From positions 3,472,001 to 3,536,000 of the forward strand of contig CDRNST010000122.1 of the NCBI GenBank assembly GCA_977016875.1: a DNA stretch of 64,000 bases, in the 5' to 3' direction. Source of the DNA: Pavona decussata. Its lineage: Eukaryota. The position numbers were made by a program, and so were the translations under genes. The notes under the pieces were generated by a model, which saw only the letters and a list, made by a program, of their open reading frames with translations, was not told where the DNA came from and ran no database searches. Below, piece by piece: positions 1-64,000 of the stretch (position 1 is the stretch's first letter; each line of letters begins with the position of its first letter).

Positions 1-303
1 GTCATTAAGTTAGGTTACTATGTTACTCTATCGATACAATTTGGAATCATAACCAAAACTTCTACGCTTGTTGATTCATGCAATATGGGCCAATTCCAGG
101 CTTTCTATCCATGCAAGATTCGCATTCCAATTTTGGATCCTGCACCGGTCTTGAAAAAAAACATTGCAACGGCTTATAAAGGTGTTGCCGAGGCATGCAA
201 ATTTGAAAGGATGAGATCCCAAGTCGACCGGTGCGACCAAGACTGAATTACACAACAACTAAATAGTTTACACCGTATATCAAAGGTGGCCTACATGACG
301 CAA

Positions 304-345
304 ACAACAACAACAACAACAACAACAAACAAACAAACAAAAAAC
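304..345. repeat. (CAA)n/(CAAA)n microsatellite
   Basis: Direct inspection. Confidence 0.9.
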
Positions 346-1744
346 AGAAAGAATGGACCGTAACCCTAAAAAGCTCTAAAACACTAAAGCTGTGTGATAC
401 ACAGATCCAATGAAAGATTCTGAAGCGCTGCGTGCTATCTGCACACAATGCTCACTTACTAAAACAAAATAATGCAAAATACAAAACGTTTGATGTTAAA
501 ATACGAAAATCTATACATCTATCAGTGAGGTATTTAACAAAAAAAGTAAGCAACTACGTTTAAAATAAAAGTATTGTCTGCTAAATCTAGAAATAAGCAA
601 AAATCTTGTACAGCACGAAGAACTCTTCAGTGCAACGCGTTCTAATATCGTAGCCATCCCACAAACGTTTGCACTTTTGAATTTCATTGGTGAAATTCGC
701 GCCAAAATCGAGTCAACTGGGGTGGGAGGGGGAGGTAAAGTCAGTGAACGACTTGGTGGTATTCCCGAGTGGGAGGAGGAGATGCTCAAATGGGTGGCCA
801 CGATAAGCAATTCTGTTCTTCAAAAAAAACAAAAAAAACAAACAAAAAAAGATTCGCTGAGAAGTAATCAACAACTTTCCGTCGATAGTCTGATTCTTGC
901 AATGAAACATGTTATTTTAATTTTGCTTCCCTGCGACATGTAAATCATAAAGAAATAAATCCAGGCTGCTAAAACAGTCCGTATCTTTTTAAGTCGGTCC
1001 GTCGTACAAACATAAGCGTTCTTCATACGAAACATCTGGTGCGACAAGGAAATTGAGATAGGTGCTGGGAAGAAACCCCCTGTGAAGATAGCACATGAGA
1101 ATTCCCGCTTTCGGCCGCGTTTCGCGAGTTCACGCTTCACGAAAAGGACTGTTTTGCAGTCTATTAAATGTATGTAAAATCCTCAAGATCGAACCTCTCG
1201 CTAACTCAAGCCAAAGTACCTTTCTTTGAGATACAACCGGACTAATGTGATGTTTGTGAGTGAGGGCTCGAAACGCTACTCTAACCAAAACACATATAGG
1301 GACGAGAACACTGAAAAAGCTATCACCGAATATATCTTTAGCTTCTTAATCAAATGAAAGCAAAGGCAAGGTTTACGCGGGTCTTATTTGCCTATGAATT
1401 AAAAAAAGCCTTTGCACCGGGCTTCGCAATGAACAAGAGGCTAAGGACAAATCGGAAATAACCTTCTATCAATAGAAGACTGTGTTATGCGATTCCTCTT
1501 ATTTATTAAAATCAGCTTATTGCGACTTTCTTGCGCAGAAGCTCAAAGATTAAGGAAAACCGCTGTGCAGCGTGACTGCTGGCGCAAAAACCGAAAAGAT
1601 AAGTTCACTTGTGACTGCACTTCCTTGACCAGCGGATTTCCTCCTATACCTAAAAACGTTACGTGAGCCAATACGAAGAAAACTCTATTTTAACTAAAAT
1701 GAATTACCCTTGAGTCACGCATATACTCGCTATCAAGCCCCTCC

Positions 1745-2029
1745 TCAGCAGTCACTCTCTCCCGGTTCGTCATCAAGCTCCTTCTCTGGTGGTGGACTGG
1801 GTCTGGCAAAAATGCTGGATATATCCGGATATTCCTGTACCTCTGCGCGTGTCTTGTACAAGGGATTAAAGAACCCGGATGCCTCTACAACTTGCGGTTC
1901 ATTACTGACTGGTTTCTTGGGCGTGTCGTAAGTGGGCGTTCCTGTCTTCTGAGTGGCAACTTTCTCCGGTTTGAACGGCACAGCGTAGAGAGCGTTTCCG
2001 TCTTCGTTTGTTTCAGTTGACTTCCTTTG
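1745..2029 (-). CDS. Constant exon C32 (last): cytoplasmic tail QRKSTE...FNPLY...ESDC*
   Basis: Pyrimidine tract + AG acceptor in phase 0; continues the NPxY series; stop at 1745-1747. Confidence 0.8.
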   Translation of the reverse strand, partial: QRKSTETNEDGNALYAVPFKPEKVATQKTGTPTYDTPKKPVSNEPQVVEASGFFNPLYKTRAEVQEYPDISSIFARPSPPPEKELDDEPGESDC

Positions 2030-5000
2030 CTGGAGAAAAATTAAAGAAGGAAAATGAAAACAAATCGTCCACCTTTTACTCTACGGAATACGAACTACAG
2101 TAAACTTAATGGGAATGCATGAAATAATGATAAAATTTACGTGGATTGCAGATGAGTGAAAGACTACCAGATATGCACAAAATAACTCGAAAAGAAAATC
2201 CTTTGGAATAGGAGGGAGTTACGGGAGGTTGGATACATTAAACTGCTCCAACACTTTTAGAAGTCCACTATGACTTGTACAGTAATTTGCCATACTTGGA
2301 GGGACGCTCCCTTCAAATGTCCAATACTTTCGTCTCATTTTAATTTGTTACGTTTGAACACTCAACACTGGACAATTGCAATAAGTCGTGCTATCAGATG
2401 GTTATATTATTGATTTTTTGGCATATGATATTATTTGAATATAGGGCCTCCGTTGAAAACAGTAATTTCATTGTAAATTAGTTGAAGGTGCTACCCTATT
2501 CAAATAAAGATATCATGCCATGTCATGTCCCGACAATCAGGCTCGACTAGTGTAACATTCAATTAAATATTTTGACTCAGAGAGCTTGCGAACATGCTAA
2601 AAATCAGCACTAATTTTTTACCTCTCTATAAGATGTAAACATGGGATTGGCGAAGCCCACAGCCTTAAGTTCCTCTTCCTCCTTTCTTTGTTCCAGTTTG
2701 TCCGGTTTGAAGCTGGTGTACATTGGATTCTCAAAGCCAGTCGTGGATTCAGATCTTTGCACCCTCTTACGCTCATTAGGTTCCTGGTAGATCGGATTGT
2801 CATGCATGGTGACATCTCTGTTGGCTTCCTCTTCTGTCGTTCCGTAAATCGGGTTGAAAGCTCCCATGGGCTGCTCCGCCTCTTGTTTAGCCATTTGATG
2901 TCTGTACATGATATCTGTGTACGTTTCGTCGTCATTTTCTCTGTACCGCTCTTGTTTTATGAACCTGCGTTGTTTTTCGCTTAGTCTGTTCCTCCGGCAA
3001 AGCAGGAGTCCCAAGAGGACGACAATCAACAGAAGCCCCCCGGTACCAGCGATGACGTAATACGTAAGCATGCTCGTCGAATGACGCTGGTTCTTCAGTG
3101 GCATGTCGTTAGCTTCCACAGGAACACAGTTTGAAATGCCCAAAAATTCTATTCTGTGCGCGGTGGACTTACAAAGCCTGTAATTAAAATCACCAGGTGA
3201 CCCACTTGTGATGTATTTGTTATTAACACACGTGTTATTAATACTGCACAAAACAGCCTTTACTGGAACACCCACAAGTTTAGTGTCCGACTTCACGATG
3301 ACAACAAACTCTACAACTGAGGGATTGTCTTCTGACGTGCTTCTCTTAGCTTTGGCTGTGTGTGTCAGACTTGGACTAATGATAAACACGTCCTCCACAT
3401 TAACCCAGCTTGAATCGTACTCATCTTTTGTTACCTCGGTCATCGGAAACGTAAGTCCTTCTATGATCTGCTCAAGTTGATACTGCCACTGCGGACTTGA
3501 CGCATCCTCACCTTCAGGAAAATATAACACTACCACAGCGTCTGATGATATACATTGAATTGCATTATACTTGTCGACGTTTGGTGGGACGCAAATTTCT
3601 GTCTTTTCGCATGATTCCTCTTTACACTCACCGGGCTTTCTCTGACAGACAGTTCCTTCGAAGCCTGCCGAGCAGTTACAAGTGAAGCTGCCTACTCCAT
3701 CCACGCAGGCCCCTTCCACGCACGGCTCACTCGCACAATCGTCTATATTCGTTTCACAGTGTACGCCAGTGTATCCAACCGCGCAAAAACAGCTGTATCC
3801 ATTTCTGAAAGGCGTACAAGTAGCACTGTGGTTGCATGGATTCGACAAACAGAGATCAATGAGTGTGCAGTCCGTTCCATTGTGGTATCCACTGGGACAC
3901 GTGCAGTTATAGTAGTTTACATAATCATGACAAGTGCCACCGAAACTGCACGGATTCGGTTGACAATCATCTACATCAGAACAGTTAAAGCCATCCCCCG
4001 TGTATCCTTCATTGCACATGCACGTGTAATTATACCAGTCAACGCGGCTGCACGTGGCGTCCACGTGGCACGCAGCTGATGGACAAGGATCAATTTTGGT
4101 CACATGAACTTCAACTGTACCGTTGAACGATTGCGGAGGAATGCCATTGTCTTCGGCTTCTATCAGAATCTTATATCCTCGAATGATGTAATCATCATAA
4201 CTAAGATGCGACTTCACGGTCAAATACGGCAAGTCTTTCTTTCCACCAGTGACAACCGAAGAATTAGCCGTACATTTATCTTCGATAGCAAACGTGTCCT
4301 GGTAATTCAGTAGAGTGTAATCCACTCTTTGTGTTCGCTCGGGGTTTCTGGATGTGACCTGCGCGATGCAGTAGCCGACAGACACGTTTTCTGGGATTGT
4401 CACGTTTCCTGGAATTAGTCTGATGTCATCTGGTGACTCGTTGACGTCAATCACGCTAATAGTGACGTCACTGATGACGCTGAGTGGAGGTCCTATGAAT
4501 TTCGCGGGCACATCTGTAGCACTGATGGTGACCTTGAGCACGGCTGGGGGATGAAGATTCTCGTAGTTCAGGAAAGATGGATCTTTGACAATGAGGGAGT
4601 TATCACTGTTGTTAACCTGGAGAGAAGAAAATGCAGTTTAGCTGAGGCATGAAACAGCTGGATTGCCCTGAAAGGGAGATCAACTTTCATAGAAAAAAAA
4701 TAGTTACGAGACGCGAATGAAGGTGTCATCATAAACAATATAAATAAATCGCAATGTTTACGGAAAACACATATCATCGCTGAGAAGATTCCAAGTAGGT
4801 CGTCTATATCGAACTTTAATTGGAACTTCTAAATAAATTTTAGTTTTTGACGAGGGAAAAAAGACGAGAATTAGTGAACCTACGAATAATGCCAACTCCA
4901 TCGAGAATCGAACCCAGGCCCCTCTAATGGCATCTACAAGTGGATTGCACAAGCTGTGTTTACACAGAAGCTATTTGATGAACCTCAAAAAGCTATGCTT

Positions 5001-8000
5001 TTCGGACACTATGGAATTCGAATACAAAGATAGCACAATTAAATAAATAAATAAACAAACAAACAAACAAGCAAAGATTTTCCGCTTTGTACTAATTGAC
5101 CTTATCTGGAACGACTCCAGCACCTTTTTTCAGTTAAGAGTTAAGAACTTGAGAGTTCTCAAGTAGGTGAACTTCAAAGTCAACATACCAGATTTATCCG
5201 TTAATGCAGCTTATGTCAATGTGTTTTTTTTATGCAAAAGTGAGCTCTTTCGGTGGCCTATTTTATCACTATTGAGGTGAAATTCACATTTTACATCCTA
5301 ACAATGACGTCGAAAACGAACAAAAGATAGCCATAATTGCTTTCAGACAACAAAAGGAAAATACAGTATTTTGGTTAGTTCAACATATTTTCTTAACCTT
5401 GCTCTTACAAAACTGCGTCTATCAAGGCAAACAATTCTCACCTGGAAAACTGAAGAGTAATTTCCGATGACAGTGAACACGTGACTTTGTCCTATATCCG
5501 GGTCTTTGCAAGTGAGAGGACCAATGACATAGCCCATCTGAACGTTCTCTTCCACGTCGGAGCTGTTCAAACGAATGTCGAACGGAGCTTCGTTAACATC
5601 AGAGAGTTGAACGCTGAAATTCCTTTTAACTGAGTACGGAGGATTCCCGTTGTCTTGGCATTCAACTGCAACTGTTTGGTGCAAAAGTAATAAATGAGAT
5701 ACGAAATAAACCATGCCACGAAAGAAGGAAGCAAGCAAGCAGGAAGGGAAGGAAGGAAGGAAGGAAGGAAGGAAGGAAGGAAGGAAGGAAGAAAGGAAGG
5801 AAGGAAGGAAGGAAGGAAGGAAGGAAATAGGAGAAAATAGGAAGGAAGGAACGTAAAAAATGAAAAGGAAAGCCGAAGTGAAAAGAAAACAGGAAAGAGG
5901 GAGGGACGAAAGAAAATGAAATTAATCGGAGTAAATGAAATGAAGACATATTTATTAGGTCACAGTCGCCTTCCACCATAGGGTCCTACCCCCACACCAC
6001 GAAAAAACATCCAGAAGTCGCCTTCACCAAACTCAACTATGTGTCTTTAATTTCTGTGAATACGAGGCTGAGAAAGAGCGGCTACCAATTCTCAGAATAT
6101 AATCAAGACAAATAAAGGGAATAAAGTAAAGGGAATTGCTATCCCCATCTACCTTGAATTGGAGCGTCCAAAAGGCTTTCATAATCCAGGTTAGCGCCTT
6201 GCTTGACGCGAATCTCTGAGGACGACTTAGACAACGGGCTAACATAAAAGTAATCTCCTCCTCCCAGGAGTATACAACTGTGTTGCTGTCCCACGTCTTC
6301 ATCAACAACACTTGTGTTGACTAACGAGGTTCCACCCGGGCTGTTCTCGGGTAACACGATCGTGTACGAGACGTTGTCGGGTGTCGAGTGAGACGAGTTC
6401 AAGATTATTTCCGACGGCGGGTCGTTGCAGTCCAGAACAGAAATACTCAGGAGTCCCTACAATTGAGAATGAAGAATTTAACCTTCCCCAAAGTACGAAA
6501 TCTTGTACTTTCGGCTTCCTTTTATTCAGTCCATTTTGCTTTCAGGAACATATTCTCATTGTAAAAACGGACTGTGTTAGCCTATGGGCTGCAGGAACAC
6601 ACGAAAACCGTCTGTGTTACGACAAGCAATCCCTAATATATCGAATATTGCACGACATCGATCAGGTTCTAAAGCAACTTGAATGAATATGTTTATTCTT
6701 TTACCCCTAATGTTTGTGTCCTATGAGCCTCGCTATCAGGATGATCTTGGACATTTCGAAATGAGGAAAAACAAATGTTTGAACAAACCTGTACTGAGAG
6801 GGGAGGGGAGCCATTATCAGTAGCACTGACGTTAATGTTGATGACTGGTGTAGCTTCGTAATCCAGTGAAACGTTATTCAGCAACAAGCTGCTTCCACTG
6901 GCAAAAAACAAATCTAAAAGAAATTGAAAAACAAAGATCATTATTATTTTAACTCACTCATTTCATATCTGCCGATTTCAGAAGCATTGAGTGTTGGGGC
7001 TTCGTATGTTTTGAAATAGCCTTCAGTCTGTAACTATAACTACTAATACTGGAAACAAGCGCGTGTTTAACTCAAACTTACCTCTGCCAACAGTTACACT
7101 GAAGAAATGAGTTTGATTGGCATCTTGATCTTGAGCCCGCAAGGTGCCCACAACTGTTCCTGCGGTAGCATTCTCATAGATTCCCCCGGATGTAAGACTT
7201 ATTACAGTGGGTGGGTCATTCGTGTCAATCACCTGAAAACAAATAAACGTAACTGTAATTGACATTAAGAAAAACTGAGGCTGCTTATGAAATATGCAAC
7301 TGAATTAAAAGCGTCTGAGATACTGTTCACATTCTCACAAATAATTCATGAAGAAAAAAAACAAAACAAAACAAAAACAAAGGGAATCACTACCGTGGCG
7401 GAGGACATGTGATTTTAACTACCATAAAGTTTGGTACACTTTTGCGTTGAATTATAAACGGTTTGAGAACCTGTTGTTCTCTCATCACTCTGCAGTGAAA
7501 CGAGAACAAATCATTTGAACAAAAAGATCATGTGTGTAATTCGTCCTTACCTGGATAGTGAAGGAGAGACTGGTATTGAGAGGCGGGTTACCGCTGTCCG
7601 TTGCAACCACTGTCACTTTGTACGAGCTTTGAACCTCGAAATCAAGCGTCCTTGTTGTCACCAGTCTTTTTCTTCTCAACTCAAAGGCGTTGGGCCCTGG
7701 TGACTGGTCTTTAATAGCCAGAGAGACATTGGCTTGTCCTGAAAACTGTACGTTTAAATGGAAAAAGCAAAAATTGAGATCAAAGCAGGTCAGAAAGTGA
7801 CCAGATGTTCACGCAAATACTAATGCAAATCTACTAGAAATGAGAACTTGAAAACATGGAAAAACGGCTGATTATACCTCGCCGTACTAATGTCAAAAGC
7901 TTTTCAAACGCATTTTTATTCACTGCAATGCAATTGGAAAACAACTGCTCTTTTCTTACCGGGAAGTCTGGATCACGAACACTGAGCATGCTCACTAATA

Positions 8001-10316
8001 CACCAGGGGGTTCGTTTTCGTTCACAGTCTGGGACGAGATTGACAGATTGTATGGAGCCTCGTTTACGTCAAGGACATTAATGACGAACAGTGACGACAC
8101 AGACAGTGGACTGGGTAAGAGCTCGGAACAGTTGACCTGACAAAGGAAATAAAGAGATAGATGTATAAATATTAGATGTTTTGGAGCTTGTGCTATTACA
8201 AAATAATTTTAGGACATGTGCTGTCAGTTTTGACAACGCGGCAGGGCGAGTCAAAATATACAAACAACCAGTAAAACAGTGACGCTACACACCAAAACGT
8301 CTAATGAGAGATTTGTTATACAAACGAATTTTCTATGTCTTCTATTAAACGTATCAAAGAAATCTGATGAGCGTCTGTGCGGTTTGGTACATACTTTGGC
8401 TAAAGCCTTTTAAAAATCATGGCGACTTCATTGATACTAAAATAAAATCAATGTACGTTGGGCTGAGAAGTGATTTACAGGAATTATAAAAATTTTTCAC
8501 CATTGCAAGCCGCTAACGGTATAAATACAAACAATTATTTAGCCTTTGTTTGACAAGAGTCACAGATCAAACAAACTCTGTGTCCTTACATCTTGTATTA
8601 CATAAAACTGGAACTGCAAGTGTTCTATGGAAAGAGAAAAACTGGAAGAGCCAAAACAAATTCCTTGGAGCAGGATGTGAACGAAAATAGCCACTTGTAT
8701 AACTACAAAGTCTTTACTTGAAACATGGTCACGGAGTACTCTCCCCACACCACTCCCCACTGTTTCATACCTCCGCCCTAGATGAAATGCTTGAACCTTT
8801 ATCCTGAAAACTCCTTTATCGTCCAATAAAATGGAGTGGCTTATTTTGCTCAGTAAAAACTATAATTAAAATGTGACATTAATCTGGAAAATCGTGGTTA
8901 ACTTACATTCACTGTGTACATGTCAACTTGTTCGTAATCTAAGGTGTTGTCAGAAACTACCAGAGTTACATGGTTAACAACCTGAAAATACAATGAAATT
9001 GTTAACATCACACTATTCAGGACAGTGTAATCCGTCAAATATACGGTCACGGACCAGTACGCCTTATTTCTCCCAAAAATCTTTATTCTCTCTTGTTTCA
9101 AGTGCTAATAAGCACTGAAACAAAGGTGCGCTTTGTCACTTCCTCAGAATCACTGAAAAGTATCGTTCAAAATTTCAAGAAAGCAGCAAATTTTGGTGAA
9201 AGATGTATCTTTGAGATGGCAAAACCTTTAAGTAATGCAATGTTCATATTTTCATTTCACTCTGTACGCACAATATGTATCCAACAATGAAAACATCTCA
9301 GCGAAGCACTTACTTTAAATGGCCCACCTCCCAGCACAACACAGTGGAACTTTTGTAAGGGAAGATGAAGGTTGTCAGGATCGTACACTGTCAAGTTACC
9401 AACAACTGTTCCAACGGGACTGTTCTCGGGAATCTGAAACATTTTAAACAAGGCTGTTTAAAACAAAAGCTGTTTAGGTGCAAACTGTTGTAGAACCTTC
9501 AAGAAAATCTCTCGAATTTGACCTTAATATGAGGCAAATATGTTCTCCATGTGAGCCATTTTTGCGTTTCCCGGATGAGAAAATGAGCGTGGCAAAAATG
9601 GTTTCCGATGGCGGGTTAATATCGCAGCCTTAGTTTTGAGTGTTCTAGCTTCAGAGAAAACTGTTTTGTTTCTAGCCGGATCGACGCATATGTGTCATCC
9701 AACATGCCTCAAAATGCCTAACCTTAATACAAACAATTCTGCCGATTGAAAAAAGAAATTGTGTGGGAAATGGCAAAACAAAAAACTCTGTCCAATATGA
9801 AGTACGTTTTTTCACAGTAACGTGCATTTCTGGTCAAAAGTGGACGAAACTCACAAGTCTGTCATACATTACCTTGTTGTTATTCAGTGAGATATTTTGC
9901 GGCTTTTCATTGACGTTATTAATGCTGACCACAAACGAGCTTGTCACTGAGTAAGGTGGAAAACCGCTGTCTGTACTGTTCACAGTCACTGTGTAGTTGG
10001 CGTACTGTTCGTAATCGAGTCCAGACTTCTGAAGAGTAACCCGGCCGGAAGGCGATTCAACCATGAATAGGTTAAGAAGACCAGCGGAACTACAGAGAGA
10101 AAGCAAAAGTTAATTGTAAAATTATAAATGCTAAAAAAACCCCTTAAAATCGGTTATGATGGTTTTCTGATGGGACAACGAAGGTGTACACTTCTTGCAC
10201 TAGGTTTCTTTCCGCGTGTCGTTCAGTCTCTCTCGATGATCAGTTAAAAAATACTTTAAACAGAGAATTTGACACAACTCATAACTGAAGGGATGGTAGG
10301 ATAACTTTATTATTAT

Positions 10317-10355
<39 letters not shown>

Positions 10356-13300
10356 TCAATACTCGTTAGCTTGCTATGGTATGAATCCAATATAAAATTC
10401 CCTATTGCCATATCAGTTTGTCAAGACGCCAGCTCACGTTTCTTAGCAACCACGCTTAGAAAAGCACAAACAAAAACACCAACCCAAACCCGTCAAGAAA
10501 CAAAACGATAAACGAATATAACTTCATACCTCTGGGTATGATGTCCCTGTCCAACCACATCAGTTATCTTGTACTGGTGCGTCTGCCCGACATCCTGATC
10601 AGCGGTTGTCACAGTGCCTATGTACTCCCCGGACAGATTGTTTTCGCTTACACTAAGTGGTCCGCTAGCTGATATGCCCGTGGGCGGATCATTTCTGTCT
10701 TTGACGATCACCGTGAAATTCTTTGTCGTGCTAAGACCTACGAAAATTAACATTACACTATTATTCTTTCTTACCATCCTCAAATACTCAGGTACAGATT
10801 ACCGCGGTGGACAAGGGTCAGGATTGCGCGCACTTTTTCTGATCTTCCTGAGTGATTAATAGAATTTTTCTCCTCACTGCATCAATACATTATCTTACGT
10901 ACTAAAAAATCAAACAGTGAACAACAATGTTTGAAAAACAGTTGGCCAAAGGAAAAAAGAGTTTCTAAAAACAAACGAGAATATCTCCATCTGCTCTTTT
11001 GGTAAAATGTTCTTGCTTTTCATCTTGCACTTTCTTCAGTTGTGAAGGCCGTTTACAAGGAAGAAGCTGTGGTGATTAGAGAGACACTGAGTTACTCGTC
11101 CGAGTTCATATCGCGCAGACGTTATTGTAGAATAGATCTGTAATAGGACCTTAACACCCAGAGCCTCAGCCTCTTATATAAAGCCTTGGAGTTAAAGGGG
11201 AAGTATTACGCAAATCTACTGTCATTTCATAACCCAAAAATGTTTGTCTGTCAGGTAGAAACAAAGAAATAATTGTCAAGTTTGTTATAAATTTTCACCC
11301 CAGTGCAATAAAACTGTCGATTAGTGCCTCTGGCCAGAGACAGATTAGGTCGGTATGGATTGAAACTTGAAAAATGCTAGGCTAATGTTTTTCAAGTTCT
11401 TGCATTTTTGTTTCTAAAAAGTGCTTGAACAGATCACGAGTTGTTCCTTTCAAGAATTAAGTTGACTTCTTTCCTCTCGTCATTCTTGAATTATTTGGCA
11501 GCTGATTGAAGGTCTTATTTCACCATTTTTAACAAAACACACCAAAAACCCCATGACACTTCCCCTTTAACCTCTTCCCGAGATGTAGTTTTAGAACGCC
11601 TCTTGGGGGACCTTTGGAACACTCCGGTTCAAATAGCCAATCAAAGATGAGTAGTGACAATTAAATCGTGATACGTACGTCATTCCTTTACGCGGGAAAA
11701 GCAGTTCTAAAAATAAATCTACTCGGGAAAGGGTTGACTCAAGGAATTAATACAGACAGAGGCTCCTAGTCGTCGGCTCCTGATTTATGGTCACCTTTGT
11801 TATCCGTAGATTTTATAGTCAGCCGCCAAGTATTCTTGGTTTCGTAATCCAAGCTTCTTGTCGTGTTTAGAGCGCCATTGTCAATTACGAAAGGAATGCT
11901 CCCAGGGGGACCCACAATATCATAGGTAAATGTCTGCACCACAGTCTTCTCATTATCCGGGTCAGCAGTATCCAGGACTCCCACAGTGACAATCCCAGCA
12001 TTCTCAGCGACCTCGTTAATAGATAGCGTAATATCATAGGGCTTCTCATTGACATCAACGACATTGATCCGAACAGTCTTGTCTACTGACAAAGCCGGCT
12101 TTCCATTATCTCGACAACGCAGGTTCACATTGTAGCTCTTTGTCTTCTCATAGTTCAAATTCCCGGTTACAACAAGATAATTTGATGATGAGTTGACCTT
12201 AAAAGGCGCATTGACAGCATTAAGGACAACACAGGAGTGACTCTGCCAGGGTCCTCTAGGTCCCTTGTCATCAGGGTCTGATACTGAAATGTTACTGACC
12301 AGAGTGCCTTGAGGGCGGTTTTCTTGAACACTGCCTGAGGACAAAATGATGTCCGTCGGTCGCTCGTTAACGTCACGAACCTAAATAAGGGAAGAATTGT
12401 GAGATGACTGAAACAAAATAAGAAAGCCAGTCACCGTTTAGTCACCAGATCTAACAAACTATAAACGACAGGCGACCGAAAACAAAATGGATTGAAAAGA
12501 AGACTTGTGCTGGCGCCCTGTCGGATTTGAACTCCGCCCTTCATGTATGGAAGGATGTCACGTACACTGTCGCATATCCACTACAATAGCCAGGTAAAAG
12601 TGACAGGGGGAAGGAAAGGAAGAAACTATTCAGAGTTCGTGTCAACTTAGGGTTGCAATGACGCGACCCAAACAAAAAAAAGTCGCACCACTTTCCCAAT
12701 CAGTAAGAAGTAACACAACACCAATAGGGTCTTGAAGCAACTATTTTCCCGCGCAAAGCACTCGTTACATTTATTTGCTTTACAATTGGTTCATTGGGAT
12801 GTTCGCGTTTACTCTGATTGGCCGGAATGACTACTTTGATTTGGTTCAAATTTTTCTCTAGGAGGAAAACAAACATACCTGAATAGTAAACGTTTTATCA
12901 ACGCTCAGCCTTGGACTTCCATTATCCCGGCTTCTCACCGCTATAGAGTATGTCGACTTCCGTTCGTAATCCAAGTTTGCGAAAAGTGAGGTATAAATCT
13001 TGTTTCCACGGAGCCTAAACTTCCAACCGCCGTTATTTATTAAGCTGTAGCTATGCGTCTGGCGGGTGTCTTCATCAATAGTCGCCAAATCACCAACAAA
13101 ACCGTTATTAACGTTCTCGTCGATAAAAGCAGTATCGCCTCCAGCTAAGGTTATATTGCTTGGCCGGTCATTAATATCGAGTATCATAACCTTAAACGGC
13201 TGGACGTGGAATAAGCTGCTATTATCAGTCACGCGAACCAAGATATCTTCAGTGGAGCTTGCTTCATAGTCGAGGTCACCGCTGACCTTAAACAGCGTCG

Positions 13301-16300
13301 TACACTTCGTTTTAACGCCTGGGATGTTGGTAATGTTGTAACACGTGACTTGTGAGCCCACGGTGAATTTTCCGCCGGCGTCATCATCTAAAGTGAATGT
13401 CAAGCTTTGAACCTCGTCATGGTCGTAGGCTTGAAGTGTCCCTACAGTTGTGTCCGTTTTGGAGTTCTCATTTACTTTTGGTTGGTTATCGGCGAAAGAC
13501 TGCTGCCCCGATGATGACGTTATGGAAATGTTTATGGGAGCTTCATTGATATTTTCCACGACAACTACAAATGTCTTGTTAACCTGTAAAAAAAATATAT
13601 GACTTAGCTTAAGATTATGTAATTTCACCTCACGACTATGAAATGATCTTCATGCAAGCATGCGTAGAAAACAACAAATGTGCTGAGAAATTGAAGGATG
13701 GGCGAACGAAACCTGTGAAACCTCTCGTTAACAAGAAAATAACAAAAAGTTGTGAAATCGAAAGAGAAAGCGGAGGGGGAGGGGGGATGAGGAAGGGACT
13801 TCGAAAATTCGGCTTTGATAAATACGGGTGTGTCAAAGTTTCGCAAAACAGGCGTCAGAAACAAATGAGGAGGAGAGGAGTTGTGGTTCTTTTATATCGC
13901 CTTTGACAGTTGTTTAACGCAGTCAAAGACATTAAACCATTTGATGCGCATTTAAGATACCTCTGGATTCCTCTGTACTAATCAAAGAAGAAGAAGAATC
14001 TTTATTGATTTATACCGCTCAGGGTAGCCCCTTCAGATGCAAAAAGCTGTCTGTTATCAATGGGAGCCCTGAACACAACAATGTACTAAACCTATAGTAT
14101 ACATATGCATTACACTAATACTGATAATAATATATCAAGAAAGTTCGTTAAAAAGAGTGCAACCATAGTAATAGAAAGATCGTTTTGCGATCTCAGTCCT
14201 CACTGTAGGCGGATGTAAAAGGTTGCTTTGTCTAGTGGCGCGCGCATGGATTGTATTATTACGTTTAAAATTTAACATTTGACCGCACCTTTGCCCGACA
14301 TTGGTAACAATCATTGGCGTGCTATCTTTGATTAAAAACAAAGACAGTTTATGCCAACTTTAACAAACCGATAAATATCAAAAGTGAGTGGTAAGGTGAA
14401 TGGTTCCGAAAGGTGAGGTAGGGAAGAGAATTACGTTCTCAAGACTTCCGAAAAGAGCGAGAAGAGGATTGTCGCTCCTATTAGGCTTTGTACATCATGA
14501 TCGCTCTTATGTCACTCCTACCCCTTCATTCAGGTCTAGGTGGCTAAAAAGCTAATATATGAAAGGCAGACCTTCCGCTGTTGTACCGACTAAAGTACAG
14601 AGTACTAAGACAAAAAGGAACAAGGCTTCATGTAGAACTGTTTTCTTAACGTACCTCTAAAGGCGGCTTTCCGTTATCCCTCACCATAGCAACGACCTTG
14701 TGAGTCTTGCTAGTCTCGTAATCTGTTCCTTTTGCTTTGATTAAATAACCCGAGGAGTCAACCGCGAACCTCCCTCCATCACTGTTCACCAAAGAAAACT
14801 GTAGCGTTTGTGATGTGTCCTCGTCTGTTGCGGAAAACCGACCGATTCTTGTTCCGATTGTCGCATTTTCTTTTACCGTATGACCAGACAGTTTAAAATC
14901 ACGTGGTCGGTCATTGACGTCAATCAATGTAATTGACAGGCTTGCTTCGCTGCTCTGAGGGGGGTTCCCATTGTCTGTAGCACGCACGCGCAGTGTGTAG
15001 TGCTGCTGTTTTTCGTAGTTGAACTTGCAGAAGTCTCCACCATTTTTAAGGCAGTCATCGTTTGGCAAAGCAACATTGAGCTGATTTCCATCCAGCTTAA
15101 ATCTCCCTCCAGCTCCGTCGGCTAGTGTATAAACATGGATTTGTCCCTGGTCTGGATCTTGCGAGGAGATATTTCCGATCACTGTGTCTTGTGGGGGATT
15201 TTCATTGACAAAGGTATTCGACAAAGTTATGTTAAATGGCTTTTCATTAACATCTGCAAAGGAAAGTAAAAACAAACAGACTTAGGAGCAAGAATCAAAC
15301 TTCGCTGTTTCCAGCTGAAAAAAAAAAATCCTTACAAGAGCTTGCTTACATTCTTCCTTGAGAAGTTTTGCGTATTTCAACAATCATTCGACTGTTCCCG
15401 GATTCTGTGTTTTCGTGCAAAAGAGTAGATCGCATGATTGCAGCATTACAAGCACGAACGCGAGGGCAGCGCGTCAAAATTGTTTTTCACAATAACTGTC
15501 TTTTTTTATCGCGCGCTCATTGCCGGCTATTAAATTTTTGTCGGCAATGCGAGTTCAGACAACTGTCAACTGGAAAATACGAAACTTTCAAAAATTCCAA
15601 TCGTCCAATATTGTTAAGAATTTTAGTCTACCAGCACCTAATTCTCCGAATTATTACGAAGGGTTTTGGAATCTTAAGCTTAACTTTCGCAGTTTCCCGC
15701 ATTCTGTTCCATTAACTCGCGTTTAAACCAAATTGTTCTCCTTGTGTTTTGTAAACGTCATTACATTGTCAAAGTCTGCTGTGAACTTTAACCAGATCAT
15801 GACGTAATTTATCATCAGCAAGAGGACAGTCGCGTTAAAACTGATGCTAATTTGTTAAATAGAGAAGAATAGGACGACAACAAAGAGTGTTCGCAATCCT
15901 GAACTGATCAGTATCGGCAGCCTTCATATTTTTTTCTGTCCATAATTAACTTACCGACAACGGATATCTGGAAAGTCTTCACAAAACTGAGCGGAGGGTC
16001 ACCGCTGTCCATCGACCTGACCGTGATGTTCCAGGAGGACTGGGCCTCATAGTTCAAGCTTCTTGTTGAATTCAGTGCGTTGCTGTCGATTATAAATGGC
16101 AGACGAGCGGTGTTCCCCATGAGGGTGTACGTAAAGGACTGCCTGTCGTTCGGTTGATTGGTATTATCCGGGTCAGCGGTGGAGAAGAAGCCTAAAAATC
16201 ACAAAAGGAAAGTAGTTTGAGTCACAGTAATGCCAGCTGCCTTAATTTACCACTGAGCTGTTTTTAGTCTCGTGGCAAGTAAGGTTATTTTTATTTGCTT

Positions 16301-17927
16301 CGCGTGAGACATATGTCTTACATACTGCTGCGGTAACACTTCATTATTTCATTCAAATAGACAAGCCTTCTTCCTTACCTATTAGCGATGGAAGTTGATT
16401 CTCAGCTACAACGCTGCTTGACAAAGAAATGCCCGTGGGAGCCTCATTCACATCTTCAACTGTAACGGAGAGAATTTTCACCAGATACAATGACGGAGAG
16501 CCGCTATCAGAGCACTTCACCTGAACACGAATTACCGAAGCTTGCTCGTAGTCTAAACTTGCGCTCCCCACGGTAAGAGTGTTGGATTGAATCGTAAATT
16601 TCCCAATCTGGTTTCCAGTAACCTGGCAGGTGTGAGTTTGCCACGCACCACGTGACCCATAGTTGTCCGGGTCACTGATATTGAGCTGACCGATCCAGGT
16701 CCCTGGAGAACTGTTCTCGGTGATGCTCGTGGGCGCAAGAGTTATGTTTACTGGGGCTTCGTTTACATCAAGGACGCTGATCTGGAAGTCCTGCGTCACA
16801 CCGAGAGAGGGTGATCCACTATCGTTGCTTTGTATTCTGACTGAAAACCGATTTTGAACTTCGTAATCCAGATTAGCGGAAGAAGACACATAAAGCTTGT
16901 CATTTTGAATCACAAATCGACCACCGGCGTTATCCAAAAGCTTGTACGTATGCGTCTGCGCAACATCTTGGTCACTAGTCACCAGTTGTCCAATCAGTGC
17001 GCCGTTGGAATTTTCGTTCACAGACGCGGCGTTACTTCCACCCACAGTAATATTTTCAGGCGGATCGTTTTGATCGACGACGCTTATCTTCAGCTGTTGA
17101 GTCATGAAAAGACCTTTCTTATCAGTCACGCGTACCATAACGTAATACTCCTTAGAAGTTTCATAGTCCAGAACTCCATTCGATTGAAGATCTATTGTAC
17201 ATTTTGAGTTTATCCCAGGGATATTGGTGATCGTCTGGCAATTCGCAGAACTTCCCAACTTGAATTTTCCGCCAGCATCGTCGTCGAGTCTAAAAGTTAA
17301 CGACTGAACAGCGTCATGATCCAGAGCCTCCAGCGTTCCGATCTTTGTTCCGATGGCAGAGTTTTCGCGAATCTGCGCATATCCGTCAGGGAATGACAGC
17401 TGTCCTCCTGCTGAGGTGACGTTGATGTTGATTGGTGCCTCGTTCACGTCCAATACTTCAATTGTGAAGGATTTCTCCATCTTAAAAGAAACAAGGAATG
17501 TGTCAAGGACGGTGCCTAATAATATCGAAGTATTTTTGTGCGGTTTATGACTATGCGGGAAAAGCAGATCTTAGGAAGGCCTATTGGAATTCAAAACTAA
17601 AATTGGGGGTAACCACGCATTTTTCAAAGATGATTAAGCAATAATATGTCTAAAAAACGCCAAAATATGAAGCAATGTATGGGATTTTTTCCTAAATTGA
17701 AGCTTAATTATCTCTGAAAAATGCATGGTTACCCCCAATTTTCTTCCGAGATACCAAAAGCGTTTGCAAAGTTCTGCTTTCTCCGCATAGTTTTAAACCG
17801 CGCAAAAATATTCCTGCATTAGCAGGCACCACCCATAGGAAACCCGAGTATCTCGAGATGCACAGAACGTATGCGCAGTAACAAAAGTAGGCACCGTCCT
17901 TAAGGGATAATGTTGTTGTTGATGATA

Positions 17928-17963
<36 letters not shown>

Positions 17964-20900
17964 ACGGTGATCAATGTGTCTTACCTTCATGGAAGGGTTT
18001 CCGCTATCCTGCACCATCGTTCTTATGACATGAGTAGTTTGGGTTTCATAGTCGACATCTTTTGCTTTGTACAGTCTCCCCCTGGAATCAACCCTAAAGC
18101 GCCCGTTGTCGTCATTGGTCAGCGAATACGTCAATGATTGGCTTGTATCTTCGTCGCGTGCTGCAAAACTAACCGTACAAAAGAAAGATTACATCAGTAG
18201 CAATCACTTATTATTTCCCAGAGGTTACTGCACACAGAAATCCCGGCATGTAAGGACAAATCAGATTACATTTCCTGGGAAATGAGGAAACAATCAATGT
18301 TCTAAAAACCAAAACATCTTATTTGAAAATTAACGTCAAATAAGCCAATTAACAAGACTGTCACATGTCACTCACCTGCCAATCAGAGTATTACTAGTTG
18401 CATTTTCTTTTACTTTGTTATTAGACAGCTGCAAGTCACGTGGCCTGTCGTTGACGTCACGCAAATCAATCCTGAAGTCTTTCTCGAATGACAGCTGTGG
18501 TGTTCCATCGTCTGTTGTTTTCACTCGAATCACGTGACTGTTTTGCGTCTCGTAGTTCAAAAGACAAGAAGAACCTCCTTGGCTCAAACACTGATTGTTG
18601 GAAATGGCAACCTATAAAAAGGAATTAAATTGTTAACGCTGGGACTATTATGAACTTCTGTTAATAGTTCAAACTTAACGATCAGGCATAAGTAGATGAC
18701 TGCGATTTTATGTTTGCTGCTCCGAGACTCTGGAACATGCTGCCGTTAGACGCTGGGAATTCGTACACTCTGATTACCTTTAAATTAATATTTTTTACTA
18801 GATTTCCTTTTCTGCGTGACTGGTCATTTTTATAGCCCCTCCCGCCCGCCAACCCAAGACGCAAGCTAACATTTTTATGAAAGTCTGTGCGTTACACATT
18901 TATATGCATGTTATATTATTAAAACAGCGAAGGTCGAGCATTAAATTTTCGCCAGAATATAATCTGCCCATTGGCTATTTTTGAAGTTTGTATTTTGAGG
19001 GAGCAAATTGAAACAAATGGGAACAGTTTCAACGTGTCAATAATTTTACCTTAATTTTGTTCCCATCTACTTTAAATCTTCCAGCGGCGCTGCTCATCAG
19101 TTGGAACGTATGGTTTTGTGACTTATCTTGATCCAGCGCTGTTAATGTCCCGATCAACGTGTCCTTGTCGCTGTTTTCATCCACAACAGAACTTGAGAGC
19201 TAAAACAACAGAAAGAAAATATCTCCTTGTCACACCAGGACACTGCATAACTTAAGCATCACATGGCTTCCTTTTAAAGCATAGGCGTATATGTAAAGTT
19301 TCTTTATTTGCCCGTGTGTTAGAGATAGAGAAAAGTCTTTAACGTTTCGTAATCTCAAGAAAAACTTCAATTTTCCAGTAAGTGTTAGTTTCCTTTTTTT
19401 TCAGAACCGAGTCTTCTTTCCTAATAACTTCATACAAGGCTTATATAACAAATTTGTGTGTCGTATTTCACGACAAAAGGCTGCGTACAACACGATGCTT
19501 AAACTCTTTCTCAATAATACACATCTTCATAAACACGCCGTTCTTTTCTCAAAAGCGCAGTTGGAAAATTCTCAGCATAAAAAGAACAACATTCTCACCA
19601 CAATTGCACTTGGAGCGTCATTTACGTCAATAACTTGAATAGTGAAGGTCTCAGTCCTGGACAGAGGAGGGTTCCCATCATCCTTTGCCTTCACACGGAT
19701 AACCCATTGAGCATTGTTCTCAAAATCCAGGACTCTTTTGGTAACAAGTGTGCTATTTTGTATTTCGAATGGTTGGCTTGGATCAGAGGACGAAATAGAG
19801 AATGAAAATGTTTGAACCTGGCTTTTAGCATTGTCTGGATCAGTAACATTGATCCGTGCCACTATGGAGCCACTTTTTTTGTTTTCCTGAACTTGATTAT
19901 TTGTAAGAATAATTCCTGTCGGCGCCTCGTTCAAGTCCTGGACCAGAATCACAAACGAGTTTTCCACCGTAAGGCCACCTGGATCGCGACACAGAACTTT
20001 CACACTAAACGAGCTCGCATCTTCATAATTAACGCCTGTGCTACCAACGGTCAGTTGATTGTTGCTTAAAGCTACCCTCCCATTGGCTGAATCGGTTAAA
20101 CTGCACACGTGACTTTGCTGTCTGTCAGGGTCGCTGACAGTTAACTGACCAATCACCGTTCCGGTGGGTTTATTTTCTTGAACGTTGCTATTGGACAGCG
20201 TTATATTGGTTGGTTTCTCGTTAATGTCTTGTAGGTCAATAACTAACGCTATCTGCACGGACTGAGGTGGATTACCATTGTCGGTCGAATTCACTGTGAT
20301 TTGGTAACTCTTAGACGACTCGTAATCGAGATTAGCGCTTCTAGAAGCGAACAACTTATCTCCTCTTATTTCGAAATTTCCTCCGGGATTACTGATCAAG
20401 GTGTAAGAGAAACTTTGTCCCTGATCCTCATCTTCTGTTATGAGACTGTCGATTTGAACATCTTTACTGTTCTCAGGAATCAAAGCAGTCATACTTCCAT
20501 CTAGCGTGACATTTGTGGGCGGGTCATTCATGTCAATCACTGTGACGTTAAACAGATCCGTGAGAAAAAGCCCTTTGTCATCTGTCACGCGCACAATGAT
20601 ATTTAAGCTTGACGCATCCTCGTAGTTGATATCGCCGCTGACCAATAGGCCTGTACTACAACGTGTTCCGGTTGACGTGTTTTGGCAAGAGGTGTTTGCT
20701 TCAAGAGAAAATTTACCAGCTGCATCATCGTCTAGTTTAAAAGTTAATATCTGTACAGCATCAGAGTCCGCGGCCGATAAAGTACCCACGCGAGTTCCAG
20801 GCTTCGAATTCTCTGGCACGCTCTTTGAAGAGAGAGTGATGGCGACTGGAGGCTCGTTGACATCCAGCACGATAATGGAAAAGTTCTTAGTCATCTGAAA

Positions 20901-23900
20901 AATAGATTGAAAAACAACTACCTTTTAATTTCATTTTTATGGACAGTGTCATTGGAAGGCCCACTTCCCCAAATGGCTTTGATTTTCATTACAAGAGTTT
21001 CAGTTTTTTCCAGTTAATTGTCTAGTACAAATAAAATATAATCTGCAACTTCACTTTTACTGTACAGGCAAACAAAAAAATATTCTAGAATTTCAAAAGT
21101 AGATGATTGGAACTATGCGCGTATTTTGCACTTCGCAAGCAATGCGTATGGCGCGACAGCTTCCGTTAAAAAATTCGGCTTTGCTGTATCCTTAGGCATC
21201 CTGTGCACTTACCGATAAAGATGGATTTCCATCATCAGTCACTTTGGCCACAATGTAGTGCACTTTACTTGTTTCGTAATCTGTTGACTTTGCTTTGTAA
21301 AGAACACCCTTACTGTCTAAAGAAAATCTGCCAGAATCGTCATCAACCAATGAAAAATTCAGCTTTTGACCTTTGTCCTCGTCACTGGCAGAAAGATTGC
21401 CGATGTTGAAGTTAATTGAGGCGTTTTCTACCACCTTATAATTGGACAATTGCAGGCCACGTGGTTGATCGTTGATATCATTTAAAGTGATGTTAAATGA
21501 CGCCTCAACAGTTTGTGGTGGAGAGCCGCTGTCAGTGCTGCGGACTCTTATGGTATAAGACGATGCACTTTCGTAGTTAAGCAGGCATTGAGAACCACCA
21601 TTCAACAAACAATTTCTGTTGGATTTTGCCACCTACAAGAAAAAGAAAAAAGAGAAAGAGAAATCGTTGGATTAACTCTTTACTAAGCCACATCAAATGA
21701 TCCTTGTTACGGCAACATTTGAGTCTTGTGGATGCAATTCTAAACCACGACGACCGTGCATTTAACGTTGACGGTGCACCTCTCAATGGCAAGGTTATGT
21801 CCTACCAGCCTGATTTGGAATGGTACAAAAAATTGACTACTTTTGAAAGTATCTACTCTAGATTGACAAGGCAACGTTCGGATTTTCAAACTCGGATCCA
21901 TTGAAGAGGGTGAGTTAATCTTAGAATGCGCTTATGAAGTCATTTACCTGGACAGTATTTCCTTGAATTTTAAATCTCCCACCAGCGCCATCAAGCAGTG
22001 TGTAACTGTATGTCTGTCCTTTATCCGGGTCAGCGGTACTGAGCATGCCCACTACGGTGTCCACGTCACTATTCTCATCAACTGAGTTGCTTGACAACTG
22101 CAATAGAAAACAAAGGAATAAACATACGCAACTGGGTGGATCGCTGCTTCCTCTTCCTCCTCCACACAGGGTAGGGGTGGGGGTGGAGATTTCCAAAACT
22201 GCAGAGTGAGATCTGAGTAGGAGATAAGAAAACTGGTAAAGAGGGCAGGAGCGGGAATTAAAAAGCCATCAGTGAGAAGGTGTTCTATCATTCGTACTGA
22301 GTGGCTTTCCATCCAGGATCGAAAGTAATTGAACGTTTGCTTTGGTTTTGCTTTACCACCCTCTGTATTACTATAACTGGTTTAGAAAAGCTCGCGCTAC
22401 TTGCATTGTATTTCTTAATCAGTGTGCGCGCAATAACTTTTCTGTAATTGAAAGAATGCTATTTGCTTGTTTTAGCAAAGNNNNNNNNNNNNNNNNNNNN
22501 NNNNNNNNNNNNNNNNNNNNNNNNNNNNNNNNNNNNNNNNNNNNNNNNNNNNNNNNNNNNNNNNNNNNNNNNNNNNNNNNNNNNNNNNNNNNNNNNNNNN
22601 NNNNNNNNNNNNNNNNNNNNNNNNNNNNNNNNNNNNNNNNNNNNNNNNNNNNNNNNNNNNNNNNNNNNNNNNNNNNNNNNNNNNNNNNNNNNNNNNNNNN
22701 NNNNNNNNNNNNNNNNNNNNNNNNNNNNNNNNNNNNNNNNNNNNNNNNNNNNNNNNNNNNNNNNNNNNNNNNNNNNNNGCAGCAAGAATGGTCTTATTAC
22801 TTTTTACTGTTGGTCGACCTAACTGGTGTATTTGATACCATTGACCATTCTGTTTTAGTCAGAAGATTGCAATTTTGGTTCAACGGATCGGGCTGTTTTT
22901 AACTGTTTGGGATATAAAGATTGACTGAGGTACGACGTAGGATCTGATAAACTCTAACTTTGATTATTATGTCACTACAGTTTCTGTGTTTTAATTTGGG
23001 GAATACACCCTATCTGGCATGGTCTCGTGGCTGTTTAGTTACCTGGATTGCTGTAGGCTTTTCGTTGACGTCCGTGACAACGATGGTAAATGTTTTCTCA
23101 AGCTTCATTGGTGGACTGCCGTTGTCTGTACTCCTTATAACAAGTGAGAATCTAGGGCGTAACAAAAAATAAAACTGATGAGAAATTCATGCTCAAAACC
23201 AACCATTAATTGCAGAGATTAGATAGCCAAAAACACAACCACACAAAAGAGACACAGAATTCCCACAACACGGCAACAGGCAGGAATTAAAGATCAATTC
23301 GAAAAAGGACAATCGGAAGAAATTTTTCTGAAAGGATTGACCCGTTCAGTCCTTTGTTCCAGTACGAAAAGCGGAAGAAGTGAAGACATCACCATTCACT
23401 GTTGACACGACTACACCATGAACAGGCCGCAAGTCAGGTTGAAGAATTTTTACTACCCTTGCTATTCAAAGCATTTTAACGCAGTCTGCTCTATGCATTG
23501 AACTTACTGCTCTTCCTGCAGATTTTATTTACTGCCAAGTAACACAGCTCATCACTCACTTGTTCGGAGATGACTCATAATCGAAGGAAGTCAGTGTAGA
23601 CAGATTCGCTCCCCGCAGCTCAAATTTGCCACTACCCCCGCTTACAATAATGTACGTGTGCTGGTCTTGAGAATTAGGATCCACGGAGGTGAATGTCCCA
23701 ACTTTAGTGCCACGTGGTCTGTTTTCTGGAACACTGGCTGAGCCGGACAGAACAATCTGGAAAAGAGATATCTTGCATGGTCAGTCAGAATACCGCTTAG
23801 TTTTTACAACGAGAAAAACAAACAAACAGCAATGACCCGATCTCATAAAACTGAGGAGCATTCGCCAATTCAAGAAAAAGAAAAAGTAGGATGCTATCGC

Positions 23901-26900
23901 AGGCTATCTTCTAACCTGTGATGGCGGATCATTGTTCCTTCGACAGTATGACGAAGCGTACGAAGACCATTGCCCTGACGTTTGACACGTGACAGTGGAC
24001 GCTCCTGTTATGGAATAATCTTTAGGGCATCCCAGCGAACACGTGACAGGGTAGGTGGTCTTTCCTCCTGGGCACGTGACGACGGCGTGCTTACACGTGC
24101 TGCCCAGTGAAGTACCTGTAAAAATATTAGCAGAGAAATAATGAAGTTCGAGTCATATTTAGCATTTTCTTTTAATCGAATCTCATGAACAAATAAACCT
24201 CAGAAAACAAAATAACGAACTAAAAACAAGCTTTTTACGATCAAGCGTTTTGAGCTTCAAGAGAAAACTTGCGAAGAACTCTAGTTTTCAAAGTACGGAA
24301 TTCGTGTGAAGAGGAAGCAATTTCTAGAAGAGGGGGGTGAATAGGGGTATAGAAATCCGCCGATCCGCTAAAATTAATGGCTGAATCCGTCGATCCGCTC
24401 AAAAAATCAACTAAATCCGAATCTGCAAATGGTTTGCCGCGTTAGATGATACGTGAGGTACAAAGCGACTTCAGTTGTTGGAGTTGCCTTGCGTGATATT
24501 GTGTTTTAGCGTTGAGGATGACTATCAACGAAATATTTATGTAACCAACGTCTGTATCGAAACAAAATCTTGCAGATACGAGAAAAAAGAGCAAACTTGA
24601 ACTTCCTAACAATGATCCTATGATCCGCTGTGATCATAGGATCCGCAGATCCGTTAAAATTTCGCTCTGAATACAGAATCCGGGGTAAAATATTTACCAA
24701 ATCCGCCGATCCGTAGACCTATTCACCCCCCTCCTAGAAGGCCAAGTTCTCACAGAATATATCGCAGCCACCCAGTCAGTAGGATGGTGTTATGAGTTTT
24801 TCATGATTGCTTTTGCTCGATTATATTTAAAGAATGTGTGGTAACATTTTATTTTCTTTAGCATTCCAATAGCCCTTGCGGAGATCTTCTTTTCCCTCAG
24901 AGTCGAAAGCCGCGCAAAAATACCTGTGTATTAGGCACCAGCGTCCTTAAATTCAAGAAGAAGAAGTTCGACAGTTGCTTTTTACGTCGAACTTCACCTG
25001 TGCCGAATCGATGTTATGTTTTACGCACAATTTTACATTTTTCCTAAATGTCATGCGCGAATCGGAAGAAACAAAATGGCGGAATCCGGAGGGATGCGAT
25101 GTGCAGCCCTTGTTTTGCTCCCTCTAAATACACATGTTTAAAATGCGATATTCCATTTTGCATGAAGTGCTCGGATTTTGAAACTGACAACGAGGATGCT
25201 CTAGGATATGATGCACTTGCATAACGAGTCTTCTTCTGTTGACACGAATGAGCTGAGAAATGTATAAACCTAGAGAAGGTGAAAAGCTTCCGGAAGGAAG
25301 AGAAGGTGAAAATGGCATCCGCTATTTGTGTAAGAGCGCGGGAAAAGCCTCGAAATGAAGACGGGGACTGGGAACGAATCTTTACAGAAAAATGAGCGTT
25401 CTAAATCAAATGTTGAATTTAATAATTTGAGTCGACCCAAATGGGTATAAATTCGGCACGTGTGCAATGCCGTCGCTTAAGCAGGGCCTGAAAGGGAAAT
25501 CGCTGAGAAGGAGAAACAGCAAGAATCCTCATTTAATTGAGTCAAAGGAATACCGCTATTTATTATTTCTCTCAGTTAGTAAGCGCGGTGTGATTGGTCC
25601 ATTTTGCAGGCCGTATTACACTGCTAAATTTGAAAGTATTCTTTACCTTGCTCCCGATTAACCTCAGAGATATAAAGAAAATCAACGGGGAAAAACTCAG
25701 TCCGTAACTTTGAGAAAACGAGGTTAGTAAGAGGTATATGGTTATCTTTAGTTGTTTTTATCTAATACTAACCTGGTGCACAGAATGTTGGGTTTGGCAT
25801 TTTGCAATCTTTAGCATTGCAATTCTTGTTGTTTGGGGCCAAATTATAGCCAGCATTACACGAGCAAGCGCCATTCGAGCATTTGTGTTCGCAGCCATTG
25901 TTTGCCGTTCCACATTGGGTATTTTCCTTGAAAAAAAAAATTGAGCAAGTGTAATTCGTATCACGTTGTATGAGCAGTAGATACAAGCTTAACTACGCCT
26001 CCAAAATATCATTTTCGTAAGGGGTTTGGAGGGTAATTAAAGTTTTCAAATGACACTCTGTAAAAACGCGAGGATTGGAAAAAGAGGTGAGATTGTGTCT
26101 GAGGATCTTCAACCAGACATGTACTTGTTTTGCCACGCTAGAGACTGGGGATGAGTGTGAAGGGGTGGTGAAGAGTGGGGCAGGGAGGGTGGATCTTCAA
26201 GATTTTACAGTCTGTACTTTTATCACGCTAGGCTTATCTTAAGCAGTTTTGCGATAATAATGTTTTGCACTAGTTTTAAGGTAATGGTGAAGAAAAGTCT
26301 GAGTGAAAACTTAACTTGAATCAAAGTTCAGCTTAACCCAGAATTGGTTTAATCGCGGCCTTGAACTAATGGGCCCTGACGTCTGTTTCTTGAGATTTCC
26401 AAAGAGTTATTCGGGCTCGAAAATTATTTTAATTATTTTGGCGGTACTTTTACGTAGAAACTAGTCCAGTGTGTTTCTTAATCTTGTAAAACGTTCAACG
26501 TTTAACTTTCAAAATTATTTAAAATCGAATATATATCTGGAACCGAAATTGTTTTTCGGCTCCGAAATGTTTGCGGGAGGTGTAAGAAACGTGAGTCATG
26601 ACATATGGTATGTCATTGTGTACGACATTGAACTGTGCCAACAATGCGCGCAATACTGCATGCAACAAGGTTGAAGTATGTGTCCACCCCCCCCCCCCCC
26701 CTTCCTCCTCCTCTCCTGCCGCGCGTATGTCTGTTTTACCCTGTATAGTGGCCTTCGCAATAAACTGTTATCATGATTTCCTGTGTATTATGATGAAATC
26801 AATATTCACAAACATTACATGCGTCGTCGACTCACTAACATGCAATGTTTGGTTGTTCTCTAGCAAGTTCGTGTCAAACTTTCTATGCTGAGCATTAGGC

Positions 26901-29900
26901 GAATGTTTCCATTGTAACTGAATGAAGTATTTATCAAAGTATTCTTACTTGAAGTGAAGGGCAATCCCTCCCTCGACATCTTTTGGAAATCTTGACCGTT
27001 CTTGTTCGTTGCTTGGATCCAACGGCGCATTTTTCACTGCATGCTCCCCACGAACCCCAAGTATTGACCTTAAAAAAATATTACAGAGATGCAATCCCAC
27101 ATAAAAATCTTTCTCGCTTCCGTGTTCGGGTACTACAGATTTTAATAATAATCTACTACAATTACATCTTCATCACAAGCATGTTTTGATGTTCCAACTG
27201 TGACGGTGATCATGGAGACTTACAGTTCATTTCAATTTGCAGGTTTTGACGTCACTAAAATCTGCTGGTCAAGAACAACACTGAATGAAGTCACTAACAA
27301 AGTAAAACGGTTGGTAGTTTTAGCCGAGTTGTTCAGTAGTTACTATACCCTGAGTACCAGAGTTTTATTTCTCGCGGGTAGTAATACTAATACTTGAGGT
27401 AGGGCTAGGGGTAACTACATTCAAATCCCATGTCCATGTTTTGTTACTCTTTAGAGTTGATTATCTCTTTGAGGTTTTACGCAATGAAAATATGCAGTGA
27501 TAAGTTTGTATTATCTGACCTCGTAATTTTTTTGGGTAAAATTGTTGGTGATATTTAGAACGTAAAAAAAAAAAGGAAGCTCGGAAAATTAGAAAATGTT
27601 AGGAAACTAGAGATAAATGTACATTTAGTCCATACTGGAAATTAAGGGCTTTTTAACACATTTCCATCATAAGCAAAAGTGTACCCCACCCCTTAAGAGC
27701 AAAAGGTTTAGCGATTGAGGAAGACTTGGTGCAGGGAATGAGCACTTAAGGCGATTTCTCGGATATCATATCAACCTACCACACAATCTCTGTTATCCCG
27801 ATAATCAGTACACCGCTTGCTCTCCGACCTAGCCCCGCATGCTTTTCCGCGGCATACCGCTGGTGAAGCAATAGAGCGTGTTCGGGTAGACCATCCGCTT
27901 CCACAGCCGTTACTGCAGAGCGACCAGGCCGACCAAGCTGACATGACGCAATCTTTGTTGTTGTACTGTGAGCAGGAAGTTGTGTCTCTCAGCGCTGGGC
28001 AGGCTTTACCGTTACAGTAAGGCTGAACTGTTATTCGCCGTGTTCTTGTCCTTGAACCTAAATAGTAAAAAAAATTAAATCCAGTTTATTTAGACCGGAT
28101 CTTTGATATTAAAATCAACACAAGACTTAAGGCTAACTTCAGCCGAAAAACTACAAAAACACATCTGACCGGGAACTACATTGTATGTTAACAATTCCCT
28201 ATTTTTCCACGAGAGCGTGGAGAGAGTGTCAAACTACCGAGGAGGCCCTTGTCACTCTTGTCAGAGTGTATAGCATTGAAAAGTAGGTCACCCCCTCCGC
28301 ATCGGTGGTTTTGGCATTGTTTCCTTGATAGAAACATACGATCTGGACGTTCGCCTGCAAACAGCTGAACATTTACCATGATTTATACGCGAATCTGATT
28401 GGCCCAAAGGTCATAGCATGCTATTCTTTTAATAATCATTGGATTACAAGCGATTTGAAAAATATACTTTTTTATAAATATGACCTAAATGTCATTGACT
28501 TTAATTACAACTACTTTTTAATTAATTAATTAATTAATTAATTAATTTATTTATTTATTTATTTATTTATTAGACTTTGCCTTTGCCACTCAGGCAGGGG
28601 AGCCACTACAGTAAGAGCCAATAACAGCGGTGCCCTAAATTAAGGCTAAGGTCTGAGCGTTTCCCCTCAGTTAATAATGTGATGTTCTTAAAAAACAGGG
28701 CCGGGTTGTTCGAAAGCTGATTAACGTTAATCTACCGGATTAAAAGTTAATCGAGGTTTTCATCTAGCTCGTTAAAAACGGTTTAAACGCTAATTTCAAG
28801 CTAAAGGTTAAGAAAGGTCTAAGTCAAAACTGAGGGCCAAAAATCTTTTGGAAGAATCGTTATTGATTAGTGATTAAACTCGAATCAGAGTCACGTTAAT
28901 CCAGGATTAGCTTAATCGGGCTTTGAACCAGGACCCAGCATATAAACCCTGAAAGTTAAAGAACATCACAATTTCTGCGGACAACTATCAGCCGAAAAAT
29001 TAGTTGATTTAAGAGCAAAATTGGCCTCGAAGCCTACGAAAACCACGCCAAAAATAAGTGTACGAAGAAAAAACTATCCAACTCTGGGTCAACTTTAACC
29101 TGGTTTTACACACGGCTTATAGAATCGAAAATAAGTTGTTGTTTTTTTAAGATTTTTAACGTTTATAGTAATAAGTATGCCTTATGCCTTATGTTCAAGC
29201 AAATTTGGAAACGATGAAAAGGATGACTGCCACAAAACAACCTATATTTGAGTTAGGTCACTGTCAGTAGTAGAAAACAAAGTTATCTGACAATCTCTGC
29301 ACCATCAACATCAGAGTGTATTCTATGTGAACTTGCGTAACCTACCTGTACCGCACGTGTTAGAGCACGCACTCCACGCGGTCCACGAGGACACTGAGCA
29401 GTCCCTGGGACAGCAGCTGTGTGTGCACGAGCGTGTTTGCCGCGTCGTGGGGCACGGGCCGCTGCAGTACGGTTGGGTGACCACTGTACGCGTTTGATGC
29501 TGGATTCCAGGACCACATTTGCCATTGTTCGGTACACATGACGACCATGACCCCCACGAACTCATCTGAAGGAGGCAAAATGATTTGGTTTAGTCTGAGT
29601 ATGATAGCCAACAAAGCACGCAGCACCAAATAGGCTATGATCATCTCGTATCCAATATGCGCGAGTGGAATAATCGTTTCATTAAAAACAACCACGGAAA
29701 TTTGCTTAATTCTGTTGATTTAGTGTTATTTTCTCCCTTCTAACGCGTACTGTTACCCTATTTGTGGGGCATGGTATAATGGCTCGTATACCGTGATGGC
29801 TAAACCAATCGAAACTCTGGAATTTCGTTACCCAATGCCTCAGTTTTTAATAACTACAAGTATGTGAATCAAAGAGGATATTGAAATATCTTTGAAAAAC

Positions 29901-32900
29901 AAAACTTCGAATAAAAGAGAAAATGTAAAAAATACCTTGCATGGAATGGGAACAGGAGTACAACGACTTGTGTCGCTTGTTGTAGGACACGCTTTTCCGC
30001 CACAGTATGCTCCTAAAGTAACTCTTCGCGTTCTTGTTTTCGTGCCACTGTTTACGCTGCACTGGCCTGTCGGGGCGGAACAGAATCCCCAAGGTGTCCA
30101 ACTGGTGACCTACATAGAAAAGAGACACGTACCTAGTGAGCTGACACGAAGGCTGTAGTCAAACGATAACAGAAAAATGTAACCAAACGTGTACAAACTC
30201 TCAAGGGGACTGTAATAAAAAATAATAGATGTATTTAATCCTGGAAACAAAAAAGGACAATAAGGGCTTCTTTTTTTCAAGAATAAAAGAGTACTTTCGG
30301 AAATAACCTTCGCAAGCTTAGACACGTCTACACGGTGCAGGTCAAATCAATTGTAATATTGATTACCTGACAGTCCCTTGGGCAACAGGGCCCTTGGCAA
30401 GATTTCGTCTCTCTCAAGGTCGGGCATGGGGTACCGCTACAAGAGGCCGCGGTTGTCACTCTTCTTGTGCGAACCTGGTACCCACTCCTTCCGCAAGCTG
30501 CGTTGCAGCTTCCATAGCTTGACCAGCTGGAGACCGCACAGTTCACTGGGCAGCATCTGGAGGTAAAGAAGACTCCATCAAAACGAATACAAGTACAAGA
30601 GATAAGGCATCGAAAGTAAAGCAGTGGGCTTTCCCAAAATGTAAGGATCTGAAAACGGCATATTCTGGTAAAAGTGCAAAAAAATGCACCTCCCTTTCCC
30701 ATTTGTTTCGTTTACAGACGTTAATTCGTTTGTTTGTTCCTATATGCTTGTTTACTGAGGGCAGTTCGTTTGTTTGCTATGTATGCGTTACTATGTGTTT
30801 GTTTACTGAGGGCGATTAATGTGTTTGTTTGTTAGTTATCTGTTTGTTTACTGAGGGAGATTCATAAAATGGGTTTGCTAAGTTTGCTTCAGAGCCTCTC
30901 AGATTTACTGAATAACGTACTGAAAAGCTTATTATTTCCGAATTAGAATCTTGAGCCATGTTTCACTCTCTATACTTCTTTTTATCTGTGGATACAATCC
31001 TAAAGTGCTCAGTAAAGAACACAGTTGACAATTTATTGATTCCTCACACACAAATACAACATAAACAAATTAAACATTAACAAGGCAAGGGAGCCCGAGG
31101 AAGCCAATAAGGCTTATGTAACGGACTACCTTGGATTATTCTATTGTTAAAGAATCATTTAATATCCATCTTAATATATAAATATCTCTAATACCCGAAA
31201 ATAATCGTTAGATTAGAATAAAAAATGAAAAGCAAAAGGAAAGGAAAAAGAAGAAAAAAAGCACACTTAAGTACACTAAAAGAAGTAACATCTTTCTATA
31301 TTGAGAGAAAACTCAAGTTTAGAAGTGAACACAGCAAAACTAGGAGCATTCTGAACTTCAGGGTTAAGAGAATTATACAATTTTGGTCCTTGAAAACGGA
31401 GTGAAAACTTTCTTACGTTTGTTCTATATAAAGTAAGAAGGAATTCTTACTTCTAGTGTTATATGAGTGTACGTCAGAGTGAAGTAAAAACATTTCACTC
31501 GAAACTATCAAGAAGAAGACCGCATTTGTAAAGATACATAATTTTGCCTATTTGGAGCTTGATTATGTTCTCAAATTTTAGACTTTTTAAGTTCTTATAA
31601 ATAGGATCGGTATGTGCGTCAAAACCACTCTTCGAAATTATTTTAATAACCCTTTTCTGGAGTGTAATTAAACGTTTACGACTTCACTGACAAGTAGAGC
31701 CCCAGACACTTGCACAAGCACGAGTGGTTATTATATTTTATTGAGCTTTGTCATACGAAAAAAAAAATACAGAAAGGAAACAAACAAATTACACAGATAC
31801 AAAGTGGAAAGAAAGAGGCAAAACAGCTGGCGAAACCATGACTACCATGGACCAGCTGATACTGTTCATTTGCTGTATCGAGGTGATTTTGACTTTGTGA
31901 CCCTTAGGTTTAAGTCTTTTCTGTGTCTTTTTGAGTCGCAGTAAAAATGTTGCTCTTTCAAAGACTCCTGCGCTGACTTTGCCATGCAATTGAATGGAAT
32001 ACGGTTTAATACCAAAGGATTTGTTGTATGGTGAACTTGCCTTTGGCACAAGAACTGCTGTCAGAAGCAACCATGATGTATGAAAACGTGACATAGTTTC
32101 ATTGAACTGCGGTTGACAATGGAAGCAAGTTGCCAAGAGAGATTGTAAACGCAACACATTTTTAAAGCTTCTGTGAAGCAGACTTTGTACTTCCGTCATT
32201 TAGACATTTTGTGAGTTGGTAAGCAGCTTTGTTGAAATTTTGCACTAATCTTCTTTTCTTTCTATTCTTTTATTGTTTTTATTCTTTCAATCAAATAATT
32301 CACTTTGTAATTTAGTTACAAGCTATAGTTACTTTGTTGCTCTGGATTTTTAGGGTATTGCCGGAATAGCCCAGAAATTTTTGTATTTTAATCTCGACCC
32401 GAACAGACCGCATATCTTTCCACCAAATGAAGAGAATATTGAGGATCACAGGGAAAGACCGGGTGCCTAATTAAACTTCCGCGTAGAAACGCACATGCCC
32501 AAGCAAGCCCCCTTAATATAGGGCCTCTTTCAAAGACTCCTGCGCTGACTTTGCCATGCAATTGAATGGAATACGGTTGAATACGGTTGACAATGGAAGC
32601 AAGTTGCCAAGAGAGATTGTAAACGCAACACATTTTGAAAGCTTCTGTGAAGCAGACTTTGTACTCCCGTCATTTAAACATTTTGTGAGTTGGTAAGCAG
32701 CTTTGTTGAGATTTTGCACTAATCTTCTTTTCTTTCTATTCTTTTATTGTTTTTATTCTTTCAATCAAATAATTCACTTCGTAATTTAGTTACAAGCTAT
32801 AGTCACTTAGTTGCTCTGGATTTTTAGGGTATTGCCGGAATTGCCCAGAAATTTTTGTATTTTAATCTCGACCCGAACAGACCGCAACTCTCTCAACCAA

Positions 32901-35900
32901 ATGAAGAGAATATTGAGGATCACAAGGAAAGACCGGGTGCCTAATTAAACTTCCGCGTAGAAGCTCACATGCTCAAGCATGCCCCCTTAATATAGGGCCT
33001 CTTTCAAAGACTCCTGCGCTGGCTTTGCCATGCAATTGAATGGAATACGGTTGAATACCAAAGGACTTGTTGCATGGTGAACTTGCCTTTGGCACCAGAA
33101 CTTCTGTCAAAAGCAACCATGATGTATGAAAACGCGACATAGTTTCATTGACCCTACGGTTGACAATAGAAGCAACCTGCCAAGACAAGCACTGGGACTT
33201 GCACGTGGTTAGGAAGCGTCACAAACGGACTGTCTCCTGTGACACCTGGAAGAAAACCTGCCGCTCCAAACTCAGGCTGTTCAGCCACAGTAGACACTGC
33301 TGATCTTAGACAAATTCAAGTTTAATGGTGCAAAATACTCAGTTACCTCTTAAAAACCAAAGTGGAATTCATTATACCTACAGCTTGATTTGTTTTTGTT
33401 CTTGTTCTTCATGATATAGTTGTTTTGTTTGGTCGGTTTTCAGAGCCACCAACCTCAAATCTACATATTCCCTAAAAGAGCTTAAAGGGATTAAAGGGAA
33501 GGAAGAAGGGGATTATAACAAAAGGCTTTGTATTGAGTACATTTCATCACGTCTCATCGTTTTCTTCGGAGACCAAAATACCATCATAAGTTAGAGGTGC
33601 ATGACCTCTCAGATTCTTAACTGTTAATTTAGCGCATTATCATAACACAGTATTTACCCTTGACTGGATGAAAGTAACTCATTATGAACGTGCGTGCAAT
33701 CAACCTATGATAAGCGGCTCATTTTATCTCGGGGAATATAGTGTTCGAGTATTATTACGCAGTCTTCGAGATTTAGTATCGTACAGAAAGCCGGGTCGTG
33801 TGAGGGGTCCACGTATTTCTTCCCGATGTTTTTCGCTTTAAAAATAGTGTCTAATCGCTGATGTAAAGAGAAAAACTGCTTTCCTTTGGCTCACACGTTT
33901 CTCACGCTTTCCACCCATTCCATGGTAAAACAGTGTCTAGCCTCACAGATGGGTTTCTCGTGTAGTTTCTTCGAGGAGGATAATTAATGAAATCTAAAAG
34001 TGAGAACTGAAAAGACACAATCTCTATCTTAATCTCAATCTCACATTGCTCTATGGAGCAGGAAGTCTCCAGAAATTTCCATTTCCAAATTTATTATTGT
34101 TGTTGCCGATTGTGTATAATGGTTTGTTGCTGTTAGTGATGCTCTATACCTGAGTGCAAAAGGTCAAGTTTTAAAAATCCTATTATGCGTTAATGTGTCA
34201 CCAGATACTATGTAAATATTCTCCATCTGATACCGCTCGCCTTGTCCCACATCCTTACCCTTTACAGGTTTTCATTGTTACGAAGACACATCTTCATTTT
34301 CGATTCAACCTTAATTTAGAAGCAGGAAAATCGGTACAATGATCTAAAACCTACCGAGCCAAAACTTTAAACGAGGTCTATGCGAAATGGACTATGTGGG
34401 TTATACAAACAGACACCTATTGTGTAACAGTAAGACGCTTAACCTTAATTAAGACAAGCTTAAGGCAAAATTTAGAATTAAGACAAAATTAAGACAACCT
34501 TGGGAAACACATGAAACACATGCATGAATTGGGCAAGCCACCCTTAACCGAGAACTTTGTACCGTCTCGTCAGTTGAGACAGAATGCGTTTGTTGCAAAA
34601 TTCGCTGTTATATAAACTCCGTCATTGAGACGTTGTTTACAAAAGAGCTGAACCCCGTCAATGAACCTGAAAATTGATTCAATTTGCGCGAAAGTATTTA
34701 TTGCAATGAGCTTTCCGATCCGGGCCTTTCCGCGTACGTCGACCTTGATCTGTAAAAGGAAGATCAATTACTTTTGGCCGCAATCTACAACAAGTTAACC
34801 GGGAGGTCGATACATATTTTTAAAAGGATTCTGACCCTTTTATGAGATGAATGAACACGATTTAAAAAAAAAGGCGAATCAATGATTTTTTTGGGGGCCG
34901 GTTGATATAAAATATGATGAAAGAAGATGCACCGAAAAGATCAATAAAAACAAGGTAAGTTTACGTCCTCTGGTTTAACCTTGCTTCAATCTGAAAGATT
35001 TCCTTTCAGTAGAACAGATACACATGTGTAACACGAGACACGACAGCATAATTTAATCAGCAAATTGCACCGTAACGGCCAAAAAAAAAGGTAATAATAA
35101 AATTGAAAAATAAAGATATTTTTAAGCCATTAGCTTAGACCTGCCTAACCACTGGAAAAAAAAAACAGTTTTTATACTGAGAACAAGACACCCTTTGTGT
35201 GGAGGTTATAGCATTTAATGTAATTAACAAGGTGAGGAAAAGGGGATAGACCCGGCAGTTTAAAATTGAAGCTTTAAGAATAAAAAAAACATATCGATGG
35301 GGCTTGCGGTTTGATTTAGAGCAAGTGCTGCGTGAAGTAGTACGATACCAACAAACAATCTGTTTAACCCCCCTCTCCCACAAATGCAAATAAGGTAATC
35401 TTGCCTTATGTTCACGCTTCCGATTTTTTTCCCCTTAATATGTTGATCGTGATCCCCGCGTGCTGTGGGGGCGCGATAGCTCCGAAGAGAAAACGTCGCC
35501 GCAGTAGAACATAATTTGTATCAGCAAAGTAAATCGGCGTTGAAATTGTGAAAGTGTGATAGAAACTCGACGTGCCACCCATTCCGCCAGCCAGTAAGTT
35601 ATACCATTGCATGCTGTGAGTGGCTGACACCGTGGCGAACTGGCATGTGCGCTCGTTTATACTGTAATTCAATGCCAGTATGTCGGCTGGTTCATATCAA
35701 AAAATAAACCTCTTATAAAAAGAAAGCCTTCAGATTATTAAGTTTTCGTGCAGTTGTTCGACCGGTAGTACTGTATCTTTGTCGTTCTAGGATAAAGGGC
35801 AAAGAAATGTGTTTTTTTTTTATCTTTTAAATTTGGAACATAACAATTTTACAGAGGGAACCCGCAGAGAGCTAAGACTTTTTACGACGCGCCGCAACGC

Positions 35901-37237
35901 TTCGCTTAGCTGGTAGATACAATGTAATTATATTATGTAACTTAACGATTATGTAACTAAGCAAAAGTTACTAGTCTGCAACGTATGTCTGCGTAGCAAG
36001 CACTCAGGTACATACCCGGGGGACTCTCATATGAAAGGTGCGCGGATGCTCGTCGTCTCGCTTAGGGGTGTAAATTTCGGATGTTGGTCTCACTTAGGGT
36101 CTTCTGGGCAAAACGCCATTATATTTAACGTGAAGGTCTCGTTAAGGGTTGCATGAGAAGAAATATAAAAATATATATTTGTCTGTGTTTTAAAATGGTC
36201 TCTTTCAAAAAAAAGCTCGGGGCACGCCCAGATTGGTCTCTTTTAGGGGTTTAATTTAAAACTTCCAACGAGCATTCCCGCGCGGAAAATGGAACGAGAG
36301 CAAAAAATTGGAGGCATTCAAAAAGCGAAAAACACTACGGAAAAACTTACTACGCAAGCTCACTCCTAACTTACTAACCACTCCCTACTGATGAAACTCT
36401 ATCTTACCGACAGAAGATAAAGTTGTGGCGAATGTGTCATGCAGAAGAGCTGCTGAAAAACATTTCGGCCATTGCGCACCCTGAACAATGCATCAGTTGT
36501 AATCCAGAACTTGTCCGTTAGAACAAGCGATAAAATGAAGTGGCGGAAACAACTAACAATTATCCGAATTTAAAATTAACCATCAAGTGAACTCACTTGA
36601 AAGGTATTTCATACAAGCAAGAAGCCTTTCGCTAATCAAGAATCATTGGAGCCTCATCTGAAGGCAAAATTCAAAATTTGAATTTTGAAAGAATAACATT
36701 CAAAATTGTCACACCGCTTCAAACAATCCTTCTGTGACTAAACAAAGTAACTGACAGAGTCATTAGGAGAAAATTGGAAAAAAAAAGACTGGCGCTCAAA
36801 CGGTTTGCAACTTACACTCCAGTATTGCAGCTTCGCGTCTGGGTACGAGTTGTTGGGCAAGCCGTGCCACTGCAGCTAGGATTCTGTGTAATCCGCAGCG
36901 CGCGCTTCTGTGTAAACGTGCCACAACCTCTGCATGGAGGACTCCAGGCGTTCCAACTCCATACACAATCGACCGGGCAACATTGAGTGTTGCAGTGCCT
37001 ACTCTCCTTGAGAGCACCAGTACACGATGCTCCGCCGCATATGGCATGAACTGCAATTCCTCTTGTGCGGAGCTGCGTCCCCGTAGCACATGACTTTGTA
37101 CAGGTGCTCCAAGGTTGCCAGTCCCCTAGAGCACAGTCGCGAAAACAACGTCTTCGACGTCTACGGCGCCACGAATCAACGGCGCAAAAAATTGCACTTA
37201 AAAGGAGAAGAGCTATAGACAAGGTGACAAGCTTCAT
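1745..37237 (-). CDS. Giant non-classical cadherin-like receptor (signal peptide, 8x TSP1, EGF, Sushi, ~26 EC, 4-5 EGF, TM, NPxY tail); isoform using the nearest first exon V1, ~3,936 aa, 33 exons
   Basis: Manual exon chain V1 + C1-C32 with GT-AG boundaries and matching phases; summed CDS is 11,811 nt (divisible by 3) ending at TGA 1745. Repeated cadherin motifs (xPEN, DxD, LDYE, DxG, DxNExP/DxNDxP), TSP1 WxxWxxC...RxR motifs, EGF cysteine patterns and a hydrophobic TM segment. Confidence 0.85.
2622..4616 (-). CDS. Constant exon C31: last EC repeats, EGF repeats, juxtamembrane region, TM, NPxY-rich tail
   Basis: ORF 2610-4541 extended to the AG acceptor at 4617-4618; donor GTAAAA; 1995 nt. 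Confidence 0.92.
5442..5671 (-). CDS. Constant exon C30 (cadherin)
   Basis: VAVECQDNGNPP...DVNEAP...DPD; phase 1 to 0. Confidence 0.85.
5725..5850. repeat. (GGAA)n microsatellite
   Basis: Direct inspection. Confidence 0.95.
6153..6456 (-). CDS. Constant exon C29 (cadherin)
   Basis: DCNDPP...LPENSPGG...LDYES; phase 0 to 1. Confidence 0.85.
6789..6913 (-). CDS. Constant exon C28 (cadherin)
   Basis: LDYEAT...ATDNGSPPLS; phase 1 to 0. Confidence 0.8.
7082..7232 (-). CDS. Constant exon C27 (cadherin)
   Basis: VIDTNDPP...YENAT...DQD; phase 0 to 1. Confidence 0.85.
7551..7745 (-). CDS. Constant exon C26 (cadherin)
   Basis: LDFEVQ...ATDSGNPPL; phase 0 to 0. Confidence 0.85.
7960..8136 (-). CDS. 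Constant exon C25 (cadherin)
   Basis: DVNEAP...VNENEPPG...DPD; phase 0 to 0. Confidence 0.85.
8907..8981 (-). CDS. Constant exon C24 (cadherin, 75 nt)
   Basis: VVNHVTL...LDYEQ; phase 0 to 0. Confidence 0.8.
9314..9433 (-). CDS. Constant exon C23 (cadherin)
   Basis: IPENSPVGTVVG...DPDN; phase 0 to 0. Confidence 0.85.
9873..10089 (-). CDS. Constant exon C22 (cadherin)
   Basis: LDYEQ...STDSG...NVNEKP; phase 2 to 0. Confidence 0.85.
10318..10354. repeat. (TAA)n microsatellite
   Basis: Direct inspection. Confidence 0.95.
10530..10737 (-). CDS. Constant exon C21 (cadherin)
   Basis: DRNDPP...VSEN...DQD; phase 1 to 2. Confidence 0.85.
11196..11566. mobile_element. TTAA-flanked MITE (Kolobok-type, AGGGGAAGT...ACTTCCCCT)
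   Basis: TTAA|AGGGGAAGTATTACG ... CATGACACTTCCCCT|TTAA terminal inverted repeats. Confidence 0.8.
11795..12380 (-). CDS. Constant exon C20 (2 cadherin repeats)
   Basis: ORF 11766-12344 extended to the acceptor; phase 0 to 1. Confidence 0.9.
12879..13583 (-). CDS. Constant exon C19 (2 cadherin repeats)
   Basis: Within ORF 12858-13628; AG/GT boundaries; 705 nt. Confidence 0.9.
13985..14290 (-). mobile_element. LINE (CR1/L2-like) 3' fragment
   Basis: ORF2 C-terminal-like motif RTEIAKRSFYYYGCTLFNEL, followed by AATAAA and a (TTC)n tail. Confidence 0.6.
14655..15253 (-). CDS. Constant exon C18 (2 cadherin repeats)
   Basis: Within ORF 14646-15275; phase 1 to 0. Confidence 0.9.
15955..16191 (-). 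CDS. Constant exon C17 (cadherin)
   Basis: FFSTADPDN...LNYE...DSGDPP; phase 1 to 1. Confidence 0.85.
16379..17480 (-). CDS. Constant exon C16 (~3.5 cadherin repeats)
   Basis: ORF 16353-17480; phase 0 to 1. Confidence 0.9.
17507..17899. mobile_element. MITE with GGACGGTGCCTA inverted termini (Kolobok-type)
   Basis: TCAA|GGACGGTGCCTA ... TAGGCACCGTCC|TTAA. Confidence 0.75.
17910..17962. repeat. (GAT)n microsatellite
   Basis: Direct inspection; intronic. Confidence 0.95.
17985..18168 (-). CDS. Constant exon C15 (cadherin)
   Basis: FAARDED...VDYET...DSGNP; phase 2 to 0. Confidence 0.85.
18376..18611 (-). CDS. Constant exon C14 (cadherin)
   Basis: CLSQGGSSCLLNYE...DVNDRP; phase 0 to 2. Confidence 0.85.
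18690..18790 (+). mobile_element. Short LINE ORF2 3' fragment
   Basis: Translates to FMFAAPRLWNMLP, resembling the F..AAP.LWN.LP motif. Confidence 0.45.
19050..19199 (-). CDS. Constant exon C13 (cadherin, 150 nt)
   Basis: LSSSVVDENS...DQD; phase 0 to 0; not in the ORF track, translated manually. Confidence 0.85.
19599..20894 (-). CDS. Constant exon C12 (4 cadherin repeats)
   Basis: ORF 19572-20894; 1296 nt; phase 0 to 0. Confidence 0.92.
21213..21632 (-). CDS. Constant exon C11 (cadherin)
   Basis: ORF 21192-21632; phase 0 to 0. Confidence 0.9.
21948..22097 (-). CDS. Constant exon C10 (cadherin, 150 nt)
   Basis: LSSNSVDENS...DPD; phase 0 to 0. Confidence 0.85.
22481..22778. other. Assembly gap (298 N) inside intron C9-C10
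   Basis: Run of N. Confidence 1.
22790..22900 (+). mobile_element. LINE reverse transcriptase fragment
   Basis: LLLVDLTGVFDTIDHSVLVRRL resembles the RT motif DLSxAFDTVDHxxLL. Confidence 0.6.
23043..23151 (-). CDS. Constant exon C9 (end of first EC)
   Basis: STDNGSPP...DVNEKP; phase 2 to 0. Confidence 0.85.
23560..23756 (-). CDS. Constant exon C8 (first EC)
   Basis: VPENRPRGTKVG...DPN...FDYE; phase 0 to 2. Confidence 0.85.
23916..24115 (-). CDS. Constant exon C7 (Sushi/CCP-like domain)
   Basis: TYPVTCSLGCPKDYSITGASTVTCQTSGQWS...C, then NDPP leading into EC1; phase 1 to 0. Confidence 0.8.
24330..24733. mobile_element. MITE with 16-bp TIRs and a 6-bp TSD
   Basis: CTAGAA|GAGGGGGGTGAATAGG ... 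CCTATTCACCCCCCTC|CTAGAA; internal GATCCGC subrepeats. Confidence 0.85.
25773..25926 (-). CDS. Constant exon C6 (end of TSP1, EGF-like, start of Sushi)
   Basis: NNGCEHKC...CSCNAGYNLAPNNKNC; phase 0 to 1. Confidence 0.85.
26949..27068 (-). CDS. Constant exon C5 (TSP1)
   Basis: VNTWGSWGACSEKCAVGSKQRTR; phase 0 to 0. Confidence 0.85.
27780..28057 (-). CDS. Constant exon C4 (TSP1)
   Basis: SRTRTRR...DCVMSAWSAWSLCSNGCGSG; phase 1 to 0. Confidence 0.85.
28697..28938. mobile_element. MITE with imperfect long inverted termini
   Basis: GGGCCGGGTTGTTCGAAAGCTGATTAACGTTAATC ... GATTAGCTTAATCGGGCTTTGAACCAGGACCC. Confidence 0.65.
29346..29565 (-). CDS. Constant exon C3 (TSP1)
   Basis: MSSWGSWSSC...DCSVSSWTAWSAC; phase 0 to 1. 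Confidence 0.88.
29936..30109 (-). CDS. Constant exon C2 (TSP1)
   Basis: VTSWTPWGFCS...KTRTRR...CGGKACP; phase 0 to 0. Confidence 0.85.
30367..30556 (-). CDS. Constant exon C1 (TSP1); phase-2 acceptor compatible with all five variable cassettes
   Basis: TTCTTTACCTCCAG|A TGC TGC CCA GTG (CCPVNCAVSSWSSY...); donor GTAATC. Confidence 0.88.
31030..31720 (-). mobile_element. LINE (CR1/L2-like) 3' end
   Basis: Minus strand translates VWGST...RLITLQKRVIKIISKSGFDAHTDPIYKNLKSLKF, typical of an ORF2 C-terminus; AATAAA near 31035. Confidence 0.7.
31952..33185. repeat. Local tandem triplication (~470-570 bp units)
   Basis: CTCTTTCAAAGACTCCTGCGCTG recurs at ~31953, ~32525 and ~32999, with long shared flanks. 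Confidence 0.9.
36017..36285. mobile_element. MITE-like repeat at the proximal edge of the duplicated block
   Basis: Imperfect inverted termini (CGCGGATGCTCGT ... ACGAGCATTCCCGCG) and repeated TTAGGGG motifs. Confidence 0.5.
36816..37237 (-). CDS. Variable first exon V1 (intact): signal peptide, W-polyR, 2x TSP1
   Basis: ATG at 37237 (MKLVTLSIALLLLSAIFCAVDS-WRRRRRRRC...), 422 nt, ends CNTG-GT|GTAAGT. Confidence 0.88.
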
Positions 37238-40200
37238 TGAGAGTGGAGATGTCGAGGCCAGTAAACGATGCAATGTAGTCAGAGTAACAGCAAATGCTAA
37301 TTAAACCTACGTGCATGGTAATTCTATCCCTTGTGTCATAATCAGCTGCACGTACGTACTTTTCACTAACCGTCAAGAAAAAATATCATTAAATATCAAG
37401 TAGCAATTTTGCAGTGAAGCGGAGTATTGCTGTGAACTATCTCCACACAAATAATTAAACCTAATTTCTTTTTATAAGTAATTTAAAGAGGGTATGGGTG
37501 GGTGGAAAATATTATTTCTGCAAAGCGTTGCTGTCGTATTATTACTTTTTTATTATTATTATGACTGAATGTGAATGTCCAGTGCTTTTTGGAAACTCGA
37601 GAAGGGTCTCACTTGTCAACATAACCACTTAGAAAACAGAAACACAATTACCATGATAACTAACCGTTGGAGCGTCGGGCGACAACAACACAACAGCAGC
37701 AATTATCAGCTAAACTTAATTATCGGTGTTTTCACAGAGACTCCAGAAAGAATTACAAATCCAAAAACGTACTGCGGTGCAAAAAAAATGTATGATGAAT
37801 GTAATTAATGTGTTACAAATTATATCAATAAATTAAGTGCTTTGGATCATTAGTGACCTTCCTTATATAGTCGTGAATTAAAAACCAATTGTAGTTTTAC
37901 GCTAAAAAAAGACGGCGTCGAGGACCAAACTATCTTTGGCATTGAAACTATTCATTCGGATGTCAGCATGCAACAACATTATTCAAAGATTTCGACTCAT
38001 ATTTAATTACGTTAAATTCAGGCGAAGGAGATTCTCTGTTGACATTTGAATGGAATTCCCTCGGTTGTGATTAAAAAGTGCGCATGTAAGGGTATAGAGT
38101 CCCTATAGACCACAAAGAGACATGTTCAGGAAATCGGGCCCAACGTGCCCGTACGGAACATCCCATATGATGTCTGTGCTGAATGACAATAGCCATAAAT
38201 ATATCCAATCCATTTCGCAATCGACCGCCGTATATTAGATACGCTTCAATTCAATGTCAGGAGCATTTTGGAAAATATTTATCGGTTGTCATAGTCGAAT
38301 ATTTATAAGGAGTAGTTTCATACTTATTGGGGTTTGCGGTGACCATTTTATTGATTGGTTCTATCGTGTTACGTTTCTCAAGAGCAATGATAACCTTCGT
38401 TCGTTTTTATAATTGGTTTTTCAATAATTCGCCTAAGTTGTTCAAAAGATCTTGAAAGCCGCTGTGTTGTCACATCAGGCGTTCGAATTAGTTGCCTTAT
38501 CATGCTATCAATTGTAAATACGCGGCACGAGCCGTTCATTAACACTTCTACACAAAATAAAATAAGGACTGGCATTGGACCAATTTTTGAACTATTTTTA
38601 GAAGCAATGGACGAGTTATAGCTGTTGGGGGAAAAATTCACTCGCTCGGTCGCTCGATGGGCTGTAAACATCTGGTAATTCCGCTTAGCAATATTTTGTA
38701 TGTTTTGTTTATAGAGTAGTTGCATGAATGTTGACTTTTTACCCGACCACCTGCGATCACCGCTTTATGCATCCAATGAATAAAACCGAGCAACCGCTAC
38801 GTTGCCCAGTTGCTGTTGTTTTGAACTGGAAGTGGTTCGATTTACTTCCCAAATGTCTGGTTTAAGTGGCTATGCTTTTTATTCATTGATCTATTCAGAA
38901 GTTCGACAGTGTTTGTTTTACCTTGGAAAAAGACAGTTTTTTATCTTGGGGATCACCCTCCCCGGCTTTCTTGCCGTTAAAGAACTGCTCGGCGAATGGA
39001 CTATCATCGTTTGTTTTGTGGGAAAGTCTTTAGTCATGTTTCGTGTTTGACAACTTACACACAAAAAGGTTCATTATTTCAGTGTAAACATCATTTTTTT
39101 CTTTTAAAGCTTCTTTGAACCTTTTATGTTTCGACGGAACAAAGATCGACTGTGCTTTGACACAGCTGTGTGTGGCCGGAAATGCTCGTTAACGTCACTA
39201 CAAAGCACATGGTCTGCTCCTACCAAAACCTTTGGGATTCGCCATTTTGTTTCTCCAGTGATACAGAATGTTTTTGTAGCGTAATTTGATGCGAGTACTG
39301 CGTTGCCCCGCACTATTTTCTTCTGCATTCCATGTTGGCTCACAGGTCTTTTGACCAATTTAGCTTTTTGAATGTTTGACAGATGTTGTTGATGATTTGG
39401 AGGATTTGCAAGGTACTGACTGAACAGAGGCATGTGCTTTGTATTTTGAACATTTCTGCGTTTACTGCCTGTTTATTTGACCTCTTGTTGGTTCTGTTTA
39501 GCGACTCATTGTCGTTCTTATGCCCTTTGGGGCATTTGTTAGGCTTGGTTTGGGTCGTTTCAGTGCGTCGGATGACAGTACAGCCTCTCTTGTTATCTCT
39601 GTAAGGACAGGATTTGAACCGTGTAATAGTTTTTATTTTGCAGTTTTACGTACTCCATTCGACATTTAGTGGCTAGACAACGGACGGAAATTCAGTAACA
39701 ACTTTTGGCGTTTTAATGTACATGCTTTTAGAGTTTAAGTGTTAAAACCCCTTATAGAAAACTTACATATTCTCTCACCATAGCAAGGAAAATTCGGTAA
39801 CCATACTTATCTAAGTATCTACAAAAAAAGGGTCCAAAAAATGGTTTAAAAATTGTTCTAAAACGTGAATAGTCCAAAAATTCGTCAAATGGTCGACATT
39901 TCAACCTATGCAGAAAGTATAGGTTTTTGTCTTCCCATATTAACTTAATTAACATTACTTTTCCAAATTGGAGACTCCCGCGTTGATATAATTTCAGTTA
40001 TATCAGTTATTGTTGTTGTTATTTAACAGGCAAGAAAATTCAAAAATGATGACCTTTGTGTTCCAGGATGATTTCAGGTGACTTTCAATCCCAAAAAGAC
40101 ATTTAATCACCTTCAGTATCTTTTCGAATATTGTTTAACAAAACTGAAAAATTGAAAAAAGCGGAAGCAGTTAAAAAGACCAAAAGTATATGTTAAAGTG

Positions 40201-41426
40201 ATCATGTTCCCCAATGCCCCACCACAAAGGGCGGATGTTCAACCATTATATTGCAAAGCGCATTTTAAAAAAATCTGGTTTTGAAATTAAACGTTAACAG
40301 ACTTCACTTCGGTATTCCTCTTCGGATTTACAGTCATAAGCAAAAACAAAGGAAGAAGAAGTTGACGAAAATAAAGAATGTCAACAGAATTTATGAAATG
40401 CCTATGCTACATGTTTCAAATTTTCCGTTGATAGAATGTAATACATATGAGTTTTTGGAATGCCAAACGTTCTTCAATAATTTTGTTGCTTTTGCTTTTC
40501 CAATCAACCTAATTATTTTTTTTCTTTTTATTCAAAACGGAAACACCAAACCAATCTAATCTAAAATATGTCATTGGCTCCATCGCCGGTGGCAGTCGGC
40601 AATAGTTTTAATTGGCTCAGTCTAAGCCCGATTTCCCCTTAAGTCCTTTTTAGGTCAAGTGCTTTTTAAGTTACATAACGTCTGTGTTATATAATCACGC
40701 ACGTGTTAACTACTACATACATAACCACCACGCGCGTGCATGGCAAGCCAAACATAACAGAAGTGGGTTGAATGTTTTTAAAAAATCACTCGAGAGATAG
40801 AAACTGCCCCTCCCGATACATGATCAGCGTAAAGTTATACCGTTGTTCTGGCAAATGCGGCTGCCGGAAACGATTTTGGAGAAGGCTAAAGGCCTGGTCT
40901 AATGATGCATGAAAGTTACTGATAATTAATTATAGCCGATGATATGTATCGCCCTCTCACTTGACTGCATCATACACGATCATCAACTATCGTCACTATC
41001 TTTAAATATCATTCAATCCAAAAGAAAAAAAACAACAACAACAACCATATAATTCACTCTGAGCCTGTTCAAATAAGCTAATGATTATCGAGGATGATTT
41101 TCCCGTTTGAACACACGCATGGTAACTGATGAAGGTTAGAAAACAAGAGAGATTCATCTTCGGATGAAAGTGCTGACCATGACAATGTTGTATATTTCTC
41201 GTCGTTCCTTCTAATCCACTTTCTTGTCTAGCTGTCTTCTCTTGCATCAACGCTCTCCGGATTCATTTTCCCGTGCATTCCAACTATATCATTTTCCGTG
41301 CATTCCATTTGCTTCCAGAAGTTCTTCTTTCGGCTTGTTTAAGGCTTTCTCATGTAGGTTCCCCCACTAAACTTTTCAAACAACGAAAATACTGTGTGAA
41401 ACAATGCTAGATAACGCAATACCCAG

Positions 41427-43000
41427 CTGGTCTTCAGAAAGTTTTATGACGTTGTTGGACGGGCACGTGCTTCTCCGGCTAGCAGAAGTCTTAGAAACAC
41501 TGAGCTTCAGTACAACCAAGTGCTGAAGGTCACTTCAAGTTTCTTTGACTCCCTTGGAGTCCTCTGTACCATTCTAGTAGAAACGAAGTGCTGTTTCAGA
41601 TGCTTTACCGAGAGACGTTTAACAGGGATGCGCCGCCCCTACAGCCAGCCACGAGACATTGGAACAGGTGGCTTCAGGACCTGGAAAGAGGTGCAGTGGG
41701 TATTATTACCGCGGTGTATTTTCGCTGGCTCAGAGGAAGAGATTACCTCCTATGCTATTTATGGATTTGAAGAAAAGGAGTATTGTGCTTTTATGTAATT
41801 TCTCCTAGCCTTGAACCAATCAGTGGATATTGCCCGGCTTTGCTGTCATCCAAAACGAGAGTGGCACCTCTGACAAGGCGGTCCATATCACCAGACTCGA
41901 GCTGCTGCGTGGTGTGATCCTTGCTATACTGGTATCTTCAGTACTGAGGAAGCACTTATGTCGCGCGTTCAAATTGACAAGACAAACTTGTAGTTGGACA
42001 CAAGGACGGCAGTCTGTTGTTTCAAGGGGTCAAGGAAGTGGAAGCAGTTTGTCCAGAATCCAGTGAATCAAATTTTCTCTGTAACCGAAGCGTCAATGTG
42101 AAACCACAGTGACCCAGGTGTTAACAACCCTGCAGATGTCGGATCCCATGGAGCTGCCTCCAAGTTGAAGAATAACAAATTGTGGTGGAGAGGACCCTTG
42201 TGGCAATGGCCCAGTTCTGAACAATGCCCAGAATCTATTACCAAAGAGTGTCGCGCAGTGATCTCTCAAGGAGAAGAAAGTACTTGGGGATGCTACTAGG
42301 GTACTTTTGGAAACGCTGGAGCAGAGAGCACATTACAGAGTTGAGAAACCCGGATCGACAGAAATCCACACCTGAAGGAATCATTTCTGTAACTTTAGGG
42401 GACAATGTCATCGTGTTTGGAGACGACCTGCCCTGCAGTCAGTGGCGACTCAGACGAGTGAATACCAGGTTGATGCCAGGTGCTGATGACTGTGCGAGAG
42501 CGGCATTGGTCAAGGTTATCACTAAGAGAGGGAAACCTTTTGGGATGAAGGGACCAATTCAAAGACTGTTTCCCCTCGAAGTACCAGTCATGACCAGTAA
42601 TGAGCAACTTTAGGAGGAGCAGAGACGGGACAGAACCAGGCCATCAACAAGATATGTGGCTGCTCAAAATGCTAATTTGCTGACCAGTGAATTGATTGGG
42701 CAAAGTGGGAGTGTGCCACGGAGTTATTTCGTTACAATCGGAGACTTTCTTTACATGTTTGAACTTCGGACTTGCATGCGGACCGTTACGTTTTTGAGAA
42801 AAGTGATATTATGTGCAACTTGAACTTGTATTTTTGTAATTGAGAGCTTCAGTTGTTGTTATCTTTGTGCGGAACTTTTTGAGAAGGAATTTATTATTTT
42901 GTATCGTTGGAACGTAGAGAATCCCATTATTTTGCGGTGAGCAAATCTATTACAGATGGTTACGCCCATTATTGGATCTGCTAACAACACATCTCTGTTT
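41427..43000 (+). mobile_element. Degenerate BEL/Pao LTR retrotransposon remnant, copy 1
   Basis: Pao-type motifs FDxLG, SKTRVAP, NPAD and FWKRWSREHITELR...KGPIQRLFPLE; purine-rich tract then TG at 42712 as a possible LTR start; many stops and frameshifts; 3' boundary approximate. Confidence 0.8.
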
Positions 43001-44529
43001 AAAAACAATCGTCTGTCATACAGACCGGGAAAAACGTGGCCCTGTAAACAGAGAATTCTCAGCAGGTCAAAGAGCCAAAGCACGAAATTCCATTGGAGGT
43101 GGTAGTTCAAGTTGAGTGCCTGGCGTCATTCTGGCTCGTCTTGGGCTCCTTTTTAGGGAGTTGGTGGACATACTTGGCGGGGATCGTAATACAGGCCAAC
43201 AACCGACGGATTCTGTAGGTAGCATTCTACGGTTTACCACCCAGACGACTTAATCCAGTCCAGCTTTAGAGACGTTCTGACCAGTCAACCAACTAAGCAG
43301 GTCGAAACTCGCACTGACAGTCCATCAATTAACATGTGATCAGGCATAATTTAGCAGCGCTCTTATGTTCTCTTATTTGCTCGCTCACTAAAATTGGCCT
43401 AATACAATCGTTCGCATTACGTTGTCAAGAGCGATTTAGTCGAAGCTATTGGCCAGTTCCATGGCCAACTGAACGGCCCATTCCATTGTTTTTCTTCCAT
43501 TTAGGGCAACTTTATGTATAACAGCTGAAAGGCTGACTGAGCTCTACTTGTTTGTATCCAAGAATAAAAAAAAAAAAAACCAACAACAACAACAACCACA
43601 ACTTGGTCTCAGTTTGTGATACAAGTGAGTTATATTCTACGTACACGTTTATCAATTTCAATATTTGAATGAGAGCCGAGATACTTTTGTGAAGTACAAA
43701 GACGAACAAAGGATAAATTGTAAGATTTTCGATTCGCGTCTCATCTTACCTGTTGATCATAAGAATCTACTCTAATCGAGAAAGCAAAATATATCACAAA
43801 TAAATAACAACAGTCATCTGATATAAATTTTATTTTGGAAATCGAAGGCCTCCGCAAAGCCGTTAGCGTTTGGCCGCCGATGAAACGGTCTTATTTTCTC
43901 GCAGGCTAACAAAGTTTATCTAAGCTCCCCTCTGAGATGAAACATGACAGTTTCCTTAAATATCTACAGTACTTGAAAAGGAAAGCGAGAACTCGCGAGT
44001 ACATGTATCGCGAAATGCAAGTAAGTTTGATTAACTGATTTGATAACCGTCAATCAATCAAAAAAGGTGCGAGGAAGGCGCCCTGTAGAAAACTTGTATC
44101 AGGGTTTCCCGCGGGAATGGTTTAGGAAGCGAAACGAAAATAGAGCCTTATCACACGTTATCCAAAGCAAAAGTCATAAAGCTACAATAATATTCTTATT
44201 TCTAATAAAAAAAGAATCATATCATGATCGTATTCCGACTAAAAAAAAAATTGAAAATAAAAATAAGGTTCTCAATATCTTTATGTAAAAAGTCATATTA
44301 TGACCATATTCTAGCTAATAATAACAACGATAATAAAAATAGGATCCCATTCAGTGTTGATTATTGCTATAAGGCTCAGCGATATTTCAGTGTTTGGTTT
44401 CGTCTATAGACGCCCTATCATTGTACTAATATTAAGAGGCACTTTTAGGTTTAAGACCACCGTGGAAAAGAAGGCTGGAGAGAAAGATTTAGGACTTGAG
44501 ACGAGACCACAACGGAATTGAACACCTGG

Positions 44530-46075
44530 CATCGGGAAAGGCGCTTAATACTAAGTTTAAAATGTTCTACAGAGAAAATACTGACTGGAACAGAAAGGGT
44601 TTGTTGTTGTCATTGAAGAACTGAAGCAAAAGATCCTTGCCAAAGCAAATAAGGTTAAGAGATATGAGAATAGGATACAGCAATATAGGCAGAACAGGCT
44701 CTTTCACATAAACCAAGGGAGGTTCTGCACGGACTTGGAAAGAGAAAGTACTGAATGCCAAATAACATAAGACGCCGAAGAGTCAAGGGGATTCTGGAGT
44801 GATATATGGAGAAACCCGACAAAGCACAAGAGAGACGCAGAGTGGTTAAGAAACATTAAACGAGACGGTGGAACTCGCAAGCAACAAGATAGTGGAGATG
44901 GTAGTAAATTGAGGGAATCTGCAAAACATCCTGCTGGGAAATGCCCAACTGGAAAGCCTCTGGGGCTGGTCTGGTCCAAGAATGTTGGCTGAAAAACTCT
45001 ACAAGTTTGCAAGAACGACTGACAAAGAAATTAATAACTAGCTTGGAGACAGGAGTGGTTTCATCGTGGATAGACTCTTGATAGACTGAGCTTATAGCAA
45101 AGGACGAAGCTAAAGGAAATGCCGCAAGCAATTTTAGACCAATCACAAGCCTCCCACTTATGTGGAAGCTCAGTTCTGATGGGATTGATAGCTAAGGATA
45201 GTTGTTGGTATTTAGATGAGAGCCACCTACTTCTGGGGAGGGGAAGGGGTGTAGAAAAGGGTCAAGAGGGATCAATGATTTGCTGTTCATTGACAGGGAA
45301 GTGTTGAAGAACGATAAAAGTCATGAGAAGAACTTGGCCATGGCCTGAATTGACTATCGAAAGCTTACGATATGTTGCCCATCCGTGGATTGTTGAATGT
45401 CTTGACCTCTTTGGAGTTGCAGATAATATCAGGAAGCAGGGAAAAGCAGCTGACAGCAGGAGTAGAGAGAGGCATCTTCCAGGGGGATTCTTTGTCGCCC
45501 TTACTTTTTTTCTCTGCCCTAGCTTAATAGCGTTGAGTCAGGTGCTCCGAAAGTCGCAGTATAATTATTAATTCAATGGGGCGAAGATCAATCACTAACT
45601 CTTTATAGATGATCTGAAACTGTATGGCAAGAATGAACGAGGGTTAGTCTCCTTGGTCAACCGAAAGTCCGAGTGTTCTAAAAGTTGTGACATTGGAAAA
45701 CACTTTGGAAAAAGTGTGCCAAGTTGGTTACTAGAAGACGAATGGTGATTCAGAGGGCATTTTGTTGACAGCCGGAAGAGAGATCAAAGCGCTGGGTTAA
45801 GGCAAGAGTAACAAATATCTGGGTGTGCTGGAAACTGATGAGTTCAAGCGTGAGGAAATGAAGAACAACCTAACCAAGGGATATTTCCGAAGGTTGAGAA
45901 AGGTATTGCAGACAAAGGTAAATAGAGCCAATGTTGTAACAACAATACCTACATAGGCTATCTCAACTGAAGTATTCAGCAGCTTTTATTTGTTGGACTA
46001 AGGAAGAGCTAAGAGTGCTTGAAAGAAAGACACGAACACATTTGACCATAAACAATGTACCTCACCCACGAACCC
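44530..46075 (+). mobile_element. Degenerate non-LTR retrotransposon (R4/Dong-like RT)
   Basis: Fragments NWKASG, NFRPIT.LP, DYRKAYDM, GIFQGDSLSPLLF, FIDDLKLYGKNE and KYLGVLE, interrupted by stops and frameshifts. Confidence 0.8.
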
Positions 46076-46272
46076 AAGAAACTTTACTCCACGTTGTTTC
46101 TCTTCACCCGGGTGTATAAATGAGTACCGGTGACAAACTGCTGGGGATAACCCCGTGATAGACTAGCATCTCATCCAGGGAGAGTAGCAATACTTGTGGT
46201 TGCTTTGTCCTACAGAAACCGGCCGTGTGGGCCACTTAGGCTCGTCGTGCGATTTTACCTTTAGCTTTACCT
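46076..46272 (+). mobile_element. SINE fragment
   Basis: Core-like CTCTTCACCCGGGTGTATAAATGAGTACCGG and a degenerate (TTTACC)n tail. Confidence 0.6.
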
Positions 46273-47471
46273 ATGTTTTTGCTACGATTAGACAGAGAGC
46301 TACATGTGTCATAAATGGAAACAATAACTATGCTCACGTTCAGTGAATTCGTTTTGCCACAATAAACGCGTGCAAGAGTGCTCTGACGTTGAAAAATAGG
46401 GTGCCCATTGTCGTTACTGTGAAAATAGTGTAAATGAATACTGAAGAAAAGAAAAATAATGGGTTTTACTAGAAGCGGGACCACGATAACGACCGCCGCT
46501 AAAAAAAAAAAAAAACATGAGTAAACGCCCCCGGCCAAACGGATGCACCATCGTCCAACATTGTTGAATCCAACACATTGTACTTGTTTGGCCACCATGT
46601 TGTACAATGTTGCATGATGTTGGATGATGCTGAATGAAGTTTGATTTCCATCAAACATCATCTTCAGCATCGTTCAACATTTCTTTTGTCCTCAGATGTA
46701 AACAATAATGTTGCATTCGTTTAGCCACCGTGTTTAACACTGCTGAACGCGCACTTGCGCACACTAAGCTGATTTTGCGATTATTTGCATTAGTTGTTTA
46801 GCGCTTTTCCGCGTGAGTGTCAAGATGGCGAACGAACAACGTTTTGAACCTCTCAACGATGAAAGCTTGAACACACCCAGATTTGTCTCCTTTAGGGGTT
46901 TGATTTAAAATTTCCGACGAGAATCCCCGCGCGGAAAATGGAAGGAGAGCAAAAAATTGGAGGCATTCAAAAAGCGAAAAACACCACGGAAAAACCTACT
47001 ACGCAAGCTCGCTCCCAACTTGCTAACCACTCCCTACTGATGAAACTCTATCTTATGGACAGGAGATAAAGTTGTGGCGAATGTGTAATGCAGTAGAGCT
47101 ACTGAAAAACATTTCGGCCATTGCGCACCCTGAACAATGCATCCGTTGTAATCCAGAACTTGTCCGTAAGAACAAGAGATAAAACGAAGTGGCGGAAACT
47201 GAACTACCAATTATCCGAATTGAAAATAACTATCAAGTGAACAAGTGAACCTGCTTGAAAGGTATTTCATACAATAAAGAAGCTTTTGGCTAATCAAGAA
47301 CCACTGGAGCCTCATCTGATGGAAAAATTCAAAATTTGAATTTTGAAAGACAACATTCAAAATTGTCACACCGCGACAAACAATCCTTCTGTGACTAAAC
47401 AAAGTAACTGACAGAGTCATTAGGAGAAAAATGGAAAAAAACGACTGACACTCAAACGGCTTGCAACTTAC

Positions 47472-47892
47472 ACTCCAGTATTGCAGCTCCGCGTCTGGGT
47501 ACGAGTTGTTGGGCACGCCACACCACTGCAGCTAGGATTCTGTGTAACTACCAGCGAGCGCTTCTGTGTAAATATGCCACAACCACTGCATGAAGGACTC
47601 CAGGTGTTCCAACTCCATACGCAATTAACTGGGCAACAGTGAGTGTTGCAGTACTTAGTCTCGCTCAGAGCACCACTGCACGGGTTTCCGCACATTCAGC
47701 AGCAACTGCAATTCCTCTTGTGCGGTGCTGCGTCCCCGTAGCACATGACTTTGTACAGGTGCTCCAAGGTTGCCAGTCCCCTAGAACACAGTCGCGAAAA
47801 CAACGTCTTCGACGTCTACGGCGCCATGAATCCATGGCGCAAAAAAATGCACTTAAAAAGGGAAGAGCTACAGACAAGGTGACAAGCCTCAT
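47472..47892 (-). pseudogene. Variable first exon V2: recent duplicate of V1 with a 1-nt deletion near 47690 (pseudo-exon or assembly error)
   Basis: 421 nt versus 422 in V1; split between ORFs 47665-47928 and 47468-47695; TGTGCGGAAAC instead of the expected TGTGGCGGAAAC; donor GT|GTAAGT intact. Confidence 0.75.
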
Positions 47893-48505
47893 TGAGAGTG
47901 GAGATGTCGAGGCCAGTAAACGTTGCAATGTAGTCAGAGTAACAGCAAGTGCTAATTAAACCTACGTGCATGGTAATTCTATCCCTTGTGTCATAATCAG
48001 CTGCACGTATAGCCTGCGTTGCAGTCGTTTCCGTTTCCTTCAAATCAATCGTGGTTAGCGCGCGAGGGCATTGGCCAAAATTACAAATCCAAAAACGTAC
48101 TGCGGTGCAAAAAAAAAATGTATCATGAATGTAATTAATGTGTAACAAATTATATCAATAAATTAAGTGTTTTGGATCATTAGTGACCTTCCGTTCATAG
48201 TCGTGAATTAAAAACTATTGTAGTTTTACGCTAAAAAAAGACGGCGTCGAGGACCCAACTATCTTTGGGATTGAAACTATTCATTCGGATGTCAGCATGC
48301 AGCAGCTTATTCAAAGATTTCGACCCTTTTTTATATTTAATGACGTAAACGTCACTACAAAGCACATGGTCTGCTCCTACTAAAACCTTTGCGATTCGCC
48401 ATTTTGTTTAGTTTGGGGTGTGCTCTTAGTTGAGTAGTTTTTCTCCAGTGATACAGTATTTTTTAGCATAATTTGATGCGAGTACTGCGTTGTCCGGACT
48501 GTTTA

Positions 48506-48715
48506 CGAAAACGAAGACCGAAGACCCACTCGAAAACGAAGACCCGCTCGAAAACGAAGACTCACTCGAAAACGAAGACCTGCTCGAAAAACGAAGACCC
48601 ACTCGAAAACGAAGACACGCTCGAAAACAAAGACCCACTCGAAAACGAGGACAAGTTCGAAAACGAAGACCCACTCAAAAACGAAGACCCACTGGAAAGC
48701 GAAGACCCACTCGAA
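48506..48715. repeat. 18-bp minisatellite (CGAAAACGAAGACCCACT), about 11 copies
   Basis: Direct tandem copies without unique spacers. Confidence 0.95.
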
Positions 48716-48799
48716 CAAACAACGGTTGTATAGACCCAATCAACTGAGTGTAGGATATGTAACAAAAACACACACATGCGTCACAACAGATGTCAGCCC

Positions 48800-50360
48800 T
48801 GCTGGTCTTCAGAAAGTTTTATGACGTTGTTGGACGGGCACGTGCTTCTCCGGCTAGCAGAAGTCTTAGAAATACTAAGCTTCGGTACAACCAAGTGCTG
48901 AAGGTCACTTCAAGTATCTTTGACCCCCTTGGAGTCCTCAGTACCATTCTAGTAGAAACGAAGTGCTGTTTCAGATGCTTTACCGAGAGACGTTTAATAG
49001 GGATGCGCCGCCCCTACAGCAAGCCACGAGACATTGGAACAGGTGGCTTCACGACCTGGAAGGAGGTGCAGTGGGTATTATTACCGCGGTGTATTTTCGC
49101 TGGCTCAGAGGAAGAGATTACCTCCTATGCTATTTATGGATTTGAAGAAAAGGAGTATTGTGCTTTTGCGTACTTTCTACTTGAACCAGGCACTGGATAT
49201 TACCCGGCTTTGCTGTCATCCAAAACGAGAGTGGCACCTCTGACAAGGCGGTCCATATCCCCAGACTCGAGCTGCTGCGTGATGTGATCGTTGCTATATA
49301 GTGGCATCTTCAGTACTGAGGAAGTACTTACGTCGCGCGGTCAAATTGACAAATTGACTTGCAGTTGGACACGAGGACGGCAGTCTGTTGTATCAAGGGG
49401 TCAAGGAAGTGGAAGCAGTTTGTCCAGAATCCAGTGAATCAAATTTTCTCTGTAACCGAAGCGTCAATGGGAACCCAAGTGACCCCAGGTGTGAACAACC
49501 CTGCAGATGTCGCATCCCATGGAGCTGCCTCCAAGTTGAAGGATAACAAATAGTGGTGGAGAGGACCCTTGTGGCAATGGCCCAGTTCTAAACAATGCCG
49601 AGAATCGATTACCAAAGAGTGTCGCGCAGTGATCTCTCAAGGAGAAGAAAGTACTTGGGGATGCTACTAGTGTACTTTTGGAAACGCTGGAGCAGAGAGC
49701 ACATTACAGAGTCGAATCGAATCGACGGAAATCCACACCTGAAAGAATCATTTCTGCGACTGTAGGGGACATTGTCACCTTGTTTGAAGACAACCTGCCC
49801 TGCAGTCAGTGGCGACTCGAACGAGCAGATACCAGGTTGATGCCAGGTGCTGATGATTGTGTGAGAGCGGCAGTGGTCAAGGTTATCACTAAGAGAGGGA
49901 AACCTTTTGAGATGAAGGGACCAATTCAAAGACTGTTTCACCTCGAAGTACCAGTCATGACCAGTAATGAGCAACTTTAGGAGGAGCAGAGACGGGACAG
50001 AACCAGGCCATCAACAAGATGTGTGGCTGCTCAAAATGCTAATCTGCTGACCAGTGAATTGATTGGGCAAAGTGGGAGTGTGCCACGGAGTTATTTCGTT
50101 ACAATCGGAGACTTTCTTTACATGTTTGAACTTCGAACTTGCATGCGAACCGTTACGTTTTTGAGAAAAGTGATATTATGTGCAACTTGAACTTGTATTT
50201 TTGTAATTGAAAGCTTTAGTTGTTGTTATCTTTGTGTGGAACGTTTTGAGAAGGAATTTATTATTTTGTATCGTCGGAACGAAAAGAATCCAGTTATTTT
50301 GCCGTGAACAAATCTATTACAGTTGGCTACGCCCATTGTTGGATCTGCCAACAACATATC
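48800..50360 (+). mobile_element. Degenerate BEL/Pao remnant, copy 2
   Basis: Near-identical to 41427-43000; ORF 48790-49287 contains SIFDPLG and LLSSKTRVAPL. Confidence 0.8.
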
Positions 50361-50949
50361 TCTGTTTAAACAATCGTCAGTCATACCGATCGGGAAAAAC
50401 TTGGCCCTGTAAACAGAGAATTCTCAGCAGGTCAAAGAGCCAGAGCACAAAATTCCATTGGTGGTGGTAGTTCAAGTTGAGTGCTTGGCGTCATTCCGGC
50501 TCGTCTTGGGCTCCTTGTTAGGAAGTGGGTTTACATACTTGGCGGGGATCGTAATACAGACCAACAACCGACGGATTCTGTAGGTAGCATTCAACGGTTT
50601 ACCATCGAAACGACTTTATCCAGTCCAGCTTGAGAGACGTACTGACCAGTCGACCAACTAAGCAGGTCGAAACTCGCACTGACAGTCCATCAATTAACAT
50701 GAGATCAGGCTCAATTTAGCAGCGCTCTTATGTTCTCTTATTTGCTCGCTCACTAACAATCGTTCGCATTACATTGTCAAGAGCGATTAAGTCGAAGCCA
50801 TTGGCCAGTTCCATGGCCAACTGAACGGCCCATTCGATTGTTATTCTTCCATTTAGTGCAGTTTCTTCCGCGTTTGCGAAGCCTTGTGCAACTTTATGTG
50901 TAACAGCTGAAAGGCTGACTGAGGTCTACTTGTTTGTATCCAAGAATAC

Positions 50950-50950
<1 letters not shown>

Positions 50951-50982
<32 letters not shown>

Positions 50983-50983
50983 C
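50951..50983. repeat. (CAA)n microsatellite
   Basis: Direct inspection; paralogous to 43580-43600. Confidence 0.9.
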
Positions 50984-53232
50984 TTGGTCTCAGTTTATGA
51001 TGTAAGTGAGTTATATTCTACGTACTCATTTATCAATTTCAATATTTGAATGTGAGCCGAGATACTTTTCTGAAGAACAAAGACGAACAAAAGATAAATT
51101 GTAAGATTTTCGATTCGCGTGTCATATTACCTGTTGATCATAAGAATGTATTCTAATCGAGAAAGCAAAATATCACAAATAAATAACAACAGTCATCTGA
51201 TATAAATTTTATTTTGGAATCGAAGGCCTCCGCAACAACAATGTTGCATTCGTTTAGCCACCGTGTTTAACACTGCCGAACGCGCGCATGCAGACTAAGC
51301 TGATTTTGTGGGTATTTGAATTAGTTGTTTAGCGCTTTGCCGCGTGTGCCAAAAACTGTAAGACAGGCAAAATCGAGAAGATGGTCTGAAGCAAAGGTTG
51401 ATCAGTCTCGCTCATTTTTTGTGAAAACCAATTTGGCGCGGGTTTGTTTTCTAAGGATTCTGGGTAGAATTTGGTCCCAGACCCTGGAGTCCAAGTGTTG
51501 CATCAAACATGTTGCATTCGTTTGGCCACCTCGTTCAACACTTTTCTATATCGTCCAACAATGTTGAATGGTGTTGCAAGTGTTTTTCTGGGCCTTGACT
51601 GTGCATTTATAACAGTTACTATATGCTGTGAAGTTATTGTGGCGCACACCAACGCTACATTGTCTGCGTTATTTCCTTCCGCAAGAGTGGTCGATACATG
51701 CCGTGGCTTGACATTGTGACAAGAATTTTTTGTGTGATTAAAGATGCACAAAAATGTTCTAAACTTGGTTTGATCTCTTATTGTAGTTACATGGCTCAGT
51801 AATTACAATAGGAAGGGGAGATGAGTTGAAGAGTATTTGCGTAAAATACACATGAGAGGAATATTTCTGTGTACAACGGCAAGGACAACAAAGTCAGAAT
51901 TTTACTAAATGTTTGGCGCGCACATTACCAACATTTGCCTCCATTCCATAGGAAACATTACCCAGAAATTACTCCAACAGGTACCTATTTCTAGGGCCAT
52001 ACCCACCACAAAATATTTACTTCTAATCCTGCTCTGTAGAGAGTGGATGGGCGGTCAGGCGAATAAAAGAAGTCAAGAAATAAAGTAAAACAAAGCGCGT
52101 GGGCCTTTCTCGCCACGGAATTTTGCAGTGACGCAGTTGCTTCAATGTCAGTCATCACACAAAGCGGACAACAAACTTCCTTCCCCCCCCCCCCCCCCGT
52201 CACCACTGGGACGGGGATACTTCTATTAGTAGGCTCATGGGATTATGCTGCTCTTTGGTTCGCATTTTCACGACAGGATTGACTATAATGGGTCGCATTT
52301 TCAACATAGTTGTTAGAATGGTAGTAACCAGCCCTAGTGTCTATCTCAAATTGACATTAGGGGGCATTCATAGCTCATTTAACTGCGCCACAAGTAGTCT
52401 TGTTGTAAATTGACCCTGAAAATCCCTGAGGAGAGTAGACAATAAGATATTTGATATTTGAATGCTGTCACAAATTTTCAACCTCAATGAAAATTGAAAG
52501 GACTTGAAACAGCTTGAATGAGTGAAATGCGTAAAACTCGTCTCCGTCTTGGAAATGACTGCTAGTTAAAAGGAATAGACGTGTAAATACAAAATTATCG
52601 AGTTGGGATTGTGTCATTTACATTCGCAAAATAGTGGAGAACATGGAGTCTATGGGATTGCTAGCGGCACATACGCAGCAAAAGCTGACTCGTGTACCTC
52701 CATCCCAGGATAAAAACAGGGAAATATTCGAGATACGGAAGCGACTGTGGACTTGGAGTCTTCAGAGCGAGCTTCTGTTGAGTATCATTAAACATACAGT
52801 TCTCTATGGCCGAATCGAAAATCAGACAGAAAAAATCCCGCGAAACAGAATTCAAAGCAAGTACATGTACCAGGAACCAAGAGCGCGGGGAAAATGCGAA
52901 AGACAAAAACAATAGGTTCCGGTTTCACATTTTAATTGGTTGACAAAGTGGCGCCAGTTCTTTAAACCAATACGGAGTCTAAAATCAAAACATACGACCG
53001 ATGCAAACATTTCCATCGCGTGTCACTGTTGCCGAGAGACGGTAAAGCGCGACTCTCAAACCGTATTCTAGAGGCTTTATAACTTTGAGTTTTATTCTGC
53101 GTCATCAGTTTTCCCTAAGTAAGCTGAAACCATTTCCTTGCTCAAATTTTGGAGCATTGAATAAACCTCTCCCTAAAATCTCGGGTATATCACCCTTGAA
53201 AACAAAAAGAAAAACAAAGTTTAGCAACTTAC

Positions 53233-53702
53233 ACGCCAGTATTGCAGCTTTGCGTCTCGCTTCGCTTCCTCGGGCATGCCGTTCCGCCGCAGCTAGGATT
53301 TCGCTGAATTCTCACCGTTCGTGTTTGCGTTGACGTCCCGCATGATCCCGAACATGAACCCCAGGCACTCCACGTCCACACGCAATTAACGCGACAGCAG
53401 TGCGTGTTACACGACGCGTACCGCATTCTTGATGGACTGTTAGACGATGGACAGCCTCTACCACCGCAGCTGGGGTAGCTTTTGATTGATTTTCGTTGAA
53501 GAATTCTTCCCCCTCCACAGGGTCGCGAACAACTTCCTACGTTGTACCAATCGCTGAGGATACAATTACGAACAGGGCACCTTCTTCTGCGCCTTCGGCG
53601 CCAAGCCCTCGAATCCATAGGACCAAACAGGACAATCAAACAAGCAAAAAGAACGAGAAAAACCCAAAAATGTTTCTTCATTGCGACGAGAGTGCAGCGC
53701 AT
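53233..53702 (-). CDS. Variable first exon V3 (intact): signal peptide, W-polyR, 2x TSP1
   Basis: ORF 53229-53702 (alternative ATG at 53681); 470 nt; ends CNTG-GT|GTAAGT. Confidence 0.85.
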
Positions 53703-56700
53703 AATAGTAAAAGATCAGCTTACCACTAAAATCTTGATGGATTTTTTAAATTTGATCCCGTCCTAAAGTGACGTTATTTGGCATGCAAGCCTCAACGTAT
53801 TGGGAAACAAAGCTAACAGCTGATGGACGTGGAAATGTTTTGTTTTTACCATGGAAAGAGAAAGGAATAAAATATGACGAAAATACACTACACGTGTTAA
53901 TCGCGTGTGTTTTTCACAGCAGATACGTATACGACTACACAGAAATCAGTTACACTTGGCTCGAGTCAATTTTAAAGTCGTTTGTCAGAATAGAATGTGA
54001 CGAAGGTCTTATCGGGCGCTTTGCAAGACTAAAATACCCTACGGCCTTTCATCTCCAGATTATAAATTTGAGGCATTTAGGATTTCGAAAGAGGTCACGT
54101 ACTATTGCAATAAAAACATTTGATAACCCTTGAGTTACAATGTAAGCTTTTCAGTCAAGCATAGAAAAAGAACTGCCATTCCTATCACCCCTGATGAATT
54201 TCATGTAAATTTCTAAGTCAAGCATATATAAAGAAATGCCATTCCACCGTAAGAGGTTATAACTCAAAACTTAGAGCCCCGTTGTGCAGTCTACAGATTA
54301 ATTAACACGAACCGATTTATTGGCGTGACTATGAGTAGACTCAATCTCATGGGCAAATTTATACCTTACAAATTGGTGCCCGATTTCTTTACCTGTTGGT
54401 GTGGCGCGGGGTACGTGACAATCGGCCTGATTCAAAAAATCTGTCGTTTTAGAAATCGGGCCGATCTTCGTCCGCTCACATATCGGGCCAAATCGGCCGA
54501 TTAATCGAACTACGTGTAAGTTGCTTCCGCTTGAATTTCGCCACCTCTTTCTCCACAAAATCAAAAGTTAGAAATCACTTTGTACAACATTTAAACAGCA
54601 CTGAAGCAACATGCTGCCTAGTAACTTTGATAAGAAGAATTCCAGCCACGGCCTCACTACTGGAGCCATGTTATACCCGACTTAAGTATTCCCTTTAAAC
54701 CTGATCACCGATTTTAAAATATGCTTACCTAAGTGGATATGTTAAAACACGCCGGCGTGAATTCTGCGGTTTCCCAAGTTTAAGTTTTGTTAAAAAACAA
54801 TACCTAGAATACATTAGGAGGGGTTACTGAATTTGACCTTTGTTTATCTTCCGTAAACGTTTTGTAGACAATTGTTGTATTAGAGGGGGTAGGTCACGCC
54901 ATTAAACAATTTTTTTTTCAAATATTATAGAAATCAGCTTCAAGTGGAACAATGTTTAATTAAAAATATCCTCTATAATTTATTCACCAAAACATCGCGT
55001 ACATTTCTTTCAATATGCAATATGCCACTCATTGACATTCACATCTGATCCTCTGACCCATGCTGGGACTAGATTTTCTTTTTCCGAGTATACCTGTGTC
55101 GCTGACTAAAAAGATACCTCTATTATTTATTCACCAGGCTTAACATCGTATTTGATTTTTTTTCTTGTTGTAGCGAACCCCTGGCACTTAAACTCTCTTT
55201 AGTCACTTATGTGAATTCTCGACCTTCTAGCGCTCTTTCCTTTACGGCTCTTTAAAATTGTAAAGCGAAATGAACCAATCAATGTTTTCTTTACAAACAC
55301 TCGCTTACTTTGATTGCTAATTTGAGTGATGTCTTACTAGCTTACCTATAAACATCTTGAAACATTCCGGGGCTCATTAACGATCAGAAGTGTCACAAGT
55401 TCAGCTAAACGCACACATATTTTTTTCTACAAGGCTTGCCGACAGTAAATGAAGGCCTTAAGTGTCATTAGTTGCACTAGGCATTTGCGCATGTTGATGA
55501 AGAATAATTTCTACAAACTGTCGGCGTTGTATTGAAGGGTTATCTAATATTCTACGAGAGCGTAGTTACATGTCTCAATAAAATCAGATAAAGGAGTTTT
55601 CTCGATGGCCTGTAATGAGAGCCGGTCATGCGGTTTGAATTTGTTTGCAGTCTTTCTTTGCAGTGCAGAAGTTGCTAAATCAATGCAGGGAACATTCACT
55701 CAGTGGACTCCCGTGAAGGGCAAAAGCTCACTTCCTGCTCCCCTCGAAACCTACAGTAAAGATTTGTAATTCCTTCCTAGCCCGCACAGACGCTGCTCTT
55801 GAACTAGTAAACCGGTATCAGCTTTCTGACGCAATTTGTACCAGGCACAATTGTAAACAAACCATCCAAGCTATATATAGGATTTAAATAGAGCTGTTTT
55901 CATTTGCCTTTTAGTTCCTTTTGGCACGTGTGCATCGATGTGCGAGGAACTTTGTCAAACCGAAACTTGGCAGAATATTAAGACTCCATTGAAATCGTGG
56001 CCCCTCATTACGTTGTATAGCGTAAGGGAGCACACCTCCCTTCTTCCCTCATCCCTCAAACAGTGACCTGGCAGGAAGGTTTAGGCGATCACCGTCAACT
56101 TTATCCTCGAGCAAAAACTTTGCAATCGTGCAAACAATATTGCCCAACACACCTGTGCACAGGCTTTGTAGACTTCGTAATTTTGTGGTTTAGGGTGATC
56201 CGAACTGTGCCACGGGCCACTCTGAGTGGCCCGTACGCCATCTTGTCGGCCCACCGAACTAACAAGCAATCTGATTGGATGTTGCTTGAATCTTAGCCAA
56301 TAGGCGTTGCTGTTTTATTGTATTGCCTATGGGGTTTCGTCAGCGTTCGTTGAGGTCGTTGTGTGACCGAGCTCTTCCGAGTTTGAGCGTCTTGTGTTCG
56401 AAGAAAAAACAAAATATGGCCGCCATCTTGATTTTGAACATTTCGTGCTTGTTTTTTTAGTTACTTCTGCGGAATTTGAAACATATAACCAAGCAAATAG
56501 AATGATAATTGCCTACTTCTTCTTCGTATGGAAATGGATGTCCTTGGAGTCTGCATTTGTGAATGATTTTTTTCAATAAACTACAACGCGTAATATTTTT
56601 ACATGCTCGTGAAGACGCATGGAAGGAATGAAAAGCTTCAAAGAAGTTTGATTTATATCTGAACGTTTCACTCAATTTTCAACATGCATGATAGATGAAG

Positions 56701-57494
56701 ACAAAGTTTGAAGGTACAGTGACGAATTTAGTTGACGTGTATTTTTGCAATCGGCGTATAAAAGTTAATCTTCATTTCATTTGGCAATGCGGGACCACCC
56801 CCGTGAAATTCGATGGCACTTGTAGGGTTAAGAACTTTATCCATACATAAATTATTTCAGAAAATAATGTTGAAGTGAGTCAACAGAGAGTACACGTTCC
56901 AGTCGATGATAAGAAAACTACATTGTTTATGTTACCGCACGCATGGAGTATGTATTCTAACATTCTGGGATCAACTAGACCGTGATACTATCACCGTCCT
57001 CATGTCCTCAGTAAACCGAATAGTTAATAGTCTTTCAAAGAACACGCGTCTCGCAAAATTTTATTCAAATATCAAGCGGCAGAAATTGCATTATTTCTAT
57101 CGGAAAAAAAGAAGAATTCCGTCCATTGCCAAAGAAAGATTCTGAAAGACTGTAACCTTAAACTACACTTGTATAACCTTATTAAAACCCTTCAGTTTGA
57201 CATAAAAGCACCCAAACTATTCAGGTAACTCTCACATAGATCATCGCAAACAACCTCTATCAACAAACCAACACGAAACACGTTCCTCCGTGGATAAAAT
57301 TCGTTTCACAAAGACATTGTGTTCAAGTGGCGCTTCTTTTCTGTAATATTGCTCTGTGATCGGCTCGGAACGTTTAATGTTTGTCACATTCAAAAAATTA
57401 AATATCACATCCACTTACATGTTAAACAGTAACATTAAGATTTCACCACAAAACGTTAATATCAAACAAGCCGACAAACTCAAATGATACTCAC

Positions 57495-57913
57495 ACGTTT
57501 GTGTTACAAGCCTTGGTCTGTTTTGCAGGGAAGGCTTTTCCGCCACACGAACTGTGCCTTTGGATAACTGGCGTCCGAGAATGGCTTGACATCCCACACC
57601 CCAAGCACTTGCTCCAAGGACTCCATGAATATACACAGTTCACAGGGCAGCAGTCTGTATTTCATCTTCTCGCTTCTCTTAGGTGATAAGCACATCCCCC
57701 TCCACAAGATTCCGTTACAGTTTTTCGCCGCGCACGAGTGGTCAGTCCTCCTCCGTAAGGTCGCGTACACGAGCTCCAACCAGTCCAACTGCTTACTGTA
57801 CAATGCGTGGCGGAACAACGTCTGCGCCTCCTCCGACGACGCCAGGCGTTTGAAGGCGTAAAAACGACAGTGAATATCCCAAGCGCTAAGATTACAGTAG
57901 TGCATCTCACCAT
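57495..57913 (-). pseudogene. Variable first exon V4: in-frame TGA at a conserved Cys plus two other Cys losses
   Basis: AGA TGA AAT at 57662-57664 where V5 has AGA TGT AAT; RPYGGG and KAFPAK versus RSCGGG and RACPAK; frame continues to CNTN-GT|GTGAGT. Confidence 0.8.
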
Positions 57914-58972
57914 TATTGGAAAGCAGCGTTAAAATTTGCTTTAAACGGGTGTTGTTTTTGTCTTTTCTCGAGCTTTAAAGTAGCCTTTACCGCTGGTGTT
58001 AGATACGACGTAGTCAGTGATCATGAGTGAAATTTTCCCGCGTTGTTAAATGAGTGACCTTAATTTTTTATTTCCTGTGGCAGGGGCGGGGCTCGGTTCT
58101 GGTCTAAATCGGATTGAGGACGGTGAAAACTCACAAGTCATGACAAAAGAGAACCCTTAGCCCGTACATGGTACAGCATTTTACCAAACAATGCGGAAAA
58201 ACGTTCTCACGGTTTTAAATACAGTGTTCTTAACTTACCATTATGGTACAGTATTTCAGTACATGACGAGGAAGTGACTCAATGGATAATTAAGTACACG
58301 TTCTAATGGATGATAAAAACTACGCAATATGTGTTGCTATATGAGGTTAATGAGGTTTAGGGCTAAATTGGACGATACGTAAACATTTATTAGACCCTGA
58401 AACTTATCACGTTTCAAACTAAATGGACAAACTACAGACTTCCTTACCAATCCTCAGCCTGGGCACGTTTTTGAGACGTTCTTAAAACGTTTTGGCCAAT
58501 TCATCCTCGACATTCGCAAAATAAAGAAAGAGTGTAAAGACCATTTCATTCGCGGTAAAATCTACCCTTTACAAACAGGATACAAATTACCATGTTTGTG
58601 TGAGAAGAAACTAAATTCGATGCCAAAGAATGACAATGAAAGAGCGTAACGGTAAACTGCAGCTAGCTGCAGCTGCGTAATTTAAATCTTCTGACGGATT
58701 TCAAGGACCTGCTTTCACTGCACCCAAATCAAACTCGTACCAACAGACCGACACGAAACATTCTACGCCATTGCGTGGATATAATTCATTACACAAAGAC
58801 ATAGTAAAAGCTCAACTTGCGCGCATTTTCTGTGGCAAATGCTGTTTAATCGGCTCGGAACTTTTAATACTTGTCCATATTTATAAAATACTTATTATTA
58901 TAATCACCTGATAGCACGATTTCAATACAGAACACTTAAGACAAAATCTGAACAAACTCAAATGATACTCAC

Positions 58973-59385
58973 ACGCCAGTGTTACAAGCCTTGGTCTGCT
59001 TGGCAGGGCAGGCTCTGCCGCCACAGGAACTGCTTCTATAGATAACTGGCGTCCGAGAATGGCTTGACATCCCACATCCCGAGCACTTGCTCCAAGGACG
59101 CCATGAATATACACAATTCACAGGACAGCAGTTTGTATTACATCTTCTCGATTCTCGTAGATGATACGCACATCCTCCCCCACAAGACTCCCTTCTAGTT
59201 TTCCACCGCGTACGAGCAGTCAGTCCTCCGCCGCACGATCGACTACACCGGCTCCACATACTCCAACTGCTAACTCTACAATACACGGGGTAACAACTAC
59301 GACGACGGCGGCGCCAGGCGCTGGAAGGCGTCAAGACGACGAATACCATTGCAAGCGCTAAAATGATAGCAGCGCATCTCACCAT
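58973..59385 (-). CDS. Variable first exon V5 (intact): signal peptide, W-polyR, 2x TSP1
   Basis: ORF 58969-59385; 413 nt; ends CNTG-GT|GTGAGT. Confidence 0.85.
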
Positions 59386-60449
59386 TATTGGAAAGTGGCT
59401 TTAAAATCCGATTCAAATGTGTCTTTTTTGCTCTTTTTCGACAATTCAACGAACTTCTTTCGTCGCCAAGGCTGCTGGTGTTGTGGTATGTACGCCGTTA
59501 AATATCGCAGATCTATCGTACGTCTAACCAGAGGTGTTGCATCCAGGAAGTGCAGTGTACATCAGTAAGAGCTCAAATGGTTACTAAAAATCGTGCAGGA
59601 CTTTTTAAACTTGATCCTACGTTAAGCGAGCTAGCATGCCCGGACGTATCAGTGTACAGCTTAACCCGGGTCAAAATACTGTGGCTTTTTTTATGAAATG
59701 AAGCAGGGACAGACAACGGTAACATTTCATTGAGTTTCCAGATCGTTTTATATTCTTTGAAAAGCTTATCGATTTACTCTAAGCGAACACAGTTTCAAAC
59801 TTAAACAAACAAAAATTAATCTCATTCCTCGAATTTACGAGCGTAGCCGCTGTTGTTTTTCGAAAGTGCCAGTTGACCTTTCTTCGTTCTTGAAACGACA
59901 TATTTTTGTTCCGAAAACAAAAGGAATTAGTTTTCCAATATTATGCATTTTTGAGGTGACGTTTCGCCACGGGAAACCATCGTTTCTCTTCAAAACTAAA
60001 TCCGAATTTCTGAAGCGATTGAGACATTCCGAACAGAGATTCAACGTCAATTGAAATGATTGAAGTCGCCAGGTTCGTCTCAGCCGATCACGTGGATTGC
60101 GTCGAAAGAATAAAACCTAATTAACCGAATTAAGGTTACACTAAACTTTATTGGCTCGTGTGTATTACCAGATTTCATCTGCGCGATCATCTACGCAGAA
60201 ATCAGTTGTACTTCGATAGATTTGCTTTAAAATTTTGTTTTTAGGGTACAATGTGGCAAAAGACAAGGCCATAATCCCCCAAGGCCTTTGATCTTCATGT
60301 TAAGAATTTCACGGATTTAAAATTTTAAGCTTACAACATAGCTCAGGTAATATTCCAACGAAAATATTAGTCAACATTGAACCATCACGCCACTGAGTTA
60401 CATGAATCTCCTCATTTAATTATGTTTTTCTCTTAGAAAACGTTTTATT

Positions 60450-60720
60450 ATCACTAAAGTTAACAGCAACACTCATTAACAAATCCTTATCGTATATAGA
60501 ACTGGCGTGTCCACCCCTACTCGTATTTGCCTCGAAAGGCAAATACAATGATCTTGTACAGCATAAGAAAACAGTAACCCCAAAAGCTTTCATTTCAATT
60601 GCCACACTGTGGAACAATCTCCCTGGTAGAGTACGCAATGCAGCCAATGTGTCAGAGTTTAAACGCGGCCTCGCGAAAACTAACTTTAACGTGAGTGGCT
60701 TTGTAGGCAGCTACAATGTT
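60450..60720 (+). mobile_element. LINE ORF2 3' fragment
   Basis: Translates FISIATLWNNLPGRVRNAANVSEFKRGL. Confidence 0.55.
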
Positions 60721-61429
60721 TGGGAAAGATCTTAAATGTAAAACTCCGTGGTTACAGGAAGCCAATTTTACCCGAGAAAATGTATAATAAATTTACCTGA
60801 GGAAAGCGGTTTTGTAGCTTGGCCAAATTTCCAAGGTTACGTCAAGAATGACAATAGAAATTTATTTTGACAGAGCCCTAGATGGATAGTAGGGTCGATC
60901 AGTTTCCCCAGATGAACCAACCGATGAAATATCGTGTTTAGACAGCAATTTGACAGCTTTATCGCTGGTTGCTGATTTTATGATGTTTTCATTATGCAAT
61001 TGATGGGTTAAGCGAAGATCGAAATCACAAACAAAGCTTCTTGGTTAGATATTATACCCTTACAAACACAACAATTCTGTCGCATAGCAAACTTGTACAT
61101 ATACATGTTCTTACCTTCATTAGAAATTCTGTGCGAGAGTAAAGTGAGGACAGCGAACCGCTGAATTATGGACAATTGTTTCAGCAAACGAGGTGGGAAA
61201 ATGATTTTATGATATCATGCTGTGCGAGAGAGGCAAATGCAACAAGAATAAATACGAGCAAGAAAAGCAGAAACATCGCTTTGCTAACGCTCCGACTATG
61301 TAAGAATTCAGCGCGGAAAAAAGCTCCAATGGGAAGCCTGCCGGTAAATGGAAATCGTGGGTAAATTTACTGCGGACAGATTTTTTTTTTGTAGAAATAT
61401 AGGTATTTTTAATTAGGATGTAGTATTAA

Positions 61430-63329
61430 GGGCCTACTAAAGTATCTCGTTGCTAAGCTACACGGTTGGTACCCAAGTGCAATTTCACTTCCGGTGAGCC
61501 AAAATTTTTTCGCGCGCTTTTTTCGGCGCCGGCCCGCCTTCGCCGATTCAAGTCGCCGGTACCCCTTTTTTACTTCGTTGCAACAAAGGCAAGAAAACTT
61601 TTCGTTTACATTTTTATTGATTAATTTTTTTTGCTTTACGGTTACAACATGTGAGTCGTGCCTTTATTTTTGAAACTTGAGTGTTTTGCTTGAAAATGTC
61701 ATCCACGTACGGACGTAAACGGAAAGCCGCGGCGATGGCTGCATGTCGATGGGGAAATCTCGAAAAGGTGACAGTACAAGATTTCCAGTGTCAGGTTGGG
61801 AATCGAAATCTCAAAGATGCGGAGACACAAACTGAAATTAGTATTGCGCTATCATCACCTGCAAACTTCAAAGAAAACTCTGTCTCCGCGGCCTTTTTGA
61901 CCGCTCCGAAACTCCCTGACGTCTTTTGCGAAAAAACTGTGCGACCCTGTGAACCTGTGTCCGTGAACTGCCCTTCCGAACCTGAGAAACTCCATTGTTT
62001 AGATATAACACAAATAAACGCAGCTATCGAGGCCACTAAATTGCAACCACTCTCCCAAGACAGCATGGAGCAGCAGACAGTGAGCAAGGAGGCTTGTAAA
62101 TTATCCTTGAAAGCAGCTCTAGCTCAAGAATTTCATTCTTACATCAAGAATGCTAACCACTCGATAGAAAACCTGACTGATAATGCTGAGCTCGAAAATT
62201 GTGATGGACAACTTCTCCTTACAACATCAACCTCGCTTGAGAACCTAGTTTACAGTAATTTAAGTAATCTACAACACTGTGACTGTGAAAAGGAAACTGA
62301 ATTCGAATTTTGTTTGGTAAAACAAAACACAGTTGAAGAGTTCGAGTTCGAGTGTGGTCGATGTGGGAAAAAAGTCAACTTGAAGAGTAGCATTCCTGTC
62401 GTTAAAGCCACAACTCGTCCAAGATCTGCAATACGTCATCTCGTTGCTCTTTCATTCCTTGTCAATGGGCAATATTTCAAAGATTACCACAAAATTCTCG
62501 GGACTCTCGGTCTCAGCGGTCTGGATCATGTCAGTTCCACTCAGTGGATCCATATTATTGAATGGATGGCACCGTTCGTAAAAAGGATCGCCGACTGGAA
62601 GGTGCAAGAAGCAAGAACTGAAGCAGTTCGACGTGGAGATAAGTCATCATTGCACATCCAGTTCGACGGCTTTTATCTGACTCGCGGCCACTATTCGAAT
62701 AACAGCTCAGCTACCGTCCACGATGCGAAGACTGGGAAAATTATTGCATACTCACACCAAACAAAGCGCAGCCAAGGTGCTAACTGGGAAGGGATAAGCG
62801 GTGGAGCAGCCTGGCCAATAATGCTTAGGCACCAGGCTGCTGAAAATTCGCTCACCACTTCCGGTGCCGCGTAAAAAGAACTTTTCCCCTCGACAGATAA
62901 TTGTAGTTGCTGGATTTTAAAACAATTCCAAAGAACATCATATTTTCTCGGAATTCAAGCATGGCTTTTGCGACAAAATGAAAAACAAAAAAAATATGCG
63001 CAAAAGAGTGGTCAAAGAAGCACAATTTCCATTCTCATTTTTTTAATTTTCATTATAAACCAAAACGCCTGCTTAAATTTCTTCAAAACGGCTTTTGAAT
63101 TGTTATTGTACAGAAAATGCGGAAAAAAGGTTTAAGCCATTTAGTTAAAATGCATTTTTCTGTTTCTGGTCACGTGACTTTGGGCGTGGTGCGATGACGT
63201 CATGAAATGGATCATATTTGCCCCCTATGGTTATTGCCCAAATTTGGTCCAATTGAAACATACACGTGCAGAGTTATAGCAAATTGATTTTTCCCTAGCA
63301 ACGGCATCAAAAGATACTTTAATGGGCCC
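61430..63329 (+). mobile_element. TTAA-flanked DNA transposon (Kolobok-like), 1.9 kb, probably internally deleted
   Basis: TTAA|GGGCCTACTAAAGTATCT ... AGATACTTTAATGGGCCC|TTAA; encloses a transposase-like ORF. Confidence 0.8.
61696..62874 (+). CDS. Truncated DDE transposase (Kolobok/Mutator-like)
   Basis: CxC...CxxC followed by IQFDGFYLTRGHYSNNSSATVHDAKTGKIIAY (DGxxxxRGHxS-type first catalytic Asp region); the ORF ends soon after, with no later catalytic residues visible. Confidence 0.7.
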   Translation: MSSTYGRKRKAAAMAACRWGNLEKVTVQDFQCQVGNRNLKDAETQTEISIALSSPANFKENSVSAAFLTAPKLPDVFCEKTVRPCEPVSVNCPSEPEKLHCLDITQINAAIEATKLQPLSQDSMEQQTVSKEACKLSLKAALAQEFHSYIKNANHSIENLTDNAELENCDGQLLLTTSTSLENLVYSNLSNLQHCDCEKETEFEFCLVKQNTVEEFEFECGRCGKKVNLKSSIPVVKATTRPRSAIRHLVALSFLVNGQYFKDYHKILGTLGLSGLDHVSSTQWIHIIEWMAPFVKRIADWKVQEARTEAVRRGDKSSLHIQFDGFYLTRGHYSNNSSATVHDAKTGKIIAYSHQTKRSQGANWEGISGGAAWPIMLRHQAAENSLTTSGAA

Positions 63330-64000
63330 TTAAGTAATATATATTTTTTTATATTGATTCATATACTGTATTTATATTTGTTAGTTTTTCTTTTGTAATT
63401 TTTATTATTAAATTTGTTCCACGTTCACATATAGTCCATTTAACTCTTAGGTGCAACGTGGTTATTAAATAAAAGTAGTTTGTATTGCCTTGCATCGCGT
63501 TGCATTGTATTGCATTGCATTGCTCTCTCTCGCTCCAGGGGACAAGAAGAGGCAAGACCCTTGGAACGAGGTTACCTTCTTACAAGTTGAAGTTTAAACT
63601 TAAAAAAATGTTACACTAGGTCCCATGAAAAATTTCGGAGCTCCTTTCTGATCACAGAGAAGCGTCACTAGGTAATTGTACATTAAATAGCACTGTCTTT
63701 TCTCTACAAGGATTGCTGAATACCAAAAACCCTTTGGGTTTCGTCAGCAACACTAGTTCTGTATATTGACGAAGAATCTCTACGAACTGCGTTTATAGTG
63801 CTGTCTAGAAGATTCCCGCTGTGAGTTGCGTGAGAGTGCCCCGGAAAAAGAAGCCTGAGTTTCCGGTTTTTCGGGAGGGAGGGGGGAGGGAGTGGGAGAG
63901 ATTTCCTTTTCTCCTCTTCCCCCCTCCCCTTAGGAATTCCTGTTACTCAGGTTACCGAAAAAGTAACAGCTGACTCAGGGAAGCAATGTTTTCTAGAATT

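What the first reader, a model, noticed from the sequence alone, without database searches (positions are those of the whole stretch)
1745..37237. Unusual domain architecture: TSP1x8, EGF, Sushi, ~26 EC, EGF, TM with no visible catenin-binding tail
Seen: a continuous in-phase exon chain joins the TSP1 exons through EGF and Sushi exons into the cadherin stack (...YCRRNNDPPSQ|IVLSGSASVPEN...). No LamG domain or classical cadherin cytoplasmic domain is visible. Known: Fat, Dachsous, Flamingo, classical cadherins and Hedgling do not have an N-terminal TSP1 array. Inference: a lineage-restricted cadherin that holds a ligand-binding TSP1 head on a long EC stalk. Automatic annotation would probably label it 'Fat4-like' or split it into a spondin-like gene and a cadherin gene.
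Basis: partly seen in the sequence, partly recalled or inferred. Interest (0 to 1): 0.7.

Follow-up and report, generated by a model that had tools for sequence, protein, structure and literature searches.

The report
Giant coral cadherin with thrombospondin-repeat head
A single 35-kb coral gene appears to encode a 3,935-residue membrane protein with eight thrombospondin repeats on a stalk of 26 cadherin repeats and an endocytosis-type tail, a domain combination I found described nowhere, though no transcript evidence could be obtained.

Summary
On the minus strand, 37237 to 1748, a chain of 33 stop-free exons can be joined in phase. All 32 introns are GT-AG, and the model is 11,808 nt (3,935 aa).

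Pfam scans, exon by exon, give:
- signal peptide and poly-Arg
- 8 TSP1 repeats, 1 EGF, 1 Sushi
- 26 cadherin repeats
- 4 EGF
- a SEA/MAD-like membrane-adjacent domain
- TM and tail

No exon hits LamG or the catenin-binding domain.

The Sushi-to-EC1 intron is only 159 bp. The same junction and phase recur in two other coral-like genomes. One of them, about 55% identical, carries the whole head-to-stalk chain collinear within 20 kb. Two separate genes are therefore very unlikely.

The N gap lies in intron 10. Its flanking exons are phase 0/0, and the orthologous introns hold no exon.

New here:
- The tail has five conserved (F)xNPx(Y/F) motifs and a conserved C-terminal S-D/E-C.
- The membrane-adjacent domain has a conserved KAKR loop.
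- Exon 1 is one of at least eight tandem signal-peptide plus 2-TSR exons. The scan noted this array separately on this window.

No full-length database model was visible. The joined protein was not searched.

Verdict: real, a new variant of the cadherin superfamily. Function is inferred.

The parts
36816..37237 (-). Exon 1 (V1): ATG, signal peptide, run of seven Arg, TSP1 repeats 1-2; donor GT|GTAAGT, phase 2
   Evidence: (TSP1_spondin 5.5e-14, 2 stretches).
30367..30556 (-). Exon 2: TSP1 repeat 3. The acceptor recreates the inter-repeat linker CNTxCCPVNC.
   Evidence: The same acceptor and phase occur in L005.
29936..30109 (-). Exon 3: TSP1 repeat 4
29346..29565 (-). Exon 4: TSP1 repeat 5 and the start of repeat 6
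27780..28057 (-). Exon 5: the rest of TSP1 repeat 6 and repeat 7
   Evidence: (3.5e-18).
26949..27068 (-). Exon 6: TSP1 repeat 8
25773..25926 (-). Exon 7: EGF-like domain
   Evidence: cEGF 4e-5, FXa_inhibition 7e-5, both below the curated cut-off; conserved in L005.
23916..24115 (-). Exon 8: Sushi/CCP domain; donor CAG|GTTAGA, phase 0
   Evidence: Sushi 25.5 bits, above cut-off. The junction is conserved in L004 and L005.
23560..23756 (-). Exon 9: first half of EC1, 159 bp downstream of the Sushi exon
23043..23151 (-). Exon 10: second half of EC1, ending in the DVNEKP linker
22481..22778 (.). Assembly gap, inside intron 10; no exon expected in it
19599..22097 (-). Exons 11-13 (22097-21948, 21632-21213, 20894-19599): EC2 to about EC8
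   Evidence: (Cadherin 1.8e-39 for exon 13).
16379..19199 (-). Exons 14-17 (19199-19050, 18611-18376, 18168-17985, 17480-16379): EC repeats, an internal duplicate of the exon 11-13 module
   Evidence: 45% identity to exon 13.
11795..16191 (-). Exons 18-21 (16191-15955, 15253-14655, 13583-12879, 12380-11795): EC repeats, a third copy of the module plus further ECs
5442..10737 (-). Exons 22-31 (10737-10530, 10089-9873, 9433-9314, 8981-8907, 8136-7960, 7745-7551, 7232-7082, 6913-6789, 6456-6153, 5671-5442): EC repeats in small exons
4092..4616 (-). Start of exon 32: end of EC25 and EC26
   Evidence: (Cadherin, residues 79-180).
3648..4091 (-). Exon 32: four EGF domains
   Evidence: EGF 1.1e-17 in 4 stretches; EGF_3 9e-11.
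3072..3647 (-). Exon 32: Cys-rich stretch and a SEA/MAD-like membrane-adjacent domain with no Pfam match
   Evidence: pLDDT 82, pTM 0.80; PCDH15 MAD12 Z 6.5 and 6.3, CDH23 MAD28 Z 5.8, CELSR1 Z 5.0.
3342..3353 (-). KAKR, followed by Ser, in the only disordered loop of that domain; nearly invariant in 21 orthologues; candidate proprotein-convertase site
   Evidence: Cleavage is inferred.
3000..3065 (-). Transmembrane helix YYVIAGTGGLLLIVVLLGLLLC, followed by RRNR
2622..2999 (-). Cytoplasmic tail, part 1: FNPIY, DNPIY, GFENPMY, GFANPMF; exon ends ...SYRE|GTAAAA
   Evidence: (motifs conserved in most of the 14 orthologues aligned; sequence diverges right after YR[EQ]).
1748..2029 (-). Exon 33: tail part 2 with GFFNPLY, LYAVP, DISSIFA and C-terminal ...ESDC, then stop; AATAAA at 1507
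47472..47892 (-). V2: copy of exon 1, frame broken in the middle, same donor
53233..53702 (-). V3: intact alternative first exon (signal peptide, Arg run, 2 TSP1, same donor phase)
57494..57913 (-). V4: copy with an in-frame TGA
58973..59385 (-). V5: intact alternative first exon

Best explanation
One gene encodes a type I membrane protein of about 3,935 residues.

Anatomy:
- signal peptide and a short Arg run
- a head of eight thrombospondin type 1 repeats, the first two supplied by one of several alternative first exons
- one EGF and one Sushi domain
- a rod of 26 calcium-binding cadherin repeats, roughly 100 nm or more if extended
- four EGFs
- a SEA/MAD-like membrane-adjacent domain carrying a conserved basic loop
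- one transmembrane helix
- a tail of about 220 residues

The tail lacks catenin-binding sequence. It carries five (F)xNPx(Y/F) motifs, the type read by PTB-domain adaptors in LDL-receptor-family, Amnionless and integrin beta tails. It also has a conserved C-terminal S-D/E-C.

Most likely mechanism (inferred): the TSP1 head, held far from the cell on the cadherin stalk, binds a matrix, glycan or microbial ligand. The tail couples that binding to adaptor-driven internalisation or to the cortical cytoskeleton. This is not an adherens-junction cadherin.

My odds are about 0.85 for the anatomy (one gene with this architecture), about 0.35 for the endocytic-receptor mechanism, and 0.6 for the statement as a whole.
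For: Shown:
- Domain content exon by exon.
- A 33-exon in-phase GT-AG model without stops.
- A 159-bp Sushi-to-EC1 intron without a polyA signal, and no signal peptide or start codon in the EC1 exon frame.
- The same junctions and phases in L004 and L005.
- The full collinear chain (V exon, TSP1 exons, EGF, Sushi, EC exons) on one strand within 20 kb in L005, at 49-71% identity.
- Single copy in the genome.
- TM helix.
- Five NPx(Y/F) motifs conserved in orthologues, against about 0.03 expected by chance in 220 residues.
- Weak tail hits to Integrin_b_cyt (E 0.0035) and the Amnionless C-terminus (E 0.19), both over NPxY-type stretches.
- A confident model of the membrane-adjacent domain whose best fold matches are cadherin MADs.

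Established knowledge: FxNPxY is the LDL-receptor internalisation signal and a PTB-domain ligand. TSP1 repeats bind glycosaminoglycans, CD36 and microbial or apoptotic-cell surfaces in other proteins.
Against: - There is no transcript evidence of any kind.
- No full-length predicted protein with this architecture was seen. The representative search was swamped by EGF-rich proteins.
- Fold matches are moderate (Z 5-6.5, below the level the tool calls safe).
- NPxY motifs also serve talin/kindlin binding, so the tail does not discriminate between endocytosis and anchoring.
- Ligand binding by the head is untested.
- Use of V1, rather than another V exon, is inferred from position and splice phase only.
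Confidence: 0.6

Rival explanations
1. The same single protein is a structural anchor rather than an uptake receptor. The TSP1 head sticks to extracellular matrix or skeletal organic matrix. The NPxY motifs recruit talin/kindlin-type proteins, as in integrin beta tails, to tie the matrix to actin.
For: The tail's best Pfam hit, though sub-threshold, is Integrin_b_cyt (E 0.0035). Corals are reported to add N-terminal TSP1 arrays to transmembrane skeletal-matrix proteins such as mucin4-like (PMC4890752, PMC8382919). MAD-type domains occur in force-bearing cadherins.
Against: Three of the motifs are the FxNPx(Y/F) form typical of internalisation signals. No expression or localisation data exist. 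This protein is not among the cadherins named in the skeletal proteome papers read, which describe a classical type III cadherin.
Confidence: 0.28
2. There are two adjacent genes: a secreted TSP1-EGF-Sushi protein ending ...PPSQVRR*, and a separate cadherin gene. The first reader joined them by mistake.
For: If the donor at 23916 is not used, a stop follows three codons later. There is no RNA evidence for the junction.
Against: Only 159 bp separate the Sushi and EC1 exons, with no polyA signal, no start codon and no signal peptide for the cadherin part. The donor, acceptor and phase are conserved in two other species with introns of about 250 and 1,700 bp. Order and strand are conserved at 55% identity.
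Confidence: 0.05
3. It is an ordinary member of a named family (Fat, Fat-like, Dachsous, CDH23) whose extra domains are annotation noise, or the architecture is already catalogued under an automatic name.
For: The EC count (26) is close to Dachsous and CDH23 (27). The MAD-like domain resembles those of CDH23 and PCDH15. Long annotated proteins could not be searched, so an existing automatic model cannot be excluded. [quoted passage not shown]
Against: There is no LamG (Fat) and there are no 7TM or GAIN domains (CELSR). EGFs and TSP1 repeats are present, unlike Dachsous and CDH23. The EC exons have no close family in the PDB search; the best matches are CELSR1 and clustered protocadherins at about 1e-35 to 1e-25. 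Five literature searches found no TSP1-headed cadherin.
Confidence: 0.07

Closest known systems
CDH23 and PCDH15 (cadherin-related, tip-link cadherins)
   Same: A long uninterrupted EC stack (CDH23 has 27). A ferredoxin/SEA-like membrane-adjacent domain before a single TM, which gave the best fold matches. No catenin-binding tail. A C-terminal motif that may bind PDZ domains.
   Different: They have no TSP1, EGF or Sushi domains and no NPxY-rich tail. Fold similarity is only moderate (Z 5.8-6.5), with 8% identity.
Fat / Fat-like and Dachsous cadherins
   Same: Giant single-pass cadherins with about 27-34 EC repeats. Fat has EGFs between the ECs and the membrane. Automatic pipelines would probably call this gene 'Fat4-like'.
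   Different: There is no LamG here. The N-terminal TSP1 array, the Sushi domain and the tail are different. No sequence family match was found beyond generic EC repeats.
Hedgling (cnidarian/sponge cadherin)
   Same: A non-bilaterian cadherin that carries a foreign N-terminal module on a cadherin stalk, with EGFs near the membrane.
   Different: The Hedgling head is a Hedgehog N-domain plus VWA, not TSP1 repeats. This comparison rests on my own knowledge and PMC12549020; it was not tested by sequence here.
LDL-receptor family, Amnionless, CED-1/MEGF10: NPxY-tailed uptake receptors
   Same: Single-pass receptors whose short tails carry FxNPx(Y/F) signals for PTB adaptors. There are EGF domains next to the membrane. 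The Amnionless and integrin beta tail profiles give weak hits.
   Different: Their ectodomains are unrelated, and none has cadherin repeats. The similarity is at motif level only.
Transmembrane mucins (MUC12/13/17) and the Notch HD domain
   Same: An EGF, SEA-like domain, TM module next to the membrane (language-model look-alikes score 0.83, a lead only). A cleavable loop inside a SEA-like fold; Notch S1 is a furin site (own knowledge).
   Different: There is no G|SVVV autoproteolysis motif and no mucin repeats. Cleavage here is only inferred from a conserved KAKR loop.
Clustered protocadherins / UGT1A (variable first exons)
   Same: A tandem array of first exons, each with its own start codon and signal peptide and the same donor phase, upstream of shared exons.
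   Different: Here the variable exon encodes only the signal peptide and two TSP1 repeats, not the whole ectodomain. No RNA evidence exists, and I found no shared promoter motif.

Membership tests
Cadherin superfamily | Two or more consecutive extracellular cadherin repeats with calcium-binding linker motifs | tested here: met
   Pfam Cadherin hits in the EC exons. There are 25 DxNDxP linkers and 26 LDYE-type motifs.
Classical cadherins (including type III) | Cytoplasmic catenin-binding domain (Pfam Cadherin_C), and LamG/EGF before the membrane in type III | tested here: not met
   No Cadherin_C or Laminin_G hit in any exon, even at E up to 10 for the tail.
Fat / Fat-like | About 32-34 ECs followed by EGF and LamG domains | tested here: not met
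   There are 26 ECs and EGFs are present, but there is no LamG. The only Cadherin_FAT4_N hits are sub-threshold.
CELSR / Flamingo | HormR, GAIN and seven transmembrane helices after the ECs | tested here: not met
   One hydrophobic segment only. No GAIN or 7TM hits.
Dachsous | 27 ECs running directly into the membrane, with a Dachsous-type tail | tested here: not met
   Four EGFs and a 190-residue domain lie between EC26 and the TM.
CDH23/PCDH15-type cadherin-related proteins | A membrane-adjacent domain (MAD) of ferredoxin-like fold after the last EC | tested here: inconclusive
   The best structural matches are MAD12, MAD28 and the CELSR1 MAD, but at Z 5.0-6.5 and rmsd 3.4-5.9. EGFs intervene between EC26 and the domain.
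Hedgling | N-terminal Hedgehog signalling domain and VWA | tested here: not met
   The N-terminal exons hit only TSP1 families.
TSP1-repeat (TSR) superfamily | TSP1 repeats with WxxW and a six-cysteine pattern | tested here: met
   TSP1_spondin is above its cut-off in 5 of the 6 TSP1 exons, and WxxW is present in most repeats. This is a domain class, not a family assignment.
NPxY-signal uptake receptors (LDLR-type) | A cytoplasmic FxNPxY motif that binds PTB adaptors and drives internalisation | not testable with these tools
   The motif is present five times and conserved. Binding and uptake need experiments.
Variable-first-exon gene clusters (Pcdh-like) | Each variable exon is transcribed from its own promoter and spliced to shared constant exons | not testable with these tools
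   The genomic layout fits: 8 V exons, 6 of them intact, with the same donor phase. No RNA data could be obtained.

The most novel reading that the evidence does not exclude
The gene is a diversified recognition receptor. Each cell, or each condition, chooses one of at least six intact first exons and so displays a different pair of outermost TSP1 repeats on a common 26-EC stalk. Binding of a microbe, symbiont, apoptotic cell or non-self surface is then coupled through five NPxY signals to uptake. That would be a cnidarian counterpart of promoter-choice diversity, used for recognition and engulfment rather than neuronal self-avoidance.
Probability: 0.2. Interest if true: 0.85.

Novelty: new variant of a known kind. 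Interest (0 to 1): 0.58.

Why it matters
Cadherin family surveys list Fat, Dachsous, Flamingo, classical, CDH23-type and Hedgling architectures in non-bilaterians. A giant cadherin with a thrombospondin-repeat head and an LDL-receptor-type tail would add a new branch.

It would also show that the long cadherin rod can serve as a stalk for a recognition module tied to endocytic adaptors, rather than as a homophilic adhesive. TSP1-repeat proteins have been implicated in symbiont uptake in cnidarians (PMC5446238), so a membrane-anchored, internalisable TSR receptor is a concrete candidate to test.

The gene is conserved in many coral-like assemblies, yet it is fragmented where annotated. It is therefore likely to be missing from current coral gene catalogues and expression atlases.

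Tried and rejected
- **Full-length relatives.**
  - The exhaustive representative search with the last exon returned mostly EGF-rich proteins. The only orthologues were exon-sized frames.
  - The word search cannot see proteins longer than 1.75 times an exon.
  - Absence of a full-length model is therefore not evidence of absence. Records of this or a very near genome may also be withheld.
- **Spliced transcripts among Logan/ENA hits.** All are genomic frames that read into introns.
- **Alternative acceptor for exon 2 at 30664.** Rejected. The apparent upstream similarity to L005 is a translated pyrimidine tract, and the CAG|A acceptor at 30556 is conserved.
- **Paralogous TSR-cadherin genes.** None found. 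The C-terminal module, the Sushi exon and the EC exons are single copy. The V-like exons on contig C198 are a partial duplicate with no cadherin exons in the next 20 kb.
- **Shared promoter motif upstream of the V exons.** None found by simple alignment.
- **Foldseek on the membrane-adjacent domain.** Nothing significant. VIA-align gave only moderate matches.
- **Literature.** Five searches found no TSP1-headed cadherin. PMC3420208 is not held.
- **Joined protein.** All searches were exon by exon, by reference.

Full report
**What is there.** The finding lies on the minus strand. Stop-free segments of the window, scanned against Pfam exon by exon, give this order from 37237 down to 1748:
- An exon with a start codon, a hydrophobic signal peptide (MKLVTLSIALLLLSAIFC), seven arginines and two TSP1 repeats.
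- Five more exons with TSP1 repeats (TSP1_spondin E from 5e-8 to 3.5e-18). This makes eight repeats, one of them split between exons 4 and 5.
- An EGF-like exon, then a Sushi exon (25.5 bits against a cut-off of 20.7).
- Twenty-three exons of cadherin repeats, plus the first part of exon 32.
- A 1,995-nt exon holding the last cadherin repeat, four EGFs, about 190 residues with no Pfam match, a transmembrane helix and a cytoplasmic stretch.
- A last small exon.

No exon hits Laminin_G or the classical cadherin cytoplasmic domain. Counting 25 DxNDxP linkers and 26 LDYE-type motifs gives 26 cadherin repeats.

**Is it one chain?** I scored donor and acceptor pairs for every neighbouring pair of segments. 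I kept those at the ends of the conserved coding blocks. The result is 33 exons and 11,808 nt, or 3,935 codons plus a stop. All 32 introns are GT-AG, the phases match, and there is no internal stop.

That intron is 159 bp. It has no polyA signal, and the EC1 exon frame has no start codon or signal peptide. There is no room for a gene end and a gene start between the Sushi domain and the first cadherin repeat.

**The assembly gap.** The gap at 22481-22778 lies in intron 10, between exon 10 (ends 23043) and exon 11 (starts 22097). Both are phase 0. The join reads ...DVNEKPTAIQ|LSSNSVDENS..., which copies the exon 13 to 14 join ...DVNDAPSAIV|LSSSVVDENS.... The frames that touch the gap are not cadherin-like. 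In two other species the same two exons are neighbours, and the introns between them (302 and 778 bp) hold no cadherin-like frame.

**Other species.**
- The last exon and the 432-codon exon 13 each find about 25 orthologous single-exon frames on ENA and Logan contigs, at 54-95% identity.
- The only named hit is a hypothetical protein of the stony coral Desmophyllum pertusum.
- I fetched four orthologous loci.
- In L005 (about 55% identical) the whole chain lies on one strand within 20 kb. It runs from a V-type first exon with the same signal peptide and Arg run, through the TSP1 exons, EGF, Sushi and EC1, into the EC stack.
- The V-to-exon-2 junction (phase 2, CAG|A acceptor) and the Sushi-to-EC1 junction (phase 0) are the same in L005. 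The Sushi-to-EC1 junction is also the same in L004.
- In the Desmophyllum annotation the locus sits at a contig end and is split into models of 396, 395, 156 and 258 aa.
- The gene is single copy in this genome. The closest relatives of exon 13 are internal duplicates, so the stalk grew by tandem duplication of a multi-EC module.

- The large exon does not end the protein. In most of the 14 orthologues aligned the sequence is conserved up to ...NPMFxxYR[EQ] and then diverges at once. This marks a conserved donor.
- A further exon (2029-1748) is conserved at 56-73% in three species, with the same acceptor.
- The tail is about 220 residues. It carries FNPIY, DNPIY, GFENPMY, GFANPMF and GFFNPLY, all conserved, against about 0.03 such motifs expected by chance.
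- It ends in a conserved S-D/E-C.
- Its only Pfam echoes are sub-threshold hits to the integrin beta tail and the Amnionless tail. Both fall over NPxY-type stretches.

- The 190 residues before the membrane fold confidently (pLDDT 82, pTM 0.80).
- The best structural matches are the membrane-adjacent domains of PCDH15, CDH23 and CELSR1 (Z 5.0-6.5), with SEA domains lower down.
- Language-model look-alikes are SEA-containing transmembrane mucins (0.83, a lead only).
- The one disordered loop holds KAKR followed by Ser, nearly invariant in 21 orthologues. It is a candidate convertase site, comparable to the Notch S1 loop. This is inference.

- Exon 1 is not unique. The contig carries eight tandem copies on the same strand. 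Five are in the window and three lie just beyond it.
- Each has a start codon, a signal peptide, an Arg run and two TSP1 repeats. The seven copies whose 3' end I read share the phase-2 donor GT|GTRAGT; the donor of the eighth (V8, ending CNTS) was not checked.
- Six copies are intact. V2 has a frameshift and V4 has a stop.
- The scan recorded this array as separate findings on this window. I only checked its layout.

**How it probably works.** The anatomy is that of a long-reach surface receptor:
- a TSP1 head at the tip
- a calcium-stiffened rod of 26 repeats
- a possibly cleavable SEA/MAD-like domain at the membrane
- a tail built from the signal that LDL-receptor-family proteins, Amnionless and integrins use to recruit PTB-domain adaptors

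I therefore favour ligand capture by the head, coupled to adaptor-driven uptake. Matrix anchoring through talin-type binding is the main rival. Nothing in the sequence supports catenin-linked junctional adhesion. All functional steps are inferred.

**Comparison and novelty.** Tested against their defining features, the protein is a cadherin-superfamily member. It fails the tests for classical, Fat, Dachsous, CELSR and Hedgling families. It is inconclusive for the CDH23/PCDH15 type. Its EC repeats have no close family among solved structures. Five literature searches found no cadherin with a TSP1 head. Two leads came from the papers read:
- Corals are reported to have added N-terminal TSP1 arrays to another membrane protein, mucin4-like (PMC4890752, PMC8382919).
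[quoted passage not shown] I could not test its homology.

**Limits.** I did not see a full-length database model. The joined spliced protein was deliberately not searched.

Noticed in passing
L006:1977-2411, L006:6815-7261, L007:1197-1616 (window-equivalent 65977-66411, 70815-71261, 75197-75616): Three more intact V-type first exons (signal peptide, Arg run, 2 TSP1) lie on the same strand just beyond the window. The array therefore has at least eight members over about 39 kb.
   Followed up: partly
L008:345-827 (G000 contig C198, about 1.11-1.135 Mb): A second cluster of V-like exons sits on another contig. One of them, with its flanks, is nearly identical to V3 and to sequence downstream of V1. 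No cadherin exons occur in the next 20 kb. This is either a partial segmental duplicate or an assembly duplicate. Another V-like exon lies on contig C93 at 2977770-2978195.
   Followed up: partly
window 31792-33218 (minus-strand frames): Three copies of a short interspersed element lie in the 6.3-kb first intron. They give near-identical frames (...IQPYSIQLHGK.SAGVFERGPILRG...).
   Followed up: no
window 41415-42610 and 48763-49977 (+ strand): Two near-identical mobile-element-like open frames lie between V exons. They are apparently part of the unit duplicated with V1 and V2.
   Followed up: no
window 61681-62871 (+ strand): A 397-codon open frame lies on the opposite strand, between V5 and the next V exon. 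It was not examined.
   Followed up: no
window 36816-37237 and all V copies; L005:1219-1635: Every V exon has a run of 5-8 arginines directly after the signal peptide. The run is also conserved in the species that is about 55% identical. It could be a convertase site or a polyanion-binding patch.
   Followed up: no
L001 (Desmophyllum pertusum MU826354.1, contig end): The public annotation splits the orthologue into four small models. The last one carries a faint 'Amnionless' label that most likely reflects the NPxY tail exon.
   Followed up: partly
window 17796-17985 and 5442-5921: Coding-looking low-complexity runs (poly-His; SFLP repeats) lie in introns next to exons 16 and 31. They could mislead gene predictors.
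   Followed up: no

Follow-up and report, generated by a model that had tools for sequence, protein, structure and literature searches.

The 64,000-nucleotide stretch of DNA analysed here (termed the window) probably belongs to one large minus-strand coral gene, in which an array of variable first exons feeds a single constant region. In the proposed mechanism, transcription would begin at one cassette of the array, an intact cassette providing the start codon and signal peptide as well as a conserved W-polyArg motif and the outermost pair of TSP1 repeats; the donor of the starting cassette would then be spliced to the first available acceptor, namely that of C1 (the first constant exon), with downstream cassettes being skipped, it is proposed, because they start with an ATG and have no acceptor. 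The outcome would be receptor isoforms that differ at the N-terminal tip only. As a real variable-first-exon array, the locus resembles the clustered protocadherins in organisation; what is new is the coral version, on a TSP1-cadherin, and no report of such an arrangement in a cnidarian was found in the literature.

Five paralogous cassettes (V1 to V5) occur on the minus strand of the window (contig G000:C122), where an initial annotation had placed them. Each follows the same order: ATG, hydrophobic leader, (A/S)W, a run of four to eight Arg residues, and TSP1 repeats. That annotation had also ascribed a complete anatomy to all five; the leader, (A/S)W, Arg run and donor are indeed present throughout, but the reading frame is broken in V2 and V4, so that in this assembly the window's intact set consists only of V1, V3 and V5. 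V1 (36816..37237), which lies closest to the constant region, is an intact first exon with ATG, signal peptide, W-polyArg motif, two TSP1 stretches (matched in Pfam by TSP1_spondin, twice, and by TSP_1) and a phase-2 donor. PF19028 and PF00090 matched both V1 and one constant exon, in which the WxxW and Cys pattern of TSP1 repeats is found, and precomputed Pfam annotation of cassette homologs is concordant with this assignment. V2 (47472..47892; 421 nt) is a recent duplicate of V1 with a 1-nt deletion near 47692, which causes a frameshift and stops; an intact V2-like ORF is found in another assembly (P0048). V3 (53233..53702; donor at 53233) is intact and has a longer leader. In V4 (57495..57913) an in-frame TGA (57662-57664) replaces a conserved Cys codon, as it does in V4', the copy of V4 on another contig (C198). 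V5 (58973..59385) is again intact. As claimed, the donor reads GT|GTAAGT in V1-V3 and GT|GTGAGT in V4 and V5.

The suspicion that the array continues beyond the end of the window proved correct: three further cassettes, all intact, were located on the same contig at distances of 6.6, 11.4 and 15.8 kb past V5, at positions (numbered as in the window) 65978-66396 (V6), 70816-71246 (V7) and 75198-75613 (V8). The array on C122 thus contains at least eight cassettes, six of the eight intact, spread over about 39 kb; this count is a lower bound that leaves out positions 77114-84000 in window numbering. All eight share a common layout and a common phase-2 GT|GTRAGT donor, which is the tandem arrangement of variable-first-exon genes, and in every cassette the donor, if left unspliced, leads to a stop straight after '...NTGV'.

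The constant region occupies about 2.6-30.6 kb of the window, also on the minus strand, and comprises about six TSP1 repeats, an EGF domain, a Sushi domain, about 25 cadherin repeats, about four further EGF domains, a transmembrane segment and a short tail. C1 (30367..30556) encodes one TSP1 and, through its phase-2 acceptor (...cctccag|ATGCTGCCC), serves as the common splice target; a cassette donor joined to this acceptor reads NTG-V-CCPVNC in frame, just as the proposed phase-2 linker requires, and C1 has a single match in the 602-Mb genome. Next come further TSP1 exons (26949..30109; about five units by tblastn, Pfam and motif count), an EGF-like exon (25771-25992; Pfam cEGF/FXa_inhibition), a Sushi exon (23907-24152; Pfam Sushi) and the cadherin-repeat exons (4448..23780), which were delineated from the ORF map, Pfam Cadherin matches and a count of linker motifs. 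At least 23 DxN[DE]xP linker motifs were counted, implying roughly 25 cadherin repeats; an assembly gap inside this region (22481-22778) was kept unfilled. The last large coding exon (2613..4637) encodes one cadherin repeat, about four EGF domains, a transmembrane-like segment and a short cytoplasmic tail ending in a stop codon (domains by Pfam), and a co-linear 668-aa ORF (P0056, 62% identity) has the same end point. PF00028 matched every large ORF tested, with E-values down to 1.8e-39, and the repeats, linkers and membrane span together are those of the cadherin superfamily. Consistent with the earlier claim that a signal peptide is missing from the constant region, C1 starts in phase 2 with neither a start codon nor a leader, and a search by TSP1 similarity found no signal peptide-W-polyArg-TSP1 exon between C1 and V1. 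Lacking both a start codon and a signal peptide, the constant region requires a cassette.

Direct evidence for splicing to C1 comes from RNA data in the form of Logan contigs (as opposed to raw reads), which are unstranded and for which three of four runs were labelled RNA by guess. In three of these runs (X1, X5 and X7) the V3 exon is covered at a depth of 3-66 versus 0-3 in the flanking intron, a difference large enough that the runs behave as RNA. Two studies show a V3-type donor joined to C1, in X5 at 53233 (study P2; loose end of 255 nt) and in X7 at 53235 (study P4; this junction carries a GT>AT SNP), and the V4 donor is joined to C1 in X1 at 57495 (study P1; loose end of 177 nt matching the start of C1). 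In all three cases the letters adjacent to the donor match exactly (as the reverse complement) window positions 30527-30556, i.e., the first 30 nt of C1. Because C1 is single-copy, these junctions were not copied from a C1 paralog or retrocopy. The splice to C1 spans 22.7 kb from the V3-type donor and 26.9 kb from V4, and the intervening cassettes are skipped; two different donors therefore share one constant exon, and the possibility that V1 alone reaches C1 is contradicted. Cassette types seen joined to C1 are these two only. The term 'V3-type' is used because the last 26 nt of V3 are also the last 26 nt of V3', a 98.5% identical copy on C198, so that junction words cannot separate the two; of the pair, only V3 lies in cis with C1. 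The product of V4 joined to C1 would be truncated by the stop codon that V4 carries. No joints were found in the RNA contigs inside 53210-59209, which indicates that cassette-to-cassette splicing does not occur there. A segment of a V5-type exon (59042-59115) also occurs in X6, a genuine RNA library, where its depth is greater than that of the flanking intron. V1 and V5-V8 are presumably used as well.

As the initial annotation had it, no additional exons accompany V2-V5: all that the DNA between the window cassettes holds is a dispersed repeat plus fragments of Pao retrotransposons, and searches there gave neither TSP1 or other domain-bearing exons (tblastn, Pfam) nor a terminal exon of the poly(A) type. 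A degenerate Pao/BEL fragment (41415..42610, plus strand; Pfam Peptidase_A17 and DUF5641) lies in the V2-V1 interval and a sister fragment (48763-49977) in the V3-V2 interval. The repeat, about 620 bp long (56208..56828, no strand assigned), is inserted between V4 and V3, is missing from the C198 copies and has at least nine near-full copies in the genome at 85-98% identity. RNA contigs over it are SNP-rich; the transcribed patch at this position was considered as a gene exon and rejected, being explained by the multi-copy repeat.

Other coral assemblies likewise carry cassettes upstream of an orthologous C1, so that the linkage of array and cadherin extends to relatives. On contig ctg132826 of ERZ25073805, a V1 ortholog lies 6.8 kb upstream of the C1 ortholog (C1 at 100% aa identity; T2-T4 at 97-99%), and the contig also carries, on the same strand and 36-46 kb upstream, three cassettes of the V5/V6/V8 type; in ERZ25071802, C1 (75% aa) is preceded by two V1-type cassettes. 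The V1 exon diverges from the sister genome by 8%, versus 1-3% in its flanks. V1 and V2 show a mosaic pattern.

These data bear on an unlikely reading of the locus, in which V1 is the sole working first exon, whereas V2-V8 are duplication leftovers with weak promoters whose joining to C1, as the next acceptor, is noise. V4 is spliced to C1 even though it, like V2, is broken, and splicing alone is therefore no proof of function; moreover, the depth of the unspliced V4 contig is only 5 in X1, and V7, with dN/dS of about 0.7, is under relaxed constraint. On the other hand, V3, V5, V6 and V8 are intact and have dN/dS of about 0.2-0.4 (most intact cassette pairs give 0.18-0.39), values low enough to indicate that they are kept as coding sequence by purifying selection. 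Conservation also speaks against this reading: in ERZ25073805 the orthologs of V6 and V8 reach 99% identity versus 97.4% in their flanks, and an order of V5/6/8-type, V3-type and V1-type cassettes is kept in more distant corals (in ERZ26692669 and ERZ25067556, V5/6/8-type cassettes are followed by V3-type). So does the repetition of the V3-type junction in two separate studies.

A partial paralogous array without a constant region, on C198, raises the question of whether the cassettes are mainly small independent genes for secreted TSP1-only proteins, made by intron read-through or with a short terminal exon, such that cadherin splicing is a by-product of their upstream position. There the V3' copy is spliced to a short terminal exon (C198:1137585), reading V-C-stop, and thus appears to encode a small secreted TSP1 protein; among V3-type contigs in X1 its transcript (601 nt, with five V3'-specific differences) is the most abundant, at a depth of 66, so cassettes can act as stand-alone genes. 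The same idea gains from the prompt stop behind every unspliced donor, from the fact that signal peptide-W-polyArg-TSP1 first exons form a genome-wide family, and from the expansion of TSR-only proteins in anthozoans (PMC5446238). For the window cassettes it is nevertheless improbable: the window lacks the C198 terminal exon (its 30-mer is unmatched there at up to three mismatches), and homology to C198 ends at window position 34120; no other exon and no RNA joint was found among the cassettes, as described above; and the constant region needs a cassette to be translated and secreted at all. Far less probable again is that the cassettes are mutually exclusive internal exons, chosen by splicing (as in insect Dscam1) and served by one promoter that lies, together with a non-coding leader exon, upstream of V8. 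Two cassettes of a more distant coral (L051) do show a possible acceptor, a pyrimidine run and then CAG immediately ahead of the ATG, but the window cassettes have no comparable acceptor there, and each has its own start codon and signal peptide. Furthermore, the V3-type contig in X1 has its 5' end at 53704, which leaves only 2 nt before the ATG, and shows neither a loose end nor a joint on that side, although contigs cannot map transcription starts.

The preferred reading, i.e., a variable-first-exon array, suggests one promoter per cassette; when the 130 nt preceding each cassette were aligned, no promoter motif common to them was conspicuous. In protocadherin clusters, promoter choice is stochastic and for the most part exclusive in each cell, and involves a promoter element (the CSE) and CTCF looping. 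The coral locus and the protocadherin alpha and gamma clusters both have paralogous first exons in tandem that each bring a start codon and signal peptide and whose donors are spliced in cis, over downstream variable exons, to one first constant exon; both encode adhesion receptors of the cadherin superfamily, and both show pseudo-exons, signs of gene conversion and birth-and-death turnover. The division of labour differs: a protocadherin variable exon encodes the whole ectodomain (six cadherin repeats) together with the transmembrane segment and some of the tail, with constant exons that are cytoplasmic only, whereas the coral variable exon encodes just two tip TSP1 repeats, and the cadherin repeats, membrane span and tail are all constant. 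The variable exons share no homology. The locus works like a clustered protocadherin without being a member of that family, and its cnidarian host makes an independent origin most likely. Mammalian UGT1A also has tandem first exons with presumed promoters of their own, common downstream exons and a variable part that binds ligand or substrate, but it is an ER enzyme rather than a surface receptor and belongs to an unrelated gene family. The chelicerate sDscam alpha and beta genes, regarded as convergent with clustered protocadherins, combine tandem 5' cassettes for N-terminal extracellular domains and alternative promoters with constant exons. Like the coral gene, these encode an invertebrate adhesion receptor; their cassettes, however, specify Ig domains in tens of copies, as against eight TSP1 cassettes in another phylum and another gene family. 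Finally, anthozoan TSR-only (properdin-like) secreted proteins (Neubauer et al. 2017, PMC5446238), a family expanded in corals, are built of TSP1 repeats behind a signal peptide, as the product of C198 V3' appears to be; the window module differs in being an exchangeable first exon of a transmembrane cadherin, and the word 'cadherin' has no occurrence in that paper. TSP1-repeat proteins have been implicated in symbiont uptake (PMC5446238).

Diversity at the tip may serve in recognising cells, matrix, symbionts or microbes. A stronger version, which is rather unlikely, is that the array is a diversity generator, with cells or colonies using different cassettes and the fast-evolving TSP1 tip acting as a recognition code (for self/non-self, cell identity, or symbionts and microbes), i.e., an independent cnidarian counterpart of clustered protocadherins and Dscam. 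Were this so, the divergence of V1 and the V1/V2 mosaic would be the mark of a recognition surface under balancing or diversifying evolution. The two contigs offer a natural comparison, in that like cassettes serve a membrane receptor as first exons on C122 and form a stand-alone secreted-protein gene on C198. Tandem variable first exons feeding one constant region are the basis of vertebrate neuronal self-recognition (through the clustered protocadherins), and we know of no genes identified as underlying coral tissue compatibility. The coral case would show that diversification of receptor tips arose repeatedly, and also outside Bilateria, and the locus is a concrete candidate for variable cell-surface recognition in corals.

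The variable part of this gene is an array of duplicated first exons (termed here cassettes), all on the minus strand and numbered from the one nearest the constant region. Five lie in the window, exactly where the initial annotation had placed them: V1 (36816-37237), V2 (47472-47892, 421 nt), V3 (53233-53702), V4 (57495-57913) and V5 (58973-59385). That annotation had also suspected that the array runs past the window end, and a search of the entire 602-Mb coral genome with V5 bears this out, adding three intact cassettes on the same contig (C122, of which the window is 3472001-3536000) and strand: V6 (65978-66396), V7 (70816-71246) and V8 (75198-75613), in window coordinates continued beyond position 64,000. 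The same search listed no other match on C122, and no cassette was found at 84001-94000; the contig thus holds at least eight cassettes, six of them intact.

V1 through V5 share one layout--an ATG, a hydrophobic leader, (A/S)W, four to eight arginines and then two TSP1 repeats (in V1, two TSP1_spondin stretches according to Pfam)--and end at an equivalent position, after ...CNTG, in the donor GT|GTAAGT (V1-V3) or GT|GTGAGT (V4-V5); the phase-2 donors of V6, V7 and V8 all read GT|GTGAGT. The earlier description is therefore largely confirmed as to layout, repeats and donors, and is corrected at two cassettes: V2 is frameshifted by a 1-nt deletion near 47692, and in V4 an in-frame TGA (57662-57664) replaces a conserved TSP1 cysteine codon. 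Because this TGA is shared with V4', the copy of V4 on another contig of the same genome (C198, about 1130846-1131133), the stop is older than the duplication that separates them; despite it, V4 is still transcribed and spliced to the constant region. A TGA at a cysteine position is the pattern expected for selenocysteine, but an ordinary nonsense mutation, involving a single change from TGC or TGT to TGA, is the simpler reading. The tryptophan-polyarginine motif is strictly conserved directly after the predicted signal-peptide cleavage site; it may act in sorting, be cleaved by a convertase, or form a patch that binds glycans or membranes. The module consisting of a signal peptide, (A/S/G)W, five to eight arginines, a cysteine and TSP1 also heads many other genes in this genome, for example at loci L021 (C93), L026/L031 (C73), L027 (C24), L034 (C178), L035 (C84), L037/L040/L041 (C125) and L038/L039 (C200), including tandem clusters on C125, C84 and C200.

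The constant region starts with exon C1 (30367-30556, minus strand), which encodes one TSP1 and is preceded by a pyrimidine tract and a phase-2 acceptor, cag|ATGCTGCCC, so that any phase-2 cassette reads through as NTG-V-CCPVNC. Downstream on the same strand follow further TSP1 exons (26949-30109), an EGF-like exon (25771-25992), a Sushi exon (23907-24152), cadherin-repeat exons that extend from about 23780 to 4448 and contain 23 DxN[DE]xP linkers, and a last large exon (2613-4637). The latter encodes one cadherin repeat, about four EGF units, a transmembrane-like segment and a short tail, and it contains the stop codon. No exon of the cassette type, supplying both a start codon and a signal peptide, was found between C1 and V1; this intron does contain a tandemly repeated segment of ~600 nt (31792-33218, minus strand) with three similar open frames lacking a Pfam match, and the segment recurs as overlapping matches in a sister assembly (L052:14212-15717, in the locus holding the V1 ortholog). 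When representative proteins were searched with the last exon, multi-EGF proteins dominated the results, and neither a full-length gene model nor annotated isoforms were obtained; C1 alone retrieved no candidate. Searches with V5 and V1 retrieved only intron-blind ORF calls ending in '...NTGV' and a stop, which help to locate related loci and are uninformative on splicing.

Direct evidence on splicing comes from Logan contigs of four public sequencing runs, from four studies, aligned to window positions 53210-59209, a stretch that includes the donors of V3, V4 and V5. Junctions were read from the letters of the loose contig ends next to these donors by comparing them with the window. Run X5 (study P2) has a loose end of 255 nt at the V3 donor (53233), and run X1 (study P1) one of 177 nt at the V4 donor (57495); in each, the letters next to the donor are identical to 30527-30556, the first 30 nt of C1. 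The same junction appears at 53235 (V3) in run X7 (study P4), with a loose end of 31 nt; here the final bases of the exon carry a GT>AT variant. Since C1 matches the genome at one place only, these junctions are splices onto the C1 of the window, spanning 22.7 kb (V3) and 26.9 kb (V4) and passing over the intervening cassettes. Across the 6-kb stretch 53210-59209 the four runs contain no internal joints; hence no cassette is spliced to another. In runs X1, X5 and X7 the V3 exon is covered to a depth of 3-66 and the adjoining intron to 0-3; exon depth and spliced contigs show that these runs behave as RNA, the RNA label attached to them being a guess. The fourth run, X6, comes from a related coral and is declared as RNA; its contigs reach into the V4 and V5 exons, which they cover in part. 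For the longest V3-type contig the 5' end is at 53704, just 2 nt before the ATG, and no joint occurs upstream of it, which fits a first exon having a very short leader. The proposal that any cassette can be joined to C1 holds in RNA contigs for V3-type and V4 donors, and the remaining cassettes may be used in this way as well.

The attribution of V3-type transcripts must take into account a second array on C198 (G000:C198:1111781-1137720; loci L003, L010, L013, L018-L020 and L045), where five cassettes stand in the same order: two frameshifted, then V5' (intact), V4' (broken) and V3' (intact). V3' is set apart from V3 by seven differences in 470 nt (98.5% identity), and because the last 26 nt of the two are identical, junction words cannot separate them; it is V3, not V3', that lies in cis with C1. 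Among the V3-type transcripts of X1 the most abundant is a contig of 601 nt and depth 66, in which different letters follow the V3 donor. Their reading as a second acceptor, used in alternative splicing of the window's own V3, was rejected: they have no match in the window, they match C198:1137585 with one mismatch, 2.8 kb downstream of V3', and five of the six differences listed for X1 fall among the seven that distinguish V3' from V3. Likewise rejected was the notion that C198 is merely the alternative haplotype of C122, inasmuch as non-coding identity between the two is 86-95%, C198 has no copy of C1, and beyond V3' homology shifts to a part of the V1-C1 intron (35942-34120 of the window), after which it ends; nor was a homolog of the constant region found in the parts of C198 read. 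The terminal exon at C198:1137585 is preceded by a good acceptor and reads V-C-stop, so that V3' appears to encode a secreted protein with two TSP1 repeats and a length of about 158 aa. One cassette type is therefore deployed in two modes: on C122 it is an exchangeable first exon, on C198 a small gene in its own right. The first 30 nt of the C198 terminal exon recur at seven genomic places with one or two mismatches.

Between the cassettes, only fragments of Pao retrotransposons (41415-42610 and 48763-49977) and one dispersed repeat were found. The latter, a 620-bp element between V4 and V3 (56208-56828) that has at least nine near-full genomic copies of 85-98% identity and is missing from the C198 array, is transcribed in three runs; those transcripts probably come from its other genomic copies, and the transcribed patch at 56224-56757, considered as an extra exon, was rejected as being this repeat. 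Between V5 and V6, a 397-aa open frame (61681-62871, plus strand) weakly matches a Mutator-like transposase (PF20700, E 2.6e-4). When the 130 nt preceding each cassette were aligned, no convincing common promoter element emerged.

Related loci in other coral assemblies, located through the ORF calls, preserve this arrangement. In ERZ25073805 (ctg132826), which is 94-97% identical with introns included, a V1 ortholog is followed 6.8 kb downstream by C1 (100% aa) and by the constant TSP1 exons T2-T4 (97-99%), and at 36-46 kb upstream this contig has, in the same orientation, V8-, V7-position and V6-orthologous cassettes. ERZ26692669 has, in the same order, a V8 ortholog (94%), three V5/V6-type cassettes and a V3 ortholog (94%). 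Of two more distant assemblies, ERZ25067556 has a V3-type cassette that comes after three of V5 type, and in ERZ25071802 C1 (75% aa) and T2 are preceded by two cassettes of V1 type. Both the array and its linkage to the constant exons are therefore older than the split of these corals. In ERZ25067556, a pyrimidine run and CAG directly precede the ATG of two cassettes (L051:10001 and L051:13065); this could be a splice acceptor, through which a leader exon lying upstream might be joined to the cassettes in some species.

Most pairs of intact cassettes show dN/dS of 0.18-0.39; V7, at about 0.7, is under relaxed constraint. The V6 and V8 orthologs of the sister assembly differ by just 2-3 nt, and its V7-position cassette is closer to V5 than to V7. 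The V1 exon (36816-37237) is 91.8% identical to its ortholog (L052:10001-10425), with dN/dS of about 0.9, as against 98.7% for the 1 kb upstream and 96.9% for the 1 kb downstream; at 18 of the 35 differences the base is that of V2. This pattern suggests gene conversion between the neighbouring cassettes V1 and V2, long-lived polymorphism, or both.

A variable-first-exon architecture thus has direct support from RNA, and synteny supports it as well. Its organization is that of the clustered protocadherins, UGT1A and chelicerate sDscam. The coral array falls outside the clustered protocadherin family, however: its variable exon comprises two TSP1 repeats only and, unlike in that family, the constant part includes every cadherin repeat as well as the membrane span and the tail. 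In the literature searched no such array is described for a cnidarian, and a survey of anthozoan TSR proteins does not mention cadherin (PMC5446238). We infer that transcription would start at one cassette, from a promoter of its own, and that the donor of this cassette would be joined to the first downstream acceptor, that of C1, as observed for V3-type and V4 transcripts; later cassettes would be skipped because they lack acceptors, which agrees with their sequence and with the lack of joints between them. The products, whatever function they may serve, would be isoforms of one TSP1-cadherin receptor differing in their two-TSP1 tips.
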